Source of the DNA: an uncultured Syntrophales bacterium
Lineage (GTDB): Bacteria; Desulfobacterota; Syntrophia; Syntrophales; JADFWA01
NCBI GenBank assembly: GCA_964454305.1
Contig: CAYVXX010000001.1
Span: 65,464-129,463, forward strand
DNA: 64,000 bases
Direction: 5' to 3'
Shown: in pieces, positions 1 to 64,000 of the stretch
Layout of the letters: every line of letters starts with the position of its first letter
Numbering within the stretch: position 1 is the first letter of the stretch
Position numbers and translations under genes: made by a program
The notes under the pieces: model-generated
Told to the model about the DNA's origin: nothing
Database searches by the model: none
The model's input: the letters and a program-made list of their open reading frames with translations, nothing else

Positions 1-258
1 GGGCATCGGTTTCCGTGTTGCCTTGTACTGGTCATAGGCCTCATTACGAAATGTGGGGCCCTTAACGTCAAAGGCAACAGCGATATAATCCGGCTCCCAA
101 TCACGGCAGAGTTTCATCAGCATCTTGGTAAACCCGTAAATAGCATTCGTAGGAAACCCCTTCGAGTTGGAAAGTTCCTTGATCGCGTAAAAGGCACGAT
201 AGATGTAATTACTGCCGTCGACGAGAAAGAGAGTCGGTTTTTTCATTTTTTCTGTCAT
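1..258 (-). CDS. polA: DNA polymerase I, N-terminal 5'-3' exonuclease domain (partial, runs off window start)
   Basis: Own minus-strand translation from ATG at 258 (alternative 246): MTEKMKKPTLFLVDGSNYIYRAFYAIKELSNSKGFPTNAIYGFTKMLMKLCRDWEPDYIAVAFDVKGPTFRNEAYDQYKATRKPMP. This is the classic Pol I/FEN N-terminus. It is absent from the ORF track because it is truncated by the window edge. Confidence 0.85.
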   Translation of the reverse strand, partial: MTEKMKKPTLFLVDGSNYIYRAFYAIKELSNSKGFPTNAIYGFTKMLMKLCRDWEPDYIAVAFDVKGPTFRNEAYDQYKATRKPMP

Positions 259-355
259 ACCTCTATCAATGAAATCTTGATTTTCACAATCCCTGCGAAG
301 AAATTTAATATGCCTCAAAACGCCTTTCCGTTCAACAAGTATTACGTGTACCGGA

Positions 356-455
356 TTGAAAATTATTAATATCACTTGATTTTTCTTTTTTTTCAAATTA
401 TATATCGTACGGAAACAAACAGAGTGGGGCTTGCGGGTACACTCCCAATCAAAAG
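356..455. repeat. Intergenic repeat, copy 1: a ~65-nt AT-rich unit followed by the GGGGCTTGCGGGTRC-CTCCC-TCAAAA motif
   Basis: 356-420 (ttgaaaattattaatatcacttgatttttc...ttcaaattatatatcgtacggaaa) closely matches 4771-4847. 424-455 (gtggggcttgcgggtacactcccaatcaaaag) matches 57449-57480 and 60273-60304. Confidence 0.6.
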
Positions 456-539
456 ACAAAAAAATCCCTTTAGGAAAACGGACTTCCCCCTTTTGCTCTT
501 CGGAAATGAGGGAACATCCATGATTCTCCAACTTTTTAC

Positions 540-567
540 TTGACTTCTATATTTAAGTATGTAATTT
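540..567 (+). promoter_or_regulatory. Candidate sigma70-type promoter (TTGACT-N16-TAATTT) for the leader transcript
   Basis: TTGACT at 540-545 and TAATTT at 562-567. It faces the leader ORF and the UbiD-type operon. Motif match only. Confidence 0.35.
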
Positions 568-605
568 CCTACACAATAAGAAAAGCGAAAGGGCTATTTT
601 ATTAC

Positions 606-674
606 ATGATACGTTTTGATATTGAAAACAGAAACTTCTGGTGGTGGCAGGCCCACATAGGTCTGCCCATGTAA
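606..674 (+). CDS. Candidate 22-aa leader peptide MIRFDIENRNFWWWQAHIGLPM with three consecutive Trp codons
   Basis: Own translation. TGG TGG TGG lies at 639-647 and the stop at 672-674. A weak Shine-Dalgarno-like GAAAGGG sits 12 nt upstream. The ORF is followed by alternative hairpins and two intrinsic terminators. It is too short for the ORF track. Confidence 0.5.
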   Translation: MIRFDIENRNFWWWQAHIGLPM

Positions 675-704
675 GCTTAACAATAACATAACTACGATTT
701 TAAG

Positions 705-740
705 CCATGGGTGAAGAAAGGTCTTTCCCACGGTTTTTTT
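705..740 (+). terminator. Intrinsic terminator 1 (segments 3:4 of the attenuator)
   Basis: CCATGGG (705-711) pairs with CCCACGG (727-733) with one mismatch, followed by T7 (734-740). Confidence 0.6.
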
Positions 741-755
741 GTGGATACACAGTAA

Positions 756-787
756 CCGTCATGGGAAGTCCCCATGGCGGTTTTTTT
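756..787 (+). terminator. Intrinsic terminator 2 (segments 5:6)
   Basis: A 10-bp stem, CCGTCATGGG (756-765) with CCCATGGCGG (771-780), a 5-nt loop, then T7 (781-787). Confidence 0.8.
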
Positions 788-830
788 ATTTTTGCAGCTT
801 TTTAACATTGGCATCAGCAGGATAAATACC

Positions 831-1358
831 ATGACTTTCAAGAATTCAGACATGCATCAACGAGGTGAGTTCCATGTCAAGACAACGGAAGGTTCTTACG
901 ATATTGAGGCTCACGTGAGATTGATCGGGAAGGATCTTTTAGTCGCCATAAGTGGCGGAGAAAAACCGCACATCGGGGCTGTTTCCGTTGCTCAGCCCCG
1001 TCAGAGCCTCAAAAATCCCGAAGACACAAGCGCTACGGCGTCTGTCATCTGCATTATGGGACACAAGGAAGACGAACTGGCAAAAAAAGCTTCAGAATTT
1101 TTAGCGGCGGCTTTGAATACCCGGGTTGTGGTCACGGCCGGCATACACTTCGATGCCATCAACGAAGAAGGAATCCGAAGAGTCATTCAAAACAGTGAAC
1201 TCATTGTCAAGCAAATCCTGGCTAAAATCATAACGGAATCAAATTCACAAATGGAAAAAAAGAATAGAGGGGAAAGCCATGTCGAAACGAATTGTTATCG
1301 GGATAACAGGAGCAAGCGGCGTGATATACGGTGTAAAGACGCTTCAATTACTCGCTGA
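831..1358 (+). CDS. Small UbiD-partner protein (LpdD-like, putative prenylated-flavin chaperone/accessory subunit)
   Basis: ORF 774..1358. Its first 19 codons overlap terminator 2, so ATG 831 is preferred. The motif GGEKPHIGAVSVA and the position directly upstream of ubiX/ubiD resemble the LpdD-type partner (recalled, not searched). The 3' end overlaps ubiX by 80 nt. Confidence 0.5.
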   Translation: MTFKNSDMHQRGEFHVKTTEGSYDIEAHVRLIGKDLLVAISGGEKPHIGAVSVAQPRQSLKNPEDTSATASVICIMGHKEDELAKKASEFLAAALNTRVVVTAGIHFDAINEEGIRRVIQNSELIVKQILAKIITESNSQMEKKNRGESHVETNCYRDNRSKRRDIRCKDASITR

Positions 1359-1884
1359 AAAAGAATTTGAAACTCATTTAATCATATCCGAGACGGGAAA
1401 ACAAAACATCGAGATTGAAACACCATATAAAGCGCGAGATGTGGAGGCTATGGCTAACTACACTTACGACATAGATGACGTTGGCGCATCTCTCGCGAGC
1501 GGTTCGTTCTTAACGGAGGGTATGATAATCGCACCATGTACCATAAAAACCCTGTCAGGAATTGCCAATTCATATACGAGCAACCTCCTCGTGCGGGCCG
1601 CGGATGTCACTCTGAAAGAAAAGCGAAAACTTGTTCTGGTGGTAAGAGAAACGCCGCTCCACAAGGGACATATCAGACTTATGGGCATGGCTGCCGACTA
1701 CGGCGCCCATATTCTCCCTCCTGTACCCTCTTTTTATCATCAACCGAAAACTATTGACGATATTATAAATCAGACAATCGGCAAGATTTTTGATTACCTT
1801 GGCATCAAACATGATCTTTTCACGCGGTGGGGTGAAAAGCATATCGAACCGGTGGAGCTCGATAACATTCGATGCCTTGATTGA
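1279..1884 (+). CDS. ubiX: Flavin prenyltransferase UbiX
   Basis: MSKRIVIGITGASGVIYGVKTLQLL...APCTIKTLSGIANSYTSNLLVRAADVTLKEKRKLVLVVRETPL is the typical UbiX/Pad1 flavoprotein pattern. The RBS GAGGGG lies upstream. Confidence 0.9.
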   Translation: MSKRIVIGITGASGVIYGVKTLQLLAEKEFETHLIISETGKQNIEIETPYKARDVEAMANYTYDIDDVGASLASGSFLTEGMIIAPCTIKTLSGIANSYTSNLLVRAADVTLKEKRKLVLVVRETPLHKGHIRLMGMAADYGAHILPPVPSFYHQPKTIDDIINQTIGKIFDYLGIKHDLFTRWGEKHIEPVELDNIRCLD

Positions 1885-2007
1885 GCTTAAACGAAATGTG
1901 AGACCGCCCCGAGTCACACAATGACGATCATACGCCACGGCACCGGAGACAATCTCCAGGTCTGTGTCAGTTGATATATTCTAAATTAACAGGAAAGGAG
2001 TTCAGAA

Positions 2008-3447
2008 GTGAAAAAGAAACAATATTTTACTGCATTGAGTATCATTATCTTTTTGATACTGCTGTTCTGCCCGGTTCAGTCGAAAGCAAAAATGTTCAAC
2101 GACCTTGATGAATTTGTCAGTTTCTTGAAGCAGAAAGGTGAATTAGTCACCGTAACGAAGGCGGTCAACTCAAAATTTGAAGCTGCAGCCGTCCAATCGA
2201 AAGTCCTCAATGAAATGGATAAGGCCGTTCTATTTAGCAACGTGGACGGGCAGGGGAAGAGGATGCTCGGCAATATTTACACATCACGGAAAATGCTGAG
2301 CTACATGTTTGACACAAAACCCGAAAAGCTGGTTGACAAAGTTCTTTCTTACAAGGGAGCGAAGAGATACCCTGTCAAATTCGTTGAAAAGGCGTCATGT
2401 CAGGAAGTAGTCAATAAGGATTTCAAGGACATTTTAGACGTAGTTCCAATTCCATGGAATTATGAAAAGGACGCGAATCGTTACATAACCGCCGGCATAG
2501 TCGTCACGAAAGACCCCGAAACGGGAAAGATAAATACGGCGATTCAGCGAATCATGTATAAAAAAGGGCGGCAGTTAAATCTCTTTTTCGCTCCGATGCA
2601 GCATAACTGGATGATATTTAACAAATACAAGGCATTAAAAAAAGATATGCCCGTGGCTGTTATCATAGGCGCGGATCCGATTATGATGTTCGCTTCAGAG
2701 TCGGGGATTCCATACGAAGAGAATGAGTTCGAGTATGCCGGCGCAATGAGGGGGAAATCGATAGAAGTTGTTAAATGCAAGACGGTCGATCGTTATGTCC
2801 CGGCTAACGCGGAATATATTATTGAAGGAACTGTCCCCTGGGACAAAAAATCGATGGAAGGGCCCATGGGAGAAAATCAGCGGGTCTACGGATATGCTCA
2901 GGAAAATCCCATTATAGAAGTTTCTTGTATTACTCATAAAAAAAATCCGATCTTCCAGAATATACTGCCCGGCACTTCCGAAGAGCATTCACTGCTGGCA
3001 ATACCGATGGAAGCCAGAATGCTTGAAAGATTGAGGCAGGTATCCCCACGCGTTATTACCTTAAACTTACTTCCTAATTTCATGAATTGCGTAATCAAGC
3101 TTGACTACTATCCTCCGGTTCAACGAGGCCTGGGCAAAAATGTGCTTCTGGCCGCCCTATCCGATCCATGGATAAAATATGCCGTCGTTGTCAACAAAGA
3201 TGTAAATATCGATGATGCAGATGAGGTTAACTGGGCAATCTCCGCCAGGGCCAACCTTTCAAAAGATCTTGTGCTCATTGAGAAAACATGGGGGTTCGTC
3301 ATGGATCCAAGCAGAAAAGACCGCACCCAGCCCGTAACGAAACTGGGTATCGATACAACAGTTGACCCGCTCGAAAGAGAAAGGTTTATAAAGGCGGATG
3401 TTTTAGGGTATGATAAGGTTAATCTAAAAGACTATTTATCCAGATAG
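2008..3447 (+). CDS. UbiD-family (de)carboxylase with an N-terminal hydrophobic extension
   Basis: UbiD-like features are present: FVSFLKQKGELVTV, ITAGIVVTKDPETGKINTAIQRIMY, IIGADP, EGPMGE. A GTG start at 2008 has a strong RBS (GGAAAGGAG, 7-nt spacer). The canonical UbiD N-terminus begins at Met29 (ATG 2092), which lacks an RBS. Confidence 0.85.
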   Translation: MKKKQYFTALSIIIFLILLFCPVQSKAKMFNDLDEFVSFLKQKGELVTVTKAVNSKFEAAAVQSKVLNEMDKAVLFSNVDGQGKRMLGNIYTSRKMLSYMFDTKPEKLVDKVLSYKGAKRYPVKFVEKASCQEVVNKDFKDILDVVPIPWNYEKDANRYITAGIVVTKDPETGKINTAIQRIMYKKGRQLNLFFAPMQHNWMIFNKYKALKKDMPVAVIIGADPIMMFASESGIPYEENEFEYAGAMRGKSIEVVKCKTVDRYVPANAEYIIEGTVPWDKKSMEGPMGENQRVYGYAQENPIIEVSCITHKKNPIFQNILPGTSEEHSLLAIPMEARMLERLRQVSPRVITLNLLPNFMNCVIKLDYYPPVQRGLGKNVLLAALSDPWIKYAVVVNKDVNIDDADEVNWAISARANLSKDLVLIEKTWGFVMDPSRKDRTQPVTKLGIDTTVDPLERERFIKADVLGYDKVNLKDYLSR

Positions 3448-3588
3448 CAGACATTTCCGGGAGGGGTGAACGGGAGCTTTCACCCCTCTTTTTTACCAAA
3501 CTCACCATGATAGGAGAGCTTTGAATTTTGTCATTTCGAGGAGTGTTAAAATGACAGATAATGATAGTTATTCAAAGCTCTCGACAGG

Positions 3589-4737
3589 TTGCCAATGGGA
3601 AACATTCTAATATATTGCGCAAAATTTCTCATTACGTCGTACACAAGTATTTTAGCACCCTTACTGCCCCTTTTAATGACGGAAATGCACCTTTCCCTCA
3701 CCCAGACAGGCGCGCTGGTTTCCGTATTCTCTCTCTTTAACTCTCTCCTGCAGCCCCTTTTCGGCTGGACACAGGATCGAATCGGATTTTACTTCTTTCT
3801 CTGTTTCGCTCCACTCTGGACCGGCATATTCATGGGAGCAATCGGAATAGCCTCCAGTTACGGATTCCTTATCCTGTTTCTGTTGCTTGCCGGGCTCGGG
3901 ATCTGTGCCTTCCACCCTGCTTCATTTGCTTCAATGGGGAAAATCGATCCCGAACGCAGAGCAATTACAATTTCGTTCCTTCTGATGGCGACTTCTCTCG
4001 GTTTCGTCGTAGGGCCGATGGCGATCTCCTTTTTCGTTACCTTTTTTGGAATACATAAGCTCTATCTCATTGCGATACCGGGGATACTTATAACGCTGGC
4101 CCTTTTCAAAACCGTTGAGCACAGTAAAAACAGACCACCGGCAGGCACACATAACGGTTTTTATCAAATTAAAGCAATTACAATCTCGATATTCCCCCTC
4201 TTCGCATTTGCTCTCTGCATAAGCATTACCCTTATGAATTTATTCAGCTTCATACCGTTTCTTCTACGGGAAAGAGGCGCCGCAATGACTATTGTCGGGT
4301 TCTTTCTTTCGGCCTTAGCCCTCGGTTCCGCTATTGGTCCTCTTCTGGGATCACTGATGGTAAAACACATCGGAAGGGTTAAAGTCCTCGTTATATCGGC
4401 AATCTCTTCACTCGGTTTTCTTTTATTATTTCTTCTGCCGGCAATCGGGCCTATCCTGCAGATTATTTTCCTTTCTTTCCTGGGACTTGCCCTCATGTTG
4501 CCATTTTCGATTCTCATAGACATGGGGCAGGAAAGGGTTCCTCAATACCTAAGCACGGTCTCCTCACTGCTCGGAGGATTCGCTTGGGGCAGCGGGGGTA
4601 TACTGATCATCGTCTTCGCTAAAATTGCCGAAACCGTAGGGTTTGAAAATATAATAAGAGGTCTGATTGTATTCCCTGTCATCAGTTTGTTACTGGTGTA
4701 TTTTACCGACCTGCGTTATTCCGGAAAGCCAAACTGA
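3589..4737 (+). CDS. MFS transporter
   Basis: A 382-aa polytopic protein with about 12 hydrophobic segments. The start is TTG 3589 or ATG 3595. It is the last gene of the UbiD-type operon. Confidence 0.8.
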   Translation: MPMGNILIYCAKFLITSYTSILAPLLPLLMTEMHLSLTQTGALVSVFSLFNSLLQPLFGWTQDRIGFYFFLCFAPLWTGIFMGAIGIASSYGFLILFLLLAGLGICAFHPASFASMGKIDPERRAITISFLLMATSLGFVVGPMAISFFVTFFGIHKLYLIAIPGILITLALFKTVEHSKNRPPAGTHNGFYQIKAITISIFPLFAFALCISITLMNLFSFIPFLLRERGAAMTIVGFFLSALALGSAIGPLLGSLMVKHIGRVKVLVISAISSLGFLLLFLLPAIGPILQIIFLSFLGLALMLPFSILIDMGQERVPQYLSTVSSLLGGFAWGSGGILIIVFAKIAETVGFENIIRGLIVFPVISLLLVYFTDLRYSGKPN

Positions 4738-4770
4738 CCCGCCATATACCACGCACCGGGCACTTCACTG

Positions 4771-4847
4771 TTGCAAATTATTGAATATCACTCGATTTTT
4801 CTTATCTTTCAAATTATATATTTTACGGAAAAGCAACAAAGGGGGGG
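4771..4847. repeat. Intergenic repeat, copy 2 of the AT-rich unit seen at 356-420
   Basis: ttgcaaattattgaatatcactcgatttttcttatctttcaaattatatattttacggaaaagcaacaaaggggggg aligns with 356-430 with few mismatches. Confidence 0.6.
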
Positions 4848-5248
4848 ATTTTATAACTTTTCTACTTAGCCTCTGCGACAAACTCATTTCACACATATTC
4901 GTTGACCTGCTAATAATACTCACCTGAATCTCCCGCGTCATCTGAGCCACCCCTGAAATGCACAGTTAAAACCACGACCACATTCAGTCCCCTGAAGAGT
5001 GATAATGAGTAAAGGGCAAACTTGCCGGAAAATACATCCAATATCAACTTATCAGGGCGAATCGGCCTGATAAGCACTGGTCCTCCCCTCGCTTCGCTCG
5101 GGGAGAACCAGTCACTCGAGACCGACCGCTTCGCGGCGGCTTAGTTCCGCATTCACTTCCATAAAGTGACTGAATTAAAAGTTTGCAGTTCCTGATGTGT
5201 TTTGATAAAATCTTACTGGTAAGAAAATAAATCCTTGAGGTAAAATTT

Positions 5249-5512
5249 ATGGCAAACCTTGCTACAACGAAAATGTCGTCAAAAGGGCAAGTGGTTATCC
5301 CTGAGGGAATTCGCAAGCGTCTTAAATTAAAAACGGGGACTCAATTTGTTGTTGTTGGTGACAATGATGTCGTTATTCTTAAAAATATTACTCCTCCCTC
5401 AATTGAGGAGTTCGACGAATTAATTGCAAAAGCCCGCAAAACTGGCAAACAAACAAGACTGAAAAAAAACGATATAAAAGAAGCCATTAGTAAAGTTAGA
5501 AGGATTAAATGA
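5249..5512 (+). CDS. AbrB/MazE/SpoVT-family antitoxin
   Basis: MSSKGQVVIPEGIRKRLKLKTGTQFVVV is a swapped-hairpin AbrB motif. There is a 4-nt ATGA overlap with the downstream PIN gene. Confidence 0.8.
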   Translation: MANLATTKMSSKGQVVIPEGIRKRLKLKTGTQFVVVGDNDVVILKNITPPSIEEFDELIAKARKTGKQTRLKKNDIKEAISKVRRIK

Positions 5513-5913
5513 AAATTGTCCTTGATACCAATGTCTTTATCTCCGGTATATTTTTTAGTGGACCACCCTCAAAAATTCTTCAAGCATGGAAAGACTCAAA
5601 AGTTCAAATCATTCTCTCCGAAGAAATACTTGAAGAGTATCAACGTGTTGCGGAAGAATTATCATCTAAATTTTCTGCGGTTCATATTGATCGAATAATC
5701 GAACTGCTCACAATTTATGGGGAAGTCTTTGAAACAAAAGATATTTCTGTATCTGTTTGTAAAGATCCTGATGACAATAAATTTATAGAGTGTGCAATTG
5801 CAGGTAACAGCAAGTTAATAGTCAGCGGAGATAAGCACCTATTAAATGTCACCGGTTATCAGGGTATTTCGGTTTTGAAGCCCAGGGATTTCATAGATAA
5901 CCACTTGAAATGA
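5509..5913 (+). CDS. PIN-domain toxin (VapC-like, PIN_3 type)
   Basis: MKIVLDTNVFISG...DPDDNKFIECAIAGNSKLIVSGDKHLL carries the acidic PIN residues and has the typical toxin-antitoxin arrangement. Confidence 0.8.
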   Translation: MKIVLDTNVFISGIFFSGPPSKILQAWKDSKVQIILSEEILEEYQRVAEELSSKFSAVHIDRIIELLTIYGEVFETKDISVSVCKDPDDNKFIECAIAGNSKLIVSGDKHLLNVTGYQGISVLKPRDFIDNHLK

Positions 5914-5999
5914 GATGTATAGGGCCCAAGCCTCCCTTTGACCTTTAGACTGATAACAGTTCTACCGCTAACGACCGGCTGAACGGGCATTTTAAATAT

Positions 6000-6038
6000 C
6001 AGAGCGGAATGTTTGCGAGCTTTTTCTTGACAGATAAC
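6000..6038 (+). repeat. 39-bp direct repeat, copy 1 (contains TTGACA)
   Basis: cagagcggaatgtttgcgagctttttcttgacagataac is identical to 7441-7479 except for one base. Confidence 0.9.
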
Positions 6039-6062
6039 ACATGAAAGGAAGGTGAAATCAAA

Positions 6063-7373
6063 ATGAAAAAGGTAATTAACAGGACGAAATTTATTTTCGC
6101 GATACTAATATTCGCCGTAATGGTTCTTCCCGCAAGCACAGTCTTTTCAGCGGACAATAACCATAAGCAGATAACCCGGGAACTTATAAATTTAGTGGAG
6201 ACAAATCCGGAAATCAAAAACATGCTGGAATCATCCATCGCGGAAGCCCAAAAAATCAATCCCGACCCGAAGACGAATCCTGTTCAGAGCTTACCGGAAT
6301 ATTATGATTTCATAGACGAAGCATCGAAGCTCCTTCCTCAGGAGATAGTTGGAGGCCCAGCCGGTTCTGTACGTGACCAGATGCTGCAAGGTCTTTGTTA
6401 CTTCTATTTTCTTGTTGACCAGCCCCTGCCTGAATTAAAAGACAAAGGCCTGTTCAAAAATGCGCTTCAGTACTACCCGCCTTTTTCCTCCTGGCTTCGT
6501 AAATTTGCCAACGCCTGGGGAGAGTTCCTTGATACTGAAGAGTCATGGAATGAAGAGATTTACCGGCAGATTTATAACGACCCCAAATTCGGTTTGCAGG
6601 AAGGGTGGTATGAGCCCCCATCCAACTGGAAGACCTTCAATGATTTTTTCGCCAGATATTTAAAGTCGCCTGATGTGCGGCCCATTGCTTCGCCGGATGA
6701 TCCGGCCGTCGTTGTCCTGCCGGCCGATTCCGTTTCTCAAGGAGTATGGGCAATTGATGAAAATTCAAATATTCAAGTAGAGGGTGGATTAAAAGTCAAA
6801 CTCTTGACTTATTACAGCATCAGGGAGTTGCTTGGTGAGGACAGCCAGTACAGGGATGCATTTGCCAATGGCGTGCTCACTCATACCTTTCTGAACGTAA
6901 ATGACTACCACCGTTACCATTTTGCCGTTGGTGGAATCATTAAAGAAAAGAAGATCATATCGGAAAACGTTGCCTTGGAGGTGAACTGGGATCCGGAGCA
7001 GGGAAAATATGATCCCATTGACTCCACAGGCTGGCAGTTTTCCCAGACCCGTGGTTATGTGATAGTGGATACGGGAAAATACGGACTGGTGGCACTTATT
7101 CCCATGGGTATGGCCCAGGTGTCTTCTGTCAACTTTGAGGGTAATGTCAGGCCGGGAATCACTCATAAGAAAGGCGACATGCTCGGTAATTTCCTATTCG
7201 GGGGATCTGATTTCATTATGCTTTTCCAGAAAAAGGCCGGGTTTGAAATCACGGCAGCGACAGAAGATAAAGCAGTTACGAAATCCGGTCCCGGCCATGG
7301 AAGCGAAGTAACGACCTATAAACATGCTCTTATGGGCGAGGAGTACGGCGTAATGAAGGGACAGGCAAAATAG
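6063..7373 (+). CDS. Secreted phosphatidylserine-decarboxylase-family (pyruvoyl) decarboxylase, long form
   Basis: The N-terminal signal peptide is MKKVINRTKFIFAILIFAVMVLPASTVFSA. PSD motifs DYHRYHFAVGG and the FLFGGSDFIMLF G-S self-cleavage site are present. Confidence 0.75.
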   Translation: MKKVINRTKFIFAILIFAVMVLPASTVFSADNNHKQITRELINLVETNPEIKNMLESSIAEAQKINPDPKTNPVQSLPEYYDFIDEASKLLPQEIVGGPAGSVRDQMLQGLCYFYFLVDQPLPELKDKGLFKNALQYYPPFSSWLRKFANAWGEFLDTEESWNEEIYRQIYNDPKFGLQEGWYEPPSNWKTFNDFFARYLKSPDVRPIASPDDPAVVVLPADSVSQGVWAIDENSNIQVEGGLKVKLLTYYSIRELLGEDSQYRDAFANGVLTHTFLNVNDYHRYHFAVGGIIKEKKIISENVALEVNWDPEQGKYDPIDSTGWQFSQTRGYVIVDTGKYGLVALIPMGMAQVSSVNFEGNVRPGITHKKGDMLGNFLFGGSDFIMLFQKKAGFEITAATEDKAVTKSGPGHGSEVTTYKHALMGEEYGVMKGQAK

Positions 7374-7440
7374 GATGAAAAATCGGCGACTAAATATTTT
7401 TCCTGTTCGAAAAGAGTGCGATCTGTTACTCAAGCACTTA

Positions 7441-7479
7441 CAGAGCGGAATGGTTGCGAGCTTTTTCTTGACAGATAAC
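7441..7479 (+). repeat. 39-bp direct repeat, copy 2 (contains TTGACA, possible promoter of speD-speE)
   Basis: cagagcggaatggttgcgagctttttcttgacagataac. TTGACA lies at 7468-7473, with an A/T-rich TATATG-like -10 about 16 nt downstream. Confidence 0.9.
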
Positions 7480-7548
7480 GATTTTTTATTATATGAAAAT
7501 TCTCTTTTACCAGCTGAATTTTATTTATAAGGATATGGAAGACCGCCA

Positions 7549-8625
7549 ATGAAACCGACAGGAAAACAGTTCATAGCAGAATTTATCAACTGCTCGGCCG
7601 ATATTCTAAATGATCAACAGACCATTGAACGGATTTTAAGTGAAGGGATTGTGAAATGCGGGATGAATCTCGTCAGCATAAACAGTCATAGCTTTAATCC
7701 GATAGGCGTTACATCTATCGCGATTGTCTCCGAATCTCACATTGCCATTCATACGTATCCCGAAGCCCGTCATGCCTCACTTGATATCTTTACCTGCTCT
7801 GATGAATCCCAACTGTCCATTGATCTGCTGGATTTCCTGAAAGATGAGCTTGACCCGGATACGGTGAGGGTCGCTGAAATGAAGAGAGGAAATCCTCTCG
7901 AAATAATACACACCGACTGGATAACAGATTTTTGCGAGTCCATAGGATTTGAAGTCCGGTACCATGTTGAAGAAAAAATCCTCGACACACGGTCAGAATA
8001 TCAGCAAATCAATGTCATAAAGAATGAGACCTTCGGCAGGATGATGTTTCTCGATGGAGAGCTGCAGATCGCGGCCGCTGATGCCCATATCTATAATCAA
8101 AGCATGGTTTCCCCCCTGATTGAGGCCGGTAACAGTTTAAACAATGTGGCAATCCTTGGTGGCGGAGACGGTGGAGTCCTTTACGAGCTGCTGAAACACA
8201 ATCCCGGGAGAGTTACGCTCATCGACATCGACAAAGAAGTGATAAATATCGCCAGGAAATATCTGAAAGATATATGTTTCGATGCCTTTGATGATCCAAG
8301 TGTTACGATCATAAACGATGATGCAAATACTTTTCTCGACGAGAAACACGACTTCGATGCCATTGTCTACGATTTAACGATGCATCCCGAATCATTCATC
8401 AATGTAGATAGAGAAATATATCTGGATGGAATTTTCTCAAAGATTAAAGATAATCTTAAAATGGGTGGTGTGCTAAGCGTACAGTGCTGTTCCCAATTTG
8501 ACGCGACAACGCTCGGCATTATAACCGTAATTTTAAATAAACATTTTTCCGACGTTACATTTAAAAAATCGTATATTCCATCTTTTTGCGTGAGTTGGGT
8601 ATTCGCATCCGCTAAAAGAAAGTAA
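7549..8625 (+). CDS. Fusion protein: S-adenosylmethionine decarboxylase (SpeD/SpeH type) + aminopropyltransferase (SpeE)
   Basis: The N-terminal part has VTSIAIVSESHIAIHTYPE, the pyruvoyl AdoMetDC ES cleavage motif. The C-terminal part has YQQINVIKNETFGRMMFLDGELQ...ILGGGDGGVLYELLKH...LIDIDKEV, the spermidine synthase fold. Confidence 0.85.
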   Translation: MKPTGKQFIAEFINCSADILNDQQTIERILSEGIVKCGMNLVSINSHSFNPIGVTSIAIVSESHIAIHTYPEARHASLDIFTCSDESQLSIDLLDFLKDELDPDTVRVAEMKRGNPLEIIHTDWITDFCESIGFEVRYHVEEKILDTRSEYQQINVIKNETFGRMMFLDGELQIAAADAHIYNQSMVSPLIEAGNSLNNVAILGGGDGGVLYELLKHNPGRVTLIDIDKEVINIARKYLKDICFDAFDDPSVTIINDDANTFLDEKHDFDAIVYDLTMHPESFINVDREIYLDGIFSKIKDNLKMGGVLSVQCCSQFDATTLGIITVILNKHFSDVTFKKSYIPSFCVSWVFASAKRK

Positions 8626-8676
8626 GCTGATTCCCTTGCCGGAAAAGCCTCCCGGTAGAAATCTTCGTATTAATTT

Positions 8677-8732
8677 GTCATTCTGACTTTATTTCAGAAT
8701 CTCACGAGATCCTGAAACGAGTTCAGGATGAA
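8677..8732. terminator. Twin hairpins between convergent speDE and thrC (bidirectional terminator / REP-like unit)
   Basis: ATTCTGA (8680-8686) pairs with TCAGAAT (8694-8700). ATCCTGAA (8709-8716) pairs with TTCAGGAT (8722-8729). Confidence 0.55.
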
Positions 8733-8747
8733 ACAAACAGTCATTTC

Positions 8748-10142
8748 TTAAGGGCTTTTTGTCTTGAGGTTATCCTGGAGATATTCCTTAAATGTCGCGT
8801 AGTCACCGGGCAACTCAGATGGTTCCCCTACCCTGCTATCGATATCCTTCATGCTTTGCGGAAGCTCGGGCATTATGCCGAGGAGTTCCTTTATCTCATC
8901 GGGAAATTTGGCCGTATGAGCCGTCTCCAGAGATACACACAGCGGAAAATCACCGGACTCTTCAAGATAGATTTCAAGTCCCTTCCAGCCAACCGCTCCG
9001 TGAGGTTCGAGGACAACTCCATATTTGCTGTAAACTCTTTCTATGGTCTGCCGTGTAACAGTATCAGATACGCTCACTGAAAAAATTTTTTCTCTCATCG
9101 CATCGATCGCGGGATATGCATGAACGGTGCCGAGCCTGTCAACAGTGCCGCCATATAAATCGAAGAACCTGGCCAGGTTGCTCGGATGGCCGACATTCAT
9201 CGCATTGGACAGGCACGCCCTGGACGGCGACACCTTCTCATAGCGGCCCGTTTTCAGATATCGGGGGAATTCATCATTTTCATTGGTTGGCATGACAAGC
9301 TTTTTTACCGGTATCCCCATTCTCCTCGCATATTCGCACCCAAGCGCATTCCCAAAATTACCCGAAGGAACGGAAAAAACGATCTCCTCCTCCTTTTCGG
9401 CAAGCTGCGCATAGGCGTAAACATAATAGACAATCTGCGGGAGTATTCTGCCGAAGTTTATCGAGTTCGCCGATGTCAGGTAGAGATAGTCGAGTCCCGG
9501 CTCTGAAAAGGCCTGTTTGACCAGATTCTGGCAATCATCGAACTTTCCCTGAATGGATATCGCCCGCACGTTTTCGCCGATCGTATCCAGCTGTTTCTTC
9601 TGCCTCCCGCTCACCTCATCCCTCGGATAGAGGATGTTAACATCAATGCCGGGGACGCCTTTAAATGCCTCGCCAACCGCACTCCCCGTATCTCCCGATG
9701 TCGCCACAAGGACATTCAGTCTTTTGCCCCTGTCCCGGAAATGACTCATCAGCCTCGCCATCATCCTGGCGGCAAAATCCTTAAAAGAAGCCGTCGGACC
9801 CTGGTCAAGCCTCATTACGTATTTTCGGTCGAAGACCCTTTCCAGGGGAACGGCAAAATTGTAGGAGTCTTTGACTATCTCTCTCAGCCGATCAGATGAA
9901 ATCTCATCATGCAGAAATGCCCAGGCTACAAGCATTGCCGTTTCCGGATACGGCGCCCCCTTCAATGCCATAACATCCTCCGGAGAAATTTGAGGGATGA
10001 CATCGGGCATAAAAAGTCCCTCATCAGGAGCCTGCCCCTTAAGAAGCGCGTCCTTGAATGAAACGGATTCTTTAAACGGCACGATTCCCGGAGTGCCGGT
10101 GAGGTTTCTGTTCGTGCTGTAATAGCGTATTTTGTTCCCCAT
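8748..10142 (-). CDS. thrC: Threonine synthase
   Basis: GPTASFKDFAARMMARLM supplies the PLP lysine. The length (464 aa) and overall pattern fit the long-form ThrC. Confidence 0.9.
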   Translation of the reverse strand: MGNKIRYYSTNRNLTGTPGIVPFKESVSFKDALLKGQAPDEGLFMPDVIPQISPEDVMALKGAPYPETAMLVAWAFLHDEISSDRLREIVKDSYNFAVPLERVFDRKYVMRLDQGPTASFKDFAARMMARLMSHFRDRGKRLNVLVATSGDTGSAVGEAFKGVPGIDVNILYPRDEVSGRQKKQLDTIGENVRAISIQGKFDDCQNLVKQAFSEPGLDYLYLTSANSINFGRILPQIVYYVYAYAQLAEKEEEIVFSVPSGNFGNALGCEYARRMGIPVKKLVMPTNENDEFPRYLKTGRYEKVSPSRACLSNAMNVGHPSNLARFFDLYGGTVDRLGTVHAYPAIDAMREKIFSVSVSDTVTRQTIERVYSKYGVVLEPHGAVGWKGLEIYLEESGDFPLCVSLETAHTAKFPDEIKELLGIMPELPQSMKDIDSRVGEPSELPGDYATFKEYLQDNLKTKSP

Positions 10143-10183
10143 TTCTTAAATACCACCTCATAAAAGTCTAAGAATTAAACATT

Positions 10184-11104
10184 TTACACCGCGTAGTCCT
10201 TCGCAAATTCCAGAAACAATTTATGATAATGCATTAAACTGAATTGCTTCTTATAAATCAAATAAAAATGTCTCTGAACGGTACAGTCCTGAATCGGCAC
10301 TTCACAAAGAACCCCCTGCTGTAATTCCCGTTTTATAGCATGAACGGAGAGGATGGAGACACCGAGGCCGGCAATGATCGCCTCTTTGACCGCTTCAGAG
10401 CTTCCCATCTCACAGACACAATTGAACATGGAAAGGCTCCTGTCAGTATTTTTACGCAAGTAGTCTTCCAGGATTTCGCGGGTAGCTGAACCCCTCTCTC
10501 TGATAACAAAGGGGGCTTTTGAAACCTCACCCAGTGTCACATATTTCTTTTTAACCCAGAGATGGTCTGCCGGTACAGCTAAAACAAGTCTGTCCTCCCA
10601 GAGGGATTCGACATGCAATCTTTTGTCAAACGTCTGTTTGCCTATAAAACCTATCTCCGCCTGATCATACAGGATCATCTCCAGGGTTTCTTCGCTATCA
10701 GAGGTTTGAACGTAAGCCCGAATATCAGGAAAAAGCTTTTTGAAATCATTCAAAAGGCGCGGAAGGATATATGTTGCCGGTATGGTGCTGGCACGGATAA
10801 AGATACTTCCTGATTCATTTTCCTTCATCCTTGAAATTTTTTCCTTTGCCTCATCTCTTAATCTGAGGATCTTTTTAGCATAATCATAAAGTATCTTCCC
10901 CTCAGGCGTTAAAAATATTCCCCTGTTTCTCCTGTTAAGAATCCTGGCGTTGACCGATTCTTCCAGATTTTTAATATGCTTGGTCATAGACGGCTGGGTC
11001 AGAAATACCTTCTTGGCAGCTCGGCTGAAGCTTCCTTCTTCAACGATACGGACAAGAGATTCCATTTGTTGAATAGTGATATTCTTGAATTGATCGTAAC
11101 TCAT
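10184..11104 (-). CDS. LysR-family transcriptional regulator, divergent from yedE
   Basis: The N-terminal HTH is MSYDQFKNITIQQMESLVRIVEEGSFSRAAKKVFLTQPSMTKHIKNLE, followed by a LysR substrate-binding domain. Start at Met10 of ORF 10184..11131. Confidence 0.85.
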   Translation of the reverse strand: MSYDQFKNITIQQMESLVRIVEEGSFSRAAKKVFLTQPSMTKHIKNLEESVNARILNRRNRGIFLTPEGKILYDYAKKILRLRDEAKEKISRMKENESGSIFIRASTIPATYILPRLLNDFKKLFPDIRAYVQTSDSEETLEMILYDQAEIGFIGKQTFDKRLHVESLWEDRLVLAVPADHLWVKKKYVTLGEVSKAPFVIRERGSATREILEDYLRKNTDRSLSMFNCVCEMGSSEAVKEAIIAGLGVSILSVHAIKRELQQGVLCEVPIQDCTVQRHFYLIYKKQFSLMHYHKLFLEFAKDYAV

Positions 11105-11131
11105 GGAAAAGTTAACTACCATAAATTTCAA

Positions 11132-11154
11132 TTATAATCAACGAAGAATTATAA
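11132..11154. promoter_or_regulatory. Candidate LysR box TTATAA-N11-TTATAA
   Basis: This dyad fits T-N11-A and lies in the LysR/yedE divergent region. A near copy (TTATAA-N11-CTATAA) is at 23579-23601. Confidence 0.4.
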
Positions 11155-11231
11155 CTATTATGAATTTGACTTATTCCTTAAATTTAGGTAGTTGCATAAG
11201 ACCATCAGATACGGGAAAGGAGACGATGATA

Positions 11232-12311
11232 ATGGCAGGTAAATTCTGGACGCAAAAAACATGGATTATTCTTGGAGGCCTGATTTTAGGTGCACTTGCA
11301 ACCCTGCTCACAAAATGGGGAAATCCTGCAAACATGGGCATCTGTGTTGCGTGTTTTTATCGTGACATTACAGGCGGACTCGGCCTGCACAGGGCAGGAG
11401 TGGTACAGTATATCAGACCGGAAATAATAGGTTTCGTATTCGGCGCTCTTATCTCAGCTTTCGCCTTCAGAGAGTTCAGACCAAAAGGGGGCTCCTCTCC
11501 GATAATACGTTTTCTGTTGGGCGCCTTTTTCATGATCGGCGCGCTGGTTTTCCTGGGCTGCCCAATCAGGGCGCTGATAAGACTTGCAGGTGGTGACCTC
11601 AACGGTATTACCGCTCTCTTAGGGATCATCGTTGGTGCATTTATCGGCATTCAGTTTTTAAAAGGTGGTTATAACCTTGGGCGGGCCGGAAGTGCATCGA
11701 AAATATCTGCCTTGATGATACCACTTATTATGCTTGGCCTTTTTCTCTTGATAGTTTTCAAACCGCATTTCCTCTTTTTCAGTCAAAAGGGGCCGGGTGC
11801 AATGCATGCTCCCATCCTGATTTCACTTATTGCAGGAATCATCGTTGGCGTCATCGCTCAAAAGACAAGAATGTGTTTCGTCGGGGGCTGGAGGGATATT
11901 ATGCTGGTTAGAGACTTCTACCTCTTCAGCGGAATCGCAGCCTTCTTTGTCGGTGTTCTGGTTTGCAATTATGCACTGGGCAATTTTGCTTCAGGATTCT
12001 ACCACTGGGGGTTTGAACATCAACCCGTTTCCCATAATAATCATTTATGGAATTTTCTTGGAATGGTACTGGCGGGCCTGACTGCAACACTTCTGGGTGG
12101 ATGTCCCCTGCGCCAGACAATCCTGGCAAGCGAGGGGGATACAGACGCTGGGATTACCATACTTGGCCTCATTGTCGGCGCTGCCTTTGCCCATAATTTT
12201 TTGCTTGCATCGAGCCCCAAAGGCCCGGGTGAATTCGGGCCCCTGGCAGTAATTATAGGTTTAATATTCTGTTCGGCTGTCGGCGTTTCAATGATGGAAA
12301 GAGGAAAATAA
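11232..12311 (+). CDS. yedE: YedE-family membrane protein (putative selenium/sulfur compound transporter)
   Basis: GNPANMGICVACFYRDITGGLG and a polytopic membrane profile. The RBS AAGGAG lies 9 nt upstream of ATG 11232 (alternative ATG 11226). Confidence 0.75.
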   Translation: MAGKFWTQKTWIILGGLILGALATLLTKWGNPANMGICVACFYRDITGGLGLHRAGVVQYIRPEIIGFVFGALISAFAFREFRPKGGSSPIIRFLLGAFFMIGALVFLGCPIRALIRLAGGDLNGITALLGIIVGAFIGIQFLKGGYNLGRAGSASKISALMIPLIMLGLFLLIVFKPHFLFFSQKGPGAMHAPILISLIAGIIVGVIAQKTRMCFVGGWRDIMLVRDFYLFSGIAAFFVGVLVCNYALGNFASGFYHWGFEHQPVSHNNHLWNFLGMVLAGLTATLLGGCPLRQTILASEGDTDAGITILGLIVGAAFAHNFLLASSPKGPGEFGPLAVIIGLIFCSAVGVSMMERGK

Positions 12312-12312
12312 C

Positions 12313-12849
12313 ATGGTCTTCGGAATAAAAAGAAAGCCCCGCTTTGAGGGAGGAGGTCTTTTTCTCTTTGAAAAGGTAGAAGATGCCATAAAAGCGGAAA
12401 GGGTTCTTAAATCGGCAGACTATATGGTCAAGCTCGTAGCGCCGCCCCCTGCTCTGAGGAAAGGATGCGACCTGGCGGTTGAGATAAATCTGGTTGAGCA
12501 GATGGGTATAGAAAGGCTTTTCAAGCAGAAAGATGTAAACTATATCGAGGTCGTCCCCATGAAGGGTAGCGGAAATCTCCTCGAAATCGTAAAGATAACC
12601 GATTTCGGTGACGCAGTAATGGTAAAGGCAGGTAATATGAAGCTTACATTTGATAAGAATACCGGAAAAATCTTGAACACCTCCGGAGGGGGCTGTCCCG
12701 ATATCCCCTATCTTCATTCCGAACTCATCGATAAAAAACTAACAGATGCACCGAGGCCGAAGGATATAGGCTTTACCTTATGCGCTCTTATGATGGACCG
12801 GGCTTTTCTTGAATGTCTGGATCTCTGGAAAAGTAAGGTGGAAAATTGA
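12313..12849 (+). CDS. DUF3343-like domain protein with a C-terminal Cys-containing extension
   Basis: The N-terminal part, LFLFEKVEDAIKAERVLKSADYMVKLVAPPPALRKGCDLAVEI, resembles the small Se/S-carrier-like DUF3343 fold. The C-terminal part carries SGGGCPDIPY. Confidence 0.5.
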   Translation: MVFGIKRKPRFEGGGLFLFEKVEDAIKAERVLKSADYMVKLVAPPPALRKGCDLAVEINLVEQMGIERLFKQKDVNYIEVVPMKGSGNLLEIVKITDFGDAVMVKAGNMKLTFDKNTGKILNTSGGGCPDIPYLHSELIDKKLTDAPRPKDIGFTLCALMMDRAFLECLDLWKSKVEN

Positions 12850-12850
12850 A

Positions 12851-13744
12851 ATGATGCTCATCTGTGGAACAGTCCCGATAAAGGGCTTCCCGCTGACGCT
12901 GGGAGAGATTAAAACTAAAGCGGGATCATTGGTCATAAATGATCTGGAAATCCCGTGCACACAAGGCACTGCCGCCCTGATCAGCGCCGCATCAGCTACC
13001 ACCTGTCATCTGAACATCACTCCACCCCGGGCATTATTAGTTGGCGACAATGGTGAAGGAAAAGGAAGTAGATTACTTTATGAGTATTTGATAAAGAATA
13101 TTTCCGAACTTTCACCGGCCGTGCTGGTACTTCACTATTGCCTTCCAGTTATGGGCTTGATGAGACGGCTGTGTGAATCTATAGAAAAATGTTCTAAAAA
13201 ACCGATTATGATCGCGGATGCATCTTCGATGTATGCAGCAAAAGCAGCAGGATTGGCGGCAAAATTTGACATCTTCACTCCGGATTTCTGTGAAATGGCC
13301 TTTTTAGCCGACCCCGATGCCACACATCCCGCTTATATCAGCAGGCACCTTTTCGATGCCGATATAACGCAGGCTTCCGAATTGGTAGCTGATGCTTATC
13401 GTAACAATAACGCAGCAAAGATGTTGCTTATTAAGGGAGCGGCTGATTATGTGGTTGAAAATGGTAAAATCCTGGACACTATTACTGCGCCTGATATACC
13501 GGAGCTTGAAGCCATAGGGGGAACGGGTGATACTATTACGGGTATGGTTTCTGCTTTTGTCTATGCTGAACTGGAATTACATCAGGCAGCAATTATTGCA
13601 ACCAGGGCAAATCGTATGGCCGGAAAATACGCACAGGCTACACCGGCTACCAGAATTCACGAAATTACTTCCCAGCTTCCGGCGGTTTTTAAGGATCATT
13701 TATGCGAGTGGAGCGGTATCTGTTATACCGCAGTTCCGGATTGA
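12851..13744 (+). CDS. Ribokinase-superfamily (YjeF_C/ThiM-like) kinase-fold protein
   Basis: LLIKGAADYVV...AIGGTGDTITGMVSAFVY resembles the GG(S/T)GD anion-hole motif of NAD(P)HX dehydratase/HMP/thiazole kinases. Start at ATG 12851, just after the upstream stop. Confidence 0.5.
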   Translation: MMLICGTVPIKGFPLTLGEIKTKAGSLVINDLEIPCTQGTAALISAASATTCHLNITPPRALLVGDNGEGKGSRLLYEYLIKNISELSPAVLVLHYCLPVMGLMRRLCESIEKCSKKPIMIADASSMYAAKAAGLAAKFDIFTPDFCEMAFLADPDATHPAYISRHLFDADITQASELVADAYRNNNAAKMLLIKGAADYVVENGKILDTITAPDIPELEAIGGTGDTITGMVSAFVYAELELHQAAIIATRANRMAGKYAQATPATRIHEITSQLPAVFKDHLCEWSGICYTAVPD

Positions 13745-13827
13745 CAGTTTTAAGATAACAGAAACCGGGTTTTCCCAGTGGCTGAAAGCGAAAGCTATTA
13801 GACAAATAAAGAAGAGAGGTGGTAGAG

Positions 13828-14043
13828 ATGAAGTATGGCGCCAGAAACCAATTGTCGGGAAAGGTAGTCGAAATCAAGAAAGGGACTTTAATGGGACAGA
13901 TAAAAGTAAAGATGCCTGGCGACTATACTATATCGTCGGTAATGACCCTGGATTCCCTGAATGATCTCGGCATAAAAGAGGGAGACAAGGTTAAGGCAAT
14001 AATTAAGGCAGTAAATGTATTGTTGGTAAAAGATGAAATTTAA
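13828..14043 (+). CDS. TOBE/Mop-domain oxyanion-binding protein
   Basis: MKYGARNQLSGKVVEIKKGTLMGQIKVKM...GDKVKAIIKAVNVLL is the typical Mop/TOBE pattern. Confidence 0.75.
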   Translation: MKYGARNQLSGKVVEIKKGTLMGQIKVKMPGDYTISSVMTLDSLNDLGIKEGDKVKAIIKAVNVLLVKDEI

Positions 14044-14063
14044 TAAGTGAGGAGGGAACAGCA

Positions 14064-14285
14064 ATGGTTGAGATTGATGTAAGAGGTTTTGGTTGTCCTA
14101 TTCCCGTGGTGAAAACAAAAAAAGCTATTGAGGGAAACCCGAACGAAGAGATAATTGTCCTTGTAGAAACTGCGGTCTCAAAGGAAAATGTATCCCGGCT
14201 TGCAGAAAGCAAAAAATATTCAGTACGGGTGGAAGAAACAGCCGGGGATGAGTATCGAGTATTGCTTACACCTCCAAAAAACTAA
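14064..14285 (+). CDS. TusA/SirA-like sulfur(selenium)transferase
   Basis: IDVRGFGCPIPVVKTKKAI carries the CPxP active-site motif. Confidence 0.8.
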   Translation: MVEIDVRGFGCPIPVVKTKKAIEGNPNEEIIVLVETAVSKENVSRLAESKKYSVRVEETAGDEYRVLLTPPKN

Positions 14286-14314
14286 GACGCAATTAAGAAG
14301 AGATACCAAGGATT

Positions 14315-14926
14315 ATGGCTAAAGAAATCGATGTTAGAGGCCTCCCCTGTCCTCGACCGGTTATCAGTACCAAAAAGGCACTGGAAGAAATAAAAGAGGG
14401 CACAATTACCGTCCTGGTGGATAATCCGGAAAGTAAAGAGAATGTGCAACGATTTGCTATAAGCCAGGGGTGTGAGGTCAAGGTAGAAGAAAAAGAGGGT
14501 ATCTTTTACCTGCAAATTTCCAAGAGTTACCCTGGTAAGAAAGAAAAGGGATTAGAGGCAGAAGTTGAAAAGGAGTTCGATAAGACAATGAATGCGGATG
14601 TTGTCTGTATTACTACCGACCTGTTTGGAACAGGAAATGAGGAATTGGGAGAAATACTGATGAAGGCGTTCCTTAATACCCTGTGGGACTACCAGCCCCG
14701 ACCGGCCAAGTTATTGTTTATCAACAGAGGCGTAATGCTGACCACCGAAGGTTCTGATGTCCTGGAGGTCTTGGAACTTTTAGAAAAAGAGGGTGTTGAA
14801 ATATTTTCCTGCGGTACCTGCCTGGCCCATTATGGAATAAAAGACAAATTGAGGATCGGCAAAGCAACCAACATGTATGAGATGGTTGATGCCCTCTTAA
14901 CTGCCGGTAAGGTGGTCAATATATAA
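14315..14926 (+). CDS. yedF: YedF-type selenium metabolism protein (TusA-like N-domain + DsrE-like C-domain)
   Basis: IDVRGLPCPRPVISTKKAL at the N-terminus. The ~110-aa C-terminal domain ends in FSCGTCLAHYG. The 203-aa architecture matches YedF. Confidence 0.75.
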   Translation: MAKEIDVRGLPCPRPVISTKKALEEIKEGTITVLVDNPESKENVQRFAISQGCEVKVEEKEGIFYLQISKSYPGKKEKGLEAEVEKEFDKTMNADVVCITTDLFGTGNEELGEILMKAFLNTLWDYQPRPAKLLFINRGVMLTTEGSDVLEVLELLEKEGVEIFSCGTCLAHYGIKDKLRIGKATNMYEMVDALLTAGKVVNI

Positions 14927-14985
14927 GAAGTAACTATCGGACATAAAAGGAATAATCGCCCTGCAAGGGCAATGCAAAAACCCTT

Positions 14986-15145
14986 CCATAAGGAGTTTGG
15001 TCATGTATGAATTTTTCGGCTTTACCTGAGCTGCGATCGAAATTCTACCTGGGTTAGGTAGGCACAGGGCCAAACTGGAAACTCAATTTTCCTCCCTTCA
15101 TTTCTAATCATCACGTTTCAAACCTTTCCGGTCTGGCTCATATGC
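14986..15145 (+). promoter_or_regulatory. Structured leader, copy 1, with embedded sORF MYEFFGFT (15003-15029)
   Basis: About 85-90 percent identical by eye to 23657-23815. The outer stem AGTTTGGTC/GGCCAAACT, the inner stem GAATTT/AAATTC and the hairpin CTACC-N7-GGTAG are all conserved. The RBS AAGGAG lies 7 nt upstream of the sORF. Confidence 0.5.
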
Positions 15146-15361
15146 TTCTCTTTGAGTCAGACTTCGATCTCAAGAGAATAGCCGGGGTTCAAGCTTATTG
15201 CGATGCTTTGAAGAGGCTACAGAATTGTCTACAACTGCTTTGATACCTCAACATTGCATACACAAGAAATCCCATACCAGGACCCGAACCATGCTGTTGA
15301 ATTTACCCGCAGGCGGGAAGGTCTGCAGGATTACTAAATAAAACTTATACAAGGAAACAGG

Positions 15362-15630
15362 ATGAGTAAAGTCCATGGCCTGCGGATTAAAGAATTAATG
15401 AACGAGAAGCCGCATGTTAAAACAGGTTTTGGGAGAAGGAACGATTCTCTTTGCCGATGGTGTGGCACGAAATCCCTGCGTTCACGGGTTGTTGGAAGAG
15501 GTAAGAGGTACTCGGACAAAAGATTATAATACCTGAAGACCCGCAGATGGTGGGAGCTCTGGGGGCGGCCATTCTGGCGGGCAAAACAGGCACCCTGACC
15601 GGTAGAGGGGAAGTGGTTATCATGTTTTGA
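15362..15630 (+). pseudogene. Remnant fusing the 5' end of the dehydratase-like gene to the 3' end of its activator ATPase gene
   Basis: 15362-15410 matches 24039-24090 (MS.VHGLRIKELM.EK). 15436-15600 matches 25786-25925 (IFAGGVARNPC...PQMVGALGAA). The frame is broken, and there is a 7-nt AGAGGTA tandem duplication. Confidence 0.8.
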
Positions 15631-15684
15631 TAAGAGTTTGTGGTCAGCTCACGATAATTTTAAGAAAAATTTCTCCAAAAAGTA

Positions 15685-15731
15685 TTGACAGAAGGGTAAT
15701 ATTCGGGTATATGTTATGTCAAAAATGACAT
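15685..15731 (+). promoter_or_regulatory. Candidate hydA promoter (TTGACA-N17-TATATG) followed by a perfect palindrome ATGTCA-AAAA-TGACAT
   Basis: TTGACA at 15685-15690, TATATG at 15708-15713, palindrome at 15716-15731. Confidence 0.4.
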
Positions 15732-15829
15732 GAGCTAAAAATAGCATAGCCAGTTCTCTTCCATCTAAGAAAGTTGGAAGACTGGTGAAAATTAAAGATT
15801 TGCGTAAAAAACAAAGAAGGGAGGAAATC

Positions 15830-17083
15830 ATGAAACAAATTGAAAATGTTTTAGAATTAAGCAATGCACCTGATTCAAAAGACTATGATAACGTCTTTTT
15901 TATTCAGGTGGACGAGAACAAGTGCCAACAATGCGGTGTATGCGAAACTCACTGCGCGACAGGGGCAATTCAACCAAGGGATGGAAAGGACGGCCCCCGG
16001 ACGGTGGTGGATCCCGCGGCATGCATGAACTGCGCTCAGTGTCTCATCAACTGTCCATACGGGGCAATTTATGAGGGTGTTTCATTTGTAGATGAGATTT
16101 TCAAGGCCCTTAAAGATCCGGATACGATCGTTGTCTCCATGCCCGCGCCTGCTGTTCGTTACGGCCTTGGCGAGCCGTTCGGCTATCCTACGGGGACCTA
16201 TGTGGGGGGGAAATTGTTTGCGGCGCTCCGAAAGCTTGGTTTCGATCGCATCTGGGACAACCAGATGACCGCCGATGTTACCATTATGGAAGAAGGAACC
16301 GAGCTTGTCGGCAGACTTACCGGCAAGATCAAGAAACCCCTTCCGCAATTTACCTCCTGCTGCCCAGGATGGATCAAATTTATGGAGACGTTTTATCCCG
16401 AGCTGTCTCCCCACCTGTCCACATGCAAGTCACCCATCGCTATGCTGGGACCTCTCTCAAAGACGTACGGCGCCGAGGTTTCAGAGACACCGGCAAAAAA
16501 TATGTATACGGTTTCCATTATGCCCTGCGTGGCCAAAAAGTATGAGGGGCTGAGGCCTGAGATGGCTGACAGCGGCTTCAGAGATATTGATGCCACCATA
16601 ACAACCCGGGAGCTTGCCTATATGATCAAGAAGGCCGGCATCGATTTTAAAAGCCTTCCCGACGAGAAACCGGATTTTGAACTGGGAGAATCCACAGGCG
16701 CCAGCACCATCTTCAGCAACAGCGGCGGCGTCATGGAGGCAGCCCTTCGTCTTGCCTACGAGGTCGTATCCGGTAAAAAACTAAAAGATCCTGATATTAA
16801 AGCTGTTCGAACCCATAAAGGCGTCAAAGCAGCCAAGATAAATATTCCCAAATTCGGTGATCTGAGTGTCTGTGTAGTAAGCGGACTTGGCAACACGATA
16901 CCCATTCTTGAGGATATCAAAAAAGGGAAGTGTAAATACCACTTTATCGAGGTTATGGCATGCACTGGCGGTTGTATCAATGGCGGCGGGCAGCCTCTTT
17001 TCCCCGATGCGCGCGAGGCCTCTTTGTTCAGAACAATAATTGCAACAATGAATAGAAGATTTAACATGAGAAGAGTGGCTTAA
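15830..17083 (+). CDS. hydA: Periplasmic [FeFe]-hydrogenase large subunit
   Basis: Two ferredoxin-type Cys clusters are present, along with H-cluster motifs TSCCPGW, MPCVAKKYE and ACTGGCINGGGQP. It is collinear with the Desulfovibrio-type HydA as I recall it. ATG 15830 has the RBS GGGAGG; GTG 15785 is less likely. Confidence 0.9.
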   Translation: MKQIENVLELSNAPDSKDYDNVFFIQVDENKCQQCGVCETHCATGAIQPRDGKDGPRTVVDPAACMNCAQCLINCPYGAIYEGVSFVDEIFKALKDPDTIVVSMPAPAVRYGLGEPFGYPTGTYVGGKLFAALRKLGFDRIWDNQMTADVTIMEEGTELVGRLTGKIKKPLPQFTSCCPGWIKFMETFYPELSPHLSTCKSPIAMLGPLSKTYGAEVSETPAKNMYTVSIMPCVAKKYEGLRPEMADSGFRDIDATITTRELAYMIKKAGIDFKSLPDEKPDFELGESTGASTIFSNSGGVMEAALRLAYEVVSGKKLKDPDIKAVRTHKGVKAAKINIPKFGDLSVCVVSGLGNTIPILEDIKKGKCKYHFIEVMACTGGCINGGGQPLFPDAREASLFRTIIATMNRRFNMRRVA

Positions 17084-17096
17084 CAGGAGGAGTGAC

Positions 17097-17426
17097 ATGA
17101 AAGATATTGCTAAAATGACGAGACGTCAATTCGTCAAAATTTCCGGAATTACTGTTGGGGCAGTATTGTATAGTTGGAATTTCGCTAAATTTACTTATGC
17201 GGCAGTAAAAGACTATCTTACTGAAAGGCAGACATCCGTCTATGTGCATGACACAAAAATGAAATTCAGGAAGTCCCAGGACAGTCCGGCGGTTCACAAG
17301 ATTTACAAGGATTTTCTTCATGAACCTTGTTCTCATATGTCGCACCGGCTCCTGCACACCCATTACATTGACCGTTCCGGCAGGGTAAAAAGGCTTAAGG
17401 AAGGTGGTCTCAAACTCAAAGTGTAA
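17097..17426 (+). CDS. hydB: [FeFe]-hydrogenase small subunit with twin-arginine signal
   Basis: MTRRQFVKISGITVGAV is a Tat motif, and the gene lies directly after hydA. Confidence 0.85.
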   Translation: MKDIAKMTRRQFVKISGITVGAVLYSWNFAKFTYAAVKDYLTERQTSVYVHDTKMKFRKSQDSPAVHKIYKDFLHEPCSHMSHRLLHTHYIDRSGRVKRLKEGGLKLKV

Positions 17427-17493
17427 AATATTTTAATCTGTAAGGCAGCCTGCGGTGAGGATTTCATCTGAACCCAAGGGCGGGGAGAAAATA

Positions 17494-17531
17494 AAAAACC
17501 CAGCCCTTTTAACTCAGGCTGGGTTTTTTAT
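17494..17531 (+). terminator. Intrinsic terminator after hydB
   Basis: AAAAACCCAGCC / GGCTGGGTTTTT stem followed by a T-run. Confidence 0.8.
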
Positions 17532-17543
17532 TTGGAAGGAAAA

Positions 17544-17801
17544 ATGGAAAAAAAACGGGTAGGTATTGTTGGAATTATTATTCATAACAGGAAGGATCGC
17601 GCCCCGAAGGTAAATGATATACTCACTCAATATGGTGATATCATTGTGGGAAGGATGGGCATTCCCTACCATGAACGGGGATATAATGTAATCACGCTTA
17701 TTGTAGATGGGACGACCAACGAGATAGGAGCGATGACGGGAAAGCTCGGTATGATTGAAGGGGTTACAGTCAAATCAGCGATGGCAAAAGAAAATGAATA
17801 A
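17544..17801 (+). CDS. TM1266-family putative iron-only hydrogenase system regulator
   Basis: KRVGIVGIIIHNRKDRAPKVNDILTQYGDIIVGRMGIPYHERGYNVITLIVDGTTNEIGAMTGKLGMIEGVTVKS matches the recalled family pattern, and the gene sits in a hyd maturation context. Confidence 0.7.
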   Translation: MEKKRVGIVGIIIHNRKDRAPKVNDILTQYGDIIVGRMGIPYHERGYNVITLIVDGTTNEIGAMTGKLGMIEGVTVKSAMAKENE

Positions 17802-19173
17802 CCTGCGTCTGGAACACGATTTTCTCGGGGAGATGAAGCTCCCGGGTGATGTTTACTGGGGCATACATACACAAAGGGCTCTTTGCAACTTCCAGATTAG
17901 CGGTTACATGGTAAATCCATCACTGACTAAGGCGATGGCGATGGTAAAAAAGGCATGCTGCATGACCAACTTTGAGTTGGAATACCTGCATGAGAAAAAG
18001 GCAAAGGCGATAATCGCCGCCTGTGATGAGATTGTTGATGGCAGGTTTTTGAACCAGTTTCCCCTGGATGCCCTCCAGGGCGGGGCGGGCACGTCAACAA
18101 ACATGAATGTAAATGAGGTTGTCGCCAACAGAGCAATAGAAATTCTGGGCGGAGAAAAGGGAGATTATTCTCTCGTCCATCCCCTCGAAGACGTAAATCT
18201 TCACCAGTCAACGAACGACACGTACCCGACAGCGATAAAGATAGCCTGCATAAACTCTTTGAGAAATCTTAGCCAAAAGATTACCGATCTGCAGGGTGCC
18301 TTTCAGGAAAAGGAAAAGGCCTTTGGAAAAACGATCAAGCTCGGAAGGACGGAACTTCAAGAGGCCGTTCCCATCACTCTGGGGGCGGAGTTTTCCGCAT
18401 TTGCCGAGGCCGTTTCCAGAGACAGATGGAGGACATTCAAGTGCGAAGAGAGGTTGCGGGTGATTAATCTAGGCGGAACAGCGGTAGGAACCGGGCTTAC
18501 CGCTCCACGTAACTATATCTTTCTGGTTATAGAAAAACTGCGGGATATTACCGGTCTGGGTCTCTCCCGGGGAAAAAACGTAATGGGGGAAACAGCCAAT
18601 GCCGATTCCTTCGTCGAGGTTTCCGGTATCCTGAAGGCACATGCTGCAAACCTGATAAAGATATGTAATGATTTGAGGTTGCTGAATCTTTTGGGTGAGA
18701 TAAAACTACCTGAGCTCCAGGCGGGCTCATCCATCATGCCCGGAAAGGTCAACCCTGTCATGTTGGAAGCGGCAATGCAGGCGGGGATAAAGGTAACTGC
18801 CAATGATCACGTAGTAACGGATGTAGTGAGCAGGGGAACGCTGCAGATAAACGAATTTCTTCCCCTCCTTGCCCACGCGATTTTAGAGTCTCTGGATATA
18901 CTTATAAACATAAATGATCTTTTAGCAGGACATGTAAAAAAAATAGGTGCTGACGAAGAAAAATGCAGGGAATACTTTGACAAAAGTCCTATGATTATCA
19001 CAGCGCTTTTACCGGTTATCGGTTATGAAAAGGCGACAGAGTTGATCAGCGAGTTTCTTCCAACCAATCAAAAAGATATGAGAAGGTTTCTGGAAAATAA
19101 ACTGGGGAAAGAATTGGTTAAAAAGACATTTTCTCCAGACAGAATAACAGCCCTCGGATATAGTAAATTATGA
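17794..19173 (+). CDS. Aspartate ammonia-lyase/class II fumarase family protein (hyd-cluster associated)
   Basis: LRLEHDFLGEMKLPGDVYWGIHTQRA...GAGTSTNMNVNEV...GSSIMPGKVNP is the signature sequence. Start at ATG 17794. Confidence 0.85.
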   Translation: MNNLRLEHDFLGEMKLPGDVYWGIHTQRALCNFQISGYMVNPSLTKAMAMVKKACCMTNFELEYLHEKKAKAIIAACDEIVDGRFLNQFPLDALQGGAGTSTNMNVNEVVANRAIEILGGEKGDYSLVHPLEDVNLHQSTNDTYPTAIKIACINSLRNLSQKITDLQGAFQEKEKAFGKTIKLGRTELQEAVPITLGAEFSAFAEAVSRDRWRTFKCEERLRVINLGGTAVGTGLTAPRNYIFLVIEKLRDITGLGLSRGKNVMGETANADSFVEVSGILKAHAANLIKICNDLRLLNLLGEIKLPELQAGSSIMPGKVNPVMLEAAMQAGIKVTANDHVVTDVVSRGTLQINEFLPLLAHAILESLDILININDLLAGHVKKIGADEEKCREYFDKSPMIITALLPVIGYEKATELISEFLPTNQKDMRRFLENKLGKELVKKTFSPDRITALGYSKL

Positions 19174-20453
19174 ATGAGACACCAAAAGGGAATAGATTGC
19201 AAATTGCCCTCTTCGGCAGGACAAATGTGGGAAAATCGAGCCTGCTCAATCTTATCATGGGACAGGATATAGCCATCACATCGCCCATCGCGGGAACAAC
19301 CACCGATATTGTGGAAAAGGCGATGGAGCTCCTCCCCCTGGGGCCGGTACTTTTTATCGATACGGGAGGCCTGGATGACGTATCCATCCTTTCAACCCTG
19401 AGACTGAAGAAGACTCATAACATCTTTGACAGGGCGGATGTCGTCCTGCTCGTTACGGAACCTGATATATGGACAGATTTTGAAGAGGAAGTACTGCGCG
19501 AAACAGAGAAGAGAAAAACTCCCACAGTCGTTGTGATAAACAAGATAGATATAAGAAACCCGGCACCTGAATTTGTAACACGGATTTCAGAAAAGACCGA
19601 ACGTATGGTTCTCGCATCCAGCGTAGATTGGGGGAAAAGAGATGACTATCTCGAGCCCCTGAAGAGGCACCTGATTGAAATCTGCCCGGATGATTTCATC
19701 CAGCCACCGCCGATAATCGGAGACCTTCTCACTCCGGGAGGACTGGCCGTTCTCGTCGTTCCCATAGACCTTGAGGCACCAAAGGGGAGACTCATACTGC
19801 CCCAGGTTCAGACGATAAGGGACGCGCTGGATAGCGACGCGGCGGCACTGATTGTCAAGGAAAGAGAACTATCCTATACATTGAGCACCTTAAACAGGCC
19901 ACCCGACATCGTCGTCTGCGATTCCCAGGTTGTCCTGAAGATGTGTGCTGACACGCCGAAAGATGTTTCAGCCACCACATTTTCTATCCTTTTTGCAAGA
20001 TACAAAGGGGACCTGGTAGAAGCGGCAAGGGGCGCCGCCTTCATAGAAAGCTTAAAACCAGGCGACAAGGTATTGATAGCGGAGGCATGTTCCCATCATC
20101 CTGTCCAAGACGATATTGGAAGAGTAAAGATACCAAGATGGCTGCGGCAGTATGTGGGAGCTGACCTGGATATTGATGTTTGCGCCGGAAGAGACTATCC
20201 GGAAAACCTGAGAGAATACTGCCTTATTATTCACTGCGGGGCATGCATGCTGACCAGAAGAGAGATGTTGGGCAGGATTCAAAAGGCGTGTGAGGCAAAC
20301 GTGCCAGTCACAAATTATGGAGTAGCCATCTCCCATCTCCAAGGGGTGTTGAAAAGAACACTGACTCCCTTCCCCGCGGCACTGGTTGCCTTTGACAAGA
20401 AAATGAAAGAAATCAAGGAGGATTTAAAAAATGAACGTAGGATCAACTCTTAA
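19170..20453 (+). CDS. hydF: [FeFe]-hydrogenase maturation GTPase HydF
   Basis: The GTPase P-loop is FGRTNVGKSSLLN. C-terminal Cys residues are present (CSHH...HCGAC). There is an ATGA overlap with the upstream gene. Confidence 0.85.
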   Translation: MNETPKGNRLQIALFGRTNVGKSSLLNLIMGQDIAITSPIAGTTTDIVEKAMELLPLGPVLFIDTGGLDDVSILSTLRLKKTHNIFDRADVVLLVTEPDIWTDFEEEVLRETEKRKTPTVVVINKIDIRNPAPEFVTRISEKTERMVLASSVDWGKRDDYLEPLKRHLIEICPDDFIQPPPIIGDLLTPGGLAVLVVPIDLEAPKGRLILPQVQTIRDALDSDAAALIVKERELSYTLSTLNRPPDIVVCDSQVVLKMCADTPKDVSATTFSILFARYKGDLVEAARGAAFIESLKPGDKVLIAEACSHHPVQDDIGRVKIPRWLRQYVGADLDIDVCAGRDYPENLREYCLIIHCGACMLTRREMLGRIQKACEANVPVTNYGVAISHLQGVLKRTLTPFPAALVAFDKKMKEIKEDLKNERRINS

Positions 20454-21924
20454 CAAATTAGAGTTAAACTGGGCAAAAAGTGTTATCGAAGAGGATGAAA
20501 TAACAAGGTACATGATCAACGGAAAAGACTTTATATCCGACGATAAAATATGGGGGGAAATTGCAAGTAATAAAAATCCCGAATCTCAAAAAGTAAGAGA
20601 GATCCTTCAAAAATCCCTTTCCATAGAAACACTCAGACCGGATGAAACCGCAGCGCTACTGAATGTGCAAGATGAAGAGTTATGGAATGAAATGTTTGAG
20701 GTGGCAGGTGAGGTGAAGAGAAAGGTTTATGATAACCGTATCGTAACATTTGCGCCTCTCTACTTTGGCAATCTTTGCGTTAACGATTGTCTCTACTGCG
20801 CTTTCAGGAAAGACAATCTAAAGGAAGTGAGAAATCGATTATCTCTGAATCAGATACGAGAGGAAACAAAGGCGATGATTTCCATGGGCCATAAGCGTCT
20901 TATGCTGGATTGTGGAGAACATCCCAGCATGGATGCCGATTACATTGCCGATGTGCTCCGTACTATCTACGAAACAAAAATTGGAAGGGGTGAAATAAGA
21001 AGAATTAATATAAATGTTGCCTCTATGAGCATTGAAAAGCTCAGGATGCTAAACGAAGTGGGCATAGGGACATATCAGGTATTTCAGGAGACATACCACC
21101 ATAAAACCTATAGGGATGTTCATCCCAACCCCGAAGGACCAAAATCAAATTATGGGTGGAGACTCTATTCTCTGCATAGGGCAATGGATGCAGGCATAGA
21201 TGATGTGGGCATAGGCGTGCTCTTCGGTCTGTATGACTGGAGATTCGAGGTTATGGGTTTGTTGTACCATGCCTTGAATTTAGAAGAGCAATTTGGGGTA
21301 GGGCCTCATACTATTTCAATTCCAAGACTACAGCCGGCAGAGAACACGCCCTTTATAAGCTCAACCGATTATAGGGTTTGTGATGATGACTTTAAAAAAC
21401 TGGTCACTATAATAAGGCTTTCAGTTCCATACACGGGTCTTATTCTAACGGCAAGGGAAAGCGCGCAGCTACGCCGTGAGGTTATCCCGCTGGGGGTTAC
21501 TCAAGCGGATGCAGGTACAAGAATCGGTATTGGTACCTATAGCGAGAGGTATGATAAGCAGGAGGCAAAAAGGCAGCAGTTTCTTCTGGGTGATCCAAGA
21601 AGCCTGGATGAGTTCATAAAAGAGCTTGCCGAGATGGGGTATATTACATCTTTCTGCACAGCGGGCTACAGATGCGGGAGGACTGGCGAACTTATTATGA
21701 AGCTCCTGAAATGCGGACAGGAGGGTCGTTTCTGCAAGCTCAACGCGGTGCTCACCTTCAGGGAATGGCTGGATGATTTTGCCAGTGAGGAGACAAAGAA
21801 GACGGGCGAAAAAGTAATAGAAAAAGAGATGGATGAAATCAAAGAACAAATGCCTTCTATATACCCGAAATTGATGGAATACTGCGAGAGGATTGAAAAT
21901 GGTGAAAGGGATCTCTATTTCTAA
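20431..21924 (+). CDS. hydG: [FeFe]-hydrogenase maturase HydG (radical SAM tyrosine lyase)
   Basis: The CVNDCLYCAF radical-SAM motif and a C-terminal Cys-rich domain (CTAGYRCGRTG). Confidence 0.85.
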   Translation: MNVGSTLNKLELNWAKSVIEEDEITRYMINGKDFISDDKIWGEIASNKNPESQKVREILQKSLSIETLRPDETAALLNVQDEELWNEMFEVAGEVKRKVYDNRIVTFAPLYFGNLCVNDCLYCAFRKDNLKEVRNRLSLNQIREETKAMISMGHKRLMLDCGEHPSMDADYIADVLRTIYETKIGRGEIRRININVASMSIEKLRMLNEVGIGTYQVFQETYHHKTYRDVHPNPEGPKSNYGWRLYSLHRAMDAGIDDVGIGVLFGLYDWRFEVMGLLYHALNLEEQFGVGPHTISIPRLQPAENTPFISSTDYRVCDDDFKKLVTIIRLSVPYTGLILTARESAQLRREVIPLGVTQADAGTRIGIGTYSERYDKQEAKRQQFLLGDPRSLDEFIKELAEMGYITSFCTAGYRCGRTGELIMKLLKCGQEGRFCKLNAVLTFREWLDDFASEETKKTGEKVIEKEMDEIKEQMPSIYPKLMEYCERIENGERDLYF

Positions 21925-22195
21925 GGAAACCCTGACAGAAAAATTTGCCTGCATAGCAGACCTTGTTAAGGAAAAATATGGTGTTAATATATGGTTTGCC
22001 AAGATATTAGGGGAAAGGTGGTCATATATTGCAGGACAGAGAGAAGTGGAAATTTCCCTTCTTCCCTCGGAGCGCACCCGGCTGAATAAACGATTCGGCA
22101 TTGTTTCGTATAGATGGGAGGAAATCCCCGCCAATGAAAGAGAAGCGCTTCTATCACCACTGAAAGAGCAAATAAAGATATATGAACAGGGATGA
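21893..22195 (+). CDS. Hypothetical 100-aa protein translationally coupled between hydG and hydE
   Basis: The ORF overlaps the hydG end by 32 nt and the hydE start by 14 nt, with ordinary amino-acid composition. No motif recognised. Confidence 0.45.
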   Translation: MKMVKGISISKETLTEKFACIADLVKEKYGVNIWFAKILGERWSYIAGQREVEISLLPSERTRLNKRFGIVSYRWEEIPANEREALLSPLKEQIKIYEQG

Positions 22196-23195
22196 AATCT
22201 TATACTATTTGAAAACCTCAGGCACAGATGAAGAACTGTTTCAGAAGGCTGATGAAGTAAGAAAAAAACATTGCGGTGATGAAGTACACATCCGGGGCAT
22301 CATCGAATTTTCCAGCTATTGCTGCCGTAACTGTCTTTATTGCGGACTTCGAAAAGACAACAACAATCTGAACAGATACCGAATGGATGAGGAAGAAATA
22401 ATAGGCCTTGCGCTACAGATCACGTCATTCGGCATCAAAACCATTGTCCTTCAATCGGGTGATGATTTTTATTTCACCCAATCCATGCTCTGCCGGATCA
22501 TAGAGCGCATAAAAGAACATGCTGATGTTGCAATTACCCTGAGTGTTGGGGAGAGACCATTTGAGGACTACAGGGCGTTTAAACTATCTGGAGCAGACCG
22601 CTACCTGCTCAAGCATGAAACAGCCAGTGAAGAGCTGTACAAAAAGTTTCACCCCTACCAGTACCTTAAACACAGGATACGCACTCTGGAATATTTACGG
22701 GAAACAGGATACCAGATTGGAACCGGAAACATTGTAGGACTTCCAGGTCAAAGCATAAATGATCTTTATGCGGATATCCTGCTGCTGAAGGAACTGGATA
22801 CGGATATGTTGTCCATCGGTCTTTTTATTCCTCAGCACGATACGCCTTTGTCACAGGTTCCGCAAGGAGATTTATCATTAGCGTTGAGAGTTCTTGCACT
22901 GGCACGAATCGTGACCAGAGACTCTCATATGCCCGTGACTACGGCAATTGCAACCGCCGATCCTGAAAGGGGGCTTTTCCGTGGATTAAAGACAGGAGTA
23001 AATGTCATTATGCCCGATTTCACGCCTGACCGTCACAGAAAAGATTACACAATCTACGACAACAAGGCACACATAACATTAGAAAAAGCTAAAGAAACAA
23101 TCCTGAAGGCAAAGAGGGTTATTTCATCTCACAAAGGTGATTCTCTCAAATACTCACCAATAAAATTTTCAAAGTCTGTAGGATCAAGAAAATAG
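22182..23195 (+). CDS. hydE: [FeFe]-hydrogenase maturase HydE (radical SAM)
   Basis: CCRNCLYCGLRKDN radical-SAM motif, BioB-like fold, 337 aa. Confidence 0.85.
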   Translation: MNRDEILYYLKTSGTDEELFQKADEVRKKHCGDEVHIRGIIEFSSYCCRNCLYCGLRKDNNNLNRYRMDEEEIIGLALQITSFGIKTIVLQSGDDFYFTQSMLCRIIERIKEHADVAITLSVGERPFEDYRAFKLSGADRYLLKHETASEELYKKFHPYQYLKHRIRTLEYLRETGYQIGTGNIVGLPGQSINDLYADILLLKELDTDMLSIGLFIPQHDTPLSQVPQGDLSLALRVLALARIVTRDSHMPVTTAIATADPERGLFRGLKTGVNVIMPDFTPDRHRKDYTIYDNKAHITLEKAKETILKAKRVISSHKGDSLKYSPIKFSKSVGSRK

Positions 23196-23215
23196 CAGTT
23201 AATCGTATTCAGCTT

Positions 23216-23348
23216 TTATCCAATATCTGATAATTCGAGCATGGTTACTTCTTTTTCCGATCTGATTCGTCCCCACAAATCCAGTTCGTAGCTGCCAGCA
23301 ATGTCAAGGGAACTATCTTTTGTCGTCGAGGTTTTTGCAACAGTCGCG
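23216..23348 (-). pseudogene. Fragment of an outer-membrane efflux (NodT/TolC-family) gene
   Basis: Own translation: ...SSLDIAGSYELDLWGRIRSEKE... then stop. The ELDLWGRIR motif is characteristic of OMF proteins. Only about 44 codons remain. Confidence 0.45.
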
Positions 23349-23365
23349 TTATGTCAGATCCGGGC

Positions 23366-23551
23366 TTAGTGTTTAATATAAGTAAGGCCAGCCTCATGGA
23401 AAAATGCATCCAGATTCTTAGTGTACTTGGTCAGAAACGGTTGGGTCAGAAATACCTTCCTGGCAGCACAGCTGAAGTTTCCTTTTTCAACAATAAGGAC
23501 AAGAGATTCCATCTGTTGAATAGTGATATTCTTGAATTGATCGTAACTCAT
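23366..23551 (-). pseudogene. Truncated duplicate of the LysR regulator 5' end
   Basis: MSYDQFKNITIQQMESLVLIVEKGNFSCAARKVFLTQP matches the first ~38 aa of the 10184..11104 protein, then diverges and stops. Confidence 0.8.
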
Positions 23552-23656
23552 AAATAACTTAACTATCATAAATTTCAGTTATAATTAGCTACGAACTATA
23601 ACTATTATGAATTTGACTTATTCCCTAAATTTAGGTAGTCGCATAAAACCATATTA

Positions 23657-23815
23657 AAAGGAGTTTGGCCATGTATGAATTTTTCGGCTTTACCTGAACC
23701 ACGATTCAAATTCTACCCGGGTTCGGTAGGCACGGGGCCAAACTGAAAAACCAATTCCCTTCCTTTTATTTCTAATCATCACTTTTCAAATCTTTTCAGT
23801 CTGGCTCATGCGCTT
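23657..23815 (+). promoter_or_regulatory. Structured leader, copy 2, with embedded sORF MYEFFGFT (23671-23697)
   Basis: The RBS AAGGAG lies 7 nt upstream of the ATG. Stems are AGTTTGGCC (23662-70)/GGCCAAACT (23736-44), GAATTT (23677-82)/AAATTC (23708-13) and CTACC-N7-GGTAG (23713-29). It precedes the intact dehydratase-like operon. Confidence 0.5.
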
Positions 23816-23889
23816 TCTTAATCGGATTCAGTCGCAAACAGAGTGATGTGCGAGTGCTTCTAAAATAAAAACTTACAGGAGGAAAGAGA

Positions 23890-25167
23890 ATGAGCGAAGA
23901 TTACAAAAGTATGTGGGAAAATTTAGGACTTGATCTTGCGGCGCACGATGCCCTGCTGGAGGTTCTTGGTAAAGGCTATCAGGATATTTATCTCGCCCAG
24001 AAGAACCGGCCGGAGGGAATGGGATATTTTGATTTCGTCATGAGCGAAGTTCACGGCCTGCGAATCAAAGAATTGATGGACGAAAAGGCGGCCGGCCGAA
24101 AGGTAATCGGATCCTTCTGCGTCTTTGTGCCCGAGGAGATCGTGCGGGCTGCCGATGCTACACTGGTTGGTCTTTGTACAGGAGCTGATTTTGCAATGGA
24201 AGAAGTGGAAAAACTTCTGCCCCGCAATACCTGCTCCCTCATCAAGTCGGCCTTCGGATTCAATCTGGCAAAAGTCTGTCCCTACATTGAGTGTGCGGAC
24301 ATGATTGTGGGAGAGAATACCTGCGATGGTAAGAAGAAGTCCTATGAGACACTGAATGCTCTCGTTTCTAATCTCTATGTTATGGATCTGCCACAGGTAA
24401 AATCCGCTGAAGGAAAAGCTCTTTTAAAAGCAGAATATCTCCGCTTCAAGAAGGCTGTTGAAAAACTTACGGGCATAACCATTGATGCGGATAAACTCAA
24501 GAAAGGTATTGAGATCGTCAACAACAAGCGGAAGGTTATTCACAGGCTTTCATGTCTGCGAAAAGCAAACCCGGCCCCAATCTCAGGACTGGACGCACTT
24601 TTGGCTAATCAGGTCTATTTCTATGATGACCCTGTACGTTTTACCGATTCGGTTAATAATATCTGCGACGAACTGGAAGCACGTATCGAGAAGAAGGAGG
24701 GGGTCGTTCCGGAATCAGCTCCAAGAATCTTAATATCCGGCTGCCCCATGGCCGTTCCCAACTGGAAGCTCCCCTGGATTATAGAGACTGCCGGTGCCGT
24801 TATTGTGGGGGAAGAGTCATGTGTGGGTGAGCGGGGCACGCGCAACCTGACCGATGACTCCGGAAATACTCTGGATAAACTTATGGAGGCCGTTGTTGAC
24901 CGCTATTTCAAGGTAGACTGCGCCATCTTCACACCAAATCCGGATCGTTTCGATCATATTGTTGAGATGGTTGAAAAATATCAGGCAGACGGCGTCATCC
25001 ATTACGGTCTGCAATTCTGCCAGCCCTATCTCATGGAAGCCATGCTTGTTGAAAAAGCCCTTGAAGCAAAGAATATTCCCACACTTAGGATTGATACGGA
25101 CTACAGCATGGAGGATGTGGGACAGCTCAAAACAAGAGTCGAGGCGTTTGTTGAAATGATAAGATAG
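23890..25167 (+). CDS. 2-hydroxyacyl-CoA-dehydratase/BCR-superfamily protein, single-subunit (double-cubane-cluster-protein-like)
   Basis: A 425-aa HGD-D-type protein with conserved Cys (FCVFVPEE, GLCTGADF, NTCSLIK, ENTCDGKKK). It is paired with only an activator ATPase, the architecture recalled for DCCP/DCCP-R. Confidence 0.7.
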   Translation: MSEDYKSMWENLGLDLAAHDALLEVLGKGYQDIYLAQKNRPEGMGYFDFVMSEVHGLRIKELMDEKAAGRKVIGSFCVFVPEEIVRAADATLVGLCTGADFAMEEVEKLLPRNTCSLIKSAFGFNLAKVCPYIECADMIVGENTCDGKKKSYETLNALVSNLYVMDLPQVKSAEGKALLKAEYLRFKKAVEKLTGITIDADKLKKGIEIVNNKRKVIHRLSCLRKANPAPISGLDALLANQVYFYDDPVRFTDSVNNICDELEARIEKKEGVVPESAPRILISGCPMAVPNWKLPWIIETAGAVIVGEESCVGERGTRNLTDDSGNTLDKLMEAVVDRYFKVDCAIFTPNPDRFDHIVEMVEKYQADGVIHYGLQFCQPYLMEAMLVEKALEAKNIPTLRIDTDYSMEDVGQLKTRVEAFVEMIR

Positions 25168-25181
25168 GAGAGGCGGCCTGA

Positions 25182-25931
25182 ATGCGACTTGCCGGTATCG
25201 ACATCGGTTCCCGAACCATTGAACTGGTAGTGTTAAACGAAAGAGGGATTATTGAAAGCAAGCAGGCAGAGTCCGGCTTTGATCCGATGACGCAGACAAA
25301 AGAACTCCTTGAAGGGGTTCAGTATGACCGCATTATGGCTACCGGTTATGGACGTCATCTCTTTGAACTTTCTTTTGATGCCCCAACAGTTACGGAGATC
25401 AAGGCCTATGCTGTGGGCGCAAGGTCTCTGTTTCCTGAAGTCAGGACAATACTGGATATCGGAGGTCAGGACTCCAAGGCTATTTCGGTTAGTGATGAGG
25501 GAAAAGTTGTTAAGTTCGAGATGAACGACAGATGTGCAGCCGGGACTGGAAAATTTTTGGAAATTATGGCGACCACTCTCGGCTTTAGTTTAGATCAGTT
25601 TGGTGTGGAGGCACTTCAGGCAACCAAAGATATCCGGATAAATAGTATGTGTACCGTGTTTGCGGAATCGGAAGTCACCTCCCTTGTAGCTAAAGGAGTT
25701 AACCGGCGAGATATCGCCCTGGGTCTGCACCACTCTGTAGTACGCCGGGCCGTGGGAATGTTAAAAAGGGTCTCGGTTAAAGAACCTATCATCTTTGCCG
25801 GGGGCGTGGCAAGAAATCCATGCACGCGCCATCTGTTGGAAGAGGTACTCGGACAAAAGATTGTGATACCTGAAAACCCGCAGATGGTGGGAGCACTTGG
25901 TGCGGCATTGCTCGCAGGTGAAAAGGGATAA
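25182..25931 (+). CDS. BcrAD/BadFG-type activator ATPase (CoA-enzyme activase / DCCP-R-like)
   Basis: The sugar-kinase/actin fold motif AGIDIGSRTIELVV, plus NDRCAAGTGKFLE and MCTVFAESE cluster-bridging Cys motifs. Confidence 0.85.
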   Translation: MRLAGIDIGSRTIELVVLNERGIIESKQAESGFDPMTQTKELLEGVQYDRIMATGYGRHLFELSFDAPTVTEIKAYAVGARSLFPEVRTILDIGGQDSKAISVSDEGKVVKFEMNDRCAAGTGKFLEIMATTLGFSLDQFGVEALQATKDIRINSMCTVFAESEVTSLVAKGVNRRDIALGLHHSVVRRAVGMLKRVSVKEPIIFAGGVARNPCTRHLLEEVLGQKIVIPENPQMVGALGAALLAGEKG

Positions 25932-25989
25932 ATTTTATTTGTATAGGTAAAATGACACTATTTGTTTACATTAAAGAAAGAGGATAAAA

Positions 25990-26880
25990 ATGAATGGCAA
26001 GAAAGGATTTACACTTGGTTTATGTGCTGTATTTATGTTCGCATCGTTGAGCATAGCTACGCCATCTTATGGGGAAAGTGTGCTCAATAAGATAGAGAAG
26101 ACAGGCAAGGTCAATATGGGCTTTCGAGAAGGCTCCGTTCCCTTTGGTTTTATGAATCAAAAAGGGGAATGGGTGGGCTTTGGTCTGGACCTTGGGAAGG
26201 AAATCGTGAAGGCCTTAGAGCAGAAATTTGGAAAAAATATCAAACTGGTCAAGAAACCGATCAATCCCAAGACCCGGATTCCCCTGGTCGTAAACGGTAC
26301 GGTCGATATCGGCATCGGATCAACAACCATTACCCTGGCCAGGGAAGAAGTCGTCGACTTCAGCCTTCCCTATTTTCTCACAGGGACCAGGCTTTTGGTT
26401 CCAAAGGACAGTCCCATCAAAGATTTTCCGGATCTGGCAGGCAAGCGGGTCGGTATGGGTAGCGGATCCACCGCAAATATTAAAGGGATAGACAGAGCAG
26501 TCGCATCGGGTCTTATCAAACCAGCCTGTAAGAAGGTACTCTTTGAAGAGCATAACAAGGGTTTCCTGGCACTGCAACAGGGTAAGATTCATGCCTATTT
26601 CACGGATGCCAGCATACTGGCCGGTATGAAGACAAAAGCCCGGAATCCAGGCAATTGGAAAATTGTTGGTAGATACCTAACATATGAACCCTATGGAATC
26701 ATTCTTCCTGAAAATCAGGGTGAATGGCGTGATTTCGTGAACGCCACGCTTATTAAAATGATTAAAAGCGGCAAGTTTGAGGAAATCTACGACAAATGGT
26801 TCGGTCCGAACGGTGAGGTACCATTGCCTATGAGTGATGAGTACAAGACTTTACTTAAGGCTCTGAGCTATCCGGATTAG
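25990..26880 (+). CDS. Amino-acid ABC transporter substrate-binding protein (family 3, Glu/Asp-type)
   Basis: A signal peptide, then KTGKVNMGFREGSVPFGF...GFGLDLGKEI, the typical SBP_bac_3 pattern. Confidence 0.8.
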   Translation: MNGKKGFTLGLCAVFMFASLSIATPSYGESVLNKIEKTGKVNMGFREGSVPFGFMNQKGEWVGFGLDLGKEIVKALEQKFGKNIKLVKKPINPKTRIPLVVNGTVDIGIGSTTITLAREEVVDFSLPYFLTGTRLLVPKDSPIKDFPDLAGKRVGMGSGSTANIKGIDRAVASGLIKPACKKVLFEEHNKGFLALQQGKIHAYFTDASILAGMKTKARNPGNWKIVGRYLTYEPYGIILPENQGEWRDFVNATLIKMIKSGKFEEIYDKWFGPNGEVPLPMSDEYKTLLKALSYPD

Positions 26881-26927
26881 AGCGCCGAAAAGGCCGAGGC
26901 CCTCATCAAGATCATAGCTTTCTGTGG

Positions 26928-26961
26928 GAAAGGCGTTTCAAAGAATGGACGTTGGCCTTTC
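26928..26961 (+). promoter_or_regulatory. Intercistronic hairpin after the SBP gene
   Basis: GAAAGGC (26928-34) pairs with GCCTTTC (26955-61). This is the usual position for differential mRNA stability or partial termination in ABC operons. Confidence 0.4.
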
Positions 26962-27050
26962 GTGTATTTGTGCAAGAATTGGTTGCAAACAACGCTGTTC
27001 AAAAGTGATTGTTAGCAATTGTCAGTGGTTTCTCCGGTGCCGGATAGGTT

Positions 27051-27779
27051 ATGGATTTTTTTAATTATACCTTTGATTGGAGTGTTCTCTGGCGTCATCC
27101 ATATGGCGGTTTGTTAATCAAGGGTATCCTAACAACCCTCCACTTATCACTACTGGCCTGGATGATCGCCGTGGTATTGGGTGTCACGATTGGCATTTTT
27201 CGGGTTTTACCGTTCCGGTTGGTCCGTTTCGCAGGAAGCGCCTATGTGCAGCTCTTTCGCAACGTACCCTTTCTGGTTCAACTTTTTTTCTGGTATTTCG
27301 CAGCGCCTCTATTACTGCCCAAACCAGCGCAGGAGTGGTTGTACGATAATGTGCCCAATTATTCATATTGGGCCGGAGTTATCTCCCTGGGAACATATAC
27401 AGCTTCTCGGGTAGCAGAGCAGTTTCGTTCCGGTCTCTTGTCAATTTCGCAAGATCAATACCGGACTGCATATTCCACGGGTCTTACAACCTTGCAGACT
27501 TACCGTTACGTCATTGCTCCATATGCCTTCCGAATCATTATACCACCCTTTACTACTGAATTTCTGACTTGTTTTAAAAATTCGGCTCTAACGATGACCA
27601 TAGGCGTAATGGAGATCACACATACGGCCTATTATATCGATTCATTTACCTGGCACGGCCTGGAGACGACCACGGCGGCCAGCCTGGTCTATTTATGCAT
27701 CGCGCTATGCGTTGTGCTCTTTATGTCGTTTATAGAAAAAAGTATTCATATTCCAGGTATGATTGCCAGGGAACAATGA
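27051..27779 (+). CDS. Amino-acid ABC transporter permease
   Basis: A polytopic protein of the His/Glu/Gln/Arg/opine permease type (SISQDQYRTAYSTGLTTLQTYRYVIAP, EAA loop). Confidence 0.85.
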   Translation: MDFFNYTFDWSVLWRHPYGGLLIKGILTTLHLSLLAWMIAVVLGVTIGIFRVLPFRLVRFAGSAYVQLFRNVPFLVQLFFWYFAAPLLLPKPAQEWLYDNVPNYSYWAGVISLGTYTASRVAEQFRSGLLSISQDQYRTAYSTGLTTLQTYRYVIAPYAFRIIIPPFTTEFLTCFKNSALTMTIGVMEITHTAYYIDSFTWHGLETTTAASLVYLCIALCVVLFMSFIEKSIHIPGMIAREQ

Positions 27780-27782
27780 GCT

Positions 27783-28436
27783 ATGGACCTGAGCGTCATT
27801 TCAATAAACTTTAAATTCATGATAGGAGGTCTTGTTCTAACTTTTGAGTTAGCCCTGATAACCATGGCGGGAGGTTTGATAGTCGGCATTATTCTGGCAA
27901 TGGCTCGCCTTTCACCCAGACACTGTCTCTATTATCCGACCACCATCTACATCCATTTTTTTCGCGGTCTGCCTCTGATTTTGGTGATTTTCTGGTTATA
28001 CTTTCTGTCGCCCGTTATTACAGGAAGATCGCTGGGAGCATTCTCCGCTGCTGTCATTTCTTTTATTGTATTTGAGGCTGCGTATTTCGCTGAAATTATA
28101 CGTGCCGGGGTACAATCCGTTTCCCACGGACAGGCCATGGCCGCCTACTCCAGCGGGCTGACCTTTTATCAAACCACACGTTATGTAATTCTGCCGCAGG
28201 CGCTGCATAATATGGTGCCTGCACTGGTCAATCAGGCCGTAATCATTTTTCAGGATACATCCCTGGCCTATGTCATCGGACTGAGAGAATTCTTGCGCCG
28301 GGTCAATTTGGTTGATGCCCGGGAGGCGCGGTCCGTTGAACTCTATCTCTTCGCCGGCTTGGTCTATTTCACAATCTGTTCCGCAGGTTCTCTGGCCAGC
28401 CATCGGCTCGAAAAGCGGCGAGCAAGGAGTTGTTAG
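27783..28436 (+). CDS. Amino-acid ABC transporter permease
   Basis: The EAA-loop region is [28 protein letters not shown]. Confidence 0.85.
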
Positions 28437-28437
28437 A

Positions 28438-29166
28438 TTGATTAAAATTAAAGGCGTGAGCCTGTGGTATGATAAAGGATTTAAAGCGCTTGATAATATC
28501 ACTGAAACAATACAAAGAGGCCAGACAGTCGTCATATGTGGCCCCAGTGGTTCAGGAAAAAGTTCACTGCTCAGGTGTATGAACGGCCTGGAGCGTTTCC
28601 AGGAAGGCGAGATTTTTGTCGATGGAGTATCCGTGCAGGATCCCGAAACAGATATCCATAAACTCCGCTCTGATATCGGTGTGGTATTCCAGCGTTTTGA
28701 GCTCTATCCTCACATGACAGCAATGCAGAATATAACCTTGGCGCCTATCCGGGTTCGTCACAAATCAAAAAGAGAGGCTGAGGAAAAGGCCATGGAGCTA
28801 CTCGAACGGGTGGAGATCCCGGAACAAGCTTTTAAATACCCGGAAGAACTTTCTGGAGGCCAGAAGCAGCGGGTAGCCATCGCCCGAGCCATGGCTATGG
28901 AACCCAAAACTATGCTTTTTGATGAGCCTACTTCGGCCCTGGACCCGGAAATGATTAAAGAGGTCCTCGATGTCATGATTAACCTGGCCAGGGAAGGAAT
29001 GACCATGGTTGTGGTAACTCATGAGATGGGATTTGCCAGGGAAGTGGCCAATGAGATCATCTTTATGGATGAGGGGAGGATCATTGAGCGGGGCGCTGAT
29101 CGCAGCTTTTTTGATAATCCGAAAAATGAAAGGACCCGTCAGTTCTTAAGTCGTATCTTGATATAG
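28438..29166 (+). CDS. Amino-acid ABC transporter ATP-binding protein
   Basis: Walker [10 protein letters not shown], signature LSGGQKQR, Walker [16 protein letters not shown] start at 28438 with RBS AAGGAG is preferred over the long ORF starting at 28312. Confidence 0.85.
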
Positions 29167-29200
29167 AATGATGGGGGTCAAAACCAGAGGGCCGTGTTAA

Positions 29201-30037
29201 ATGAAAAAAAGTGTCAAAATTTCCATATTGTGCGAAGATCAAGCCAAAATGGGATACATGGACAAAATATTTTTAGGCCAACATGGATTTTCTGCTTTTA
29301 TAGAAGCCGGGGAAAAGATTTTATTTGATACTGGTTCTACTGATGTTATTATCTATAATGCAGCTTTGCTTGGAATCAATTTGAATGCCACAGACTTGAT
29401 TGTATTAAGCCATGGACACTGGGATCATGCCAATGGACTGAAAGCACTCCATACAAAGGGAATAAAGAAGAAGCTTTTAGTCCACCCCGGCGCATTTATC
29501 GACAGACGCAAGGCAACAGGGGAATATAACGGCATGTCGTACAACCAGGAGGAAACGGCAGAAAAATTTGATTTGGTCTTATTAAAAGAGCCCTATCAAA
29601 TTTCAGATAATATTTACTTTTTGGGAGAAATCCCCAGGGTCAATGAATTTGAAGCTAAAAAAACTACATTTTTTTACATGAATGAAGGGGAGAAACTTCA
29701 AGATTTCATTATGGATGATACAGCTCTTGCCATAAAAACTGAAAAAGGATTGGTGATTGTTACCGGATGTTCACATGCAGGTATCTGCAATATTGTTGAG
29801 CATGCCAGAGAAGTTACCAATCAGGATAAAGTATATGTTGTTATGGGCGGCTTTCATCTGTTAGGAGATCAGTGTCAATTGCAAAAAACGATCGATTATT
29901 TCCTGAAAAACAGGGTTGAGCATTTGTATCCCATGCATTGCACTGATTTACCATCTCTATCGAGGTTTTATGAAACGTTCGGAATCAAAAAGTTATGCGC
30001 CGGGGATACCATTGAAATCAATCACCGATCATTTTAG
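29201..30037 (+). CDS. MBL-fold metallo-hydrolase
   Basis: The LSHGHWDHANG metal-binding motif. Confidence 0.75.
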   Translation: MKKSVKISILCEDQAKMGYMDKIFLGQHGFSAFIEAGEKILFDTGSTDVIIYNAALLGINLNATDLIVLSHGHWDHANGLKALHTKGIKKKLLVHPGAFIDRRKATGEYNGMSYNQEETAEKFDLVLLKEPYQISDNIYFLGEIPRVNEFEAKKTTFFYMNEGEKLQDFIMDDTALAIKTEKGLVIVTGCSHAGICNIVEHAREVTNQDKVYVVMGGFHLLGDQCQLQKTIDYFLKNRVEHLYPMHCTDLPSLSRFYETFGIKKLCAGDTIEINHRSF

Positions 30038-30119
30038 GGGAAGTGGTGTTTGGTGCACTCCAAGGCTTGCATAGAAACGGGGAGGAGATTCAAATTTTGT
30101 TTTTAAAGGAGGTCAACCA

Positions 30120-31241
30120 ATGATCTATCTTGATTACAATGCCACCACCCCTGTAGCCCCGGAAGTGGCCGAGGCCATGATGCCCATTATCCTGGATAAC
30201 TTTGGAAATCCAAGTAGTTCCTACAATCTGGGAAGGAAGGCAAAGCAGGCGCTGGAAAAGGCCCGCGGCCAGGTGGCCGGACTTTTGGGGTGCGAGCCAG
30301 ACGAGATTGTCTTTACAAGCGGGGGGAGTGAATCAAATAACACAGTACTGAAGGGTGTGGCCGTGAGCCTGCGTGATAAAGGTCGTCACATCATTACAAC
30401 CGAGATCGAACATCCCTCCATATCCAATCCTGCCATATTTCTCATGGAAAATGGCTGGGATGTAACCTTTCTTCCCGTTGATCAATACGGCCAGGTGGCG
30501 CCGGATGATGTGAAAAAGGCCATCAGGAAAGATACAGTGCTCATCACGGTCATGCATGCCAACAATGAGACGGGAACCATCCAGCCTATTCCGGAGATCG
30601 GACATATTTCCAGGGAACAGGGAATACTTTTACATACCGATGCCGCCCAGTCTGTCGGCAAGGTGGAGATCGATGTAGATAACCTGTGTGTGGATTTTCT
30701 AACCGTGGCCGGCCATAAATTATATGCACCCAAGGGAGTTGGTGTGTTATATATACGCAATGGCATAGAGATTGAACCTCTGATTCATGGAGGCGGTCAG
30801 GAGATGGGCCACAGATCCGGCACCGAGAATATCATACTCAATGCAGGTCTGGGGGAGGCATGTGAACTGGCCGGGAGGAACATTAAGGATGACATGATTC
30901 GTCTCGCCGCCCTTCGCGATCGACTCCATGATAAGATAGTCGCGCAAGTTCCCGGAGCAAGGCTGAACGGTCATCCCGAAAACCGTCTTCCGAATACTCT
31001 CAATCTCTCCTTTCCCGGCATGACCGGAAGCGATATCCTGGATGGGATTCCCAGACTGTGTGCATCTACCGGCGCTGCCTGCGAGGACCGTTCTATAACA
31101 ATTTCTCATGTCCTTGCCGCCATGGGTGTCTCCCGGGAGACAGGGATGGGCGCTGTTCGACTTACCCTTGGCAGGCCTACGACTGAGACCGAGGTTGATC
31201 AAGCGGCAGAGTGGATAATAGAAAAGGTGAAATATGGATGA
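30120..31241 (+). CDS. NifS/IscS-type cysteine desulfurase (possible selenocysteine lyase)
   Basis: IYLDYNATTP, the PLP lysine in AGHKLYAPKGVG, SGTEN, and the active-site loop CASTGAAC. The stop overlaps the selD start. Confidence 0.85.
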   Translation: MIYLDYNATTPVAPEVAEAMMPIILDNFGNPSSSYNLGRKAKQALEKARGQVAGLLGCEPDEIVFTSGGSESNNTVLKGVAVSLRDKGRHIITTEIEHPSISNPAIFLMENGWDVTFLPVDQYGQVAPDDVKKAIRKDTVLITVMHANNETGTIQPIPEIGHISREQGILLHTDAAQSVGKVEIDVDNLCVDFLTVAGHKLYAPKGVGVLYIRNGIEIEPLIHGGGQEMGHRSGTENIILNAGLGEACELAGRNIKDDMIRLAALRDRLHDKIVAQVPGARLNGHPENRLPNTLNLSFPGMTGSDILDGIPRLCASTGAACEDRSITISHVLAAMGVSRETGMGAVRLTLGRPTTETEVDQAAEWIIEKVKYG

Positions 31242-32286
31242 CAAGTCAAAAATACGTCTTACGGAAACAGTACATGGTGCCGGGTGAGCCTGTAAGATAG
31301 GTCCGGGAGACCTTGACAAGGCTTTACGTGGACTGCCACTCCAGTCCGATCCGAACCTGATCGTGGGAATAGAAAGTGCTGAGGATGCAGGTGTTTATAA
31401 GTTGAGCGATGACCTCGCCATTATTCAGACACTCGATTTCTTCACACCCATCGTCGACGATCCCTATACCTTCGGCCAGGTTGCTGCGGTCAATTCTCTA
31501 TCAGATGTCTATGCCATGGGGGGGAAACCCATTACGGCCATGAATATAATCTGTTTTCCGATAAACAAGATGGATGTAGGGGTACTCCAGCAGATACTTC
31601 TTGGTGGCCTGGACAAGATGCAAGAGGCGGAAGTAGTTCTGGTCGGTGGACACAGTGTGGAAGATGATGAGCTAAAGTATGGGCTATCTGTTACCGGGAT
31701 TATCCACCCTGACAAAGTGCTTTTCAACAGGGGAGCAAGAGTCGGTGATAACCTTATCCTGACCAAACCTCTGGGAACAGGGATTATCAACACAGCACTG
31801 AAGGGGGAGATGGCCGACGATTATCTGGTAGCCGAATCCATAAAATGCATGCTCACTTTAAATAAAAGGGCTGCGGAGTTGATGGCGGAATTTGCCGACA
31901 TTCACGCGTGTACTGATGTAACCGGTTTCGGGTTTCTCGGCCATGCCTGCGAGATGATAGAAGGAAGCGATGTGGGAATGATTATTGATTCCTCACAGGT
32001 CCCCTACTTCCAGGAAATCCAAGAGCTGGTAGAGATGGGGTTAGTGCCGGGGGGATTGCACAGAAACAGGGAATTTCGCATACATATGATCAAGGCAGAT
32101 CCCGATTGTCCCGCCTGGATGGTGGATGTCCTCTTCGATCCGCAAACTGCCGGCGGTTTACTCATCGCCTTACCTTCAGAACAGGCAGAAAAGCTATTGA
32201 GAAGGATGCATGATGAGGGTATAGAAGAAGCACGCATCGTTGGTGAGATAGTATCGAAACCGAAAGGAGAAATCGTAGTATTATAA
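31234..32286 (+). CDS. selD: Selenide, water dikinase SelD with in-frame UGA (selenocysteine) at codon 18
   Basis: Own translation from ATG 31234: MDDKSKIRLTETVHGAG-U-ACKIGPGDLDKALRGLPLQSDPNLIVGIESAEDAGVY... It is in frame with ORF 31363..32286. The TGA at 31285-31287 sits exactly at the Cys/Sec position of the SelD G-x-G-(C/U)-x-C-K motif. Confidence 0.9.
31288..31322 (+). other. Candidate bacterial SECIS hairpin
   Basis: Lower stem GCCT (31288-91)/AGGC (31319-22). Upper stem AGGTC (31299-303)/GACCT (31309-13), with apical loop CGGGA starting 17 nt after the UGA. Confidence 0.55.
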
Positions 32287-32391
32287 ATAATTGACAGATA
32301 CGATAATATAGGCTTGACATGATATTTAAACTAATATAGATAGTCTATTCTTTAAAAATAATCTCGGCTAAAAATAAGGGGGAGTTTTTTA

Positions 32392-32667
32392 TTGGCAACA
32401 CATAAATCCGCAGAAAAGAGAAACAAACAGAATGAAAAACGGAGGATGAGAAACACATCGATAAAGACCCATGTAAAGACGAAGGTCAAGGCGGTTCTCG
32501 GGTCCGTTAAAGATAAGGATATCGAAGGGGCAAAGAGCGCCCTTGCCAGTGTTATACCTGTTATAGACAAGGCCTCAGCCAAGGGTGTCCTTCATAAAAA
32601 TACTGCATCGCGAAAAATTTCAAGACTGACCAAGAAAGTAAATACCCTTCATACTTTAGAATCCTGA
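32392..32667 (+). CDS. rpsT: 30S ribosomal protein S20
   Basis: ATHKSAEKRNKQNEKRRMRNTSIKTHVKT, with a TTG start. Confidence 0.9.
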   Translation: MATHKSAEKRNKQNEKRRMRNTSIKTHVKTKVKAVLGSVKDKDIEGAKSALASVIPVIDKASAKGVLHKNTASRKISRLTKKVNTLHTLES

Positions 32668-33192
32668 CATAATATATCGATATGTCTTTTTAGCTGTGTC
32701 TTCAGCGAGTTTCTTGAGGGCAGTTGTTCTATTAGTTTCAGTTGTATTCGGGCTACTTTCATCAACCAGGTAATCTTCTTTCTCTGAAAGATTCTTGTTG
32801 GCCCAGATAATCGTTTTGCTTTCTCTCTCCTCAAACACAACCTCCATGGTCACGATTACACGGTTTTCCTTAGCCAGCTCGGTTGTGCTGTAAGCAAGGT
32901 GAGGAGTGACAAGGCTGTTTATACTTCCCTTTAATACAGTATCGGCAAGGTTTTTACTGTTTACCAGCTTGAATCTGCTTCCTTTTCTAAACTGATCAAT
33001 AAATGAGTTCCTGAAATAGTTTTCAATATTTGCCTCACTGGTATTGTTGGAAAAATTATCAACAAAAACCGTTTTAAGTCTTTTATCTATATGCTCACCT
33101 CCTGGAGAGAAGTGATATCCGCAACCAGCGGCAAGAAAAGAAACTACCACGATAACTGTCAGAAAATTTGTTTTCAGTATTCGCCAAATCAT
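32656..33192 (-). CDS. lptE: LPS-assembly lipoprotein LptE-like
   Basis: The lipobox is FLAAGCGYHF, and the position immediately downstream of leuS is the conserved leuS-lptE arrangement. Confidence 0.65.
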   Translation of the reverse strand: MIWRILKTNFLTVIVVVSFLAAGCGYHFSPGGEHIDKRLKTVFVDNFSNNTSEANIENYFRNSFIDQFRKGSRFKLVNSKNLADTVLKGSINSLVTPHLAYSTTELAKENRVIVTMEVVFEERESKTIIWANKNLSEKEDYLVDESSPNTTETNRTTALKKLAEDTAKKTYRYIMSGF

Positions 33193-33202
33193 CGGTAAAC
33201 TC

Positions 33203-35788
33203 CTAACCCTTTACAACAATATTAACGAGCTTTTTAGGAACGTATATCTCTTTCACCACCTCTTTGCCAGCGATAAGTTTACTTATCCTATCATCAGAGA
33301 GCGCTTTTTCTTTTATTTTTTCGTCAGATTCAGCCGCGCTTACCATAATCCTGCTCCTCAGCTTTCCATTTATTTGCACGACTACTGTAATCTCCTCTTC
33401 CACAACAACCGCGTCATCATAGTCCGGCCAGGTAACATCGGAAAGTTTTTCACTTTTTCCAAGCATCTTCCAGAGCTCCTCCGTAATATGGGGAACAATC
33501 GGGGCAAGCAGGATAATTATATTTTCAACGGTTTCTCTTATGACGGAGAGAGCTTTAGCATCCGACCTATCAGGATGTTTTACCTGATACAGCGTATTGA
33601 CAAGCTCCATTACAGCACTTATGGCAGTATTGAAGTGAAATCTTTCTTCTATATCATTGGTTACCCTCTTTATTGTCTGGTGAGTCTTTCTTCTCAGGTT
33701 TTTAAGATCCCCTTCAAGCTCTTCCCTTCCGTCAAATGGCTCAACCTCTTTGATGTCATCAAGATACTCCATAACAACACGCCATACCCTGCCGAGAAAC
33801 CGGAACGATCCCTCCACTCCCTGGTCGTTCCACTCCAGATCTTTCTCGGGGGGTGCGGCAAAGAGGCAGAACAGCCTTGCGGTATCGGCACCATACTCCT
33901 CAATAAGATAATCGGGATCGATCACGTTCTTGAGAGACTTGGACATTTTCTCCGTCTTACCTATCGTCACCTCACACCCGCAGTGTACACATTCACCATC
34001 CTTTGCCTCGTCAGGGTAAAGGTACCCGTGTTCTTTACATCTCATGGTTTCCTTACATACCATGCCCTGAGTAAGGAGATTCGTAAATGGCTCATCTACT
34101 CCTAATATACCGAAATCCCTGAGCATCTTCGTGTAAAATCTTGCGTAAAGAAGGTGCATTATGGCATGTTCAATCCCACCGATATACTGATCCACAGGCA
34201 TCCAGTAATCTACCTTTTTCCTGTCAAGACCCGGATTATCTGAATAGCCCGCACAGCAAAATCTGTTAAAATACCATGAAGATTCCACGAAAGTATCCAT
34301 CGTATCGGTCTCTCTTTTTGCAACCCCCTTGCACCTTGGACACTCTGTTTCTACAAAGAACGTGTGGTTTGCCAGCGGGGATCCACCTTCGCTCTTAAGT
34401 TCCACGTCCTCTGGAAGAACCACGGGAAGGTCAAATTCAGGCACCGGTACAGTACCGCATTTTTCGCAGTAAATAACAGGAATTGGAGCTCCCCAGTATC
34501 TCTGCCTCGATATACCCCAGTCCCTCAAACGATATTCTACCGTTCTTTTTCCCCGGTCAATGGATTCCAAATAATCTGCTATTGCATCGAGGGCTTTCAT
34601 GTTCTCCATACCATCGAACTGATCTGAATTAACAAGGACCCCTTCATCAACGTACGCCTCGGTCATTGTTTCCACATCAAGCGGATTGTCCGGATTTTGA
34701 ATGACCACGATCATCGGAAGGCTGTATTTCTGAGCAAATTCAAAGTCTCTCTGGTCATGAGTCGGAACCGCCATAACACAACCGGTGCCATAGTCGGCAA
34801 GGACAAAGTTTGCGGCATAAATAGGCATTTTATTGTTGGTTACAGGATTAAGGCAGTAAGCATCCAGAAATATCCCTTCTTTCTCGTAATACTCGGATGT
34901 CCTTGTCATCATGTCTTGTTTCTTTACCTTTTCAACGAATTCCCTGACATCCTTCTCCACCGGTTTTCCCTCTACCAGTTCCATTACAAGGGGATGCTCA
35001 GGGGCAATCAACATGAAAGTGGCTCCGAAAAGAGTGTCTTGCCTGGTGGTAAAAACCTTTATCTCGCTATCTCCTTTCGCCATCGGAAAGGTTATTTCAA
35101 GCCCTTCGCTTTTACCTATCCAGTTTTTCTGCATGGTTAGAACTCTCTCGGGCCAGCCGGTAAGTTTGTCACAGTAATCGAGAAGTTCTTCTACATAAGA
35201 CGTTATACGGAAAAACCACTGTTCAAGATATTTTTCTTCAACCTCGGTACTGCATCTCCAGCAGAGCCCCGCTTCTACCTGCTCATTTGCCAGAACAGTC
35301 TTGCAACCACTACACCAGTTAATTGCTGATTCTTTTTTATAGACCAGGCCTTTCTCAAACATCCAGAGGAAGAATAGTTGCTCCCATCTGTAATACTCCG
35401 GATCGCAGGTTGACAGTTCCCTGTCCCAATCGTAGCTGAAACCCATCCTCTTGAGCTGCTTTTTCATGTTCGCGATGTTTTCGTTCGTCCACTCTAAAGG
35501 ATGAATCCCGCGTTCAATAGCGGCATTTTCCGCCGGCATACCAAAAGAATCCCAACCCATCGGATGCAGCACATTGTATCCCCTCATCATTTTATACCGT
35601 GCCACCACATCACCTATAGTATAGTTTCTCACGTGTCCCATGTGAATCCTGCCGGAGGGATATGGAAACATTTCCAGAAGGTAGTACTTCCTCTTATCGG
35701 GATCCTCTGTAACCTTAAAGGTTTTTTCTTCCTCCCACCGTTTTTGCCACTTTTCCTCAATCTCATGTGGTCTGTACTTCCTGTTCAT
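33203..35788 (-). CDS. leuS: Leucyl-tRNA synthetase
   Basis: [14 protein letters not shown] (HIGH region), KMSKSLKN (KMSKS region), 861 aa. Confidence 0.95.
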
Positions 35789-35909
35789 AAATATCTCCAG
35801 TATTCAGGGATCTGCCTTTGATAATTTGATAAATGGTCAACCGCCTTCTACCATAAATCTCCCAACAATTAAAGTGAGATTGTACTCTTTTATAGGATTT
35901 TTAATGAGA

Positions 35910-37100
35910 TTAAAGCGGGGGCAACCTGCCTTTAAAGGCAACTTTGAGAGACGAAGAAAAATCACATAGAAATTGTGAGAAAATATTAGCGAATCTCCGT
36001 AACAAGTTTAAAGAAGAAGGAGAAAAAGAAGGAAATATCTGGTTCATTATTTCATTCTTTGGAAAGATATTTTCTGTAATGAACTGAATTCTTTTCCCCC
36101 ATCCCCTTATCTGGAACAGCCATAAAATTTCCGTTGTTAATCCTAATGGAGCATTTGCTAATCGAAGCCTCAGGGTATATTTCTCAAAAGCTGAAAGATT
36201 ATTTTTTCCAAGAGCGTCCAGCACATAATCGGGAACATTCATTTCCAGAAGGTGTTTTGCAAGCAGTAAAAAATAGAGCAGATTTTTTTCAGCCCCAACC
36301 ATCCGGAAATGTCGTATCAGATCCAACCAATCAAATTTTTCGTTGTTTCTTTCAATAGATTCTTTAATATCAACAAACCAGATAAGTCGCCTTAATCCAT
36401 GCTTTAAAAGATGGGATGAGAGGGAAATAAGGTTATCGTACAATGAAAGCCGGAATAAAGAGGAATCATTATCCCTGATAGAAATCGCTCTTGTCCACAC
36501 ATCTTCATATTGAATATTCATTATTTCCCGGCGACTCCGTATTCGGTGCGTGGAGAGGAAATCAGTGTGCAGATCTATGGAAATGATGCCCCTTCTATAA
36601 GTATTCGGGTAAAGCTGATCCGGGTAAAAACCCATATCCTTCAGAATTTTCCTCACGTCATCCAGACTTTCCGGTTGAACCATAAGGTCAATATCCTCCA
36701 TGGGCCGAAGACCAATATCCGAATAAACCCGTTCCAGTAAGGCTGCACCCTTGAGGACAATTACCGGAAATTCATATTTTTTCAGGTGTTCCCCCAGCTC
36801 TTCAAGGACTTTTATCATGTGCCTATTTATGAGCAACGTTTCAGCATATATACGGGCTAACAACTTCCGGGAGGATTCGGGCAGGTTCGTTAAAATGCTG
36901 AGATTGCGGCAATGAAAATAAAGAAATGAAGTGAGTCCTTCCTCGAGGGCTTTATCTATAACGACAGGCCAGTCTATACTCTTTCTTATGTTTTCTTTGA
37001 GCCATGTAGCATCATCCCCGCTCAGTGTCTGCCGGGCTATGATTTTTAAGAGTTTATTTTCGATTTCTGACCCCATAGTGACACACGGCATAGCAGACAC
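35910..37100 (-). CDS. NTP_transf_5-type uncharacterised nucleotidyltransferase (last gene of the RiPP-like operon)
   Basis: The pattern LKGAALLERVYSDIGLRPMEDIDLMV...SIDLHTDF is typical of the nucleotidyltransferase family found next to HPr-kinase-like and PqqD genes (recalled). Confidence 0.65.
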   Translation of the reverse strand: MSAMPCVTMGSEIENKLLKIIARQTLSGDDATWLKENIRKSIDWPVVIDKALEEGLTSFLYFHCRNLSILTNLPESSRKLLARIYAETLLINRHMIKVLEELGEHLKKYEFPVIVLKGAALLERVYSDIGLRPMEDIDLMVQPESLDDVRKILKDMGFYPDQLYPNTYRRGIISIDLHTDFLSTHRIRSRREIMNIQYEDVWTRAISIRDNDSSLFRLSLYDNLISLSSHLLKHGLRRLIWFVDIKESIERNNEKFDWLDLIRHFRMVGAEKNLLYFLLLAKHLLEMNVPDYVLDALGKNNLSAFEKYTLRLRLANAPLGLTTEILWLFQIRGWGKRIQFITENIFPKNEIMNQIFPSFSPSSLNLLRRFANIFSQFLCDFSSSLKVAFKGRLPPL

Positions 37101-37106
37101 CGGTAT

Positions 37107-38465
37107 TTATGCCTTTGAAATTATCAGCACCCGGAAACTCTGTGGATTTACCGTTGCAGATGCCTTCGAAATATCAGCAAAACGAAGGCCGTGAATCCGA
37201 GCTAAAAACTCTTTTCCTACAGCTTTCCCCAGGCTCTCCTCCGTATAGGCAAGCTGGGATATACTCCTGTTGAAAAAAGGCAACAAATGCTCCTTCAGAG
37301 CAATGAAGGAAAGATAATCAAGGACCTTTTCATCCTCGTTAAATCCGAGAAAGTCCAGCATATTCGAAAATTCGGCATTAAAGCCCAGCGTTTTCGCAAC
37401 TTCAATCAGATGACCGAAGTGAATGGAAAATTCCGTATGGGCCCTGAGTTCAGAAGCATTTGGGTAAAGGTGAAGATCCCCATATTCGACAACAATGGCA
37501 TTTCCGTCAGAAGATAAGATTTCTTTTAATTTAGTAATGAAATTAAAAGCCCCTATGTTGACCAGAAAGTCTTCAAAGGCGTCTTCAAAATTCAAGTTGC
37601 ATCTCTTACAAAATGCCACCGTCTCCGCCAGAGATTCCGGCGGCTTTTCATCTGAAAAAAAATAGTTTTTTTTCAACTTTGCCACTCCGAGATCTGCTAT
37701 CATTTCATTGGAAATAACAAAATCAAAAACGGAATGACCAAATTTGTAATTTTCTATATTGCCCTCAATGAAAGAGGTTATTTTTTCATGGGATATATTT
37801 GTCTCTTTCTGAGACGAGAGTAAAACCGGGGAAAGATCAAAAAAAGTATAATGGATCGTGTCATAAATGTCCGGGCGTTTTTCCCTTAAATACGAGAGAA
37901 AAGCATTCCCGAAAAAACCTGTCCCTCCACCTACCTCCAGAATATTAGCACGGGCATTTATCAAGCCTTTTCTGCAGCATACCTCCGCAAATTTTGCACC
38001 ATAGCTTATTCCTCCCAGGGCAGGATGGGGAAAGCGATAAACATGGGAGAGGGTAATTTCCTCATCCTCAAATTGCTTCCCGGGATCTGTAATCCCTTCA
38101 CGGTGGTAATCGATAAGACTATGCTGATGCCGGGTCAGGCAAGCAGCTGATGAAAATTCCCGGAAAAGGGACAAAAACGGCTTTTTTGATTTACCCTCTT
38201 CTTTGCCATGTGAACTCTCCTTGATGATAATACCTTCATCCATCCACTTCAAAATCTTTTTAATCTTCTCATCATCCAGGACATTTGCATGTTTATTTTG
38301 ATAGATAAGAGAGAGAAGCTTAACGTCCTCAAGATTTGATAAAAGAAGTTTGCAAGCTCTTTCACTGCTTAGATTAAGGATCAGCAGTGGATCCCCTGTG
38401 AAGAAAAGTGTCCCATAATTTACTTTGATTTCTGATAAGTCACACGTTTTATCCATCCGAATCAC
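37107..38465 (-). CDS. Class I SAM-dependent methyltransferase-like protein (MidA/DUF185-like) with an N-terminal extension
   Basis: Motif I is ILEVGGGTGFFGNAF, followed by TFFDLSPVLL. 452 aa. It overlaps the upstream PqqD-like gene by 17 nt. Confidence 0.55.
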   Translation of the reverse strand: MIRMDKTCDLSEIKVNYGTLFFTGDPLLILNLSSERACKLLLSNLEDVKLLSLIYQNKHANVLDDEKIKKILKWMDEGIIIKESSHGKEEGKSKKPFLSLFREFSSAACLTRHQHSLIDYHREGITDPGKQFEDEEITLSHVYRFPHPALGGISYGAKFAEVCCRKGLINARANILEVGGGTGFFGNAFLSYLREKRPDIYDTIHYTFFDLSPVLLSSQKETNISHEKITSFIEGNIENYKFGHSVFDFVISNEMIADLGVAKLKKNYFFSDEKPPESLAETVAFCKRCNLNFEDAFEDFLVNIGAFNFITKLKEILSSDGNAIVVEYGDLHLYPNASELRAHTEFSIHFGHLIEVAKTLGFNAEFSNMLDFLGFNEDEKVLDYLSFIALKEHLLPFFNRSISQLAYTEESLGKAVGKEFLARIHGLRFADISKASATVNPQSFRVLIISKA

Positions 38466-38760
38466 TTGCCTTCACAACGACACCCTTGTCCTCCATATCT
38501 GACAGGAGATCACGTATATCACTTAACAGCCGTTCCCGATCTGTGTCATATATTGCCAGCAACTCCTCACCTATGTCATTTAATGTTTTCTTCCCGTCAA
38601 GTCTCTTCCAGACCTCCCGTCCCACCTCATTTAAAGTGTAATAAATGATCTTATTCTCAATATTTTTCATATTTGATGGAATTATAAGAAAGGTATCGTC
38701 CAGCTCTCTGAAGGCAAATTTGGGTGATCTTTTATACATTACAGATAATGAACGTTCCAT
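38449..38760 (-). CDS. PqqD-family peptide-binding protein (second RRE)
   Basis: FRELDDTFLIIP...YYTLNEVGREVWKRLDGKKTLNDIGEELLAIYDTDRERLLSDIRDLLSDMEDKGVV is the canonical PqqD pattern. Confidence 0.8.
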   Translation of the reverse strand: MERSLSVMYKRSPKFAFRELDDTFLIIPSNMKNIENKIIYYTLNEVGREVWKRLDGKKTLNDIGEELLAIYDTDRERLLSDIRDLLSDMEDKGVVVKASDSDG

Positions 38761-38833
38761 GACTAATCATTGCTGGCGGTTTCGTAAAAACAAGGTACGG
38801 GCGGGGATAACAAATGTGGGTAATTTTGATTTT

Positions 38834-39325
38834 TTACGATGCCGTAAAGCTTCTTGTATCCCGTATTTCTATCATACTTTGATGCCCGATAATAGTCACC
38901 TTTCCTGATCTGATTCCGGCAAATTCCTGTATTTTCCGGGGAATTAAGACGTGTCCATTATCCATTATTTCAACATTTTCCTCGTGTAAGAACGGCGTTT
39001 TTTTCTTGAAAAGCCTGGAGTTCTTTATCTTTTTAAACACCTTCATTTGAGGAGTGTCCCCAGGGATAAGGAGCACAAAACCATTGTTCTCCGGCGCCAC
39101 AACATGAAATTCATATTTTCTTAACGAAAATATGAATTCTTCGGGCATCAAAATCATGTCATCCATTATTTCTCCGGAATAAGAACCGGAAAAGTTGTAA
39201 TGCTGTATATCCGGGTAACTCGATGCCAGTGCATCTTTCCCTTTAAAACGAAAAAGTCTCTCAGGAAACCCGTAAATCACGGGTATGGCAAAAAGACCTA
39301 TCCTTATAAAATCCCTTCTCTTCAT
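38834..39325 (-). CDS. Hypothetical protein with Tat-like N-terminus and C-terminal AbrB/MraZ-like swapped-hairpin motif
   Basis: MKRRDFIRIGLFAIPV at the N-terminus. The C-terminus GHVLIPRKIQEFAGIRSGKVTIIGHQSMIEI resembles SpoVT/AbrB/MraZ. Weak assignment. Confidence 0.4.
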   Translation of the reverse strand: MKRRDFIRIGLFAIPVIYGFPERLFRFKGKDALASSYPDIQHYNFSGSYSGEIMDDMILMPEEFIFSLRKYEFHVVAPENNGFVLLIPGDTPQMKVFKKIKNSRLFKKKTPFLHEENVEIMDNGHVLIPRKIQEFAGIRSGKVTIIGHQSMIEIRDTRSFTAS

Positions 39326-39759
39326 AATAAATTCCCTCCTTCATTTTGGGAATTATGTAGATTCGCGAGTAGACATCTCCGACTGTCGTGATTCGTGATA
39401 TTTCCCCTTAAAAAGCGTTTTAAATATTCCTTAAACCTGGAGACAGTCCAGAAATACCACTCCCTTGACACACTAAAACGTATAAATTTTCCATTTCTTA
39501 TAATTCCTATTGCCTTTCCCTCAACGGAATTCATTTCCACTGACTCCGTTTTAAGGTTGTAACCGTCTCCCCTCAGGCACACAAAGTTGTCACCTATCTT
39601 CTTAACCAGTCTGTGGATGATATATCCCCCTTCTTTATCTTCGAATACGAGAAGATTGCCCTTCCTAAAACTTTCGAAAGGAAGTTCCCTTGCTACCACA
39701 AGATCATCCTCCCTTAAAAAGGGATACATGGAGTTTCCTTTAACCCTGTACAATCTCAT
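39322..39759 (-). CDS. S26-family signal-peptidase-like protease, Ser/His (SipW/Sec11) type
   Basis: GNSMYPFL supplies the nucleophile Ser box, IIHRLVKK has His where bacterial SPase I has Lys, and a RGDGYN box is present. Confidence 0.65.
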   Translation of the reverse strand: MRLYRVKGNSMYPFLREDDLVVARELPFESFRKGNLLVFEDKEGGYIIHRLVKKIGDNFVCLRGDGYNLKTESVEMNSVEGKAIGIIRNGKFIRFSVSREWYFWTVSRFKEYLKRFLRGNITNHDSRRCLLANLHNSQNEGGNLL

Positions 39760-40432
39760 TTAGCATCTCCCTGAAAAGAGAACTATCCCCACGAAGATCC
39801 TGCCCCCAGCATACCTCAAAGGCCGGATAATCGCACAGCTTTTCCAACAATCTTTTCTGTCTTTCCTGTTCCTTCCTGTTATATGACCATAAAAGCTGGG
39901 GCGTCAACCTCCTTAATAAATCTATCTTTTTTTTCGTTTTTTTAACAAAAGTTGGGCCGCTGATGGCGCTCGGAAAAAGGAAGTATTTCAGGATGGCCGG
40001 TTTAAACTGTTCAGGTTCGGGAACAATCGCCTCATCATTTAAAAAAATAGTGGAGTAAAAAGGGAGTATCTCAATGCCATTGGCGGATTCCTTCAACAGT
40101 GTAATATCATCACTCAAGAGGGAAAATCCATTCTTCATGGCAAGATAACTCATGGTCGATTTGCCGCAATCAGAGGGTCCTACGACAAGATGCCCTCCTT
40201 TAAAGTGAAATCCACCGGAATGTATTGCCCATATGCCTATTTCGGCAAGATACCGGTAAAAAAGCCCCCCTATTTCCTGGGCTACCTCTTCCTTTATGAA
40301 GTCAAGGTTTACCTCAACCTTTTCAACATGCTCTATTAAGAAGAATTTGAGCAGGCCGGCGACCTCTTCTTCATCGTTGCGGCTTATAAAGTTTACCCGC
40401 GCTCTTAATCCATAGATGTTAAAGTCAAGCAT
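39740..40432 (-). CDS. HPr-kinase/phosphorylase C-terminal-domain-like protein (RiPP kinase-like)
   Basis: The P-loop VVGPSDCGKSTMSYLAMKNGFSLLSDDITLL resembles the HprK core. Confidence 0.7.
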   Translation of the reverse strand: MLDFNIYGLRARVNFISRNDEEEVAGLLKFFLIEHVEKVEVNLDFIKEEVAQEIGGLFYRYLAEIGIWAIHSGGFHFKGGHLVVGPSDCGKSTMSYLAMKNGFSLLSDDITLLKESANGIEILPFYSTIFLNDEAIVPEPEQFKPAILKYFLFPSAISGPTFVKKTKKKIDLLRRLTPQLLWSYNRKEQERQKRLLEKLCDYPAFEVCWGQDLRGDSSLFREMLNEIVQG

Positions 40433-41442
40433 TGTGTCCAGGGTGAATCAGGATAGTCTTTTAGCCAGTCTAATTTGCCAAATTGATAAAAACACCAGTT
40501 GCATAAGGAAAGCGGCGCCTTCTTAATAGCATCTTTTCTTTCAAAGCGCCATTTAAGAACTTCCGGCAAATAATTGAGATGCCTTACAATGAGATCCTTC
40601 AGTGGAAATTCTTCAATGCCGCCCAGGCATTCCTTCCCTTTATAGCTCTCCTCTGTGGTTCCCACATTACTTAAGTTGTTGCAGAAGAGATAGTTCCCCA
40701 CCTCATCGACGCCGAATTTATAAAAGGCATTACAGGCAAAAAGGTCATTAGCTGTATTGAATGCCTCAAGTTTTAACCGGGGATATATCCGGCGCCAATC
40801 CGTAAGTTGCGTGAAAAGCCGGTATATCTCATCCGGATCCGGAATGAGTCCCTCCTCTATGAGCCTCTTTGTAGGCTGGATGAAGATAAATGACTGTGAA
40901 ACGGCCCCGAGGCCTGAAGTAAACAGGAGTATATCCCTCAATTCGTTCTTGTTTAAGTTTGTCACCGCTGTTTTTATATAAAAAGGTATTCCCAGCAGAC
41001 GACAGAGTCCTATAGCCTCTACCACCCTTCTGAAACCACCTTCCTTTCTGTTCCCGTCATGAACATCTTCTCTTGCGCTATCCAGGCTGAATCCTATCAG
41101 TTGAATCCGCTTCCTTATCAAAGGATTCCTAATTAAGGGGAATATTTTCTCTTTGAATAAATAACCGTTTGTAAGTATTTCAAAATCGATATTGTTTTCC
41201 GCCAGGCTTAAAAAGATACCCTCGAGCTGGGGGTGGAGTGATATTTCTCCCGACCCTGTAATACCCGCATATTTGAATCCCAGATATCGGAGCTCTCTCA
41301 TAAGATGAGAAAAAAGATCTTTGTCCATATACTCAGGCTTTGCGGACTTCTCCACAAGGCAGTGCCGGCATGAAAAATTGCAAAAATTGACAATATCAAT
41401 TGTAGGGGCTCTCATATTCTTTAATCCAGTCCATTTTATCAA
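40405..41442 (-). CDS. Radical SAM enzyme with C-terminal SPASM/twitch-like Cys motifs (paralog 2)
   Basis: CNFSCRHC, then ACNAFYKFGVDEVGNYLFCNNL and CNWCF. It is a paralog of the upstream gene. The usual GGEP is replaced by GSGEISLHP. Confidence 0.8.
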   Translation of the reverse strand: MIKWTGLKNMRAPTIDIVNFCNFSCRHCLVEKSAKPEYMDKDLFSHLMRELRYLGFKYAGITGSGEISLHPQLEGIFLSLAENNIDFEILTNGYLFKEKIFPLIRNPLIRKRIQLIGFSLDSAREDVHDGNRKEGGFRRVVEAIGLCRLLGIPFYIKTAVTNLNKNELRDILLFTSGLGAVSQSFIFIQPTKRLIEEGLIPDPDEIYRLFTQLTDWRRIYPRLKLEAFNTANDLFACNAFYKFGVDEVGNYLFCNNLSNVGTTEESYKGKECLGGIEEFPLKDLIVRHLNYLPEVLKWRFERKDAIKKAPLSLCNWCFYQFGKLDWLKDYPDSPWTQCLTLTSMD

Positions 41443-42379
41443 AAAGTTTAAAACATGCTACGCAGTTTCTTGTCTGATGCCCTTTGAGGTTTGAATCTAT
41501 TGTCTTTTCCATAAACCATGCAAAAGTCCGGTAATGTCTTATTATCCCCTCCTCAATGCCGATTTCTTTGATATTTCCAAGAAACTCCTTCCCGAATGTA
41601 TCCGTCCTGTCTCCTGCCGTCGGGTGAGAAAGGTTGCAGCAAAAAATAAAGTTTCCTTCATGGTCGATGGAAATTCCCTGGGCGGGGTTGCAGAAGGAAA
41701 CTTTGTAATCGGGATCAGCATACCCTTCGATATTGATTACCATGGAAAATGAAGGAATAATTCTACCCTTGATATACCTCGTGACATCCATGTATTCCTG
41801 AGGCGAGGGCATCAATTTTTCCGATATTAAACGCGGTGTCGGAGTTAGAAGGACAAACCCGAGGCTCCCGACACCCTTGGAGGCGCATAAACAGGCAACA
41901 TCGGTTATTTCTTTTACGTTCTCTCTATGAATAACACTTTTGACGGATACAGGAATGTACTCTCTTATACAGACATCGATGGCTTTAATTACTTTTTCAA
42001 AACTCCCCTCGTGCCTAAGCATGTCGTGGGAAGCGGACGTTGCGCCGTCAAGGCTGAAGCAGACGCCGGAAAAATACTCCCTCACTTCCGAATCAATAAG
42101 AGGAAGAATCCTTTCCTCAAAAAGAAACGCATTGCTTACCAGACTGAATCGCATCCCATATTCTTTTATGAGCCTGAAGATTTGCTTAAGATCCGGGTGA
42201 AGCGCCGGCTCGCCGCCTGTCAGACAGACTTCCCTTATGCCAACGGATGAAACCTCTCTCAGCATAAACTCCAGCAATTCAGTCTGTATATGCGCCTTGG
42301 GAAACAATTTATCCCTGAGGCAGTGGATACAATCAAAATTACAGTGATTAGTAATATCTATGGCAATATTGTTTATCAT
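41396..42379 (-). CDS. Radical SAM enzyme with C-terminal SPASM/twitch-like Cys motifs (paralog 1)
   Basis: CNFDCIHC, LTGGEPALHP, FCNPAQGISIDHEGNFIFCCNL and CVACF. Confidence 0.8.
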   Translation of the reverse strand: MINNIAIDITNHCNFDCIHCLRDKLFPKAHIQTELLEFMLREVSSVGIREVCLTGGEPALHPDLKQIFRLIKEYGMRFSLVSNAFLFEERILPLIDSEVREYFSGVCFSLDGATSASHDMLRHEGSFEKVIKAIDVCIREYIPVSVKSVIHRENVKEITDVACLCASKGVGSLGFVLLTPTPRLISEKLMPSPQEYMDVTRYIKGRIIPSFSMVINIEGYADPDYKVSFCNPAQGISIDHEGNFIFCCNLSHPTAGDRTDTFGKEFLGNIKEIGIEEGIIRHYRTFAWFMEKTIDSNLKGHQTRNCVACFKLFDKMDWIKEYESPYN

Positions 42380-42451
42380 TGAATGGTCTAATCAGATGGA
42401 TAGTAAGCCTTTTACAGCTGGATCAAGGCAAATTGCAACACCCGGCAGGCG

Positions 42452-42691
42452 TTAAGGACGCCTGCTGAATACACGGGAAAGGACGGTTTGTAGCGCAACA
42501 CTGGACCGAGTAATAATCTCCTGCGTCGCCTGTGAGGTCTGGCTGATGCTTTCAACAATAGTCTGTAACGCAACGCTGGTTTCCGTCGTAGCCTCTGCCA
42601 ACTGATATTGTGTGGTTGTTACCCATGCTCTCACGGTAAGGATCTGGGACTCTTCCCTTATTTCAGGCTTTATATATTTCTTTTTCCCCAT
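42452..42691 (-). CDS. Candidate 79-aa precursor peptide (Cys-free, Thr/Ser/Gln-rich, internally repeated)
   Basis: MGKKKYIKPEIREESQILTVRAWVTTTQYQLAEATTETSVALQTIVESISQTSQATQEIITRSSVALQTVLSRVFSRRP. A YxxPxI motif lies near the N-terminus, and TETSVALQTIVES is repeated as TRSSVALQTVLSR. The ORF sits between the RRE gene and the radical-SAM genes, with a hairpin at its stop codon (42446-42464). Confidence 0.55.
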   Translation of the reverse strand: MGKKKYIKPEIREESQILTVRAWVTTTQYQLAEATTETSVALQTIVESISQTSQATQEIITRSSVALQTVLSRVFSRRP

Positions 42692-42927
42692 GATATCGCC
42701 TTTTCTTCAAGTAGTTCCAAAAACTTTCGGATATCTTTTTCCACCTCATTTTCATCAACATCGTATTCCTTTGAAATAACGGCTTTTATTTCCTCTTCAC
42801 TCTTACCTTCCTTCGACATCTTATATATGAGAAGAGCCGTCTCATTCAAAAAATGGCTGGTACCTCTTTCTACATCTATAATCATGCCTTCCCCATCAAC
42901 TTCCGCCAGAATTACATCATCTTCCAT
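42670..42927 (-). CDS. PqqD-family RiPP recognition element protein (first gene of the operon)
   Basis: VILAEVDGEGMIIDVERGTSHFLNETALLIYKMSKEGKSEEEIKAVISKEYDVDENEVEKDIRKFLELLEEKAI is the canonical PqqD pattern. Confidence 0.8.
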   Translation of the reverse strand: MEDDVILAEVDGEGMIIDVERGTSHFLNETALLIYKMSKEGKSEEEIKAVISKEYDVDENEVEKDIRKFLELLEEKAISWGKRNI

Positions 42928-43142
42928 AAAAGTCCTGCACTTTCCTGATCACCATGAGCCAACTTCAAGAAAACTTAATATTCCTTATGTAAGTATAACA
43001 CACTTTCCCTCAGGAATAAAATACGTTTTAATAACCCTTCAACGGCTACTGATATCTCTGCGAAGCAACCGAACAAATTTATTCTCCCCATAAATGTGTG
43101 TTGATTGAAATCGAGCACCTTTTTTAAATGTTCAGTTCAATT

Positions 43143-44594
43143 CTACTTCTTCCAGAATTCCGGGACCAGAAGTATAATAACGGTATAAATCTCAAGCCGT
43201 CCAACCAGCATACAGAACGACAGAACCCACTTTCCAATACAAGGAATTTCACTGTAAGTCGAAACAGGACCCACCATCCCGAATCCCGGCCCCACATTGC
43301 CGATAGTCGCCGCAACCGAGGAAAAGGCCGTCATCATATCCAACCCAAGTGAAGACATAATCAGGACAGCAACAACAGTCAACGAAAGGTACAGGAAGAA
43401 AAAACCCCAGATGCTCCCCATCACCTCTGAGGATACTGTGTTTTTCCCGAGTTTAACCGTAGCCACTGCATGAGGATGTATAAGCCTGTACAGTTCTTTA
43501 TAGCTGTGTTTTATTATAAGGAGTATTCTGAGACACTTTATGCTTCCACCAGTGGAACCTGCCGATCCCCCTATAAACATCAACAGAAGTAATATAATCT
43601 TGGAGAGTGCGGGCCAGTTGGCAAAGTTGTCTGTTGTATAACCTGTTGTGGTAAATATGGAAACCACCTGGAATGAGGCATAGCGGAAAGCTTTTGCCGT
43701 CTCGTCAAAGAGATTCATACGCAGATTCAGCGTTACTATAATTGTTGCAACAAGTGCAACTCCGAGAAAAAAGCGGAGTTCGCCGTTCTTAAAGAAGTCC
43801 TTAAAGTTTCCTGTCAGAAGGCTGTAATGAAGAGAGAAGTTGATTCCGGCCATCAGCATAAATACGGTAATCACAGCGTCTATGTATGCACTGTGGAACG
43901 AGGCTATACTGGCATCACTTGTAGAGAAGCCACCTGTAGCCATTGTTGTAAACGTATGACACATGGAATCAAAAACACTCATCCCTCCGAAAAGGAGCAG
44001 AATAAATTCAACTGTTGAGATAATAAAATAAACGATCCAGAGAGTCCTAGCCGTTTCTATAATACGCGGCTTAAGCTTGTCCTTTACCGGACTGGGGAGT
44101 TCCGCTTTATACAGTTGCATTCCACCTACTCCGAGGAACGGAAGAATGGTAATTGACAGTATAATAATACCCATGCCACCCAGCCACTGTGTGAAAGAAC
44201 GCCACATAAGTATCCCATGTGGAACGTCTGCTATACGTGTAATAACCGTTGCCCCGGTAGTTGTAAACCCGGACATCGATTCAAAAAACGCATCGGTAAA
44301 TGTAGGAAAGATCCCATGGATAAGGTAGGGAAGAGATCCGAAAGCCGCGGCAAGTATCCATCCGCCAGCTACTATTACAAAACCTTCTTTGTGGGTTAAC
44401 GATATCCTCTCCTCAAGCGGCCTGAAGATAAAATAAAAAAAAGCACCTGTGGCACAAGTAAGCACGAGGGATAAGATAAGGGCATTGAGGTCTCCTTCTC
44501 CGAAATAAACAGACCAGCCTATGGGAAGGAGCATGGCAAGACCAAAGTAGAAGAGGAATGCCCCTAAGATGTGGAAGATGTTCTCTATCTTCAT
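43143..44594 (-). CDS. trkH: Potassium uptake protein TrkH
   Basis: A 483-aa polytopic protein with repeated TTGAT/TTGYT/ATGGFS selectivity-filter-like motifs, adjacent to trkA. Confidence 0.85.
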   Translation of the reverse strand: MKIENIFHILGAFLFYFGLAMLLPIGWSVYFGEGDLNALILSLVLTCATGAFFYFIFRPLEERISLTHKEGFVIVAGGWILAAAFGSLPYLIHGIFPTFTDAFFESMSGFTTTGATVITRIADVPHGILMWRSFTQWLGGMGIIILSITILPFLGVGGMQLYKAELPSPVKDKLKPRIIETARTLWIVYFIISTVEFILLLFGGMSVFDSMCHTFTTMATGGFSTSDASIASFHSAYIDAVITVFMLMAGINFSLHYSLLTGNFKDFFKNGELRFFLGVALVATIIVTLNLRMNLFDETAKAFRYASFQVVSIFTTTGYTTDNFANWPALSKIILLLLMFIGGSAGSTGGSIKCLRILLIIKHSYKELYRLIHPHAVATVKLGKNTVSSEVMGSIWGFFFLYLSLTVVAVLIMSSLGLDMMTAFSSVAATIGNVGPGFGMVGPVSTYSEIPCIGKWVLSFCMLVGRLEIYTVIILLVPEFWKK

Positions 44595-45958
44595 TCAAAA
44601 TAATCCAGTTTGACTGTCAAGATCTTTTCTACCTGCGGAATTGCGCTACGGAGGGTAAAAATCACAACATGGTCTCCAGGAAGGATAACTGAGTCGCCAC
44701 CTGGAATGATAACTTCATCTCCTCGCATGATGGCACCTACTATCGTACCCTTGGGGAATTTGATCTCTTTTAAGGGTTTATTCGTTATTTCTGACGTCTC
44801 CAGTGCTACAACTTCAAAGATTTCCGCCCTGTCATCGTACAAAGGTGCGGCCGAAATAATCTTTCCCTTCCTTATGTAGTGTAATATCGTGCTGATTGCG
44901 GCATGTCTCGGGTTTATAACACCATCTATACCAACCGTAGAGATAAGATGAACGTAATCCGCCCTGCTTATCAGAGACATCACTTTTTTTGCTCCAAGCC
45001 GCTTTGCCAGAAGGGCACCCAAAATATTCGCTTCTTCATCATTTGTCACTGCAATAAAATAATCCGTATCCTGAATATTCTCCTCCTTTAGCAGTTCCTG
45101 GCTTGTTCCATCACCATGGAGACAAACGGTCTTATTTAATTGGGACGCCAGGATTTCACACCTGTCCTGCCTTTTTTCGATAATCTTGGTGGAAATACCT
45201 CTCTTCTCGAGGAGTTCAGCCAGCATAAAACCCGTTATCCCCCCCCCCATTATTATCACCCTCTTGGGAGGGTCGAGATCCTTGCCGAAGAAATTAAGTA
45301 CTTCCCTGACTTCAGTCGATTCTGCCACAGCAAACAGATAATCGTTTTCCTCAATAACAGAATTACCGGTCGGTACAATCAGCTTATCCCCCCGGGTTAT
45401 CGATACAATCAAAACTTTCCTTCCACCGCTCAGCTCTCTAATTTTACTCAGTTTTTTCCCTATCACAACACAATCGCCATCAACATTAAACCCTACAAGC
45501 CGAATGAGACCTCCGGCAAAATCGATAATCTCTGAAGCACCGGGAAATTCCATGAGATTCACGGCATTTTTTACCGCTTCACGCTCCGGATTTATGCAAA
45601 GGTCTATATTAAGATGGTTTTTGTCGAAGAGTTCATGTTTTTCGTTTAGTTCCGGACTTCTTATCCTGGCAATCTTGAGAGGCACATTCGATTGCGTAGC
45701 GGCAAGCAGACAGGCTATCATATTTATCTCGTCACTATCGGTTACGGCAACAATCATATCAGAGCGATCAAGACCAGCCTCTCTCAAAATATGTGGACTG
45801 CTTCCGCTCCCCAATATCGCCTGTACATCCAGGCTTTCAGAAACCATCTTTAACTGCTTTTCATTTTTATCTATAATGACAACATCGTTACCCTCTTTAG
45901 AAAGGATATCTGCTATGTTGTAACCGACCTCGCCTGCGCCTATTATTATTATTCTCAC
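44591..45958 (-). CDS. trkA: Potassium uptake protein TrkA (two RCK/NAD-binding domains)
   Basis: MRIIIIGAGEVGYNIA and a second VIIMGGGITGFMLA Rossmann motif. Confidence 0.9.
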   Translation of the reverse strand: MRIIIIGAGEVGYNIADILSKEGNDVVIIDKNEKQLKMVSESLDVQAILGSGSSPHILREAGLDRSDMIVAVTDSDEINMIACLLAATQSNVPLKIARIRSPELNEKHELFDKNHLNIDLCINPEREAVKNAVNLMEFPGASEIIDFAGGLIRLVGFNVDGDCVVIGKKLSKIRELSGGRKVLIVSITRGDKLIVPTGNSVIEENDYLFAVAESTEVREVLNFFGKDLDPPKRVIIMGGGITGFMLAELLEKRGISTKIIEKRQDRCEILASQLNKTVCLHGDGTSQELLKEENIQDTDYFIAVTNDEEANILGALLAKRLGAKKVMSLISRADYVHLISTVGIDGVINPRHAAISTILHYIRKGKIISAAPLYDDRAEIFEVVALETSEITNKPLKEIKFPKGTIVGAIMRGDEVIIPGGDSVILPGDHVVIFTLRSAIPQVEKILTVKLDYFE

Positions 45959-46004
45959 CTTTGTGCATCCTCCGGTAAGGTATCAGATAGTGGCATTTGA
46001 TATT

Positions 46005-46562
46005 TTATATCAAATCTGAAATATTAATCTTGACCTTCTCCTTGACGCTCACCTTAAACTTGTGCAAGCCAAGAACAATTTCGTCAAGACAGGCCTCATC
46101 ACCCAGTATACAGGGTGAAACTGAACCCCATTTCTCGACATTCTTAAAAAGAAAATCAAAGCATCCCGTAATCATGGCCTCTGTCATCAGCGGTACTTCC
46201 AGGTTGCACCTGCCGAAGGCCGGGATGTCAAAGGCAAAGTCAACGCAATTTATTTTTGTGATTGTATGAGAAATATCATATCCTGCCATATATAATGTAT
46301 CATAGGTTAGTTCAGTCGCTTCTCCTAAACCAAAAAGCAACACTTTTGAAGAGGGGATTCGTTGATGAGGGGCAATAAGAACTTTTTCCATGAAGATGCC
46401 GGTAATTTTACCATTCGCAATCTTTGTTGAAATCATGCCGTTGAGACGCCAATCAACAAGGCCACAGTAACCTCTCGGCGGTCTTTCGTTAGAAAAGCAC
46501 CCGAGAATCAGCCCTTCATGATCGAGTATGTCCGGTGGTTTTGTCGATATCCTAATCTGCAT
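46005..46562 (-). CDS. Conserved hypothetical protein (possibly M17-aminopeptidase-N-terminal/macro-like fold)
   Basis: An ordinary 185-aa ORF with an 11-nt overlap with the nusB end. No firm motif recognised. Confidence 0.4.
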   Translation of the reverse strand: MQIRISTKPPDILDHEGLILGCFSNERPPRGYCGLVDWRLNGMISTKIANGKITGIFMEKVLIAPHQRIPSSKVLLFGLGEATELTYDTLYMAGYDISHTITKINCVDFAFDIPAFGRCNLEVPLMTEAMITGCFDFLFKNVEKWGSVSPCILGDEACLDEIVLGLHKFKVSVKEKVKINISDLI

Positions 46563-46971
46563 TTTCCCTTTGCAACCTTACATACAAGGCATCCAGAATA
46601 CCGTTTATAAAAGAACCTGAATTCTCTGAACCATAATTTTTCCCAAGATCTATTGCCTCATTAAGGGTTACCTTGTAAGGAATGTCATGGCAGTATAAAA
46701 GCTCATATGTGGCCATTCGGAGTATATTCCTATCCACTTTTGCCATTCTTCCGAGAGACCAGTTTTCGGAACAACTGTCAATAAGCTTGTCTATCCCTTC
46801 TCTGTGATTCGATGTACCCTCTATCAACTTGAAAGAAAATTCACTTGCCTCTTCCGACACTTCAAAATTGCTCCAGAAAAGCTGGATGGCCTCTTTGGCA
46901 TCAACCTTTAAAACATCAATCTGATAAAGAACCTGTAAGGCAATCTCTCTTGCCTTTCTCCTGCGACCCAT
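46552..46971 (-). CDS. nusB: Transcription antitermination factor NusB
   Basis: MGRRRKAREIALQVLYQ. Start at Met28 of ORF 46552..47052, which avoids overlap with ribH. Confidence 0.9.
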   Translation of the reverse strand: MGRRRKAREIALQVLYQIDVLKVDAKEAIQLFWSNFEVSEEASEFSFKLIEGTSNHREGIDKLIDSCSENWSLGRMAKVDRNILRMATYELLYCHDIPYKVTLNEAIDLGKNYGSENSGSFINGILDALYVRLQRENAD

Positions 46972-46997
46972 TAATCTTCCTAAATATACGTGAGTTC

Positions 46998-47468
46998 CTA
47001 TAACTTCCTGAAAAGATCGACCATTTCTATAGCAGAGATTGCGGCATCCCATCCCTTGTTACCAGATTTTGAACCTGCTCTTTCTATCGCCTGTTCAATT
47101 GTATCCGCAGTAATGACACCAAAGGCTATTGGAATTTCGGTCTCTAATGCCACAACGGCAATTCCCTTCGAAACCTCGGCACTAATGTACTCAAAATGAG
47201 GAGTGGCTCCCCTTATCACAGCACCAAGACATATAACGGCATCAAATTTACCGCTCTTTGCAAGCTTCTTGGCTGTCAGCGGTATCTCAAAAGCTCCGGG
47301 AACTTTCACAATATATATATCTTTTTCATCCGCTCCAGCCCTTTTAAGGGCATCTTCGGCACCACCTATGAGCCTCTCACAAATGAAATCATTAAAACGG
47401 CTGGCGACCAGGCCAAACTTCATACCCTTTGCAATAATTTTTCCTTCGATTATTTTCGACATCATCAT
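46998..47468 (-). CDS. ribH: 6,7-dimethyl-8-ribityllumazine synthase
   Basis: [12 protein letters not shown]...VPGAFEIP...[17 protein letters not shown]. Confidence 0.95.
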
Positions 47469-47487
47469 TTCTCCATTCTTCTTTTAT

Positions 47488-47590
47488 AAAAACAGAAAAC
47501 AGAATTCAGGAGCAAGGAGTCAGAATAAAAAGATTATAAATAATATATTCCGATTCCCTTCTGAATTTTGAATTCTGGCTTCTGACTTCT
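47488..47590. repeat. Inverted arrays of heptamer repeats (NNCAGAA / TTCTGNN) flanking an AT-rich centre
   Basis: The left array (47488-47527) reads aaaacag aaaacag aattcag gagcaag gagtcag. The right array (47558-47590) reads ttctgaa ttttgaa ttctggc ttctgac. It lies between ribBA and ribH. Confidence 0.7.
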
Positions 47591-47593
47591 TTT

Positions 47594-48796
47594 TTATATA
47601 TCCAGCAGGTGTCCCATCCGCTCCTTTTTCGTCGTAAGATAACGGACGTTATTCTCGCTGGGCTTGATTTCTATAGGAACCCTCTCGATAATCTTAACAC
47701 CGTAACCCTGAAGCCCGACAATCTTTTTGGGATTATTCGTTATCAATCTCATCTTTTTCACACCCAGGTCAACGAGTATCTGGGCGCCTATCCCGTAATC
47801 CCTCAGATCTTCTTTAAATCCGAGTTCGATATTTGCCTCAACCGTATCTCTCCCCAGTTCCTGTAAATGATAGGCCCTTATCTTATTTGCCAGACCAATG
47901 CCTCTTCCTTCCTGATGCATGTATATAATGATCCCCTTGCCCTCTTTTTCCACCATCTTCATGGCAGCATGTAGCTGATCACCGCAGTCACATCTCTCTG
48001 AACCGAAGACATCACCCGTCAGGCACTCAGAATGAACCCTCACCAGCACCTCATCCTCATGTCTAATGTCACCCTTAACCAGAGCAACATGCTTCAAGCT
48101 GTCAACATCATTTTCATAAACTATTACATTAAACTCGCCTCCATAGCTGGTTGGAAGAACAGCAGTTGCAATTCTTCTAACAAGAGATTCGTTTTGTAAC
48201 CTGAAGTTGATTAAATCAGCAATCGTTACTATTTTTAATCCGTGTTTTTTCGCAAATATCTCCAGATCAGGCATCCTCGCCATGGTACCATCTTCATTCA
48301 TAACCTCACAGATGACACCAGAAGGTTTCAGTCCAGAGAGCCGCGCGAGGTCAACAGAACCCTCAGTCTGTCCGGTTCTCACGAGAACGCCCCCTGTCTT
48401 GGCACGGAGAGGAAATACATGTCCCGGACTTACGATGTCATCCGGACTGGCATCATCAGCGACGGCTGTCAGTATCGTGGTTGCTCTATCGGCTGCAGAG
48501 ATCCCCGTGGTAACACCCTGCCTGGCTTCGATAGAAACTGTGAACGCCGTCTGGAAACGGGATCTGTTGTCCTGCACCATCAAGGGAAGTTTCAGCTTGT
48601 CGGCGCTTTCGTTATCAAGCGAGAGGCATATTAATCCCCTGCCATACTTTGCCATAAAGTTAACCGCCTCTGGAGTAATATGCTCCGAGGCTATACATAG
48701 ATCACCCTCGTTCTCCCTATCTTCATCATCCACCAGGATAACCATCTTACCATCTTTAATATCTTCAATGGCTTCTTCAATCGTACTAACACTCAT
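47594..48796 (-). CDS. ribBA: Bifunctional 3,4-dihydroxy-2-butanone-4-phosphate synthase / GTP cyclohydrolase II
   Basis: DDEDRENEGDL (RibB) and VHSECLTGDVFGSERCDCG (RibA). Start at ATG 48796, directly after the ribE stop. Confidence 0.95.
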   Translation of the reverse strand: MSVSTIEEAIEDIKDGKMVILVDDEDRENEGDLCIASEHITPEAVNFMAKYGRGLICLSLDNESADKLKLPLMVQDNRSRFQTAFTVSIEARQGVTTGISAADRATTILTAVADDASPDDIVSPGHVFPLRAKTGGVLVRTGQTEGSVDLARLSGLKPSGVICEVMNEDGTMARMPDLEIFAKKHGLKIVTIADLINFRLQNESLVRRIATAVLPTSYGGEFNVIVYENDVDSLKHVALVKGDIRHEDEVLVRVHSECLTGDVFGSERCDCGDQLHAAMKMVEKEGKGIIIYMHQEGRGIGLANKIRAYHLQELGRDTVEANIELGFKEDLRDYGIGAQILVDLGVKKMRLITNNPKKIVGLQGYGVKIIERVPIEIKPSENNVRYLTTKKERMGHLLDI

Positions 48797-48797
48797 A

Positions 48798-49445
48798 TTA
48801 CCCTTTCTCCTCCTGTACAAAGCCGTGTTCGGCTAAAAATGCCATATCAATTCCCTTATCACGGCGCAACAGTTTTTCCACATATTTTCCCAATATATCC
48901 GTCTCTATATTTACCGGATTAGCGACGTTTTTGAATCCCAGCGTTGTAACGCGGGCGGTATGGGGGACTATATTAACATAAAATCTGTTCTTTTCACACC
49001 TGTTTACCGTAAGGCTGATACCATCAACGGTTATAGACCCTTTCTCCACCATATACTTGCTAAATGCTGAATCTATCTCAACGCCGAATATTATGGAGTT
49101 TGATTTTACGACCTTTTCACAGATTTTTCCGACACAGTCAACATGTCCCAAGACGATATGCCCTCCTAGAAAATCATTCACTTTTAAGGACTTTTCCAGG
49201 TTTACCCTGTCTCCCCTTTTTAACATCCTCAGAGTTGTTTTTGACAGCGTTTCCGCTGAAACATCAACGGTAAAACTATCACCGGTTTTGACAGTCACCG
49301 TAAGACACACTCCGCTCACCGAAATACTGCCTCCAATCGCCACATCATCAAGGCTCATGGAGGTATCTATCTCCAGAAGGGCATCCTCTCCCTTCTTCGA
49401 CATCCTCCTGACATTTCCCATTTCTTCTATGATACCGGTGAACAT
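48798..49445 (-). CDS. ribE: Riboflavin synthase alpha chain
   Basis: MFTGIIEEMG...SVSGVCLTV, repeated as VDGISLTV. Confidence 0.95.
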   Translation of the reverse strand: MFTGIIEEMGNVRRMSKKGEDALLEIDTSMSLDDVAIGGSISVSGVCLTVTVKTGDSFTVDVSAETLSKTTLRMLKRGDRVNLEKSLKVNDFLGGHIVLGHVDCVGKICEKVVKSNSIIFGVEIDSAFSKYMVEKGSITVDGISLTVNRCEKNRFYVNIVPHTARVTTLGFKNVANPVNIETDILGKYVEKLLRRDKGIDMAFLAEHGFVQEEKG

Positions 49446-49465
49446 CTTAATACAATTAGCCTATC

Positions 49466-49927
49466 CTATCTATCTTTAGTACTCAAGAGATCCTTCAGTT
49501 CATCCAAAAATTCACTAACATCCCGAAACTGCCTGTATACCGATGCAAATCTTACATAGGCGACTCCATCAACATCGTGAAGCTCCGCCATAACTCTCTC
49601 TCCTATAAGAGATGAAGGAATTTCCCTCGCAGGAAACTCTTGACAGGCTTGCTCGATCCTCTCAACCATATTTTCGATAATATTGATACTGATGGGACGT
49701 TTTTCACAAGCCTTTTTTATTCCGGACAGTATTTTTACTCTGTCGAACGTCTCTCTCCTGCCGTCCTTTTTTACCACCACCGGAAGGCTTTCCTCCACAA
49801 ATTCATAGGTGGTAAATCTTTTTTTACAGGCAAGACATTCTCTTCGTCTCCGAATAGCATTACCATCCTTGCTTATTCGAGAATCAATAACTTTGTTTTC
49901 TGCATTTGCGCAAAAAGGACACTTCAC
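49466..49927 (-). CDS. nrdR: Transcriptional repressor NrdR
   Basis: [17 protein letters not shown] zinc ribbon plus an ATP-cone. Confidence 0.95.
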
Positions 49928-50424
49928 AATTTCGATACCTTAATACCAGCTTCCCTCAACATCTCCGCTGACAGCTTATCACTATAACCTTCCAGATAAA
50001 CAATACCGATTATGCCAGCATTTATTATCATCTTTGAACATATTATACAGGGGTGATTTGTACAGTACATTACAGCATTTTTAGTGCTGACTCCATGGAG
50101 GGCAGCCTGAATGATTGCATTCTGTTCCGCATGTAATCCCCGACAAAGTTCGTGTCGTTCGCCGGAAGGAACGCCCAATTGTTCCCGTAAACAACCTGTA
50201 TCCACGCAATGGCGAACCCCTGTCGGCACACCATTGTACCCTGTAGCAAGTATCCTTTTATCTTTTACTAAAACGGCCCCTACGTGGCGCCTCAAACATG
50301 TGGAACGCCTCGACACGAGTCCCACTATGTCCATAAAATATTCATCCCAATCCGGCCGCTCAGTTCCGAGTTCCGAGTTCTGAGTTCTGAGTTCCGGGTT
50401 TGGGGTTCCGGGTTTTATTACCAT
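49924..50424 (-). CDS. dCMP deaminase (ComEB-type cytidine/deoxycytidylate deaminase)
   Basis: WDEYFM...[12 protein letters not shown]...HAEQNAI...[14 protein letters not shown]. The N-terminal ~20 codons are encoded by heptamer-repeat DNA. Confidence 0.85.
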
Positions 50425-50520
50425 TGAACTTGTTCTCCTGATCTCTCTCTATGCTCCCTGTAGTGAGTCGAAACTTTGAACTCTAAACTCTAAACTTTAA
50501 ACTTTGAACTCTAAATTCTA
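50361..50520. repeat. Inverted arrays of heptamer repeats (GTTCYGA ... TYTRAAC)
   Basis: The left array (50361-50417) reads gttccga gttccga gttctga gttctga gttccgg gtttggg gttccgg and lies inside the 5' end of the deaminase ORF. The right array (50469-50520) reads tttgaac tctaaac tctaaac tttaaac tttgaac tctaaat and reaches the glyA stop. Confidence 0.7.
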
Positions 50521-51755
50521 TCACTGTAAAGAGGAAACTTCTCACAGAGAGATCTGACTTCTTCCCTCACTTCCACCAACCGTTTCTCGTCATTAATGTT
50601 CTTGAGAGTGTCGGAAATTAAGCGGGCTATGATTTTCATTTCCCCTTCTTTCATTCCTCTTGTCGTCACGGCAGGTGTCCCGATCCTGATTCCGCTGGCA
50701 ATCTGCGGTCCTTTTGTATCAAAGGGGATGGTGTTTTTGTTGACTGTTATGCCGGCCCTGTCAAGAGTTTCATCGGCATCCTTTCCGGTAATCCCTTTAT
50801 CTGTAAGATCAATGAGAAAGAGATGATTGTCTGTTCCTCCGGAAACGAGGCGAAATCCAAGAGAAATCAACTCGTCCGCCATGGCCTTCGCATTCTTTAC
50901 AATCTGTCCCTGATACTCTTTAAACTCATCAGTCAACGCCTCTTTTAATGCCACCGCTTTGGCGGCAATGACGTGCATAAGGGGGCCTCCCTGGCTTCCG
51001 GGAAATACACGGCTGTTCATCACTTTAGCATAATCCTCCATGCACATAATAAGTCCTCCCCGTGGACCCCGTAGTGTCTTGTGGGTGGTTGTCGTCACAA
51101 ACTCACAGAGGGGAATCGGCGTCGGATGAAAGCCCGTAGCCACAAGACCCGCAATGTGGGCGATATCCGCCATGACGACTGCTCCCACCTTGTCCGCTAT
51201 TTCTCTGAAGGATTTAAAGTCTATCGTCCTTGGATAGGCACTCGCCCCTACCACGATTATCTTAGGCTTGTGCTTCTTTGCCTGATCCTCAACTTCACTG
51301 AAATCTATCGTCTCCGTCTCTTTGTCCACACCGTAGGAAACAACATTGTAAAGTCTTCCGGAAAAGTTGACCGGACTCCCATGTGAGAGATGCCCACCAT
51401 GAGAGAGATTCATTCCTAAAATGGTGTCTCCCGGTTGGAGCACCGAAAAATAGACGGCCATATTTGCCTGTGTTCCAGAGTGCGGCTGAACGTTAACATG
51501 ATCAGCACCAAAAAGCTGTTTTGCCCGCTCTATCGCAAGGGACTCTACGATATCGACGAATTCGCAACCCCCGTAATATCTCTTTCCCGGGTAACCCTCC
51601 GCATATTTGTTAGTCATGACGCAACCCTGGGCCTCAAGTACAGCCTCACTGGCAAAGTTCTCTGACGCAATCAACTCCAGCTTTCCCGCCTGCCGTTTCG
51701 TTTCATTTAATATCGCCTTGAAAACCTCCGGGTCAGTCTTCTCTAAAATAGACAT
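50511..51755 (-). CDS. glyA: Serine hydroxymethyltransferase
   Basis: LIASENF...[14 protein letters not shown]. Start probably at [10 protein letters not shown] (Met8 of the ORF). Confidence 0.95.
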
Positions 51756-51891
51756 TGTTAATATTTTTCCTCCCATGATAAATTTATTGTTAATACTATA
51801 AACAATTAATAATATCTTATATTTTAGATTTTCTCAAGTTCTCTGCTCGGTGAACACGCTCTCCACATTCCGCTTCGAAGAGATGTAATAC

Positions 51892-52362
51892 TTAAGTTAT
51901 CTGTAATTGTTTCTCTATATCGGTGATTTTGTTGAGCCGCCTACTATGCCGTTCCCCTTCGAATTCAGTTTCCAGCCATGTTGTGATAATGACTTTCGCT
52001 GTCTTAATATCCGTTCTCCTCCCGGCGAGGACAAGGACATTTGTGTCGTTATGTTTCCTGCTCATGCGTGCCGTCTCACTATCAAGACACAGTACTGCCC
52101 GGACACCTGAAAATTTATTTGCCACTATCGTCATCCCGACACCTGAACCACATACCAATATCCCTCGTACGAATTCTCCCGAAGAGACCTTTTCAGCAAC
52201 CTTCGCACCGAAGTCAGGATAGTCCACCGATTCATCACTGTGTGTACCCACATCCAGCACCTCCAGACCCATTTCACTAAGAAATTCCCTCACATCCTCT
52301 TTGAGGAAAAACCCGGCATGGTCGGAACCTATAATAATCCTGAGAATATTGCTGATCTTCAT
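51892..52362 (-). CDS. rpiB: Ribose-5-phosphate isomerase B
   Basis: IIGSDHAGFFLKE...ILVCGSGVGMTIVANK. Confidence 0.9.
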   Translation of the reverse strand: MKISNILRIIIGSDHAGFFLKEDVREFLSEMGLEVLDVGTHSDESVDYPDFGAKVAEKVSSGEFVRGILVCGSGVGMTIVANKFSGVRAVLCLDSETARMSRKHNDTNVLVLAGRRTDIKTAKVIITTWLETEFEGERHSRRLNKITDIEKQLQIT

Positions 52363-52408
52363 CGGTTTTCCGATACGTCACTCCTCATTTTTTAAATACC
52401 AATAAAAA

Positions 52409-53353
52409 CTATCGCCCGTTGAAAAAATGCGCGGTTTTTTCAAGGGAGGCGGTATCTTCAACATTTAACAATTTGATACTTCTATCTATTCTCCTTACGA
52501 GGCCGGAGAGTATTCGCTTCGGACCAATCTCAACTATGGTGTCAATCCCCATTTCTGCCATTTTTTCTATCGTCTCCTGCCATCTGACAGGAGAGCTGAT
52601 CTGTTTTATCAAAAGCTCTCTGGTAGTATCCTTTGAATGGAACATCTCAGGGTTGAAATTGGGAATAACGGGAATTTCACAATCTCTCAATTCGACCTGG
52701 CGCAGATTTGTTTCAAACATATCAGCCGCCTTATCCAACAGACTGCAATGACAGGGAACACTGACAGACAGTTTGATTACTCTCTTTGCCCCCTCCATCT
52801 TTGCCCTGGTCATTGCTTTCTCAACGGCAGTCGAGTGACCGGAGATCACAATCTGTTGATCAGTGTTGAAAATCGCCGCAGAAACCAGACCATCATCTCC
52901 ACTGATATCATGACATATCGTTTCCACCTGTCCTTTACTCAGACCTATGATCGCGGCCATGCAACCGGCACCTGTCGATACTGCCTCCTTATGATATTTT
53001 CCCCTCGCATAAACAAGCTCCAGGACATCGGCAAGATCAATAGCTTCTGCAGCATAGAGGGCACCATATTCCCCGAGACTGAGACCTGCCATCGCGATTG
53101 GTTTAACCCCAACCTCTTCTTTGAATACTTTGTATGCTGCAATATTTACCGCCAGAATAGTGATTTGCGTATTTGTCGTCAGATCGAGTTCTTCCTGGGG
53201 ACCATCAAAGCAGAGTGAGGCAATATCAAAACCGAGGATTTCGTGGGCTTCGGCAAAAAAATCTTTTACCGTCTGAAAATTACTGTGTAAATCGCGACCC
53301 ATCCCGACATATTGTGCTCCCTGCCCGGAGAAGACAAGACCTACTTTATGCAT
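52409..53353 (-). CDS. fabD: Malonyl-CoA-ACP transacylase
   Basis: FSGQGAQYVGMG and the GLSLGEY active site. Confidence 0.9.
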   Translation of the reverse strand: MHKVGLVFSGQGAQYVGMGRDLHSNFQTVKDFFAEAHEILGFDIASLCFDGPQEELDLTTNTQITILAVNIAAYKVFKEEVGVKPIAMAGLSLGEYGALYAAEAIDLADVLELVYARGKYHKEAVSTGAGCMAAIIGLSKGQVETICHDISGDDGLVSAAIFNTDQQIVISGHSTAVEKAMTRAKMEGAKRVIKLSVSVPCHCSLLDKAADMFETNLRQVELRDCEIPVIPNFNPEMFHSKDTTRELLIKQISSPVRWQETIEKMAEMGIDTIVEIGPKRILSGLVRRIDRSIKLLNVEDTASLEKTAHFFNGR

Positions 53354-53382
53354 GATTTCCTCTCAAGTTTTACTACTGTCTC

Positions 53383-53568
53383 TCAAGAAATCTTTTCGAT
53401 GGGGACAACTTCCCGTCCCTTATAGGTACCACAGTGGGAACAGGCACGATGTGGCAACTTCGGCTCATTGCACTGGGGGCACAGAGAAGTTGCTGGTTGT
53501 GTGAGAAAATCATGAGATCTTCTCTTGTTTCTTCTTGTTTTTGAGTGTCTTTTGACTGGATTTGGCAT
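53383..53568 (-). CDS. rpmF: 50S ribosomal protein L32
   Basis: MPNPVKRHSKTRRNKRRSH...CPQCNEPKLPHRACSHCGTYKGR. Start at Met14 of the ORF. Confidence 0.9.
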   Translation of the reverse strand: MPNPVKRHSKTRRNKRRSHDFLTQPATSLCPQCNEPKLPHRACSHCGTYKGREVVPIEKIS

Positions 53569-53602
53569 GAAATATCCTCTTTTAAAATTAGTTTGATACA
53601 CT

Positions 53603-53773
53603 CGCAAAAGTCAGTTTTCTTCGCTCAGAACCACTTTGGGGATGCTGTTATTGCCCGGCTAAAAATCTAAAACTCGTGCTTATGCACTCAAACAGTTAGA
53701 TTTTCTTAACGCCGGTCACTACCACCATCTTTTCCCCAAAATGCTTGAATTCGCTCTGAAAAGACTTTTTGCG
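53603..53773. repeat. Long imperfect palindrome (~80-nt arms) between yceD and rpmF
   Basis: The left arm cgcaaaagtcagttttcttcgctcagaaccactttgggga... matches the reverse complement of the right arm ...tccccaaaatgcttgaattcgctctgaaaagactttttgcg. The centre is gtgc-ttat-gcac at 53676-53687. Confidence 0.65.
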
Positions 53774-53806
53774 AACTTGTCAAGTTTATCATTAATTGTA
53801 AATTTG

Positions 53807-54355
53807 TTATTTCTCTTTTAAAACCTTAACATTCTTTAAAACGGCAAGCCTGAAATCAACCGCATTCACCTGACATTGACAGGTTTCTTCATTAAGATTC
53901 ACTCCACAATGCTGACAGAGCCCCTTGCACAAATCACTGCAAAGCGGTTTAATTGGGATCTGAAGCAATATTTGCTCAAAAATAACCGGGCCCAATTCAA
54001 TAACGTCATTTTTGTAATAGCCGGATAAGAGGTCTTCGCTGGTCAATTCTACTTCTTCTTCAAACTGTTCTTCAAACTGTTCCTCAGCAGGGGAGAGAAT
54101 ATATTGAAACTCGGCTTTTATCGGGAAGGTAAACCCTTCCAGACATCTACAGCACTCCAGATCGACCACCGTTTTTGCTTTAACCTCAAGGGACACAGTT
54201 TTACCGACTTTTTTTACTGAAAGGCAAACATCGACCCTATGAAGGGGGAAAACAGGTCTCTCCTCCTCTGGCAATACTTGACGGAACCAATCCCCATCTT
54301 TGAAAAACTCAAGATCAAGCCCCTCTTCCGGTATATTTCCTACCTTGATCTTCAA
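53807..54355 (-). CDS. yceD: YceD/DUF177 family protein
   Basis: The C-terminal CxxxC...C motifs (CSDLCKGLCQHCGVNLNEETCQC) and the conserved position upstream of rpmF. Confidence 0.8.
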   Translation of the reverse strand: MKIKVGNIPEEGLDLEFFKDGDWFRQVLPEEERPVFPLHRVDVCLSVKKVGKTVSLEVKAKTVVDLECCRCLEGFTFPIKAEFQYILSPAEEQFEEQFEEEVELTSEDLLSGYYKNDVIELGPVIFEQILLQIPIKPLCSDLCKGLCQHCGVNLNEETCQCQVNAVDFRLAVLKNVKVLKEK

Positions 54356-54542
54356 AATTTACCCTCTCTTTTTAGAGAAGAAGTCCTTATATCAAGAAAG
54401 GTACATAATAGCTAATTAAAAATCACTATTGTTGTCAAGAAAAATCTCCTCATAAAATTCCTCACCTTATAAAAACCAACTTGACAAAAGTCAGACATAA
54501 GTCATATTAAGGGTCAGTTATAAAATAAATGGTGTATGGAAA

Positions 54543-55958
54543 ATGCCTAAAAAAGAAGCTAAAGGCGTAAGAACAAGATTTGCCCCGTCTCCCACCGGGG
54601 TTTTACACATCGGGGGTGCGAGAACAGCCTTATTCAACTGGCTTTATGCCAGGCATAACGGTGGAAAATTCATCCTCAGAATAGAGGATACCGATCAACT
54701 CCGCTCGACAGAGGAATCTACTAAGGCCATTTTAGACGCCATGAGGTGGCTCGGCCTTGACTGGGATGAAGGCCCCTTCTTCCAGACTGAAAGGGTCGAG
54801 ATCTACAGGGAGATGGTACAAAAACTCTTAAATGAGGGGAAGGCATATTACTGTACATGTACCGCGGAAGAGTTGGGAGAAAAGAGGAAAAAGGCGCTTT
54901 CAAATGGGGAAAAACCGAAATATGACGGCAAATGCCGGGACAAAAATCTTGGCAAGACTGCAAATTCAGTAGTCAGATTCAGATGTCCGCAAGTTGGTAT
55001 TACGATTGTTAGTGACCTCATTAAGGGCGGCATCCGTTTTAATAATGAAGAACTGGACGATCTGATCATTGAACGGAGTGATGGATACCCCACGTATAAC
55101 TTTGCCGTTGTTGTTGACGATGCACAAATGGGGATTACCCATGTTATACGTGGTGATGACCATCTCAATAATACACCGAGACAGATTCTTCTCTATGAAG
55201 CCCTGGGGTGCAGGCTGCCCGAATTTGCACATGCGCCGATGATCCTGGGAGCCGACAAGGCACGGTTAAGCAAGCGCCATGGCGCAACATCGGTCATGGA
55301 ATACAAGGAGATGGGGTATCTCCCGGAAGCCCTTGTCAATTATCTGGTAAGACTCGGCTGGTCTCATGGGGATCAGGAAATATTTTCCCTCGATGAGCTG
55401 GTTGATTTATTTACTCTCACTGTGGTCGGCAAATCTGCTGCGGTCTTTAATCCGGAAAAACTCCTCTGGCTTAACCAGCATTATATAAAGGAATATACCA
55501 CCGAGAGACTTACTCGGGAATTAACTCCTTTTCTGGAAAAATCAGGCCTGGACACGTCAGACAAAAACTTGGTGAAGAAAGTCGTCCTTGATCTGAAAAC
55601 CAGATCAAAGACCCTTGTCGAGATGGCAGATTCAGGAACATTCTACTTCGAGGACGAAATAGACTACGAAAAGGCGGCCGCAGATAAATTTCTGAAGGTT
55701 GAGTTTGCAGAACACATGGAGGCCGTCATAGAAAACCTCCACCTCCTGCAGGATTACACAGAAGAAGGGATTGAAAATTTGCTCAGGGAAATCGCAAAGG
55801 AAAGGGATACAAAGCTGAAATTCATTGCCCAACCGATAAGAGTTGCCCTCACAGGTAAAACCGTGAGCCCTCCCATTGATCAGGTTATGATAACCCTGGG
55901 GAAAGAAAAGGTTACTCAAAGAATAAGAAAAGCGTTGGACTTCATAAAAAATCATTGA
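54543..55958 (+). CDS. gltX: Glutamyl-tRNA synthetase
   Basis: RFAPSPTGVLHIGGARTALFN (HIGH) and RLSKRHGA (KMSKS equivalent). Confidence 0.95.
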   Translation: MPKKEAKGVRTRFAPSPTGVLHIGGARTALFNWLYARHNGGKFILRIEDTDQLRSTEESTKAILDAMRWLGLDWDEGPFFQTERVEIYREMVQKLLNEGKAYYCTCTAEELGEKRKKALSNGEKPKYDGKCRDKNLGKTANSVVRFRCPQVGITIVSDLIKGGIRFNNEELDDLIIERSDGYPTYNFAVVVDDAQMGITHVIRGDDHLNNTPRQILLYEALGCRLPEFAHAPMILGADKARLSKRHGATSVMEYKEMGYLPEALVNYLVRLGWSHGDQEIFSLDELVDLFTLTVVGKSAAVFNPEKLLWLNQHYIKEYTTERLTRELTPFLEKSGLDTSDKNLVKKVVLDLKTRSKTLVEMADSGTFYFEDEIDYEKAAADKFLKVEFAEHMEAVIENLHLLQDYTEEGIENLLREIAKERDTKLKFIAQPIRVALTGKTVSPPIDQVMITLGKEKVTQRIRKALDFIKNH

Positions 55959-56024
55959 AGTTTCCTGCGACAAAGTAAACACTATCTGCGAATTAGCAGA
56001 ATATGACATTCAAGGTATAATGTT

Positions 56025-56948
56025 ATGATACTTTTTGTCCCGTTAGATAAAGAAAGTGGAAGAAGAACTTTTTGGATATTTTTTGCATTGTGTTCCATTC
56101 TTCCCTTACTAATCATGATCTTTTTCATTTTTTATTATATTCTGCCTGTCCTCGAACCTGGCCAGACTGACAACTTAACGAACACATTTATATATGCTCT
56201 TTCTTCCATGTCTATTTTCCCCTTCCTCTGTTTCCTCCTGATGTCTCGCTGGATGAGATCACTGGAAGCCTTGACAAAAGAAGTTAAGGAAAAATCAATT
56301 CAGATAACAGGAGAAAAGAAGAAATTTAAAGAAGAAAACGAACTCATAACTCTCAAACATCTTTTCAATGAACTGTACGGTGAACTTCAAGGTAAAATAA
56401 GTCAACTAAGTGAATATTCAGATAATCTAATTGATTCCAGCCTTGAACTTTCAGCACTTGCTATAATAGATGACTTAACTACTTTATATAATCGCCGCCA
56501 TTTTGATTTACGGTTGGCTGAGGAAACAAACAGGGCAAAGAGGTACCATCTTGAACTTTCACTCATCATGCTCGATATCGACGATTTTAAAGAATATAAC
56601 GACTCACTTGGTCACCAGACTGGCGACAATTTATTAAGGAAATTAGGACTGTTGATTCGAAAATCCTTGCGTAAATCGGATATTGCTTTTCGTTACGGCG
56701 GTGATGAATTTGCCATCATTTTGCCGGAATGTGGTATGAAGGAAGCAGAGGTTGTAAGTAATAAATTAGCTAATATCATTTCAGATTACCAGTTTGATGA
56801 TCTGAAAAAAACAAATTTCAGCAAGGTAACGATTAGCTGTGGTGTGGCTTGTTATGCGCAGAGTTCAAATTTGGAGGAATTTGTCAGAAAGGCCGACAGC
56901 TTATTATTGAAAGCAAAGGGGGCAGGTAAAGGACGTGTTATGTGTTAA
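56025..56948 (+). CDS. Membrane-anchored diguanylate cyclase (GGDEF)
   Basis: Two N-terminal TM segments, a coiled region, DDLTTLYNRRHF and the RYGGDEFAII active site. Confidence 0.85.
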   Translation: MILFVPLDKESGRRTFWIFFALCSILPLLIMIFFIFYYILPVLEPGQTDNLTNTFIYALSSMSIFPFLCFLLMSRWMRSLEALTKEVKEKSIQITGEKKKFKEENELITLKHLFNELYGELQGKISQLSEYSDNLIDSSLELSALAIIDDLTTLYNRRHFDLRLAEETNRAKRYHLELSLIMLDIDDFKEYNDSLGHQTGDNLLRKLGLLIRKSLRKSDIAFRYGGDEFAIILPECGMKEAEVVSNKLANIISDYQFDDLKKTNFSKVTISCGVACYAQSSNLEEFVRKADSLLLKAKGAGKGRVMC

Positions 56949-57088
56949 ACAGAAAATAATACTTGAGCTCATAATCAATAAAATATGATCCCGGCTCTTA
57001 GACTAAAGCGTAAGAAATTAAATCTTGACATCTCAAGATTATTTGTCTATGCGGTATCACTCAAAAGCACCTTCAAAAGCACCTTTAT

Positions 57089-57162
57089 TGGGGGATCGTC
57101 TATCGGTATGACTCGGGTCTCTCGAATCTGCTACTCGGGTTCGAATCTCGGTACCCCAGCCA
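57089..57162 (+). tRNA. Atypical tRNA-like gene: Gln-type body (UGGGG...ACCCCAGCCA) but anticodon loop CU-CUC-GA
   Basis: A hand-folded cloverleaf. The acceptor is TGGGGGA/TACCCCA with a G6-A67 mismatch. The D arm is GTC-N9-GAC. The anticodon stem is CGGGT/ATCTG (two G-U pairs) and the T arm is TCGGG-TTCGAAT-CTCGG (two G-U pairs). The anticodon-arm sequence resembles a copy of the T arm. Confidence 0.5.
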
Positions 57163-57163
57163 T

Positions 57164-57238
57164 GGTCCCATCGTCTAGGGGTTAGGACGCTGGCCTCTCA
57201 CGCCGGAAACAGGGGTTCAATTCCCCTTGGGACTACCA
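57164..57238 (+). tRNA. tRNA-Glu (anticodon CUC)
   Basis: GGTCCCATCGTCTAGGGGTTAGGACGCTGGCCTCTCACGCCGGAAACAGGGGTTCAATTCCCCTTGGGACTACCA is collinear with the canonical bacterial tRNA-Glu. The anticodon loop is CT-CTC-AC. Confidence 0.85.
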
Positions 57239-57240
57239 GA

Positions 57241-57280
57241 AAAAAAAGGGTTAGCCGTTATGACGGTTATCCCTTTTTTT
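57241..57280 (+). terminator. Intrinsic terminator after the tRNA pair
   Basis: GGGTTAGCCGT / ACGGTTATCCC stem followed by T7. Confidence 0.75.
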
Positions 57281-57448
57281 GTGTGACTACAATGTGATCA
57301 TGCGATGACCAAGCTGTGAAGCTCCCAAACCACAGGGCGGGGCTTCCCGGTAAGGCAATCGAAGATTCATAAGCGAATAATCGGAGATAGTGAGCTGTTG
57401 CGAACAATATGTTTGTTTTATATTGCGCCCCTTACCCCTCCTACAAAA

Positions 57449-57480
57449 GGCGGGGCTTGCGGGTGCGCTCCCGGTCAAAA
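57449..57480. repeat. GGCGGGGCTTGCGGGTGCGCTCCCGGTCAAAA motif, copy 2
   Basis: Near-identical to 60273-60304 and similar to 424-455. It abuts the stop codon of the hydrolase gene. Confidence 0.7.
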
Positions 57481-58695
57481 AAGCTCATCCAGCCAGTCCA
57501 GGTAGACTGCATTTGCAAAAGACAGATTGCCTACCTGGCAGTGGGAATCGGCTCCTTCTTCCTGAGTGAAAAGACGGGATGCAACCGGGCCGGAAACCCC
57601 ATCACAGAAGACTTTGAACTGTCTTTGCGGTTCTACCCCCTCGCCGATCCCGGCCATCGCGAAACATGGACATGAAATATCTTTCAGAGCTTCTCCAACA
57701 CTGAATTGACGCATATATTGGAACGTCTTCTTAAATGATGGCTGGCCGAAGCGGCCCATCAGGTTCCCGGCAAGCTCCTTCATCTGGATTGGCATCACCT
57801 CCTCAGGAATTTCCGGTAAATCCTGAGGTCTAAAGTCTTCATCGTCTGGCATCTCTGCCGGATCAAGGCCAACGAAACCAATCATATATTTGTGGAGATC
57901 AATTATCGGAGAATTGGCTACAAGCGCTTTTATTCGAGGCTCACGGGACACAGCACGAGTTGCGAAGTATCCACCGAAGCTTATGCCCAGCAGCGCTATC
58001 CGTTTGGTGTCCACATCGTTCCTGCCGGTCGCATAGTCGAGCACCGTGCTGACAGGGTTTTCAAAATCCGGCTCAAAAAACGTATCCGGGTGAAACCGTA
58101 GGGTATCCATCTGTCCGGGTCCGGCGAAGAAAATGATGTTGAACCCTCGTTTCAGGGCGGCATAGCCCGTCTGAAGATACTCTTCTTCCGTGGTACCATC
58201 AAAACCACTGACGATCATAAGAGTTTTACGTTTTTTGCCATCTTTTGACGGAGACATAAAGTATAAGGGCAGGGTAATATTTCTAAAGGGAAGGTCTTCC
58301 GATTCAAACGTATGATCGGCAAACTTCATTGCTTCCGCAAAGCACTCTCGGCTTTTAATGCCCAGTTCTCTATGCACGGGGTCCCGGTAATTTGTGTAAT
58401 ATTCAGCGGCACGATAAGAGTTACATGCTTTTAAATACTGCTCGCGTGCACTGATCCTGTGGCCTTTTACGGCTCTCTCATCGGCATCTGTCTTCTGCAT
58501 CTGTGCCAGCTTTGCAAATTCTTCTACCCAGCTCGACGGAATGCCGTCTCTGATACGTTCTACAATAGCCAGACACTCGCCGACGGATGCTCCGCCGTAA
58601 GCAGTCGATCCAAGTTGACGAATAAGCTGAAAATCCATCTCGGCATCACTGAAACCTTTTACCCTCGTCTTGCTCCGCTCTGTCTCTGACCCCAT
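57475..58695 (-). CDS. Alpha/beta hydrolase (FrsA/DUF1100-like esterase family)
   Basis: The nucleophile elbow LLGISFGGYFA. 406 aa. Confidence 0.7.
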   Translation of the reverse strand: MGSETERSKTRVKGFSDAEMDFQLIRQLGSTAYGGASVGECLAIVERIRDGIPSSWVEEFAKLAQMQKTDADERAVKGHRISAREQYLKACNSYRAAEYYTNYRDPVHRELGIKSRECFAEAMKFADHTFESEDLPFRNITLPLYFMSPSKDGKKRKTLMIVSGFDGTTEEEYLQTGYAALKRGFNIIFFAGPGQMDTLRFHPDTFFEPDFENPVSTVLDYATGRNDVDTKRIALLGISFGGYFATRAVSREPRIKALVANSPIIDLHKYMIGFVGLDPAEMPDDEDFRPQDLPEIPEEVMPIQMKELAGNLMGRFGQPSFKKTFQYMRQFSVGEALKDISCPCFAMAGIGEGVEPQRQFKVFCDGVSGPVASRLFTQEEGADSHCQVGNLSFANAVYLDWLDELF

Positions 58696-58712
58696 TATTC
58701 CAGTTCCTTATT

Positions 58713-60002
58713 TCACTGATAAAAACTAATCTTGTCTATCCACATTTTCCCTTTTACCGGGGGGTTATTCAAACTGGGAAGACCTATTGATACAATCTCA
58801 ACACGGTCAAGACGCAACACCTGATCTCCATATTTTGCGCCATACTTTTCAGCGCCTTTCTTTATCCATCTCCTTCCAATCGTTAAACTGTCAAATGGTA
58901 TTCTTACCTTTTTCCACTGTGTGTCTGTATCAAAATTTCCTGTCCATGCATCCATACTATTAGGATCATCCGGATTTGATGTCGCAATCCAAAACGTACC
59001 GGTAAGCAACCGAGTTGACTTCACGTAAAATTCCACTCCACTGTATAAATACAGATCCCTTTTCTCCCTGTTTTCTGCCCTGGCAAAGACCATGTCAGAT
59101 CTTTCTTTAAAATTAAACTGTAATTCCAGAGAATGCCTGGAATCTCCAGCTCCCTCGGCAGTAGCCAGACCGACACGAAAACCGCCTCTCCTTTTATAAC
59201 CTGTATTCCACGAAGGATCGACAACATCTGATTCAAAATCCGCATTCAATGGTCCGGAGTCTCTCATCTCCGAAGGTCTGAACAATTTTGTCTGCATTGT
59301 AATTGCAGCCACGGCCTGCCCTGTCTTTACATTCAAAAGCCTGAGGTTTATATCCCATTTTCCTCTCATTTCTGCCAGTGTTCCTGTAAGTATCAAGTCT
59401 GCCATTTGCAGTTGACCAACCTTATCCATAGATGACTTGCTCATGAGGCCTGTCATGCCTAATTTAAGTTCATCGATGATTGTTTTCAGCTTTGCCCTCT
59501 CAACAACGTTGAAATGACCGGAATCAATTAGTGCAGATGTCAGTTTTTCAAGTGTAACCCTTCCGGCTTCTTTTTGTTTGCCTCGAATTACTTCGAAATC
59601 CACAATTGCAATTGTCTTTTGGGGAATTTTCAAATTTACGGTGGAACCGACAGGATAGGACATGGGTTTTTTCAGCAAAACCTTGACGATATTTCCATGT
59701 ACTTCTTTCACGACCACCGATGTACCTTCAATTTCTGTTGTGAGCTCTTCGATGAAAAGTCCTTTTCGAATAACCTGTTGGGCTATCTCGCCGATAAACG
59801 GATCTGCCGACTTTTTGAATTCGGGCAAATGTAGCGTTAAGACAATTTCATCGTCCAAGACATTCTGCACTGTCGCTTCAATATAAAGCTGTTCGATTTT
59901 TTCGGATTCCTTTGAAGTCTGCATGGCTGCACATGAACAAAAGAGAAAGGCGGTGATCATGGTAGTAATGAAAAATACATAACAATGTGTCATCTTTTTC
60001 AT
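58713..60002 (-). CDS. Lipoprotein with CsgG/LpoB-like N-domain and CIA30/CBM-like C-domain
   Basis: The lipobox is LFCSCAA. IAIVDFE...HFNVVERAKLKTIIDELKL...ADLILTGTLAEM resembles CsgG-type lipoproteins. The C-terminal domain assignment is weak. Confidence 0.5.
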   Translation of the reverse strand: MKKMTHCYVFFITTMITAFLFCSCAAMQTSKESEKIEQLYIEATVQNVLDDEIVLTLHLPEFKKSADPFIGEIAQQVIRKGLFIEELTTEIEGTSVVVKEVHGNIVKVLLKKPMSYPVGSTVNLKIPQKTIAIVDFEVIRGKQKEAGRVTLEKLTSALIDSGHFNVVERAKLKTIIDELKLGMTGLMSKSSMDKVGQLQMADLILTGTLAEMRGKWDINLRLLNVKTGQAVAAITMQTKLFRPSEMRDSGPLNADFESDVVDPSWNTGYKRRGGFRVGLATAEGAGDSRHSLELQFNFKERSDMVFARAENREKRDLYLYSGVEFYVKSTRLLTGTFWIATSNPDDPNSMDAWTGNFDTDTQWKKVRIPFDSLTIGRRWIKKGAEKYGAKYGDQVLRLDRVEIVSIGLPSLNNPPVKGKMWIDKISFYQ

Positions 60003-60272
60003 ACGATCTTCCCCCTTCGAGCAAGTTGTGATTTGTGTAAACTAACAAGAATTGTAGTCAATAAAAACCATAGACGCAAGGAAAAACCAGGTAAAAATTT
60101 GAGACTCCCCGCAACAAGTTGCGGGGAATGTGCTCACTGTTCAGTTCAAGGTATTACTTTATGCAAGTTGTATGGGTGACCGAATAGTGACAGTGTATGA
60201 CAAATGCCTCAAATTTTTTGAGTGATGGGTTTTATCCCGGCATTATTCGACACTTGGCACAGTATCAAAAAA

Positions 60273-60304
60273 GGCGGGGTTTGCGGGTGCTCTCCCGGTC
60301 AAAA
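60273..60304. repeat. GGCGGGGTTTGCGGGTGCTCTCCCGGTCAAAA motif, copy 3
   Basis: See 57449-57480. Confidence 0.7.
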
Positions 60305-60307
60305 TAA

Positions 60308-60345
60308 AAGGGCTAACCCTCTTCAGGTTAACCCCTTAATTTTTC
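60308..60345 (-). terminator. Intrinsic terminator of the tpiA-secG-tRNA-Leu unit
   Basis: AAGGGCTAACC / GGTTAACCCCTT hairpin. On the minus strand it is followed by TTTTATTTT. Confidence 0.65.
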
Positions 60346-60348
60346 TTA

Positions 60349-60435
60349 TGGTGCCGAAGCCCGGACTTGAACCGGGACGGGCGTAACCCACTACCCCCTC
60401 AAGATAGCGTGTCTACCATATTCCACCACTTCGGC
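60349..60435 (-). tRNA. tRNA-Leu (anticodon GAG)
   Basis: The reverse complement is GCCGAAGTGGTGGAATATGGTAGACACGCTATCTTGAGGGGGTAGTGGGTTACGCCCGTCCCGGTTCAAGTCCGGGCTTCGGCACCA. It has a long variable arm and the anticodon loop TT-GAG-GG. Confidence 0.85.
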
Positions 60436-60470
60436 ACGATACGGAGTATCGGGAGCGGACCCCCGAGCTA

Positions 60471-60800
60471 CTATTGCTTTGTGTTCTGAGGGGTATTTCC
60501 AGTTCCGCCTTGATCGTTGGGAACCGTTTGTTCAACTGCCGGCCTGGCAGACCCCTCCATAACTGAACCCTTGTGAGTATAGGAGTAAGCAAGCCATAGA
60601 GACGTTATCATAAAGACCGCGGCAATGACGGCTGTCACTTTTCCAAGAAATGTTCCCGGCCCACTGCTTCCGAAAATAGTCTGACTTGATCCACCACCGA
60701 ATACAGCTCCCATGTCCGCCCCTCTTCCTCTCTGAAGGAGAACAATGAGAATCAACATTATGCATGCAACAACATGCACAACAGCTAAAAATACATACAA
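60471..60800 (-). CDS. secG: Preprotein translocase subunit SecG
   Basis: LLQRGRGADMGAVFGGGSSQTIFGSSG, the typical SecG pattern. Confidence 0.9.
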   Translation of the reverse strand: MYVFLAVVHVVACIMLILIVLLQRGRGADMGAVFGGGSSQTIFGSSGPGTFLGKVTAVIAAVFMITSLWLAYSYTHKGSVMEGSARPAVEQTVPNDQGGTGNTPQNTKQ

Positions 60801-60826
60801 TTTAGGAATACCTCTTTATCTTTAGA

Positions 60827-61576
60827 TTAGAATTTTACGACCTTAATAAATTTTTCAACATCCAGACTCGCCCCTCCAACAAGGGCACCATCTATATCCG
60901 GCTGACTCATAAGGTCAGCTATATTATCCGGATTGACGCTTCCCCCGTAAAGGATCATCGTCTTCCCGGAAACATCTGTCCCATGAATCTCTGTTATCAT
61001 GTTTCGAATAAAACTATGTACTTCCCCAGCCTGATTAGGTGTAGCCGTCCTACCCGTACCAATAGCCCAAACCGGTTCATAAGCGATAATTATCTGCCTT
61101 ATATCATCAGACGCAAGATCAATCAATCCATCTTTCAGCTGTTTTTGAATAACGGCAAACGTCTTTCCCGATTCCCTCTCATCCAACGTTTCCCCTATGC
61201 AGAATATTGGCCTCAGGTTGAACTTCAGGGCAATTTTTATCTTCCGATTTATGTCGCCATCGCTCTCATTAAAAAGGGCCCGGCGTTCAGAGTGGCCTAT
61301 TATAACATACTTACAGCCAACATCAACCAACATCACGGCGGATACTTCACCTGTATACGCCCCTTTTTCGTCCCAGTGAAGATTCTGGGCAGAAAGATGA
61401 ATGGCAGATTCCCTCAACACTTCCGCTACAGGATAAAGTGATGTAAATGGCGGTGCAATTACGATATCGCTGTTAGCAGATTCGGAAATTTTGCCAATCA
61501 GCTGATGTGCAAAATCGACAGATTCCTCGACCGTTTTATGCATTTTCCAGTTTGCAACCATACAGGGTTTTCTCAT
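60827..61576 (-). CDS. tpiA: Triosephosphate isomerase
   Basis: VANWKMHKT, IIGHSERR, AYEPVWAIGTG. Confidence 0.95.
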   Translation of the reverse strand: MRKPCMVANWKMHKTVEESVDFAHQLIGKISESANSDIVIAPPFTSLYPVAEVLRESAIHLSAQNLHWDEKGAYTGEVSAVMLVDVGCKYVIIGHSERRALFNESDGDINRKIKIALKFNLRPIFCIGETLDERESGKTFAVIQKQLKDGLIDLASDDIRQIIIAYEPVWAIGTGRTATPNQAGEVHSFIRNMITEIHGTDVSGKTMILYGGSVNPDNIADLMSQPDIDGALVGGASLDVEKFIKVVKF

Positions 61577-62032
61577 TTCACAGTCTCCAAAGAAGGTATC
61601 TATTCTGTCTGCTCAACCATATCCATGTCAAAAAATTTAGTCAACACTTTTATTGCGAAGTTATTCCTGTTCACCATAATGTCATCAAGTTAGGCTCACT
61701 GCTATTTTAGCAAACCGCTTTTGTTTCCCCTTGGAAAGAAAGCGTTACCGTTCGGTTCACAACGGACTTCTCGCTTTTGTTCCCCCCGGTTAAAACAAAA
61801 AAAACTTGACAATTATCGAGAGTTGTGATTAAGAAACCGCTGTTTTAACTCAGGGGTTATGAAGGACTTTCTTAGTGCGATCACACAGAGAATTGAGATA
61901 TCAAAATATATTTTACAGATATTTGCAAGCCGTTATTTTAAGTTGGCATTAGTTTAGTTTAACCGGGTCAATCTTTATTTGCTCGGTTTTTCAGTTTTTA
62001 ATTTAAGGATCTTCCTAATGAGGTAATTGGCA

Positions 62033-62461
62033 ATGGTAAACCTTGATTATACGATCTTCATTCAAATGTTTAATTTCCTCTTCCTGATTTTCTTATTGAA
62101 TATCTTCCTCTATAAATCAATCCTGAAAATAATCGGCAAGAGAAATCAGCAGCTTCAAGATTCTGATGAAGAAGTAAAGAAGCTCAATCAGACCATTGAA
62201 CAAAAAATGGCTGAATACGAGGAAAAGGTTCGCCAAGCAAGGCTCGAAGCAATTGGTCAGAAGAATGAAATAGAGCAGGCGGGATCTGAGGTAGGCGGGA
62301 AAATAATCGAGGAAGCAAAAAGTAAAATCTCACAGATGATTCAAGAACTCCATGGAAAGATAGAAAAGGAAATGGACGAGGCGAGAGATTTCTTGAGAAA
62401 ACAGTCCCTGAATACGTCGATTGAGATTGCTGAAAAAGTGTTGGGAAGGAGCATTCAATGA
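62033..62461 (+). CDS. atpF: ATP synthase subunit b' (F0)
   Basis: A single N-terminal TM segment plus a long charged helix. Start at ATG 62033 (RBS GAGGT) or TTG 62027. Confidence 0.75.
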   Translation: MVNLDYTIFIQMFNFLFLIFLLNIFLYKSILKIIGKRNQQLQDSDEEVKKLNQTIEQKMAEYEEKVRQARLEAIGQKNEIEQAGSEVGGKIIEEAKSKISQMIQELHGKIEKEMDEARDFLRKQSLNTSIEIAEKVLGRSIQ

Positions 62462-63093
62462 AAGAATTGTTTTCAACAAATCTATACAAACGACCTTTCG
62501 TACGTTCCCTGCTACCCGCTTTGATGATTCTGATTGTAACTTCCTCAATGGTTTACGCTTCAGGAGGGTCTGGTGAAGGCTCCGATCATGGAGGACAATT
62601 GCTCGACTTTGGATGGAGGGTTATAAACTTTATTATATTTGTCGGACTTGCTTACTGGCTGTTTAAAGACAGGATAAAGGAATTTTTCTCCGGAAGGCGG
62701 GCAGACATCAAACTTTCTCTGGAAGAAGCAATGGCCGCAAAGGAGGAAGCTGAAAAGAAATTTAAAGAGTACTCCGCTAAACTGGACAAGGCTACAGAGG
62801 AGATTAATGAAATCTCTGAGATGATACGGGCACAGGGATTGGCAGAAAAGGAAAAAATTATTGAAAATGCCAAAATAGCTGCTGAGAGAATGAAAGATGA
62901 TGCCCAGTCCAGAATTGAACAGGAGACCAAGAAGGCTAAAAGTCAATTAAGGGCTGAAGCGGTTGAACTTTCCATTCAAATGGCTGAAGAAATTCTAAAA
63001 AAGAACGTTAGCAAAAAAGATCACAAAAATATAGTTGAAGATTATCTGAAGAGTATTTCTTCTCAAACTCGTTCAGGACAGACGGACACTTAA
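62458..63093 (+). CDS. atpF: ATP synthase subunit b (F0)
   Basis: One TM segment plus a charged coiled helix (AKEEAEKKFKEYSAKLDKATEE...). There is an ATGA overlap with the b' gene. Confidence 0.8.
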   Translation: MKELFSTNLYKRPFVRSLLPALMILIVTSSMVYASGGSGEGSDHGGQLLDFGWRVINFIIFVGLAYWLFKDRIKEFFSGRRADIKLSLEEAMAAKEEAEKKFKEYSAKLDKATEEINEISEMIRAQGLAEKEKIIENAKIAAERMKDDAQSRIEQETKKAKSQLRAEAVELSIQMAEEILKKNVSKKDHKNIVEDYLKSISSQTRSGQTDT

Positions 63094-63119
63094 ACGCGTG
63101 TAAACTTTCTTATGATAGG

Positions 63120-63677
63120 GTGGTGAAAAAATTGATTGGTAGTGGTATTGCAAAGCGTTATGCAAAGGCCTTCTTTAATATAGCCAGAGAAGGAGACAAC
63201 TACGAAAAGTACTACAGTGAATTGAAAAGTTTTTCGTCTGTACTTGAGGAAAACGAAAACCTGAAGGAATTTTTAGCTAATCCCATTTTTGACCAGAGCG
63301 ACAAAAAGGCTATCATCGAAGAAGTGTTAAAAAGTTTTGACATTTCAGATATGACCGCTAATTTTCTTAAGCTGCTGGTAGATAAGCGGAGGATTGATAT
63401 TCTTCCCGACATTGAAAGTTGTTATCGGGAATTTATTGACAGCACCCTCAAGAAGGTAAGGGCTGACATTAAAACAGCTTTTCCTTTATCCACGGAATTA
63501 TCCGAAAGTATTAAGAACAAATTAGAAGAGCTTACCGGTAAGGCGGTCGATGTGACTATTGAGGATGATTCAACTCTTCTGGGTGGTGTTGTTGTAAGGA
63601 TTGGTGATACTGTCTACGATGGAAGCATAAAGACTCAATTGAACAACATAAGGAATCTCTTGGGGGAGGATATATAG
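63120..63677 (+). CDS. atpH: ATP synthase subunit delta (OSCP)
   Basis: IAKRYAKAFFNIA...LGGVVVRIGDTVYDGSIKTQL. GTG start. Confidence 0.9.
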   Translation: MVKKLIGSGIAKRYAKAFFNIAREGDNYEKYYSELKSFSSVLEENENLKEFLANPIFDQSDKKAIIEEVLKSFDISDMTANFLKLLVDKRRIDILPDIESCYREFIDSTLKKVRADIKTAFPLSTELSESIKNKLEELTGKAVDVTIEDDSTLLGGVVVRIGDTVYDGSIKTQLNNIRNLLGEDI

Positions 63678-64000
63678 ATGGGAAGAATCAGGGCAGAAGA
63701 AATAAGCGAAATAATTTCCAGGCAGATAAAGGATTATGAGAAAAAACTTGATGTAAGCGAAACCGGGACTGTTCTGTCCGTCGGGGACGGCATTGCGCGA
63801 ATCTATGGAGTGGAGAACGCAATGGCAATGGAACTACTCGAATTTCCCGGCGGGTTATTAGGAATGGTTTTGAACCTGGAAACCGATAATGTCGGTGTTG
63901 CCATCCTCGGACAGGATACGCACATCAAAGAAGGAGACATCGTCAAAAGGACAGGCAAGATTGCCCAGGTTCCTGTCGGGGAAGGCGTATTGGGCCGAGT
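63678..64000 (+). CDS. atpA: ATP synthase subunit alpha (partial, runs off window end)
   Basis: Own translation: [59 protein letters not shown]... Confidence 0.9.

Follow-up and report, generated by a model that had tools for sequence, protein, structure and literature searches.

A probable tryptophan-codon attenuator with two tandem terminators in front of an LpdD-UbiX-UbiD-MFS operon

The DNA just upstream of a prenyl-FMN decarboxylase operon in an uncultured Syntrophales bacterium probably encodes a ribosome-mediated (leader-peptide) transcription attenuator, one that reads charged tRNA-Trp and controls two tandem terminators through a relay of alternative RNA pairings. The window here means the whole stretch of 64,000 nucleotides that was analysed. 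A first-pass annotation, made from the letters of the window, had proposed a Trp leader with a six-segment relay and two terminators before genes for LpdD, UbiX, UbiD and an MFS transporter, and every test we ran supports that core reading. In silico the unit has a run of codons for a single amino acid, intrinsic terminators before the first gene, and an antiterminator that depends on the position of the ribosome. The genes it would control, LpdD, UbiX, UbiD and MFS, are not genes for the supply or use of the sensed amino acid. They have no known tryptophan connection, and the link to Trp is hypothetical. To our knowledge nearly all leader-peptide attenuators described are from Proteobacteria and Actinobacteria, where they control aminoacyl-tRNA synthetases or the biosynthesis of amino acids. 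Here a textbook switch logic sits on unrelated cargo: a prenyl-FMN decarboxylase, its cofactor machinery and a transporter.

The switch would work as follows. Transcription would start some 30 nt before the 22-codon leader ORF. With ample Trp, the ribosome would reach the UAA at 672-674 and cover segment 2; when there is no translation, hairpin 1:2 would form instead. Either way segment 3 would pair with segment 4 as terminator 1, and a polymerase that escaped terminator 1 would then run into terminator 2, which is very strong. Under a shortage of Trp-tRNA the ribosome would stall at UGG UGG UGG (639-647) and cover segment 1. Segment 2 (665-680), left free, would pair with segment 3 (700-712) as it emerges, so that terminator 1 is blocked. 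Segment 4 (727-735), free in its turn, would pair with the 5' arm of terminator 2 (754/758-765) and delay the terminator 2 hairpin until the polymerase has passed into LpdD-UbiX-UbiD-MFS. One stalled ribosome would thus reset two successive terminators by way of a relay of CCCAUGGG palindrome variants, and a two-terminator relay of this kind would be a natural design for tight off-states. That the sORF is translated, where transcription starts, that polymerase escapes terminator 2 kinetically and that the switch answers to Trp are inferences from elements that can be read directly in the DNA. These elements begin with the promoter and the leader ORF.

540-567, plus strand: sigma-70-like promoter, TTGACT (540-545), a 16-nt spacer and TAATTT (562-567), preceded by a T-tract
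587-593, plus strand: SD-like purine-rich tract GAAAGGG, located by alignment, 12 nt before the ATG
606-674, plus strand: leader sORF of 22 codons, MIRFDIENRNFWWWQAHIGLPM and a stop, with ATG at 606 and TAA at 672-674
639-647, plus strand: three tandem Trp codons TGG TGG TGG, the putative regulatory codons, invariant in all three lineages compared

The promoter and the 22-codon ORF with its three TGG codons are present where they had first been reported. The -10 hexamer matches the consensus at 3 of 6 positions and a consensus promoter scanner made no call, so the promoter reading rests on conservation: within 535-575 the identity to the window is 93% in the relative L082 and 89% in L083, and the promoter is kept in both. 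The SD-like tract reads GAGGGAG and GAGAGAG in the aligned relatives. The tryptophan-run motif TGGTGGTGG occurs once in the 64 kb, counting both strands, against an expectation of 0.26, and at least one copy turns up in 24 of 100 shuffles, so the bare motif is not significant. The sORF at 606-674 is the only short ORF in the window that contains WW and has a terminator after it. A scan of metagenome contigs for TGGTGGTGG-N18-CCCATGTAA gave 34 matches, none of them homologous, and a protein search with a 44-residue extended form of the sORF gave no match.

The RNA downstream of the Trp codons can fold in two ways that exclude each other, built from these elements.

646-667, plus strand: hairpin 1:2 (646-653/660-667), 8 bp, -13.8 kcal/mol, possibly also a pause hairpin
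665-680, plus strand: segment 2, the 5' arm of antiterminator 1 (665-671 plus 675-680, with the stop codon bulged out), seen in constrained folds and invariant in all lineages
700-713, plus strand: segment 3, common to antiterminator 1 and the 5' arm of terminator 1, from pairing analysis and constrained folds
702-740, plus strand: terminator 1, stem 702-717/722-736 with U7 at 734-740, -13.4 kcal/mol
727-735, plus strand: segment 4, the 3' arm of terminator 1 and the alternative partner of the 5' arm of terminator 2, from pairing analysis and shuffles
754-793, plus strand: terminator 2, a 12-bp stem 754-765/771-782 followed by T7 A T5, -20.0 kcal/mol

Hairpin 1:2 is present with the 8 bp first described for it. 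Two of the other pairings turn out to be longer than they had been drawn. The 2:3 pairing runs over 665-671/706-712 plus 675-680/700-705 (-13.1 kcal/mol), and the 5:6 pairing, which is terminator 2, has 12 bp with 7 G-C pairs and a loop of 5 before its T7; no other terminator-like site in the first 20 kb of the window is as strong. The 3:4 pairing is a real terminator with U7 after it, but it is not the clean 7-bp stem it was taken for: A707 and C731 are mismatched in the window, and the helix extends to 702-706/732-736 and 713-717/722-726. This terminator was missed by a simple scanner and picked up by a separate custom scan. The 4:5 pairing is available in two registers, the bulged one of the first-pass annotation (727-729/763-765 plus 730-735/754-759) and a contiguous one (727-734/758-765) with one C.A mismatch.

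Folding of 575-800 had been suggested as a check; the fold has a z-score of -3.8, and constrained folds give both registers. The 2:3 duplex (-16.1 kcal/mol) is matched by 11 of 2000 shuffles and the 4:5 duplex (-9.5 kcal/mol) by 2 of 2000. In a constrained fold, segment 1 is hidden by a ribosome footprint over the W codons, and 660-680 stay accessible. With the same footprint on a transcript that ends after segment 3, each of the three lineages has the 2:3 antiterminator as its MFE fold (-13.1, -15.3 and -14.0 kcal/mol); terminator 1 forms when the ribosome sits on the stop codon or is absent. The geometry of the classical trp attenuator, which had been claimed for this leader, is thus borne out in silico, since the W-codon footprint lets the antiterminator precede terminator 1 in the three lineages. 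The stabilities run the other way. Terminator 2, at -20 kcal/mol, is much more stable than 4:5, and terminator 1 in L082 (-19.8 kcal/mol) and L083 (-18.6 kcal/mol) is more stable than 2:3. Read-through would therefore have to be kinetic; on the modelled energies thermodynamics cannot account for escape from terminator 2, and a bypass there would have to be kinetic as well.

Conservation in relatives is the other check on the ORF and its pairings. Only three independent lineages were available for comparison, the window with L081, L082 by itself, and L083-85 with L133, which together give four distinct sequences. The lineages differ at about 20% of third codon positions, with 77-83% identity to the window. 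The whole unit from the -35 box to terminator 2 is kept in all three, including promoter, frame, WWW, stop and both sets of pairings. The 5' UTR is 73-76% identical to the window and the sORF 99% and 91%. The ATG, the frame, the WWW and the TAA are retained in L082, L083-85 and L133, and the changes in the peptide (F4S, I6V, N10Y and F11S) all fall before the WWW. Judged from the alignment, a fixed WWW among drifting residues is the pattern expected of a leader peptide in which only the regulatory codons matter. Across the 44 nt from the WWW past the stop (639-682) a single substitution is seen against an expectation of about 9; at the third-position rate this gives P=4.5e-4 and 9e-4.

The pairings of the termination structure (1:2, 3:4 and 5:6) are paired in 97% of cells and those of the read-through structure (2:3 and 4:5) in 95%, against 30-58% in slid controls. 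Column-shuffle controls did not reach significance (138 of 500 for the read-through structure), and a large part of the pairing is invariant. RNAalifold, unaided, recovers 1:2, terminator 1 and terminator 2. All cells of hairpin 1:2 are paired, with 653/660 going from C-G to U-G, and the pairs 664/713 and 670/707 alternate between U-G and U-A from lineage to lineage with every cell paired. Terminator 1 is paired in 95% of cells; its position 707/731, a mismatched A.C in the window, has G-C in L082 and G-U in L083. In terminator 2, 759/777 is U-G, U-A or C-G by lineage. The only double-sided change is at 730/762, where A-U has become G-C in L082. It preserves 4:5, weakens terminator 1 (708/730 becomes U-G) and breaks a pair of terminator 2 (762/774 becomes C.A). 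As far as these alignments can tell, the sole double compensatory change fits the 4:5 pairing only.

Terminator 2 is followed after 40 nt by the first gene of the operon.

831-1358, plus strand: LpdD-like prenylated-flavin chaperone, first operon gene (Pfam PF21758, E=1.8e-37)
1279-1884, plus strand: UbiX flavin prenyltransferase (NCBIfam NF004685, 257 bits)
2008-3447, plus strand: UbiD-family decarboxylase of the HmfF-like cluster (TIGR00148, 307 bits)
3589-4737, plus strand: MFS_1 transporter (Pfam PF07690, E=1.7e-33; NCBIfam subfamily matches weak)

UbiD, UbiX and LpdD domains are encoded together, which marks a prenyl-FMN decarboxylase system. The LpdD-like product of the window is 175 aa long as a result of a 1-nt deletion near the 3' end of the gene. 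A promoter scan found no promoter-like site in the 40 nt between terminator 2 and the LpdD ATG. The only conserved promoter sits upstream of the leader, so transcripts of the operon must pass both terminators. The operon proteins showed no Trp depletion of the sort that starvation-induced genes might have, UbiD having 6 Trp, like its orthologues, and an exact look-up of the window UbiX found no match.

Other readings of these data have to be weighed. An attenuator with the same two terminators might be set by some other factor binding the conserved 639-713 region, be it a small molecule, a trans-acting RNA or a protein, with the sORF untranslated or irrelevant. The most conserved stretch, 639-682, is also the core of the RNA structure, so coding and structural constraint are inseparable there, and its near-invariance could come from RNA structure alone. 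The SD-like tract is weak and lies farther from its ATG than those of the operon genes. There is also a frameshift allele within the species: a CG insertion after codon 3 in 2 of 8 same-species sequences (L127 and L132) breaks the sORF frame, so that GGG is read in place of WWW and the stop falls at 657-659. All this would suit a leader that is never translated, but such a reading requires a large coincidence. WWW, the rarest tripeptide, would have to lie by chance where a stalled ribosome frees segment 2, and the stop codon exactly where a terminating ribosome covers it. No Rfam family matches, and there are no TRAP-type repeated triplets. Positions 575-638, the 5' stretch of the leader, show poor conservation, are rich in A/U and lack structure, so that a single hairpin is all that could serve as an aptamer. 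We consider this reading quite unlikely. That the unit is mainly an independent small gene, an sRNA of about 165-215 nt or a gene for a 22-residue peptide with its own promoter and terminators, strikes us as very unlikely. A conserved promoter followed by strong terminators is what such a gene would look like, and attenuator-derived RNA or peptide can act in trans, as with rnTrpL and peTrpL (PMC6614838, PMC7298713). However, the operon lacks a promoter of its own downstream of terminator 2, the leader always accompanies the operon, even in the different genomic context of L083-85, and the residues before WWW are unconserved, which argues against a functional peptide. A small-gene function could coexist with attenuation as an extra role; it would not take its place.

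The stalled ribosome might also be responding to something other than Trp-tRNA, either free Trp, as TnaC does, or an antibiotic that inhibits translation, as the erm, bmrCD and mef leaders do. The TnaC signature is W12-x3-D16-x7-P24-stop, with Rho-dependent termination downstream. The peptide here does not have it: its C-terminus reads WWWQAHIGLPM, no Asp follows the Trp residues, and the stop comes after Met. The terminators here are intrinsic, whereas TnaC uses Rho. The antibiotic version draws on the MFS transporter, which would then be an exporter, and on antibiotic-responsive ribosome-mediated attenuators known before transporters (PMC4191407, PMC4335068). Yet antibiotic-sensing leaders need no run of one rare codon, and the first three genes are a decarboxylase with its cofactor machinery, not a resistance function. 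A signal of either kind is highly improbable in our opinion, and the attenuator reading charged tRNA-Trp is the explanation we prefer.

The Trp-tRNA attenuator proposed here does not belong to a catalogued family. At the gathering threshold, Rfam finds only tRNAs in the whole window. On 200-1000 neither Trp_leader (RF00513) nor the T-box matches even at E<=10, and the only leader-family match there is Phe_leader on the opposite strand (18 bits, E=3.2). A cmscan match of the trpB motif (RF04312) at 710-792 was rejected: it scores 28.4 bits against a gathering threshold of 59 (E=0.1), it merely spans both terminators, P1 has 4 nt in place of its 28-nt interior, and the phylum is wrong. RF04312 is a candidate riboswitch or attenuator of Firmicutes and Fusobacteria (PMC11109978), and its likeness to the window is a hairpin and then an intrinsic terminator in a 5' UTR.

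The closer comparisons are with known leader peptides. Attenuators of the trpL type precede the trp operons of Proteobacteria and Actinobacteria, and trpS in Streptomyces (PMC1262725). Like E. coli trpL, the window leader has a short ORF with 2-3 tandem UGG codons near its 3' end and a stop adjoining segment 2, a 1:2 hairpin, a 2:3 antiterminator, and a G+C-rich terminator with a U-tract; in both, the antiterminator is thermodynamically weaker than the terminator, so that it would act kinetically. It differs from trpL in having two tandem terminators rather than one, and in preceding a prFMN decarboxylase system and a transporter instead of trp biosynthesis genes or trpS. The six-segment relay is more like that of the enterobacterial his leader, in which A:B, C:D and E:F compete with B:C and D:E, and a stalled ribosome shifts all downstream pairings. 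In the his leader the last hairpin alone is a terminator, whereas the middle hairpin (3:4) of the window also has U7; the his leader has His as its regulatory codons, the window Trp. WWW leader peptides are established for the trp attenuators of S. meliloti (peTrpL) and A. tumefaciens (MNIVSKNIANWWWSSFLRP) (PMC7298713). In these rhizobial leaders, as in ours, a peptide of 14-22 residues has a run of exactly three Trp codons at residues 10-14 and is otherwise unconserved. They have no sequence similarity to it outside WWW, they control trpE(G), and their released RNA and peptide act in trans.

Why a decarboxylase should be placed under such a switch is a harder question. If the switch responds to Trp, this UbiD clade would be wanted when tryptophan runs out, which would leave few candidate substrates, all testable. 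The first-pass annotation had offered salvage of indole-3-carboxylate as a rationale and had suggested placing the UbiD among characterised decarboxylases. Against characterised structures it scores 240 bits with HmfF (6h6v), the nearest solved structure, 163 with BsdC (7ae4), 146 with UbiD, 135 with AnInD (7p9q) and 105 with HudA. The indole-3-carboxylate enzyme is thus not its closest relative and HmfF is, so indole salvage remains speculation. AnInD itself belongs to the HmfF cluster (PMC8988006). The window operon resembles the HmfF, AnInD and HudA systems in pairing an HmfF-like UbiD with UbiX and an LpdD-type chaperone, and differs in that its UbiD is moderately similar to HmfF and less so to AnInD and HudA. 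Our literature searches found no report of this family under amino-acid attenuation, and nothing relevant on UbiD together with leader-peptide attenuation.

The salvage idea is weakened further by the relatives and by the surroundings. Orthologous UbiD operons with 75-77% identity (L120, L123 and L124/125) have neither a Trp leader nor a terminator in the upstream region. At 80 more distant genome loci that carry LpdD homologues (40-74% identity), a blastn search gave no similarity to the leader and no WW sORF was present; the gene order at these loci differs, with UPF0261 and AMP-binding genes upstream. That both sets of loci lack such a leader also counts against the attenuator itself. No trp genes were found in the 64-kb window. 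A tentative version, and one we think unlikely to be right, is that an orphan HmfF-like decarboxylase and an MFS transporter form part of a Trp-starvation regulon, in which a heteroaromatic carboxylate (e.g. of indole) is imported and converted to a Trp precursor (e.g. indole) for tryptophan synthase. If it were true, this would be a new route and the first functional assignment for this UbiD clade, found by way of its regulator. The route would also be carried on a small cassette flanked by direct repeats.

356-431, plus strand: left copy of a 76-nt imperfect direct repeat (repeat search; blastn 84% identity, E=3e-17)
4771-4846, plus strand: right copy of the 76-nt direct repeat (repeat search, blastn, alignment)

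The repeat has only these two copies in the window, and they bracket the whole cassette. In L083-85 the upstream neighbour is a different one, and homology to the window begins exactly at the promoter. Because the unit is flanked by direct repeats and is found in different genomic contexts, it shows that a sensing leader and its operon can move together.

We believe the leader of the LpdD-UbiX-UbiD-MFS operon is best explained as a Trp attenuator, and we hold this reading to be probable. The first-pass annotation had read from the sequence a promoter, a short open reading frame (sORF) with three tandem Trp codons (WWW) and its stop codon, followed by RNA segments 1-6 that pair in two ways: 1:2, 3:4 (terminator T1) and 5:6 (terminator T2) for termination, 2:3 and 4:5 for read-through. 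That observation is confirmed. The promoter, sORF, TGG run and stop codon are all present, and folding bears out hairpin 1:2 and T2; T1 is there as well but is imperfect, with an A707.C731 mismatch in its stem. The elements and their neighbors are as follows.

From 258, minus strand: N-terminus of polA, divergent from and upstream of the leader
540-567: promoter as read from the sequence, TTGACT (540-545), 16 nt, TAATTT (562-567)
606-674: leader sORF, 22 codons, peptide MIRFDIENRNFWWWQAHIGLPM, ATG at 606, TAA at 672-674
639-647: Trp run TGG TGG TGG, inside the sORF
646-653/660-667: hairpin 1:2, -13.8 kcal/mol
702-717/722-736: T1, imperfect hairpin, then U7, -13.4 kcal/mol
754-782: T2, perfect 12-bp stem, then T7, -20 kcal/mol
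831-1358: LpdD-type flavin chaperone, downstream of the leader
1279-1884: UbiX
2008-3447: UbiD decarboxylase
3589-4737: MFS_1 transporter

The region 575-800 folds into three hairpins at -69.4 kcal/mol (z = -3.8 against shuffles). Among terminator-like sites in the first 20 kb of the window T2 ranks best, and the others occur as often as expected by chance. The leader sORF is the sole case in the window, on both strands, of a WW-containing short ORF followed by a terminator. The 9-mer TGGTGGTGG alone is not significant (1 seen versus 0.26 expected, with at least one in 24 of 100 shuffles). A weak SD-like purine tract lies 12 nt from the sORF ATG; translation of the sORF and a transcription start at the leader are predicted from sequence. 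There is no promoter-like site in the 40 nt between T2 and the LpdD start, therefore the operon must be transcribed through both terminators.

The comparison covered 80 genomes, mostly Desulfobacterales, with LpdD homologues of 40-74% identity. None of these 80 has leader similarity or a WW sORF, and their gene order differs. The LpdD homologue of most Desulfobacterales relatives does not open its cluster; a UPF0261-family gene precedes it (L023 118-2988; likewise loci L001, L004 and L007), often accompanied by an AMP-binding (CoA ligase-like) or HD-domain gene, so the chaperone is used there in a different, conserved gene context.

The closer relatives came from an LpdD protein search, after which their contigs were fetched. 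L081 and L127-L132 are the window's own species, and the polA counterpart in L127 has Pfam 5'-3' exonuclease and DNA_pol_A domains. A second lineage, L082, has an LpdD 88% identical and shares the polA neighborhood with the window. The third, L083-85 and L133, stands at 86% identity and has a different upstream neighbor. Homology between the window and L083-85 starts at about 534, just 5' of the -35 box, and continues through the leader into the operon. Identity to the window in L082 and L083 respectively is 99% and 91% for the sORF, 93% and 89% for the promoter, and 76% and 73% for the 5' UTR; third codon positions of LpdD and UbiX stand at 77-83%. Positions 639-682, which hold WWW, hairpin 1:2, the stop codon and GCUUAA, have one substitution per lineage versus about nine expected (P = 4.5e-4 and 9e-4). 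The replacements in the L083 sORF (F4S, I6V, N10Y, F11S) all fall before WWW, while ATG, frame, WWW and TAA are kept, a pattern that suggests leader-peptide evolution where only the regulatory codons matter. The first-pass annotation had staked its reading on conservation, and the WWW run and both sets of pairings are indeed kept in the three lineages. As a separate observation, LpdD in the window's lineage has, relative to L082 and L083, a 1-nt deletion at about 1253, just 5' of the ancestral stop; the protein is thereby 30 residues longer (175 versus 145 aa), and its extended gene runs 80 nt into UbiX.

A CG insertion after sORF codon 3 is present in two of the eight sequences from the window's species, L127 and L132, which belong to different assemblies. 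They read ATGATACGCGTTTTG... where the other allele reads ATGATACGTTTTG... (L127 1274-1330 corresponds to window 606-660). The insertion shifts the frame, so that WWW becomes GGG and the ORF ends at a TAG at 657-659; the deeper lineages keep the sORF frame. By inference, segment 2 would lie under a ribosome that ended there, which would keep the operon switched off. This allele may have lost expression recently; alternatively, the sORF frame could be less important than the model assumes.

Both conformations were scored on the alignment, which has four distinct rows. Standard pairs fill 97% of cells in the termination set (1:2, T1 and T2; 35 pairs) and 95% in the read-through set (664-671/706-713 plus 727-734/758-765; 16 pairs), and shifting the 3' partners by 1-3 columns lowers pairing to 30-58%. 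At 707/731 the window has A.C, L082 G-C and L083 G-U; 759/777 is U-G, U-A and C-G across the three lineages; and at 731/761 the window has C.A and L083 U-A. In L082 both sides of 730/762 change from A-U to G-C. The 4:5 pairing survives this double change; T1 is left with a wobble at 708/730, and T2 loses pair 762/774. The 4:5 pairing is therefore the one that accounts for it. A column-shuffle control is not significant (138/500, with four distinct rows), therefore the covariation is suggestive support for the pairings and not statistical proof. RNAalifold recovers 1:2, T1 and T2 with no structure supplied. The complementarity of 655-699 to the T1 5' arm (-16.1 kcal/mol) is matched by 11 of 2000 shuffles and 1.3% of genomic 45-mers, and that of the T1 3' arm to the T2 5' arm (-9.5 kcal/mol) by 2 of 2000 shuffles. 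The five downstream segments are all variants of the palindrome CCCAUGGG, so each can pair with either neighbor.

The last Trp codon falls partly in segment 1, the stop codon adjoins segment 2, and the T1 U-tract lies 95 nt past the first UGG, a geometry that matches the trp paradigm. A ribosome stalled on the W codons would let 2:3 hold segment 3, and segment 4 would then be free for the T2 5' arm. Constrained folds used a ribosome footprint of A-site -18 to +12. With this footprint on the W codons and the window's transcript extended to the T1 U-tract, an antiterminator of 13 bp has the lowest energy (665-671/706-712 plus 675-680/700-705, stop codon bulged), leaving T1 as an apical stub; moving the ribosome to the stop codon, or leaving it out, lets T1 form. 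T1 is repaired in L082 and L083, at -19.8 and -18.6 kcal/mol versus -15.3 and -14.0 for 2:3, therefore the terminator wins at equilibrium. Once segment 3 is out and segment 4 is not yet, 2:3 has the lowest energy in each of the three lineages, which is the usual kinetic logic of classical attenuators. The 4:5 pairing has a contiguous register (727-734/758-765) and the bulged one first proposed. T2 is much stabler than 4:5, so its bypass could only be a matter of timing, and we take this to be the weakest step of the model.

We disfavor a riboswitch or a protein-controlled attenuator: there is no Rfam match, and the leader's 5' half lacks structure and is poorly conserved, which leaves one hairpin as a possible sensor. 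The Rfam trpB motif scores 28.4 bits at 710-792 against a gathering score of 59 (E = 0.1), but it spans just the two terminators and the family is restricted to Firmicutes and Fusobacteria; we judge it a chance resemblance in architecture. Reading the region as an independent sRNA or peptide gene leaves transcription of the operon unexplained. A trans function of the terminated leader, like rnTrpL and peTrpL, is possible by analogy as an extra. Arrest peptides of the TnaC or antibiotic-sensing type do not fit, given the peptide signature and the intrinsic terminators.

The enterobacterial his leader is a six-segment relay, and the relay here resembles it. The trp attenuators of Proteobacteria and Actinobacteria, which precede trp operons and trpS and carry two or three UGG codons in a row, share the working principle of the leader described here (PMC1262725), and the WWW run is common to its sORF and rhizobial trpL peptides (PMC7298713). 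It differs from known systems in that the middle hairpin is also a terminator, so that one stall would reset two; neither its sequence nor covariance models link it to curated leader families; and the genes it precedes have no relation to the sensed amino acid. A search of the literature library turned up no UbiD system described as controlled by a leader peptide. The mechanism is well known; the UbiD-operon cargo is unprecedented.

The nearest solved structure to the UbiD is HmfF (6h6v, 240 bits), ahead of BsdC (163), UbiD (146), AnInD (135) and HudA (105 bits). AnInD belongs to the HmfF cluster (PMC8988006), so a heteroaromatic acid is a plausible substrate; nothing specific points to indole-3-carboxylate. 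The Trp-salvage rationale offered for the operon is speculation, and if the decarboxylase did feed tryptophan synthesis the finding would gain in interest. There are no trp genes within the 64-kb window. UbiD orthologues of 75-77% identity have no Trp leader; one of them, in L124/125, sits in an orthologous LpdD-UbiX-UbiD-MFS operon of the same order without any leader (L124 535-7225; UbiD 75% identical). The operon proteins show no Trp depletion either, so the Trp link is probably a recent feature of one narrow clade. The L124/125 operon itself is longer, going on with an unannotated gene of 459 residues and with a second UbiD paralogue.

A 76-nt imperfect direct repeat (356-431 and 4771-4846; 84% identity, E = 3e-17) flanks the promoter, the leader and all four genes; it has two copies in the 64 kb, with starts about 4416 nt apart. 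In L082 the left copy is reduced to its 3' half. The pair resembles what an insertion or a mobile cassette would leave behind; combined with the different genomic context of the unit in L083-85, it suggests that leader and operon were inserted, and have moved, together. About 400 nt past the right copy begins an AbrB/MazE-type antitoxin and PIN-domain toxin pair (5249-5913).

The remaining window is an ordinary anaerobe chromosome, with leuS, gltX, glyA, rib genes, tpiA, and an [FeFe]-hydrogenase with its maturases. The riboflavin genes ribBA and riboflavin synthase lie at 47594-49445, and across the whole window Rfam gives no FMN riboswitch at its gathering score. The hydrogenase genes span 15785-23195: the large-subunit gene is followed by the HydF GTPase and two radical-SAM genes (HydE/HydG-like), with an aspartase/fumarase-type lyase gene in their midst. 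One ORF (7549-8625) joins an S-adenosylmethionine decarboxylase domain (residues 9-114) to a spermidine synthase domain (residues 124-352) and appears to be a fused polyamine-synthesis protein. Two tRNA-Glu(CTC) genes lie 1 nt apart at 57089-57238, the first scoring 36 bits in Rfam and the second 61.

Follow-up and report, generated by a model that had tools for sequence, protein, structure and literature searches.

We found that the 64,000-nt stretch of DNA analysed here (the window) carries the head of a selenium locus controlled by the selenium metabolism-associated LysR regulator LysR_Se in two copies, which have diverged from each other and are each half-decayed; their origin in an old duplication is largely established. 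The structured leader that recurs with them is best read as a selenocysteine-sensing leader-peptide attenuator layered on LysR_Se control. For the explanation as a whole, that is, the duplication, the operator and the selenocysteine-sensing leader attenuator together, we estimate a probability of about 0.6.

Repeat boundaries and identities were obtained by self-BLASTN of the whole window, which bore out the repeat claimed in the original prediction with coordinates shifted by at most ~15 bp. Unit A, which comprises the LysR 5′ end and the divergent intergenic region, aligns over 244 bp (E 2e-84), with 149 of 170 positions identical between copies in the coding part and 66 of 74 in the intergenic part. 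The leader repeat (14977-15152 versus 23645-23819) is 83.5% identical over 176 bp (E 2e-46). The pieces of unit B, the leader among them, are 76-84% identical; the remainder consists of a short match (15362-15412 versus 24040-24090, 80%, 51 bp) and a 3′ match (15414-15569 versus 25758-25906, 75.6%, 156 bp, E 4e-25).

Table 1. Features of the duplicated selenium locus, in window coordinates.
Feature	Position	Strand	Evidence
Intact LysR_Se	10184..11104	-	NF040786, 289.9 bits (cut-off 250)
Unit A copy 1: LysR codons 1-47 and divergent intergenic region	10962..11205	.	88.1% to 23409-23652
Operator/promoter copy 1	11117..11194	+	Alignment of 12 sequences
Selenium cassette: yedE, Se/S-carrier (DUF3343), Carb_kinase-like, TOBE/Mop, TusA, yedF	11226..14926	+	Pfam/TIGR
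Leader copy 1	14986..15152	+	Leader profile built without the window rows, E 1e-21
Decayed unit B copy 1	15334..15630	+	Self-BLASTN and sequence
[FeFe]-hydrogenase module: hydA, hydB, TM1266-like, aspartase-like lyase, hydF, hydG, hydE	15785..23195	+	Pfam, gene calls
Junk region with OMF/NodT-like fragment (23216-23348)	23196..23408	-	Minus-strand translation SLDIAGSYELDLWGRIRSEKE
Unit A copy 2: truncated LysR and intergenic operator/promoter	23409..23652	.	88.1% to copy 1
Leader copy 2	23654..23819	+	nhmmer, E 1e-23
Intact operon behind copy 2	23890..32286	+	Pfam/HMM
Double-cubane reductase	23890-25167	+	NF040772, 471.4 bits
Activase	25182-25931	+	TIGR00241, 238.2 bits
Amino-acid-type ABC transporter	25990-29166	+	Pfam
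MBL-fold protein, between ABC transporter and NifS-like gene		+	Pfam
NifS-like protein	30120-31241	+	Pfam
SelD	31234-32286	+	Sec codon 31285-31287; own SECIS 31299-31313

The two collinear copies show the reciprocal decay that had been proposed. As predicted, the LysR_Se gene of copy 1 is intact (ATG at 11104, with in-frame upstream starts up to 11131; Pfam matches HTH_1 and LysR_substrate), and its orthologues (73-94% identity) adjoin the same operator in other genomes. The cassette behind it includes YedE (488.7 bits versus TIGR04112), YedF (230.8 bits versus TIGR03527) and matches to PF11823, PF01256, PF03459 and PF01206. Unit B of copy 1 is wrecked in the way described, with the 5′ end of the dehydratase-like gene fused to the 3′ end of the activator gene: the ribosome-binding site and ATG of the double-cubane reductase (DCCP; 15334-15364) are joined in frame to codons ~52-67, the sequence jumps at ~15413 to the final ~50 activase codons, and a 7-nt tandem duplication (AAGAGGT twice, 15496-15509) inside the activase 3′ end breaks the frame. 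Leader copy 1 now lies between yedF and hydA, where it has no obvious target. The LysR of copy 2 (ATG 23551, ORF 23366-23569) is cut, after 47 homologous codons rather than the ~38 first estimated, and continues into unrelated sequence and a stop; it covers HTH_1 model positions 1-38 of 60. SelD, at the end of the operon behind copy 2, reads 'HGAG*ACK' around its Sec codon. The hydrogenase genes hydA, hydB, hydF, hydG and hydE do lie between the copies, as does the OMF gene fragment, which is on the minus strand with a translation that includes SYELDLWGRIRS and which we take, by motif recall rather than by HMM, to be of the NodT/OMF family. The left end of copy 2 abuts this fragment and not an activase.

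A 93%-related genome (Relative A) has both copies within a single 58.9-kb contig, with a collinear counterpart (91.7%) of window 10179-21101. Its junk region is 93.4% identical to that of the window, and its unit A copy 2 is 98% identical, whereas the neighbouring reductase gene reaches only 91.7%. The same layout makes a chimeric join or mis-resolved repeat hardly credible as the source of the duplication. Two short-read Logan contigs do start within copy 2 unit A (window 23522 and 23595), but a divergence of 12-24% is too large for an assembler to confuse the copies, a stretch of 21,278 bp that takes in both B units recurs at 100% identity in a 161-kb ENA contig, and the copy 2 half of Relative A recurs in a 58.6-kb JGI contig from a different sample.

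Relative A also bears on how the copies arose. The original prediction placed the 3.8-kb yedE…yedF cassette precisely at the A/B junction of copy 1, which implies that the direct A/B junction of copy 2 is ancestral and that the cassette was inserted in copy 1. The junction strings it quoted are present, the window junction is clean to within a few bases, other genomes have LysR directly divergent from the leader with nothing between, and one further locus has the order LysR, intergenic region, leader, yedE. However, in copy 2 of Relative A unit A does not adjoin the leader: a 65-bp stretch of CarbK/TOBE spacer and ~205 bp from the 3′ end of yedF survive in the gap. Compared with copy 1 of that genome, both remnants show 83-85% identity, a divergence equal to that of unit A, which marks them as old paralogous sequence and not a recent import; furthermore, no target-site duplication, inverted repeats or mobility gene flanks the cassette. 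Insertion is thus quite improbable, and the age of the remnants largely establishes that the whole A, cassette and B unit was duplicated and that the cassette was later deleted from copy 2, the last ~300-bp remnant having been removed in the window at an AAG microhomology. In this model, an ancestral unit of LysR 5′ end, operator/promoter, yedE…yedF cassette, leader, double-cubane reductase and activase would have been present twice before the window genome and Relative A split, and reciprocal deletions would then have resolved the redundancy. The losses would have been most of the reductase and activase from copy 1, which still has LysR and the cassette, and the cassette with most of LysR from copy 2, which still has the reductase, the activase and ABC-NifS-SelD; both would have kept two cis-regulatory modules, the operator/promoter and the leader. 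A more serious competitor, though still the less probable account, is that copy 2 (reductase, ABC, NifS and perhaps hyd) came by lateral transfer or recombination from a homologous selenium island of a moderately diverged relative and that decay against the resident copy followed. Copies 1 and 2 (76-88%) are more diverged from each other than the window is from Relative A and a second close relative, Relative B (90-94%), modules are extensively shuffled among genomes, and the segment behaves as the recombination-built accessory region that had been suspected: in Relative A, ~11 kb of additional sequence that includes an rve integrase adjoins the truncated LysR, at the same spot, and Relative B lacks the whole 17-kb interval (window 14274-31220), having in the same flanks a compact LysR-yedE-SeScar-CarbK-TusA-SelD arrangement. 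Since Relative B lacks the 17 kb and the LysR stump at the left end of copy 2 adjoins the OMF fragment, acquisition of a homologous island keeps some plausibility. Nevertheless, a single deletion in Relative B is equally simple, the part of LysR that survives in copy 2 is precisely its promoter-proximal end, as expected where a tandem duplication has its left boundary, and neither a mobility gene nor a tRNA attachment site nor a flanking repeat was found in the window interval.

The operator/promoter block is invariant or nearly so in an alignment of 12 sequences from 10 loci, and both window copies keep every invariant position of the ~60-bp block conserved in 12 sequences of other genomes. 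In copy 1 the dyad CATAAATTTCAATTATAAT (11120-11138) is followed by TTATAACTATTATGAA (11149-11164), a -35-like TTGACT (11166-11171) and a -10-like TAGTTG (11189-11194); in copy 2 the dyad (23567-23585) is followed by CTATAACTATTATGAA (23596-23611), TTGACT (23613-23618) and TAGTCG (23636-23641). The promoter hexamers were assigned by eye, a consensus scan having failed to call them. LysR orthologues are divergent from leaders at ~150 nt in five other loci. Each copy having retained its operator/promoter, regulation of both in trans by the only intact LysR_Se is plausible; the predicted pair of operators therefore stands, with binding by one regulator a plausible reading of the conservation. LysR_Se and HrsM are selenium-responsive LysR regulators (Lin et al. 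2015, PMC5322559). The window regulator belongs to this group by HMM score and is likewise divergent from selenium genes, whereas the operator sequence and the retention of a second copy beside a LysR stump are not described in that account.

The most interesting object in the interval is the leader, a widespread mini-gene conserved far beyond the window genome. A structured leader had been noted, and it is present in both copies, but its selenocysteine-codon uORF with SECIS hairpin had been missed: conservation shows a uORF (SD-ATG-x-x-FFGFT-UGA) followed by a SECIS-like hairpin. No description of this element was found in Rfam, NCBIfam or the searchable literature. Leader copy 1 has a uORF at 15003-15107 (MYEFFGFT-UGA, UGA 15027-15029, TAA 15105), the P2 hairpin at 15045-15061, segment X at 15065-15082, a G-poor tract and block Y at 15124-15139, and its uORF and hairpin are also intact in copy 1 of Relative A. 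Leader copy 2 has the uORF at 23671-23775 (UGA 23695-23697, TAA 23773), P2 at 23713-23729, X at 23733-23751 and Y at 23792-23807, and is identical to Relative A at 166 of 166 positions. Among 118 unique instances the start lies exactly 8 codons before the UGA as ATG in 93 and as GTG in 6 more, a position that the search pattern left free, and an SD-like motif precedes it in 93 of 96 leaders. Substitutions in codons 6 and 7 are nearly all synonymous (GGC 82, GGT 12; TTT 73, TTC 22), and in six variants with a ~110-nt insert the frame is open throughout to the UGA. The hairpin starts 15-17 nt past the UGA, includes one pair at which A-U is replaced by G-C or G-U, and has a loop, CGGGUUY, that resembles the CGGGA loop of the window selD SECIS. 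At the hairpin pair containing UAG, G-U outnumbers G-C by 24 to 3, which keeps the stop codon.

Segment X, which follows the hairpin, has two alternative pairing partners, the uORF codons and Y. Pairing was found in 94.4% of cells for P1 and P2 (30-65% with partner columns slid) and in 69-73% for X:Y (30-55% slid); P1 is mostly invariant and so gives little covariation, and part of X and the hairpin are fixed by the search pattern. Double-change cells for X:Y number 79 versus 38 +/- 4.7 in shuffles, with 0 of 500 reaching the observed value, a statistic inflated by the relatedness of the sequences. Under constrained folding X:Y formed in 73 of 92 leaders with a ribosome at the UGA, in 25 of 92 free leaders and in 3 of 92 with a ribosome at the UAG, while whole-leader folding energies were no better than those of shuffles (z -0.73 and -0.62). 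G content falls to 4-9% in the 50 nt after X versus 25% in a control region, and terminator-like hairpins occur in only 5 of 96 leaders, that is, no intrinsic terminator. Leaders are always 5′ of selenium-related genes on the same strand: selC-selB, yedE, selD, the double-cubane reductase, an ExtI-type porin, yqeB, a PstS-family binding protein and a Cys-type fdhA, whose product reads 'ARICHSSTV'. In 27 instances selC lies ~138 nt downstream.

These features suggest that the cell probably monitors its selenocysteine supply through the UGA and SECIS hairpin. The 8-codon uORF ending in UGA is predicted to be translated, with SelB binding and Sec insertion, and would thereby report the supply of Sec-tRNA(Sec) and SelB. 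A ribosome waiting at the UGA would cover codons 4-9 and free X to pair with Y; once Sec is inserted, the ribosome would continue and in most members stop at the UAG in the hairpin 3′ arm, over X, after which X would re-pair with the uORF region and leave Y free. Given the G-poor C/U-rich tract, the lack of an intrinsic terminator and the many copies that control a tRNA gene, the output would be read-through versus termination of transcription that is probably Rho-dependent, as composition indicates. The uORF ends only 10 codons past the UGA, upstream of the G-poor tract, in 88 of 118 instances; in the window lineage the spacer is 1 nt shorter, which places the uORF stop 25 codons past the UGA, within that tract, and X is altered and able to pair with the uORF's own SD. 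Because of these two changes the family-wide logic may not transfer unchanged to the window lineage.

Two other readings of the leader were weighed. Instead of an attenuator it might be a small gene whose product is a selenopeptide of 19-34 aa, or a SECIS decoy acting by SelB titration or translational repression, in the manner reported for the element in the E. coli selAB 5′ UTR. In its favour, M-x-x-FFGFT-U is a conserved peptide, the hairpin has the appearance of a true SECIS, and SECIS-based autoregulation of sel genes is said to have precedent. 'SelB autoregulation' in E. coli is also mentioned in PMC8124441. We nonetheless regard this as unlikely. Downstream of Sec the peptide sequence follows from the hairpin and lacks conservation; the window lineage uses a different frame there, and 9 of 25 residues differ between the window copies. 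The leader is constantly placed before selenium-related genes, and the covarying X:Y pairing and the G-poor tract would have no role in a plain gene; furthermore, the 27 cases with a downstream tRNA gene exclude translational repression as a general output. The attenuator reading, in turn, could have the opposite polarity, with Sec insertion keeping ribosome and transcription going so that genes are ON with selenium, as inside Treponema primitia fdhF(Sec) (Matson et al. 2013, PMC3892789). The window-lineage uORF, which runs into the G-poor tract, would let a ribosome shield a rut site there, and SelD, one of the proteins encoded under the leader, is a selenoprotein. This polarity is doubtful, however, since most uORFs end before the tract and the targets are mostly uptake (YedE, ExtI porin, ABC binding protein), Sec machinery (selC, selB, selD) and Cys-type FdhA, the set expected of a starvation response. 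Judged by the identity of the downstream genes alone, the attenuator is most likely ON under selenocysteine shortage. The presence of Sec in a leader-controlled SelD is compatible with both polarities.

As in duplication-degeneration-complementation, two collinear copies are found in which each gene survives in one only, but here it is the cis-regulatory head (operator/promoter and leader), not coding sequence, that is kept in both. The leader resembles the attenuators of E. coli trpL, hisL and leuL in that a short SD-led uORF carries the limiting codon, region 2 (X) pairs with region 1 (uORF) or region 3 (Y), and the uORF stop places the terminating ribosome over region 2. It differs from them in having a single sensing codon, a UGA whose decoding depends on SelB, Sec-tRNA(Sec) and a SECIS hairpin placed between regions 1 and 2, in lacking a 3:4 intrinsic terminator, and in controlling a tRNA gene as often as operons. 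Like the tnaC-tnaA, mgtL-mgtA and mgtCBR leaders, it has no intrinsic terminator and the position of a ribosome would decide the availability of an unstructured C-rich, G-poor tract, while the signal would be selenocysteine decoding instead of tryptophan, proline or Mg2+, and Rho dependence is deduced from composition only. The SECIS-like element of the E. coli selAB 5′ UTR reportedly senses the SelB/Sec-tRNA complex in a feedback and represses selA translation initiation, without a UGA and outside any uORF. The present leader shares the SECIS-type hairpin upstream of Sec-machinery genes, but its hairpin follows the in-frame UGA of a mini-ORF and precedes an alternative-pairing platform. Finally, selenium-dependent transcription of T. 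primitia fdhF(Sec) arises by translational coupling (Matson et al. 2013, PMC3892789), and there too UGA/SECIS decoding sets how far transcription proceeds; that effect takes place inside a selenoprotein gene, whereas the leader described here is a dedicated, portable element placed before non-selenoprotein genes and selC.

Aligning the window against itself by BLASTN returned four collinear blocks (E 1e-5 to 2e-84), and the same layout was found in a second genome, which bears out the original prediction of a segmental duplication. Each copy comprises a unit A, the 5′ end of a LysR gene with the divergent intergenic region, and a unit B, a leader followed by the genes for a double-cubane-cluster reductase and its activase; copy 1 lies to the left and copy 2 to the right. 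The junction strings quoted with that prediction were reproduced by pairwise alignments. Judged by how its homologues are named, the organism belongs to the Syntrophales (Desulfobacterota).

Duplicated blocks, genes and RNA elements of the window
Feature	Position	Strand	Evidence
Unit A block	10962-11205 and 23409-23652		Self-BLASTN, 88.1%, 244 bp, E 2e-84
Leader block	14977-15152 and 23645-23819		Self-BLASTN, 83.5%, 176 bp, E 2e-46
Third duplicated block	15362-15412 and 24040-24090		Self-BLASTN, 80%, 51 bp, E 1e-5
Fourth duplicated block	15414-15569 and 25758-25906		Self-BLASTN, 75.6%, 156 bp, E 4e-25
Selenium-metabolism LysR regulator (LysR_Se)	10184-11104	-	NF040786 (LysR_Sec_metab), 289.9 bits, cut-off 250; HTH_1 + LysR_substrate
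yedE, DUF3343 Se/S carrier, Carb_kinase-like, TOBE, TusA, yedF	11226-14926		Pfam + NCBIfam
hydA, hydB, hydF, hydG, hydE and accessory genes	15785-23195		Pfam
Double-cubane-cluster reductase	23890-25167		NF040772, 471.4 bits, cut-off 350
ATP-dependent activase of the reductase	25182-25931		TIGR00241, 238.2 bits, cut-off 125.4
ABC transporter, MBL-fold protein, NifS-like protein, SelD	25990-32286		Pfam
SelD (selenoprotein)	31234-32286		HGAG-U-ACK
UGA codon of selD	31285-31287		
SECIS of selD	31299-31313		AGGUC-CGGGA-GACCU
tRNA-Glu(CTC), two adjacent	57089-57238		
tRNA-Leu(GAG)	60349-60435		
Short direct repeats (three pairs)	356-429/4771-4846; 6000-6038/7441-7479; 57445-57480/60269-60304		84-97% identical

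Unit B of copy 1 had been described as a wreck, and its reductase 5′ end, activase 3′ end and broken frame were all confirmed. The reductase RBS and ATG are retained at 15334-15364 and fused in frame to codon ~52, a 147-bp deletion that we attribute to the direct repeat ATGAGCGAAG found at codons 1 and 49 of the intact gene. The sequence then jumps at ~15413 into the final ~50 activase codons, and within this remnant the 7-nt tandem duplication AAGAGGT-AAGAGGT is present as described, at 15496-15509, where the frame breaks. Between 15153 and 15333 no convincing similarity to copy 2 was found by alignment, the reductase RBS and ATG alone aligning. The LysR gene of copy 2 is truncated as predicted: homology extends over 47 codons from the ATG at 23551, 9 of the 47 residues are replaced, and unrelated sequence and a stop follow. 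Beyond this stump lies a minus-strand fragment with the motif SYELDLWGRIRS, which we take from the motif to be of the NodT/OMF type. By itself, the duplication is ordinary, if neat, reciprocal decay.

The layout recurs in other contigs. In ENA, a 161-kb contig matches the window at 100% identity along 21,278 bp that take in copy 1 unit B, the hyd module and copy 2. Furthermore, a related genome (relative A), whose LysR and reductase are each 93% identical to those of the window, carries both halves on a single 58.9-kb contig. The copy 1 side of this contig, leader 1 and gene wrecks included, runs collinear with the window from 10179 to 21101 (91.7%), and the copy 2 side holds the junk, LysR stump, intergenic region, leader and reductase. 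This copy 2 side is also found in a JGI assembly from another sample. Judged from these contigs, the two-copy layout is very unlikely to be an artefact and is older than the species.

The cassette running from yedE to yedF had been described as sitting precisely at the A/B junction of copy 1, an arrangement that implies its insertion there. Such an insertion is not supported, as copy 2 of relative A still contains cassette remnants: between unit A and the leader lie 65 bp of the CarbK/TOBE spacer and the final ~205 bp of yedF. Compared with relative A's own copy 1, the spacer piece is 83.1% identical, yedF 84.7% and unit A 84.8%, and from these similar identities we infer that the three are paralogous sequence of one age. 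Copy 2 of the window corresponds to that of relative A with ~300 bp removed, the ends meeting at an AAG microhomology (...CCATATTAAAAG/GAGTTTGGCC). On this comparison, the cassette is lost from copy 2 by deletion, not gained by copy 1, and the duplicated unit is one that spanned the LysR interior, cassette, leader, reductase and activase.

The two copies could have arisen by duplication within the genome with later loss in a close relative (relative B), or the second could have come in as an acquired homologous island; either origin fits. Relative B, whose LysR is 94% identical to that of the window, has the order LysR-yedE-SeScar-CarbK-TusA-SelD-rpsT-lptE-leuS between the same flanks and lacks window 14274-31220, and at the edges of this missing 17-kb interval no repeats or microhomology were seen. 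The identity between copy 1 and copy 2 (76-88%) is below that among the three genomes (90-94%). No mobility genes were found in window 10.9-32.3 kb, as had been stated, and neither terminal repeats nor a target-site duplication nor a tRNA attachment site was found there; an rve integrase occurs solely in the ~11 kb that relative A has in addition between hydE and the LysR stump.

This ~11-kb insertion (L081:1-9000) also encodes an acetyltransferase, MarR and an MMPL transporter, and at its right edge the final 34 bp of hydE occur again. The stretch comprising TusA, yedF, leader 1 and the gene wrecks (window 14064-15630) is 97-99% identical to relative A (L209) with flanks at 88-96%, which suggests recent recombination between the two lineages. 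Relative B (L211) is rearranged against window 35809-57480 downstream of leuS, with matches at 53610-53787(-), 57406-57477(-) and 43143-45100. The first pair of short direct repeats in the table is part of an element ~150-185 bp long, which relatives A and B likewise carry in two places.

The selenoprotein gene selD starts inside the last part of the NifS-like gene. No tRNA-Sec was found in the window by ARAGORN, and the organism's selC is therefore located elsewhere. In the clade of this reductase and activase (L001-L080, 74-93% identical), YedE, YedF, SelD or selC adjoins the pair in about one third of the 80 loci, a neighbourhood that fits a selenium-related substrate. The association of selenium genes with the reductase/activase pair has already been published (PMC5322559; bioRxiv 10.1101/2022.07.06.499078).

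Next we examined the heads that both decayed copies retain. For this we took the intergenic regions from the two copies in the window, the two in relative A, relative B and seven loci whose LysR orthologues are 73-78% identical, and aligned them. Two operator blocks are invariant, TA.CATAAATTTC..TTATAAT, which includes an ATAA-N7-TTAT dyad, and TTATAACTATT.TGAATTTGAC.TATT, which includes a -35-like TTGAC. The dyad-containing block, ~60 bp long, is conserved beside LysR orthologues, and in five of the aligned loci LysR diverges from a leader ~150 nt away. With the operator conserved and present in both copies, the earlier proposal that a single LysR_Se sees both predicted operators and acts at both promoters is reasonable.

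The leaders are kept as well. Leader 2 of the window and that of relative A agree at 166/166 positions, and the two genomes are 98% identical in the intergenic region and 91.7% in the adjacent reductase gene. Leader 1, which lies between yedF and hydA, differs at 7/105 core positions, all seven at sites variable in the family, and in relative A its uORF (MFEFFGFT-U) and hairpin are intact next to wrecked gene remnants. From the identity of leader 2 and the integrity of leader 1 beside wrecks, both leaders look maintained. Operator and leader would thus be the parts under selection, explaining why the heads are kept in both decayed copies. The LysR stump (23409-23551) is itself 97.9% identical to relative A (L081), next to a functional reductase gene at 91.7%; regulatory sites may be held there, or the region may have been recently exchanged.

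Both window leaders contain AAGGAG-N7-ATG TAT GAA TTT TTC GGC TTT ACC TGA, followed 15 nt after the UGA by the hairpin CUACC-CGGGUUC-GGUAG (P2), whose loop is similar to that of the window's selD SECIS. By BLASTN the leader is present in ten reductase-bearing loci, and a pattern scan of metagenome contigs, in which only ACCTGA, the hairpin and the next six bases were fixed, returned at least 118 unique instances. Among the matches listed, an ATG stands exactly 8 codons before the UGA in 93/118 and a GTG in 6/118, 93 of the 96 leaders with a start at -8 have an SD-like motif, and the uORF encodes M-[YNKHQ]-x-F-F-G-F-T-U. Codon variation among these listed matches is nearly all synonymous (codon 6, GGC 82 and GGT 12; codon 7, TTT 73 and TTC 22), and in six listed variants carrying a ~110-nt insert the frame is still open from ATG to UGA. 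These variants (L094, L131, L133, L150, L168, L007) have ~38 extra uORF codons ending ...LTG(F/Y)T-UGA; the insert sits in a bulge of the P1 helix described below, and the inserted peptide and RNA are conserved between loci.

Across the family the hairpin, CUACC-CGGGUUY-GGUAG, lies 15-17 nt after the in-frame UGA and has the form and placing of a SECIS. In 88/118 of the matches listed, the uORF ends at a UAG in the hairpin 3′ arm, 10 codons past the UGA. One stem pair covaries (AU 66, GU 24, GC 3), and the preference for G-U over G-C (24 versus 3) at this UAG-containing pair indicates that the stop codon is preserved while stability is sacrificed. The leader is, by these features, a selenocysteine-codon uORF with a predicted SECIS. 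The rival view that the uORF is a small selenoprotein gene has on its side the conserved peptide. Against it, the residues following the Sec position are set by the hairpin and are not conserved, and the covarying X:Y pairing described below would be without function in a plain gene; we downgraded it. In the window lineage the spacer is 1 nt shorter than in the family and the uORF is not closed until 25 codons after the UGA. With the window's own sequences left out, a profile of the leader found exactly two leaders in the window (E 1e-23 and 1e-21); a weak nhmmer match at 94-162(-) (E 0.039) was rejected as a third, having no UGA or hairpin.

We then considered how the leader folds. Codons 4-9 of the uORF, including the UGA, pair with segment X, 3′ of the hairpin, to form P1. 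In a 93-sequence alignment of related sequences that is partly fixed by the search pattern, P1 and P2 have standard pairs in 94.4% of cells, compared with 30-65% for slid partner columns, with scant covariation in P1. About 60 nt downstream of X lies a conserved block Y (UUUUCAGUCYGGCUC), an alternative partner for X. The X:Y helix is paired in 69-73% of cells, compared with 30-55% when slid, and two-sided changes number 79 cells against 38 +/- 4.7 in shuffles (0/500 reach 79); one pair is A-U in 65 and G-C in 11. P1 and X:Y are mutually exclusive because strand X is common to both. In constrained folding of 92 sequences, with the ribosome-covered region set unpairable, X:Y formed in 73/92 with the A-site at the UGA, in 25/92 as free RNA and in 3/92 with the ribosome at the UAG. 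In the window lineage, segment X can also pair with the SD of the uORF.

The ~50-nt tract between X and Y, inside which the uORF of the window lineage stops, is poor in G (4-9%, control 25%), with C at 26-33% and U at 40-46%; its composition would fit a rut site, but the tract is short and U-rich. No intrinsic terminator (GC hairpin and U-run) was found in either window copy, and terminator-like sites occur in only 5/96 members of the leader family. Global folding z-scores of the leader were unremarkable, and a sigma-54 promoter in block Y was rejected by eye, the GG/GC spacing being 3 nt short.

The leader precedes a range of genes. A tRNA-Sec lies ~138 nt downstream in at least 27 instances, and SelB (TIGR00475) directly follows the leader-selC pair in 11 loci among the matches listed. 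Elsewhere the leader is directly upstream of the yedE cassette, selD, the double-cubane reductase, an ExtI-type selenite/tellurite porin (NF040900), YqeB, a PstS-family binding protein with ABC ATPase, VhuD-like, HdrA-like and DsrK-like redox proteins and, in a close relative, an FdhA whose Sec position is occupied by Cys (ARICHSSTV). In a close relative (L096:1-8100) the genes run reductase-activase-leader-FdhA(Cys)-FdhB-NifS-SelD, with an internal, second leader and the Cys-type formate dehydrogenase in the place of the window's ABC transporter and MBL-fold protein. Another contig (L100) carries two leaders, at 1794-1985 and 4056-4247, before selD-yedF and before an activase/reductase pair. 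In L149:6930-7130 a decayed tRNA-Sec-like sequence (GGGGTAAAAGGGCTGGGTGCC...) lies between leader and yedE, a remnant that suggests an original leader-selC arrangement, with other targets gained through recombination.

Taken together, we propose, with a probability of roughly 40%, that in Desulfobacterota this portable leader is a selenocysteine sensor. The limiting step would be Sec decoding at the UGA of the 8-codon uORF, via the leader's own SECIS; the time for which the ribosome waits there would switch the antiterminator-like X:Y helix, and this helix would govern Rho-dependent read-through into a selenium-starvation regulon comprising selC-selB, selD, yedE/yedF, the ExtI porin, the ABC importer, yqeB, the reductase and Cys isoforms of selenoenzymes, with the leader working together with LysR_Se. 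With a tRNA gene so often the target, the output would have to be transcriptional or act via RNA processing. Since intrinsic terminators are nearly absent and the tract is rut-like in composition, termination by Rho is the best candidate. Genes for uptake, Sec machinery and a Cys-type FdhA lie downstream and favour a polarity in which the leader is ON under Sec shortage. We speculate that the invariant G-F-T before the UGA slows release by RF2.

To our knowledge, the sensing of selenium status in bacteria is poorly understood. The leader has no match in Rfam 15 even at E<=10 (at the gathering threshold the window yields tRNAs only), and the uORF peptide has no NCBIfam family. The literature that we covered, incompletely, on Sec-codon leaders, uORFs and attenuators, selC upstream elements and prokaryotic selenium reviews holds no description of such an element, which is absence of evidence only, and an equally incomplete coverage of LysR_Se operators gave none either. 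If true, the proposal would describe the first leader-peptide attenuator to read recoding instead of an ordinary codon, and a direct sensor of the cell's real capacity for decoding UGA as Sec. In sulfate reducers and syntrophs it would mark out a candidate selenium regulon; the little-understood selenium-linked double-cubane reductases and putative importers of selenium are among its genes, which would offer handles on their function. The leader would also be a compact, sequence-definable marker for selenium-regulated genes in metagenomes.

Pieces of selenium sensing known so far are LysR_Se/HrsM, the SECIS-like element of E. coli selAB and the coupling inside fdhF(Sec). Compared with trp-type attenuation, the leader differs in that it would sense Sec decoding at a UGA and in that the 3:4 intrinsic terminator was not found. 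The two are alike in their layout, with the uORF as region 1, X as region 2 and Y as region 3, and in that the uORF stop codon would park the finishing ribosome over region 2 (X). The closest precedents are the E. coli selAB SECIS-like element, the fdhF(Sec) coupling of T. primitia, and the classical and Rho-dependent leader-peptide attenuators.

Follow-up and report, generated by a model that had tools for sequence, protein, structure and literature searches.

A selenium-linked cassette that pairs a ribokinase-fold protein with a DUF3343–DUF8182 carrier in an uncultured Syntrophales bacterium

Described systems and the Syntrophales cassette

Four selenium-associated families were described by Lin et al. 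(2015, Genome Biol Evol, PMC5322559), and the same work found that DUF3343 proteins are not selenium-specific and have no selenium-specific subfamily. In Methanococcus, yedE is induced under selenium starvation, and removing the gene produced no clear selenium phenotype (PMC11097638). On the sulfur side, the YeeE/YeeD (TsuA/TsuB) system takes up thiosulfate using a YeeE/YedE-family membrane protein and an adjacently encoded small TusA-like cysteine protein, while the YTD cluster of sulfur disproportionators combines YedE, TusA and DsrE with conserved hypothetical proteins. In YTD these additional proteins assemble into a DsrEFH type II sulfurtransferase, and they occur only in Desulfobacterota, Nitrospirota and Acidobacteriota.

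We analyzed a 64,000-nucleotide stretch of DNA (the window) from an uncultured Syntrophales bacterium, in which six co-directional genes occupy positions 11232–14926 and encode, in this order, YedE, a DUF3343–DUF8182 fusion, a ribokinase-fold protein, a Mop/TOBE protein, TusA and a two-domain YedF (Table 1). The genes are separated by 1, 1, 83, 20 and 29 bases, and a LysR_Sec_metab regulator is divergent to them, which is the packed layout that an earlier note on this DNA had described. All four families of Lin et al. are present, pass their models and are clustered with SelD and a NifS-like/Sec-lyase gene. Two further families that STRING had shown in Slackia, double-cubane reductase and activase, also recur in the window. 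In contrast, the kinase-fold enzyme, DUF8182 and the Mop protein are mentioned neither there nor in later reviews, and our literature search found no paper on the kinase-fold or DUF8182 components. The pairing of a membrane protein with a small TusA-like protein is shared with YeeE/YeeD, which supports a model where a cysteine on the cytoplasmic side traps the substrate. The selenium cassette, however, includes one more carrier as well as an ATP-site enzyme, leads into SelD, and its YedE fails the TsuA models. Similarly, the importer, TusA, a DsrE-type domain and the presence of extra conserved proteins are common to YTD, but here the extra proteins, which come mostly from Dehalococcoidia and Syntrophales, are DUF3343–DUF8182 and a ribokinase fold.

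The identities of these genes are clear. YedE scores 488.7 bits on TIGR04112 (cut-off 200), YedF 230.8 bits on TIGR03527 (cut-off 110), and the regulator 289.9 bits on NF040786 (cut-off 250). The divergent LysR genes of five tested related loci, including Dehalococcoidia copies with 29% identity, exceed this last cut-off too. With these selenium-specific NCBIfam models passed, and with SelD, SelA and SelB located near related cassettes, the cassette is strongly tied to selenium. This upholds the reading in the earlier note, which had taken YedE and the two-domain YedF (TusA and DsrE-like domains) as selenium markers, had mentioned a LysR family whose link to the selenocysteine trait was proposed from comparative genomics, and had listed a stand-alone TusA-like CPxP protein. 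As a TsuA-type thiosulfate transporter YedE fits poorly, with scores on the two TsuA models of 44 bits (cut-off 400) and 17 bits (cut-off 645).

Table 1. Features of the locus and of the downstream region (positions in the window)
Feature	Position	Strand	Basis
LysR_Se regulator, 306 aa	10184..11104	-	NF040786 LysR_Sec_metab; HTH_1 and LysR_substrate domains
Conserved regulatory region, lysR-yedE intergenic	11120..11176	.	Alignment of 7 promoter copies
yedE, 359-aa membrane protein, putative selenium importer	11232..12311	+	TIGR04112 seleno_YedE
DUF3343 (Se/S carrier-like)-DUF8182 fusion, 178 aa	12313..12849	+	PF11823; PF26554 via identical protein
Ribokinase-fold, NnrD/ThiM-like ATP-site protein, 297 aa	12851..13744	+	AF2 fold, PF01256
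Mop/TOBE molbindin, 'MKYGARN' clade, 71 aa, accessory	13828..14043	+	TIGR00638
Stand-alone TusA-like, 73 aa, CPxP cysteine motif (GCPIP)	14064..14285	+	PF01206, 61.8 bits
YedF, 203 aa, TusA domain and DsrE-like domain with CGTC	14315..14926	+	TIGR03527, PF01206, PF02635
Duplicate of lysR 5' end and yedE promoter	23366..23650	.	Pairwise alignment, near-identical over ~220 bases
Truncated lysR' ORF, 67 aa	23366..23569	-	ORF list; confirmed by tblastn
Probable second operon	23890..32286	+	NCBIfam matches
NifS-like gene	30120..31241	+	NCBIfam
Sec-SelD	31234..32286	+	In-frame TGA

The carrier and its ribokinase-fold partner

In the DUF3343 fusion, PF11823 covers residues 16–81 (49.4 bits), and the C-terminal half, with SGGGCPD at residues 124–130, corresponds to Pfam DUF8182 (PF26554), as annotated in advance for an identical protein (P0121). 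It is the SGGGCPD-containing extension noticed previously. Cysteines C52, C128 (in the SGGGCPDIP loop) and C157 are invariant in our alignment. The AF2 model (pLDDT 82) places C128 in a glycine-rich loop, with a helix that begins right after it, and Foldseek found no PDB match for this model at E≤1e-3.

A single base separates the start of the kinase-fold gene from the carrier's stop codon. Its product had been assigned to the ribokinase superfamily because of a GGTGDTITG motif, here residues 223–231, and the AF2 model agrees, with a confident ribokinase fold (pLDDT 89.8, pTM 0.90) for which Foldseek retrieves ribokinase, PfkB, TM0922/YxkO, ThiD, PdxK and ThiM at TM 0.50–0.56 and 9–16% identity. 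The protein matches PF01256 at 43.9 bits. It reaches only 35 bits on TIGR00196, and we set aside the label "NAD(P)H-hydrate dehydratase" given by NCBI to its orthologues, since this curated cut-off (130) is failed. Its fold and its KG and GGTGD nucleotide and anion-hole motifs are common to NnrD/YjeF_C (PF01256/TIGR00196) and ThiM, which suggests that a phosphoryl group is transferred at the expense of ATP or ADP, perhaps with a subsequent elimination. Unlike these enzymes, it stays below the equivalog cut-off, has a unique N-terminal half with an N-terminal beta lid, and has a cysteine carrier as its obligate partner, either as a neighbor or in a fusion. Sequence alignment with solved members is limited to the C-terminal ATP-site half, and no solved structure was matched by sequence for the N-terminal half, which is presumed to bind the substrate. 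Searched against 1.84 billion proteins, a profile of the family brings up no more than 347 cluster representatives, and not the very large NnrD family. The kinase-fold protein is a member of a small separate family that retains the GGTGD ATP-site motif. Across 28 representatives sharing <50% identity, D66, H95, Y96, D123, K131, D145, E148, H159, K195, D199, E220, GGTGD and R255 are invariant and no cysteine is, a residue pattern that fits an enzyme rather than a carrier.

How constant this pairing is can be seen in 82 related loci, taken from a scan in which the conserved core turned up in ~270 anaerobic bacterial species. The examined set of ~80 loci comprises the closest of the ~270 hits, with only three more distant contexts checked besides; the loci span Syntrophales/Thermodesulfobacteriota, Dehalococcoidia, Calditrichia, Clostridia and Moorella. 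Among the closest ~80 of the ~270 hits, to which the counts in this and the next paragraph refer, the DUF3343–DUF8182 gene lies directly upstream of the kinase-fold gene in 81/81 loci, YedE lies upstream of the pair in 69/73, and the next gene downstream is TusA or YedF in 76/80. Only half of the loci (31/60) have SelD next to the cassette, within 2.5 kb downstream; SelA and SelB are each nearby in 7. In other lineages, DUF3343, DUF8182 and the kinase fold form one polypeptide of 514–588 aa beside TusA, and on a longer contig with such a fusion (L087) YedE precedes TusA. A member at the edge of the family (P0249) retains the four-gene order YedE-TusA-carrier-kinase. Since the pairing is without exception, three-domain fusions exist and the four-gene module extends to the family edge, the kinase-fold gene belongs to the selenium system. 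The kinase fold and DUF8182 are conserved to the same degree as YedE itself. The core has four parts: YedE, a TusA-type cysteine carrier (TusA and/or YedF), the DUF3343–DUF8182 carrier and the ribokinase-fold enzyme. TOBE, the DCCP reductase and a second copy of TusA are accessories of particular lineages. Genes for formate dehydrogenases, enzymes that require Mo or W as well as Sec, recur near related cassettes.

The Mop/TOBE gene had been counted as a member of the cassette. It is indeed present and passes TIGR00638 (61.8 bits, cut-off 55), but it is not a conserved member, with TOBE found in 4/60 related cassettes and only a remnant in L010. It is only an occasional accessory, and the protein is by sequence an ordinary relative of molbindins such as Clostridium pasteurianum MopII and Azotobacter ModG. 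It consists of a single 70-residue Mop domain that aligns over its whole length with MopII (1GUG, E=1.3e-13) and retains the ARN, SS/T and KA positions, which have a role in binding in ModE/Mop structures. It differs from MopII and ModG in its clade signature, MKYGARN instead of SARN, and in that this clade repeatedly adjoins selD or NifS-SelD, the latter as fusions in L090–L092.

Promoter region and second operon

The earlier note had also pointed to a TTATAA-N11-TTATAA box between the divergent units. This box is present at 11132–11154, inside a dyad TTATAAT-N9-ATTATAA that has a chance expectation of 0.00 in the window (100 shuffles) and is single there except for its duplicate copy. Among relatives, however, the box is only half conserved, its left arm being degenerate in L044 and L068, and an overlapping T-N11-A dyad, ATAA-N7-TTAT at 11121–11135, is kept better in the seven promoter copies. 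CATAAA, TATAACT, GAATTTG and TATTC are unchanged across this alignment, and conserved blocks include GAATTTGAC (11162–11170) and TATTC (11172–11176). An alternative in-frame ATG for lysR lies at 11122.

The whole promoter is present a second time, ahead of the probable second operon. This duplicate carries a copy of the box at 23579–23601 with one mismatch, and is missing at the equivalent position of the closest relative (L005). The probable second operon encodes a double-cubane reductase, its activase, a four-gene amino-acid-type ABC transporter, an MBL-fold protein, a NifS-like protein and Sec-SelD, in that order. The last two are the downstream genes already reported, and the in-frame TGA (Sec codon) of selD is at 31285–31287, within HGAG*ACKIGP. 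DCCP and activase homologues lie within the cassette itself in L042, L057 and L013. This operon is probably in the same regulon as the cassette.

A proposed route for selenium and competing explanations

We think it likely, though well short of certain, that this LysR_Se-controlled operon takes up selenium and delivers it to selenophosphate synthetase. What is transported, in which direction it flows and how the ATP-dependent step works chemically are all inferred. YedE, whose substrate is unknown in any organism, would bring in selenium, probably as an oxyanion such as selenite. The kinase-fold enzyme, acting in complex with the glycine-rich cysteine loop of DUF8182, would spend ATP (or ADP) to phosphorylate a hydroxyl of the incoming species or of its first thiol adduct, and loss of the phosphate would then drive capture of selenium on carrier cysteines, a phosphorylate-then-eliminate scheme like that of NAD(P)HX dehydratase. 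TusA or YedF may relay the bound selenium, from which SelD would make selenophosphate. The activation or binding step suggested in the earlier note is still an inference whose chemistry has no data behind it. In particular, phosphorylation of a hydroxyl rests only on analogy of fold and motif, without substrate data, because the N-terminal half resembles nothing solved by sequence.

Could the cassette handle sulfur instead, importing thiosulfate or zero-valent sulfur and relaying persulfide as in YeeE/YeeD or YTD? Relatives that handle sulfur exist for YedE, TusA, DsrE-like and DUF3343 proteins alike, DUF3343 lacks a selenium-specific subfamily (PMC5322559), and YedE-TusA-DsrE clusters have been implicated in sulfur disproportionation in Desulfobacterota (PMC12998232, PMC13490349). 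We nevertheless consider this unlikely, since the selenium model gives YedE 489 bits and the TsuA models give it 44 and 17, the regulator passes the LysR_Sec_metab cut-off, the recurrent neighbors are SelD, SelA and SelB, and the additional YTD proteins make up a DsrEFH type II complex and are neither DUF8182 nor a kinase fold. It also seems improbable that selenium is detoxified or sequestered, with excess buffered on carrier thiols and oxyanion-binding proteins, rather than assimilated. A role of YedF in Se detoxification was suggested as possible by Lin et al. (PMC5322559), the TOBE molbindin is compatible with storage, and the direction of YedE transport is unknown; yet tight, translational coupling joins the cassette to SelD, SelA and SelB, selenium-starved Methanococcus induces yedE (PMC11097638), and the hosts are Sec users of low-selenium anoxic habitats.

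That the kinase-fold gene encodes an ordinary NAD(P)HX dehydratase, or a thiazole/vitamin kinase, merely located in the operon is very hard to reconcile with carrier synteny in 81/81 of the closest loci (~80 of ~270 hits), the carrier-kinase fusions, the failed TIGR00196 cut-off, an alignment to solved members confined to the ATP-site half and a profile that does not draw in the NnrD family, even if PF01256 and the NCBI name favor it and a weak ThiM match exists. Scarcely any weight can be given to a cassette for molybdate or tungstate homeostasis: the TOBE protein is closely related to the molybdate-binding MopII and ModG, and formate dehydrogenase genes recur nearby, but few related cassettes have TOBE, and the cassette has no ModABC or Mo-cofactor genes.

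Delivery of selenium to SelD remains our preferred reading. With an undescribed, putatively ATP-using enzyme and a cysteine-loop carrier in the core of the system, the route by which selenium reaches selenophosphate synthetase, so far unsolved, becomes testable.

Genes of the cassette and its conserved core

All six co-directional genes of the cassette and the divergent regulator were located where the earlier note had placed them, as were the NifS-like gene and the Sec-containing selD downstream (see table). Since the TGA of selD is in frame, the organism uses selenocysteine. YedE and YedF, which had been put forward as selenium markers, both score above the cut-offs of curated selenium models. 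The regulator, for which the earlier note had pointed to a proposed LysR family linked to the selenocysteine trait, passes NF040786 and is divergent from yedE. All five LysR proteins tested from related loci also pass this model, including Dehalococcoidia copies with 29% identity to that of the window. The nearest database relatives are Syntrophales MAGs.

Features of the two selenium operons and of the DNA around them
Feature	Coordinates	Strand	Evidence or content
LysR_Se / LysR_Sec_metab regulator	10184..11104	minus	NF040786, 289.9 bits (cut-off 250); HTH_1 and LysR substrate domain
Dyad ATAA-N7-TTAT	11121-11135		classical LysR-type T-N11-A form
Dyad TTATAAT-N9-ATTATAA	11132-11154		contains TTATAA-N11-TTATAA
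yedE	11232..12311		TIGR04112, 488.7 bits (cut-off 200), whole-protein HMM
DUF3343-DUF8182 carrier gene	12313..12849		PF11823, 49.4 bits (cut-off 25), residues 16-81
Kinase-fold gene	12851..13744		motif GGTGDTITG
Mop/TOBE	13828..14043		TIGR00638, 61.8 bits (cut-off 55)
TusA	14064..14285		motif GCPIP
YedF, two-domain	14315..14926		TIGR03527, 230.8 bits (cut-off 110); PF01206 (CPRP, a CPxP motif, in the TusA domain) and PF02635; CGTC, a CGxC motif, in the DsrE-like domain
[FeFe]-hydrogenase group A-like gene	15785..17083		
Radical-SAM gene	22182..23195		
Region of truncated lysR' ORF	23366-23650		67 aa
Promoter duplicate	23430-23650		about 220 bases
Near-match to TTATAA-N11-TTATAA	23579-23601		
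Leader of second operon	23651-23889		240 nt
Double-cubane-cluster reductase and activase	23890-25931		NF040772 (reductase)
NifS-like gene	30120..31241		HMM hits
Sec-selD	31234..32286		in-frame TGA within HGAG*ACKIGP

We scanned one genome per species (185,579 species) with an alignment of the kinase-fold protein and found 270 stretches with relatives. The best 80 were retrieved with their flanks, and three more distant contexts were also inspected. The 80 loci come from 13 Syntrophales/Thermodesulfobacteriota, about 63 Dehalococcoidia/Chloroflexota, two Calditrichia, one Clostridia MAG and one Moorella. Synteny was counted by tblastn with the window proteins, only for loci on long enough contigs; all counts concern these best of the 270 stretches and describe co-occurrence among inspected neighbourhoods, not whole genomes. 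The DUF3343-DUF8182 gene lies immediately 5' of the kinase-fold gene in 81/81 loci, YedE is found upstream in 69/73, and TusA or YedF directly follows the kinase-fold gene in 76/80. SelD is present within 2.5 kb downstream in 31/60, a divergent LysR in 32/62, a two-domain YedF in 15/60 and TOBE in 4/60. The unit proper therefore consists of YedE, the carrier fusion, the kinase-fold protein and TusA/YedF and usually leads into SelD; TOBE and the doubling of TusA/YedF are additions specific to some lineages. Hence, while the earlier note had counted both the kinase-fold and the TOBE proteins as members of a selenium cassette, only the former keeps this place and the latter is accessory. Separately, we saw a 156-aa HAD-like protein, similar to a soluble P-type ATPase domain, directly 3' of SelD in 13 loci (L024:12273-12743 and 12 others); the window has no copy.

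The carrier and its kinase-fold partner

The carrier has an N-terminal DUF3343/Se_S_carrier domain and a C-terminal half that bears the SGGGCPD motif. A precomputed Pfam annotation assigns this half to DUF8182 (PF26554) in the database protein P0121, whose sequence is 100% identical, and does the same for all 120 listed homologues. Three cysteines are invariant in 26 aligned homologues: C52 in DUF3343, C128 in N-x-SGGGCPDIP, and C157. In the predicted structure (pLDDT 82), C128 is part of a glycine-rich loop that connects a strand to a helix, a placement that resembles that of the CPxP cysteine of TusA. It is also similar to the glycine-rich Cys/Sec loop of SelD, whose counterpart in the window is HGAGUACK. 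Foldseek gave no solved structure similar to DUF8182. No TGA-for-Cys case was seen when Sec variants of the carrier were sought via interrupted tblastn matches; two split matches, in loci L016 and L068, are frameshifts as judged by coordinate offsets.

For the kinase-fold protein, we compared 28 representatives, each below 50% identity. Invariant residues are G39, D66, H95, Y96, D123, Y128, K131, P144, D145, E148, H159, P160, K195, G196, D199, E220, G223-D227 and R255. The GxGD anion-hole motif, here GGTGD, is invariant in 28/28 of these divergent members, and no cysteine is invariant across them. Going by residues alone, this pattern matches an enzyme that has a nucleotide site and a polar pocket for its substrate, and does not match a thiol carrier.

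The kinase-fold gene starts one base past the stop codon of the carrier gene. Furthermore, among the 347 matches (E ≤ 1e-3) found by a profile search with the kinase-fold protein in 1.84 billion cluster representatives, there are five polypeptides of 514-588 residues that join, in this order, DUF3343, DUF8182 and the kinase fold and keep both the GGGCPD and GGTGD motifs. The two fusions that were looked up (L087:6001-7743 and L088:960-2504) both adjoin TusA, which is preceded by YedE on the longer contig, L087. The order YedE-TusA-carrier-kinase persists even around P0249, a database protein on the fringe of the family. Taken together, the fusions, the translational coupling and the unvarying adjacency of the two genes point to a physical complex of carrier and kinase-fold protein. 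The two fusions are without the C-terminal LCxWSGVC cysteine pair of the unfused Syntrophales and Dehalococcoidia proteins.

Promoter region and probable second operon

The box TTATAA-N11-TTATAA, proposed in the earlier note between lysR and yedE, is present within a longer dyad that is not expected by chance in the window. We aligned seven promoter sequences, among them the window, four Syntrophales-type relatives and a duplicate internal to the window. The right arm (TATAACT) is invariant, and so are CATAAA on its upstream side and the block GAATTTGAC...TATTC further downstream, whereas the left arm of the box is degenerate in two relatives; the box is only half conserved. The overlapping LysR-type dyad ATAA-N7-TTAT is kept in 7/7 sequences, with one mismatch in L044. 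Conservation, with no binding or selenium-response data, makes the region between lysR and yedE a putative operator. The CATAAA motif includes a CAT at 11120-11122 that would be an alternative in-frame lysR ATG (312 aa in public contigs). Since the motif is out of frame in relatives, it is more likely to be regulatory than a start codon. In a promoter/terminator consensus scan of 10900-15900, hits were no more numerous than in shuffled sequence, so we propose neither a promoter nor a terminator there.

Dehalococcoidia loci have another dyad, TTATCTT-N5-AAGATAA (ATC-N9-GAT type), over the likely -35 region. Their lysR-yedE regions (L080, L058, L050, L047, L075 and others) have conserved promoters with a second inverted repeat just past the -10, and several leaders are long, with conserved blocks such as AATCATCAAG. 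Rfam gave no match for these promoters and leaders, and when the window and nine related loci were scanned at gathering thresholds, tRNAs and a tmRNA were the only matches, with no RNA family in the leaders.

The sole other near-match to the box in the window falls within the duplicate, which repeats the lysR 5' end and all of the promoter with roughly 90% identity and whose region holds a truncated lysR' ORF. Downstream lie nine co-directional genes encoding, in order, a double-cubane-cluster reductase, its activase, a four-gene amino-acid-type ABC transporter, an MBL-fold protein, the NifS-like protein and Sec-SelD. To see whether the duplicate is ancestral we looked at the closest relative, L005, which lacks it at this place. 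It is therefore recent and provides no independent evidence for the function of the box. It looks, from sequence, like a recent promoter capture, and it is an argument that the two operons are co-regulated. The cassette itself contains homologues of the reductase and activase in L042:10939-12929, L057:7421-9402 and L013:12814-14801, three of the four loci without an upstream YedE, and the pair may be an alternative, reductive route of selenium supply. A STRING analysis in Slackia linked the same two families to YedE, YedF and DUF3343 (PMC5322559).

A mini-ORF (ATG at 23672, MYEFFGFT, stop TGA) lies in the leader of the second operon, with a hairpin after it. We considered a Sec-sensing attenuator and dropped it because the leader folds no better than shuffles (z = -0.52). 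The two operons are separated by 15785-23195, an interval with a hydrogenase gene, at least one radical-SAM gene and possibly hydrogenase maturases between them; the synteny of this interval is common to L005.

Alternative functions and a possible route of selenium uptake

Alternatives to selenium uptake, each judged less likely, are a role of the cassette in sulfur trafficking, in the detoxification of selenium or in Mo/W homeostasis, and a housekeeping function of the kinase-fold protein as NnrD or ThiM. Sulfur trafficking has a precedent in the YTD sulfur cluster, which has a parallel architecture but different extra proteins. Going by the published description of YTD rather than by its sequences, we set aside the idea that the cassette is this cluster, since the "hypothetical" proteins of YTD are described as DsrEFH type II subunits (PMC13490349), while those of the cassette are, by domain and fold, DUF3343-DUF8182 and a ribokinase fold. 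YedE also falls below both thiosulfate transporter models for TsuA/YeeE (NF052577, 44.1 bits with a cut-off of 400; NF041049, 16.7 bits with a cut-off of 645). A housekeeping role is what the database name of the kinase-fold protein, "NAD(P)H-hydrate dehydratase", implies. Its AlphaFold model (pLDDT 89.8, pTM 0.90) does match TM0922 and YxkO, both NAD(P)HX dehydratases, along with ribokinase, PfkB, ThiD, PdxK and ThiM, with a Foldseek probability of 1.00 but a TM of only 0.50-0.56 and 9-16% identity. Sequence alignment to ThiM or TM0922 covers only the C-terminal KG...GGTGD half, and the score for the NAD(P)HX dehydratase equivalog TIGR00196 is 35.3 bits, far short of the cut-off of 129.85. 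The database name is therefore not supported, and membership of NnrD was rejected because the curated cut-off is missed, coverage is only partial, and neither the size of the family nor its context fits. The kinase-fold proteins form a distinct family.

Mo/W homeostasis draws its support from the TOBE protein, a single-domain molbindin whose alignment with Clostridium pasteurianum MopII (1GUG, E = 1.3e-13) and Azotobacter ModG spans the full length, and in which the ARN, SS/T and KA positions are kept (no binding data). Among 811 homologues, the cassette-linked copies and the close ones inspected start with MKYGARN; canonical molbindins have SARN, so that Ser is replaced by Gly throughout this clade. 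Six members outside the cassette were examined. Three, probably of one lineage, lie just 3' of a 737-residue NifS-SelD fusion (L090:1617-5210, L091:990-5210 and L092:2659-5210), and no selenium gene lies near the other three. L002 has its TOBE gene after SelD. The link of this accessory protein to selD is thus suggestive and non-exclusive, and its ligand is undecided. As side observations, a 308-aa Fer4_16 protein separates the fusion from Mop in two of the three fusion loci, and only the C-terminal 31 residues of TOBE are left between the kinase-fold and TusA genes in L010 (2545-2637), a remnant suggesting that the gene was lost in that lineage. Clustering of the remaining neighbours of the related cassettes found SelB in seven loci, SelA in seven, and formate dehydrogenase accessory genes.

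Mining of selD neighbours in 2022 found yedF and duf3343 again. A 2024 study noted that no dedicated selenium transporter or delivery pathway has been demonstrated in any organism, with no clear yedE phenotype and transport activity shown for no YedE member (PMC11097638). We found no mention of the kinase-fold protein in prior selenium-cluster papers or a 2026 review, and no paper mentioning DUF8182, within an incomplete coverage of the literature. The cluster is therefore already recognised as a candidate for selenium, but its most conserved partners, the ATP-site enzyme and the domain with the cysteine loop, have no description in the papers covered.

We regard selenium uptake as the probable general role of the cassette. 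YedE would import a selenium species (both the transport and the species are inferred), which a TusA-type protein would trap, presumably in the manner of YeeE/YeeD. The kinase-fold enzyme would then consume ATP or ADP in a step that takes place on, or together with, the carrier's C128 loop, and loaded carriers would feed SelD. The chemistry we prefer is to phosphorylate and then eliminate, as NAD(P)HX dehydratase does: a hydroxyl bound to selenium, on selenite or its first thiol adduct, would be phosphorylated and then displaced by the carrier thiol, which would make capture of nanomolar selenium effectively irreversible. Resting on analogy, this chemistry remains doubtful. It is likewise no more than a tentative idea that the kinase fold and the DUF8182 cysteine loop form an ATP-dependent selenium-activating enzyme, which would phosphorylate a Se-bound hydroxyl or a carrier perselenide, capture trace selenium on thiols for SelD and so provide the missing step from uptake to selenophosphate, with the MKYGARN Mop as a selenium-oxyanion-binding molbindin.

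It is unsolved how bacteria take up selenium in a specific way and pass it to selenophosphate synthetase without free toxic selenide. The locus offers a compact, widely conserved four-protein module, with SelD within 2.5 kb downstream in 31 of 60 loci. Two of its members, an enzyme whose nucleotide site is intact and a carrier with three cysteines, are fused in some lineages. The locus corrects a widespread annotation, hundreds of database entries being named "NAD(P)H-hydrate dehydratase", connects selenium metabolism with a double-cubane reductase and with a clade of molbindins, and narrows reconstitution by biochemists to a few specific proteins.
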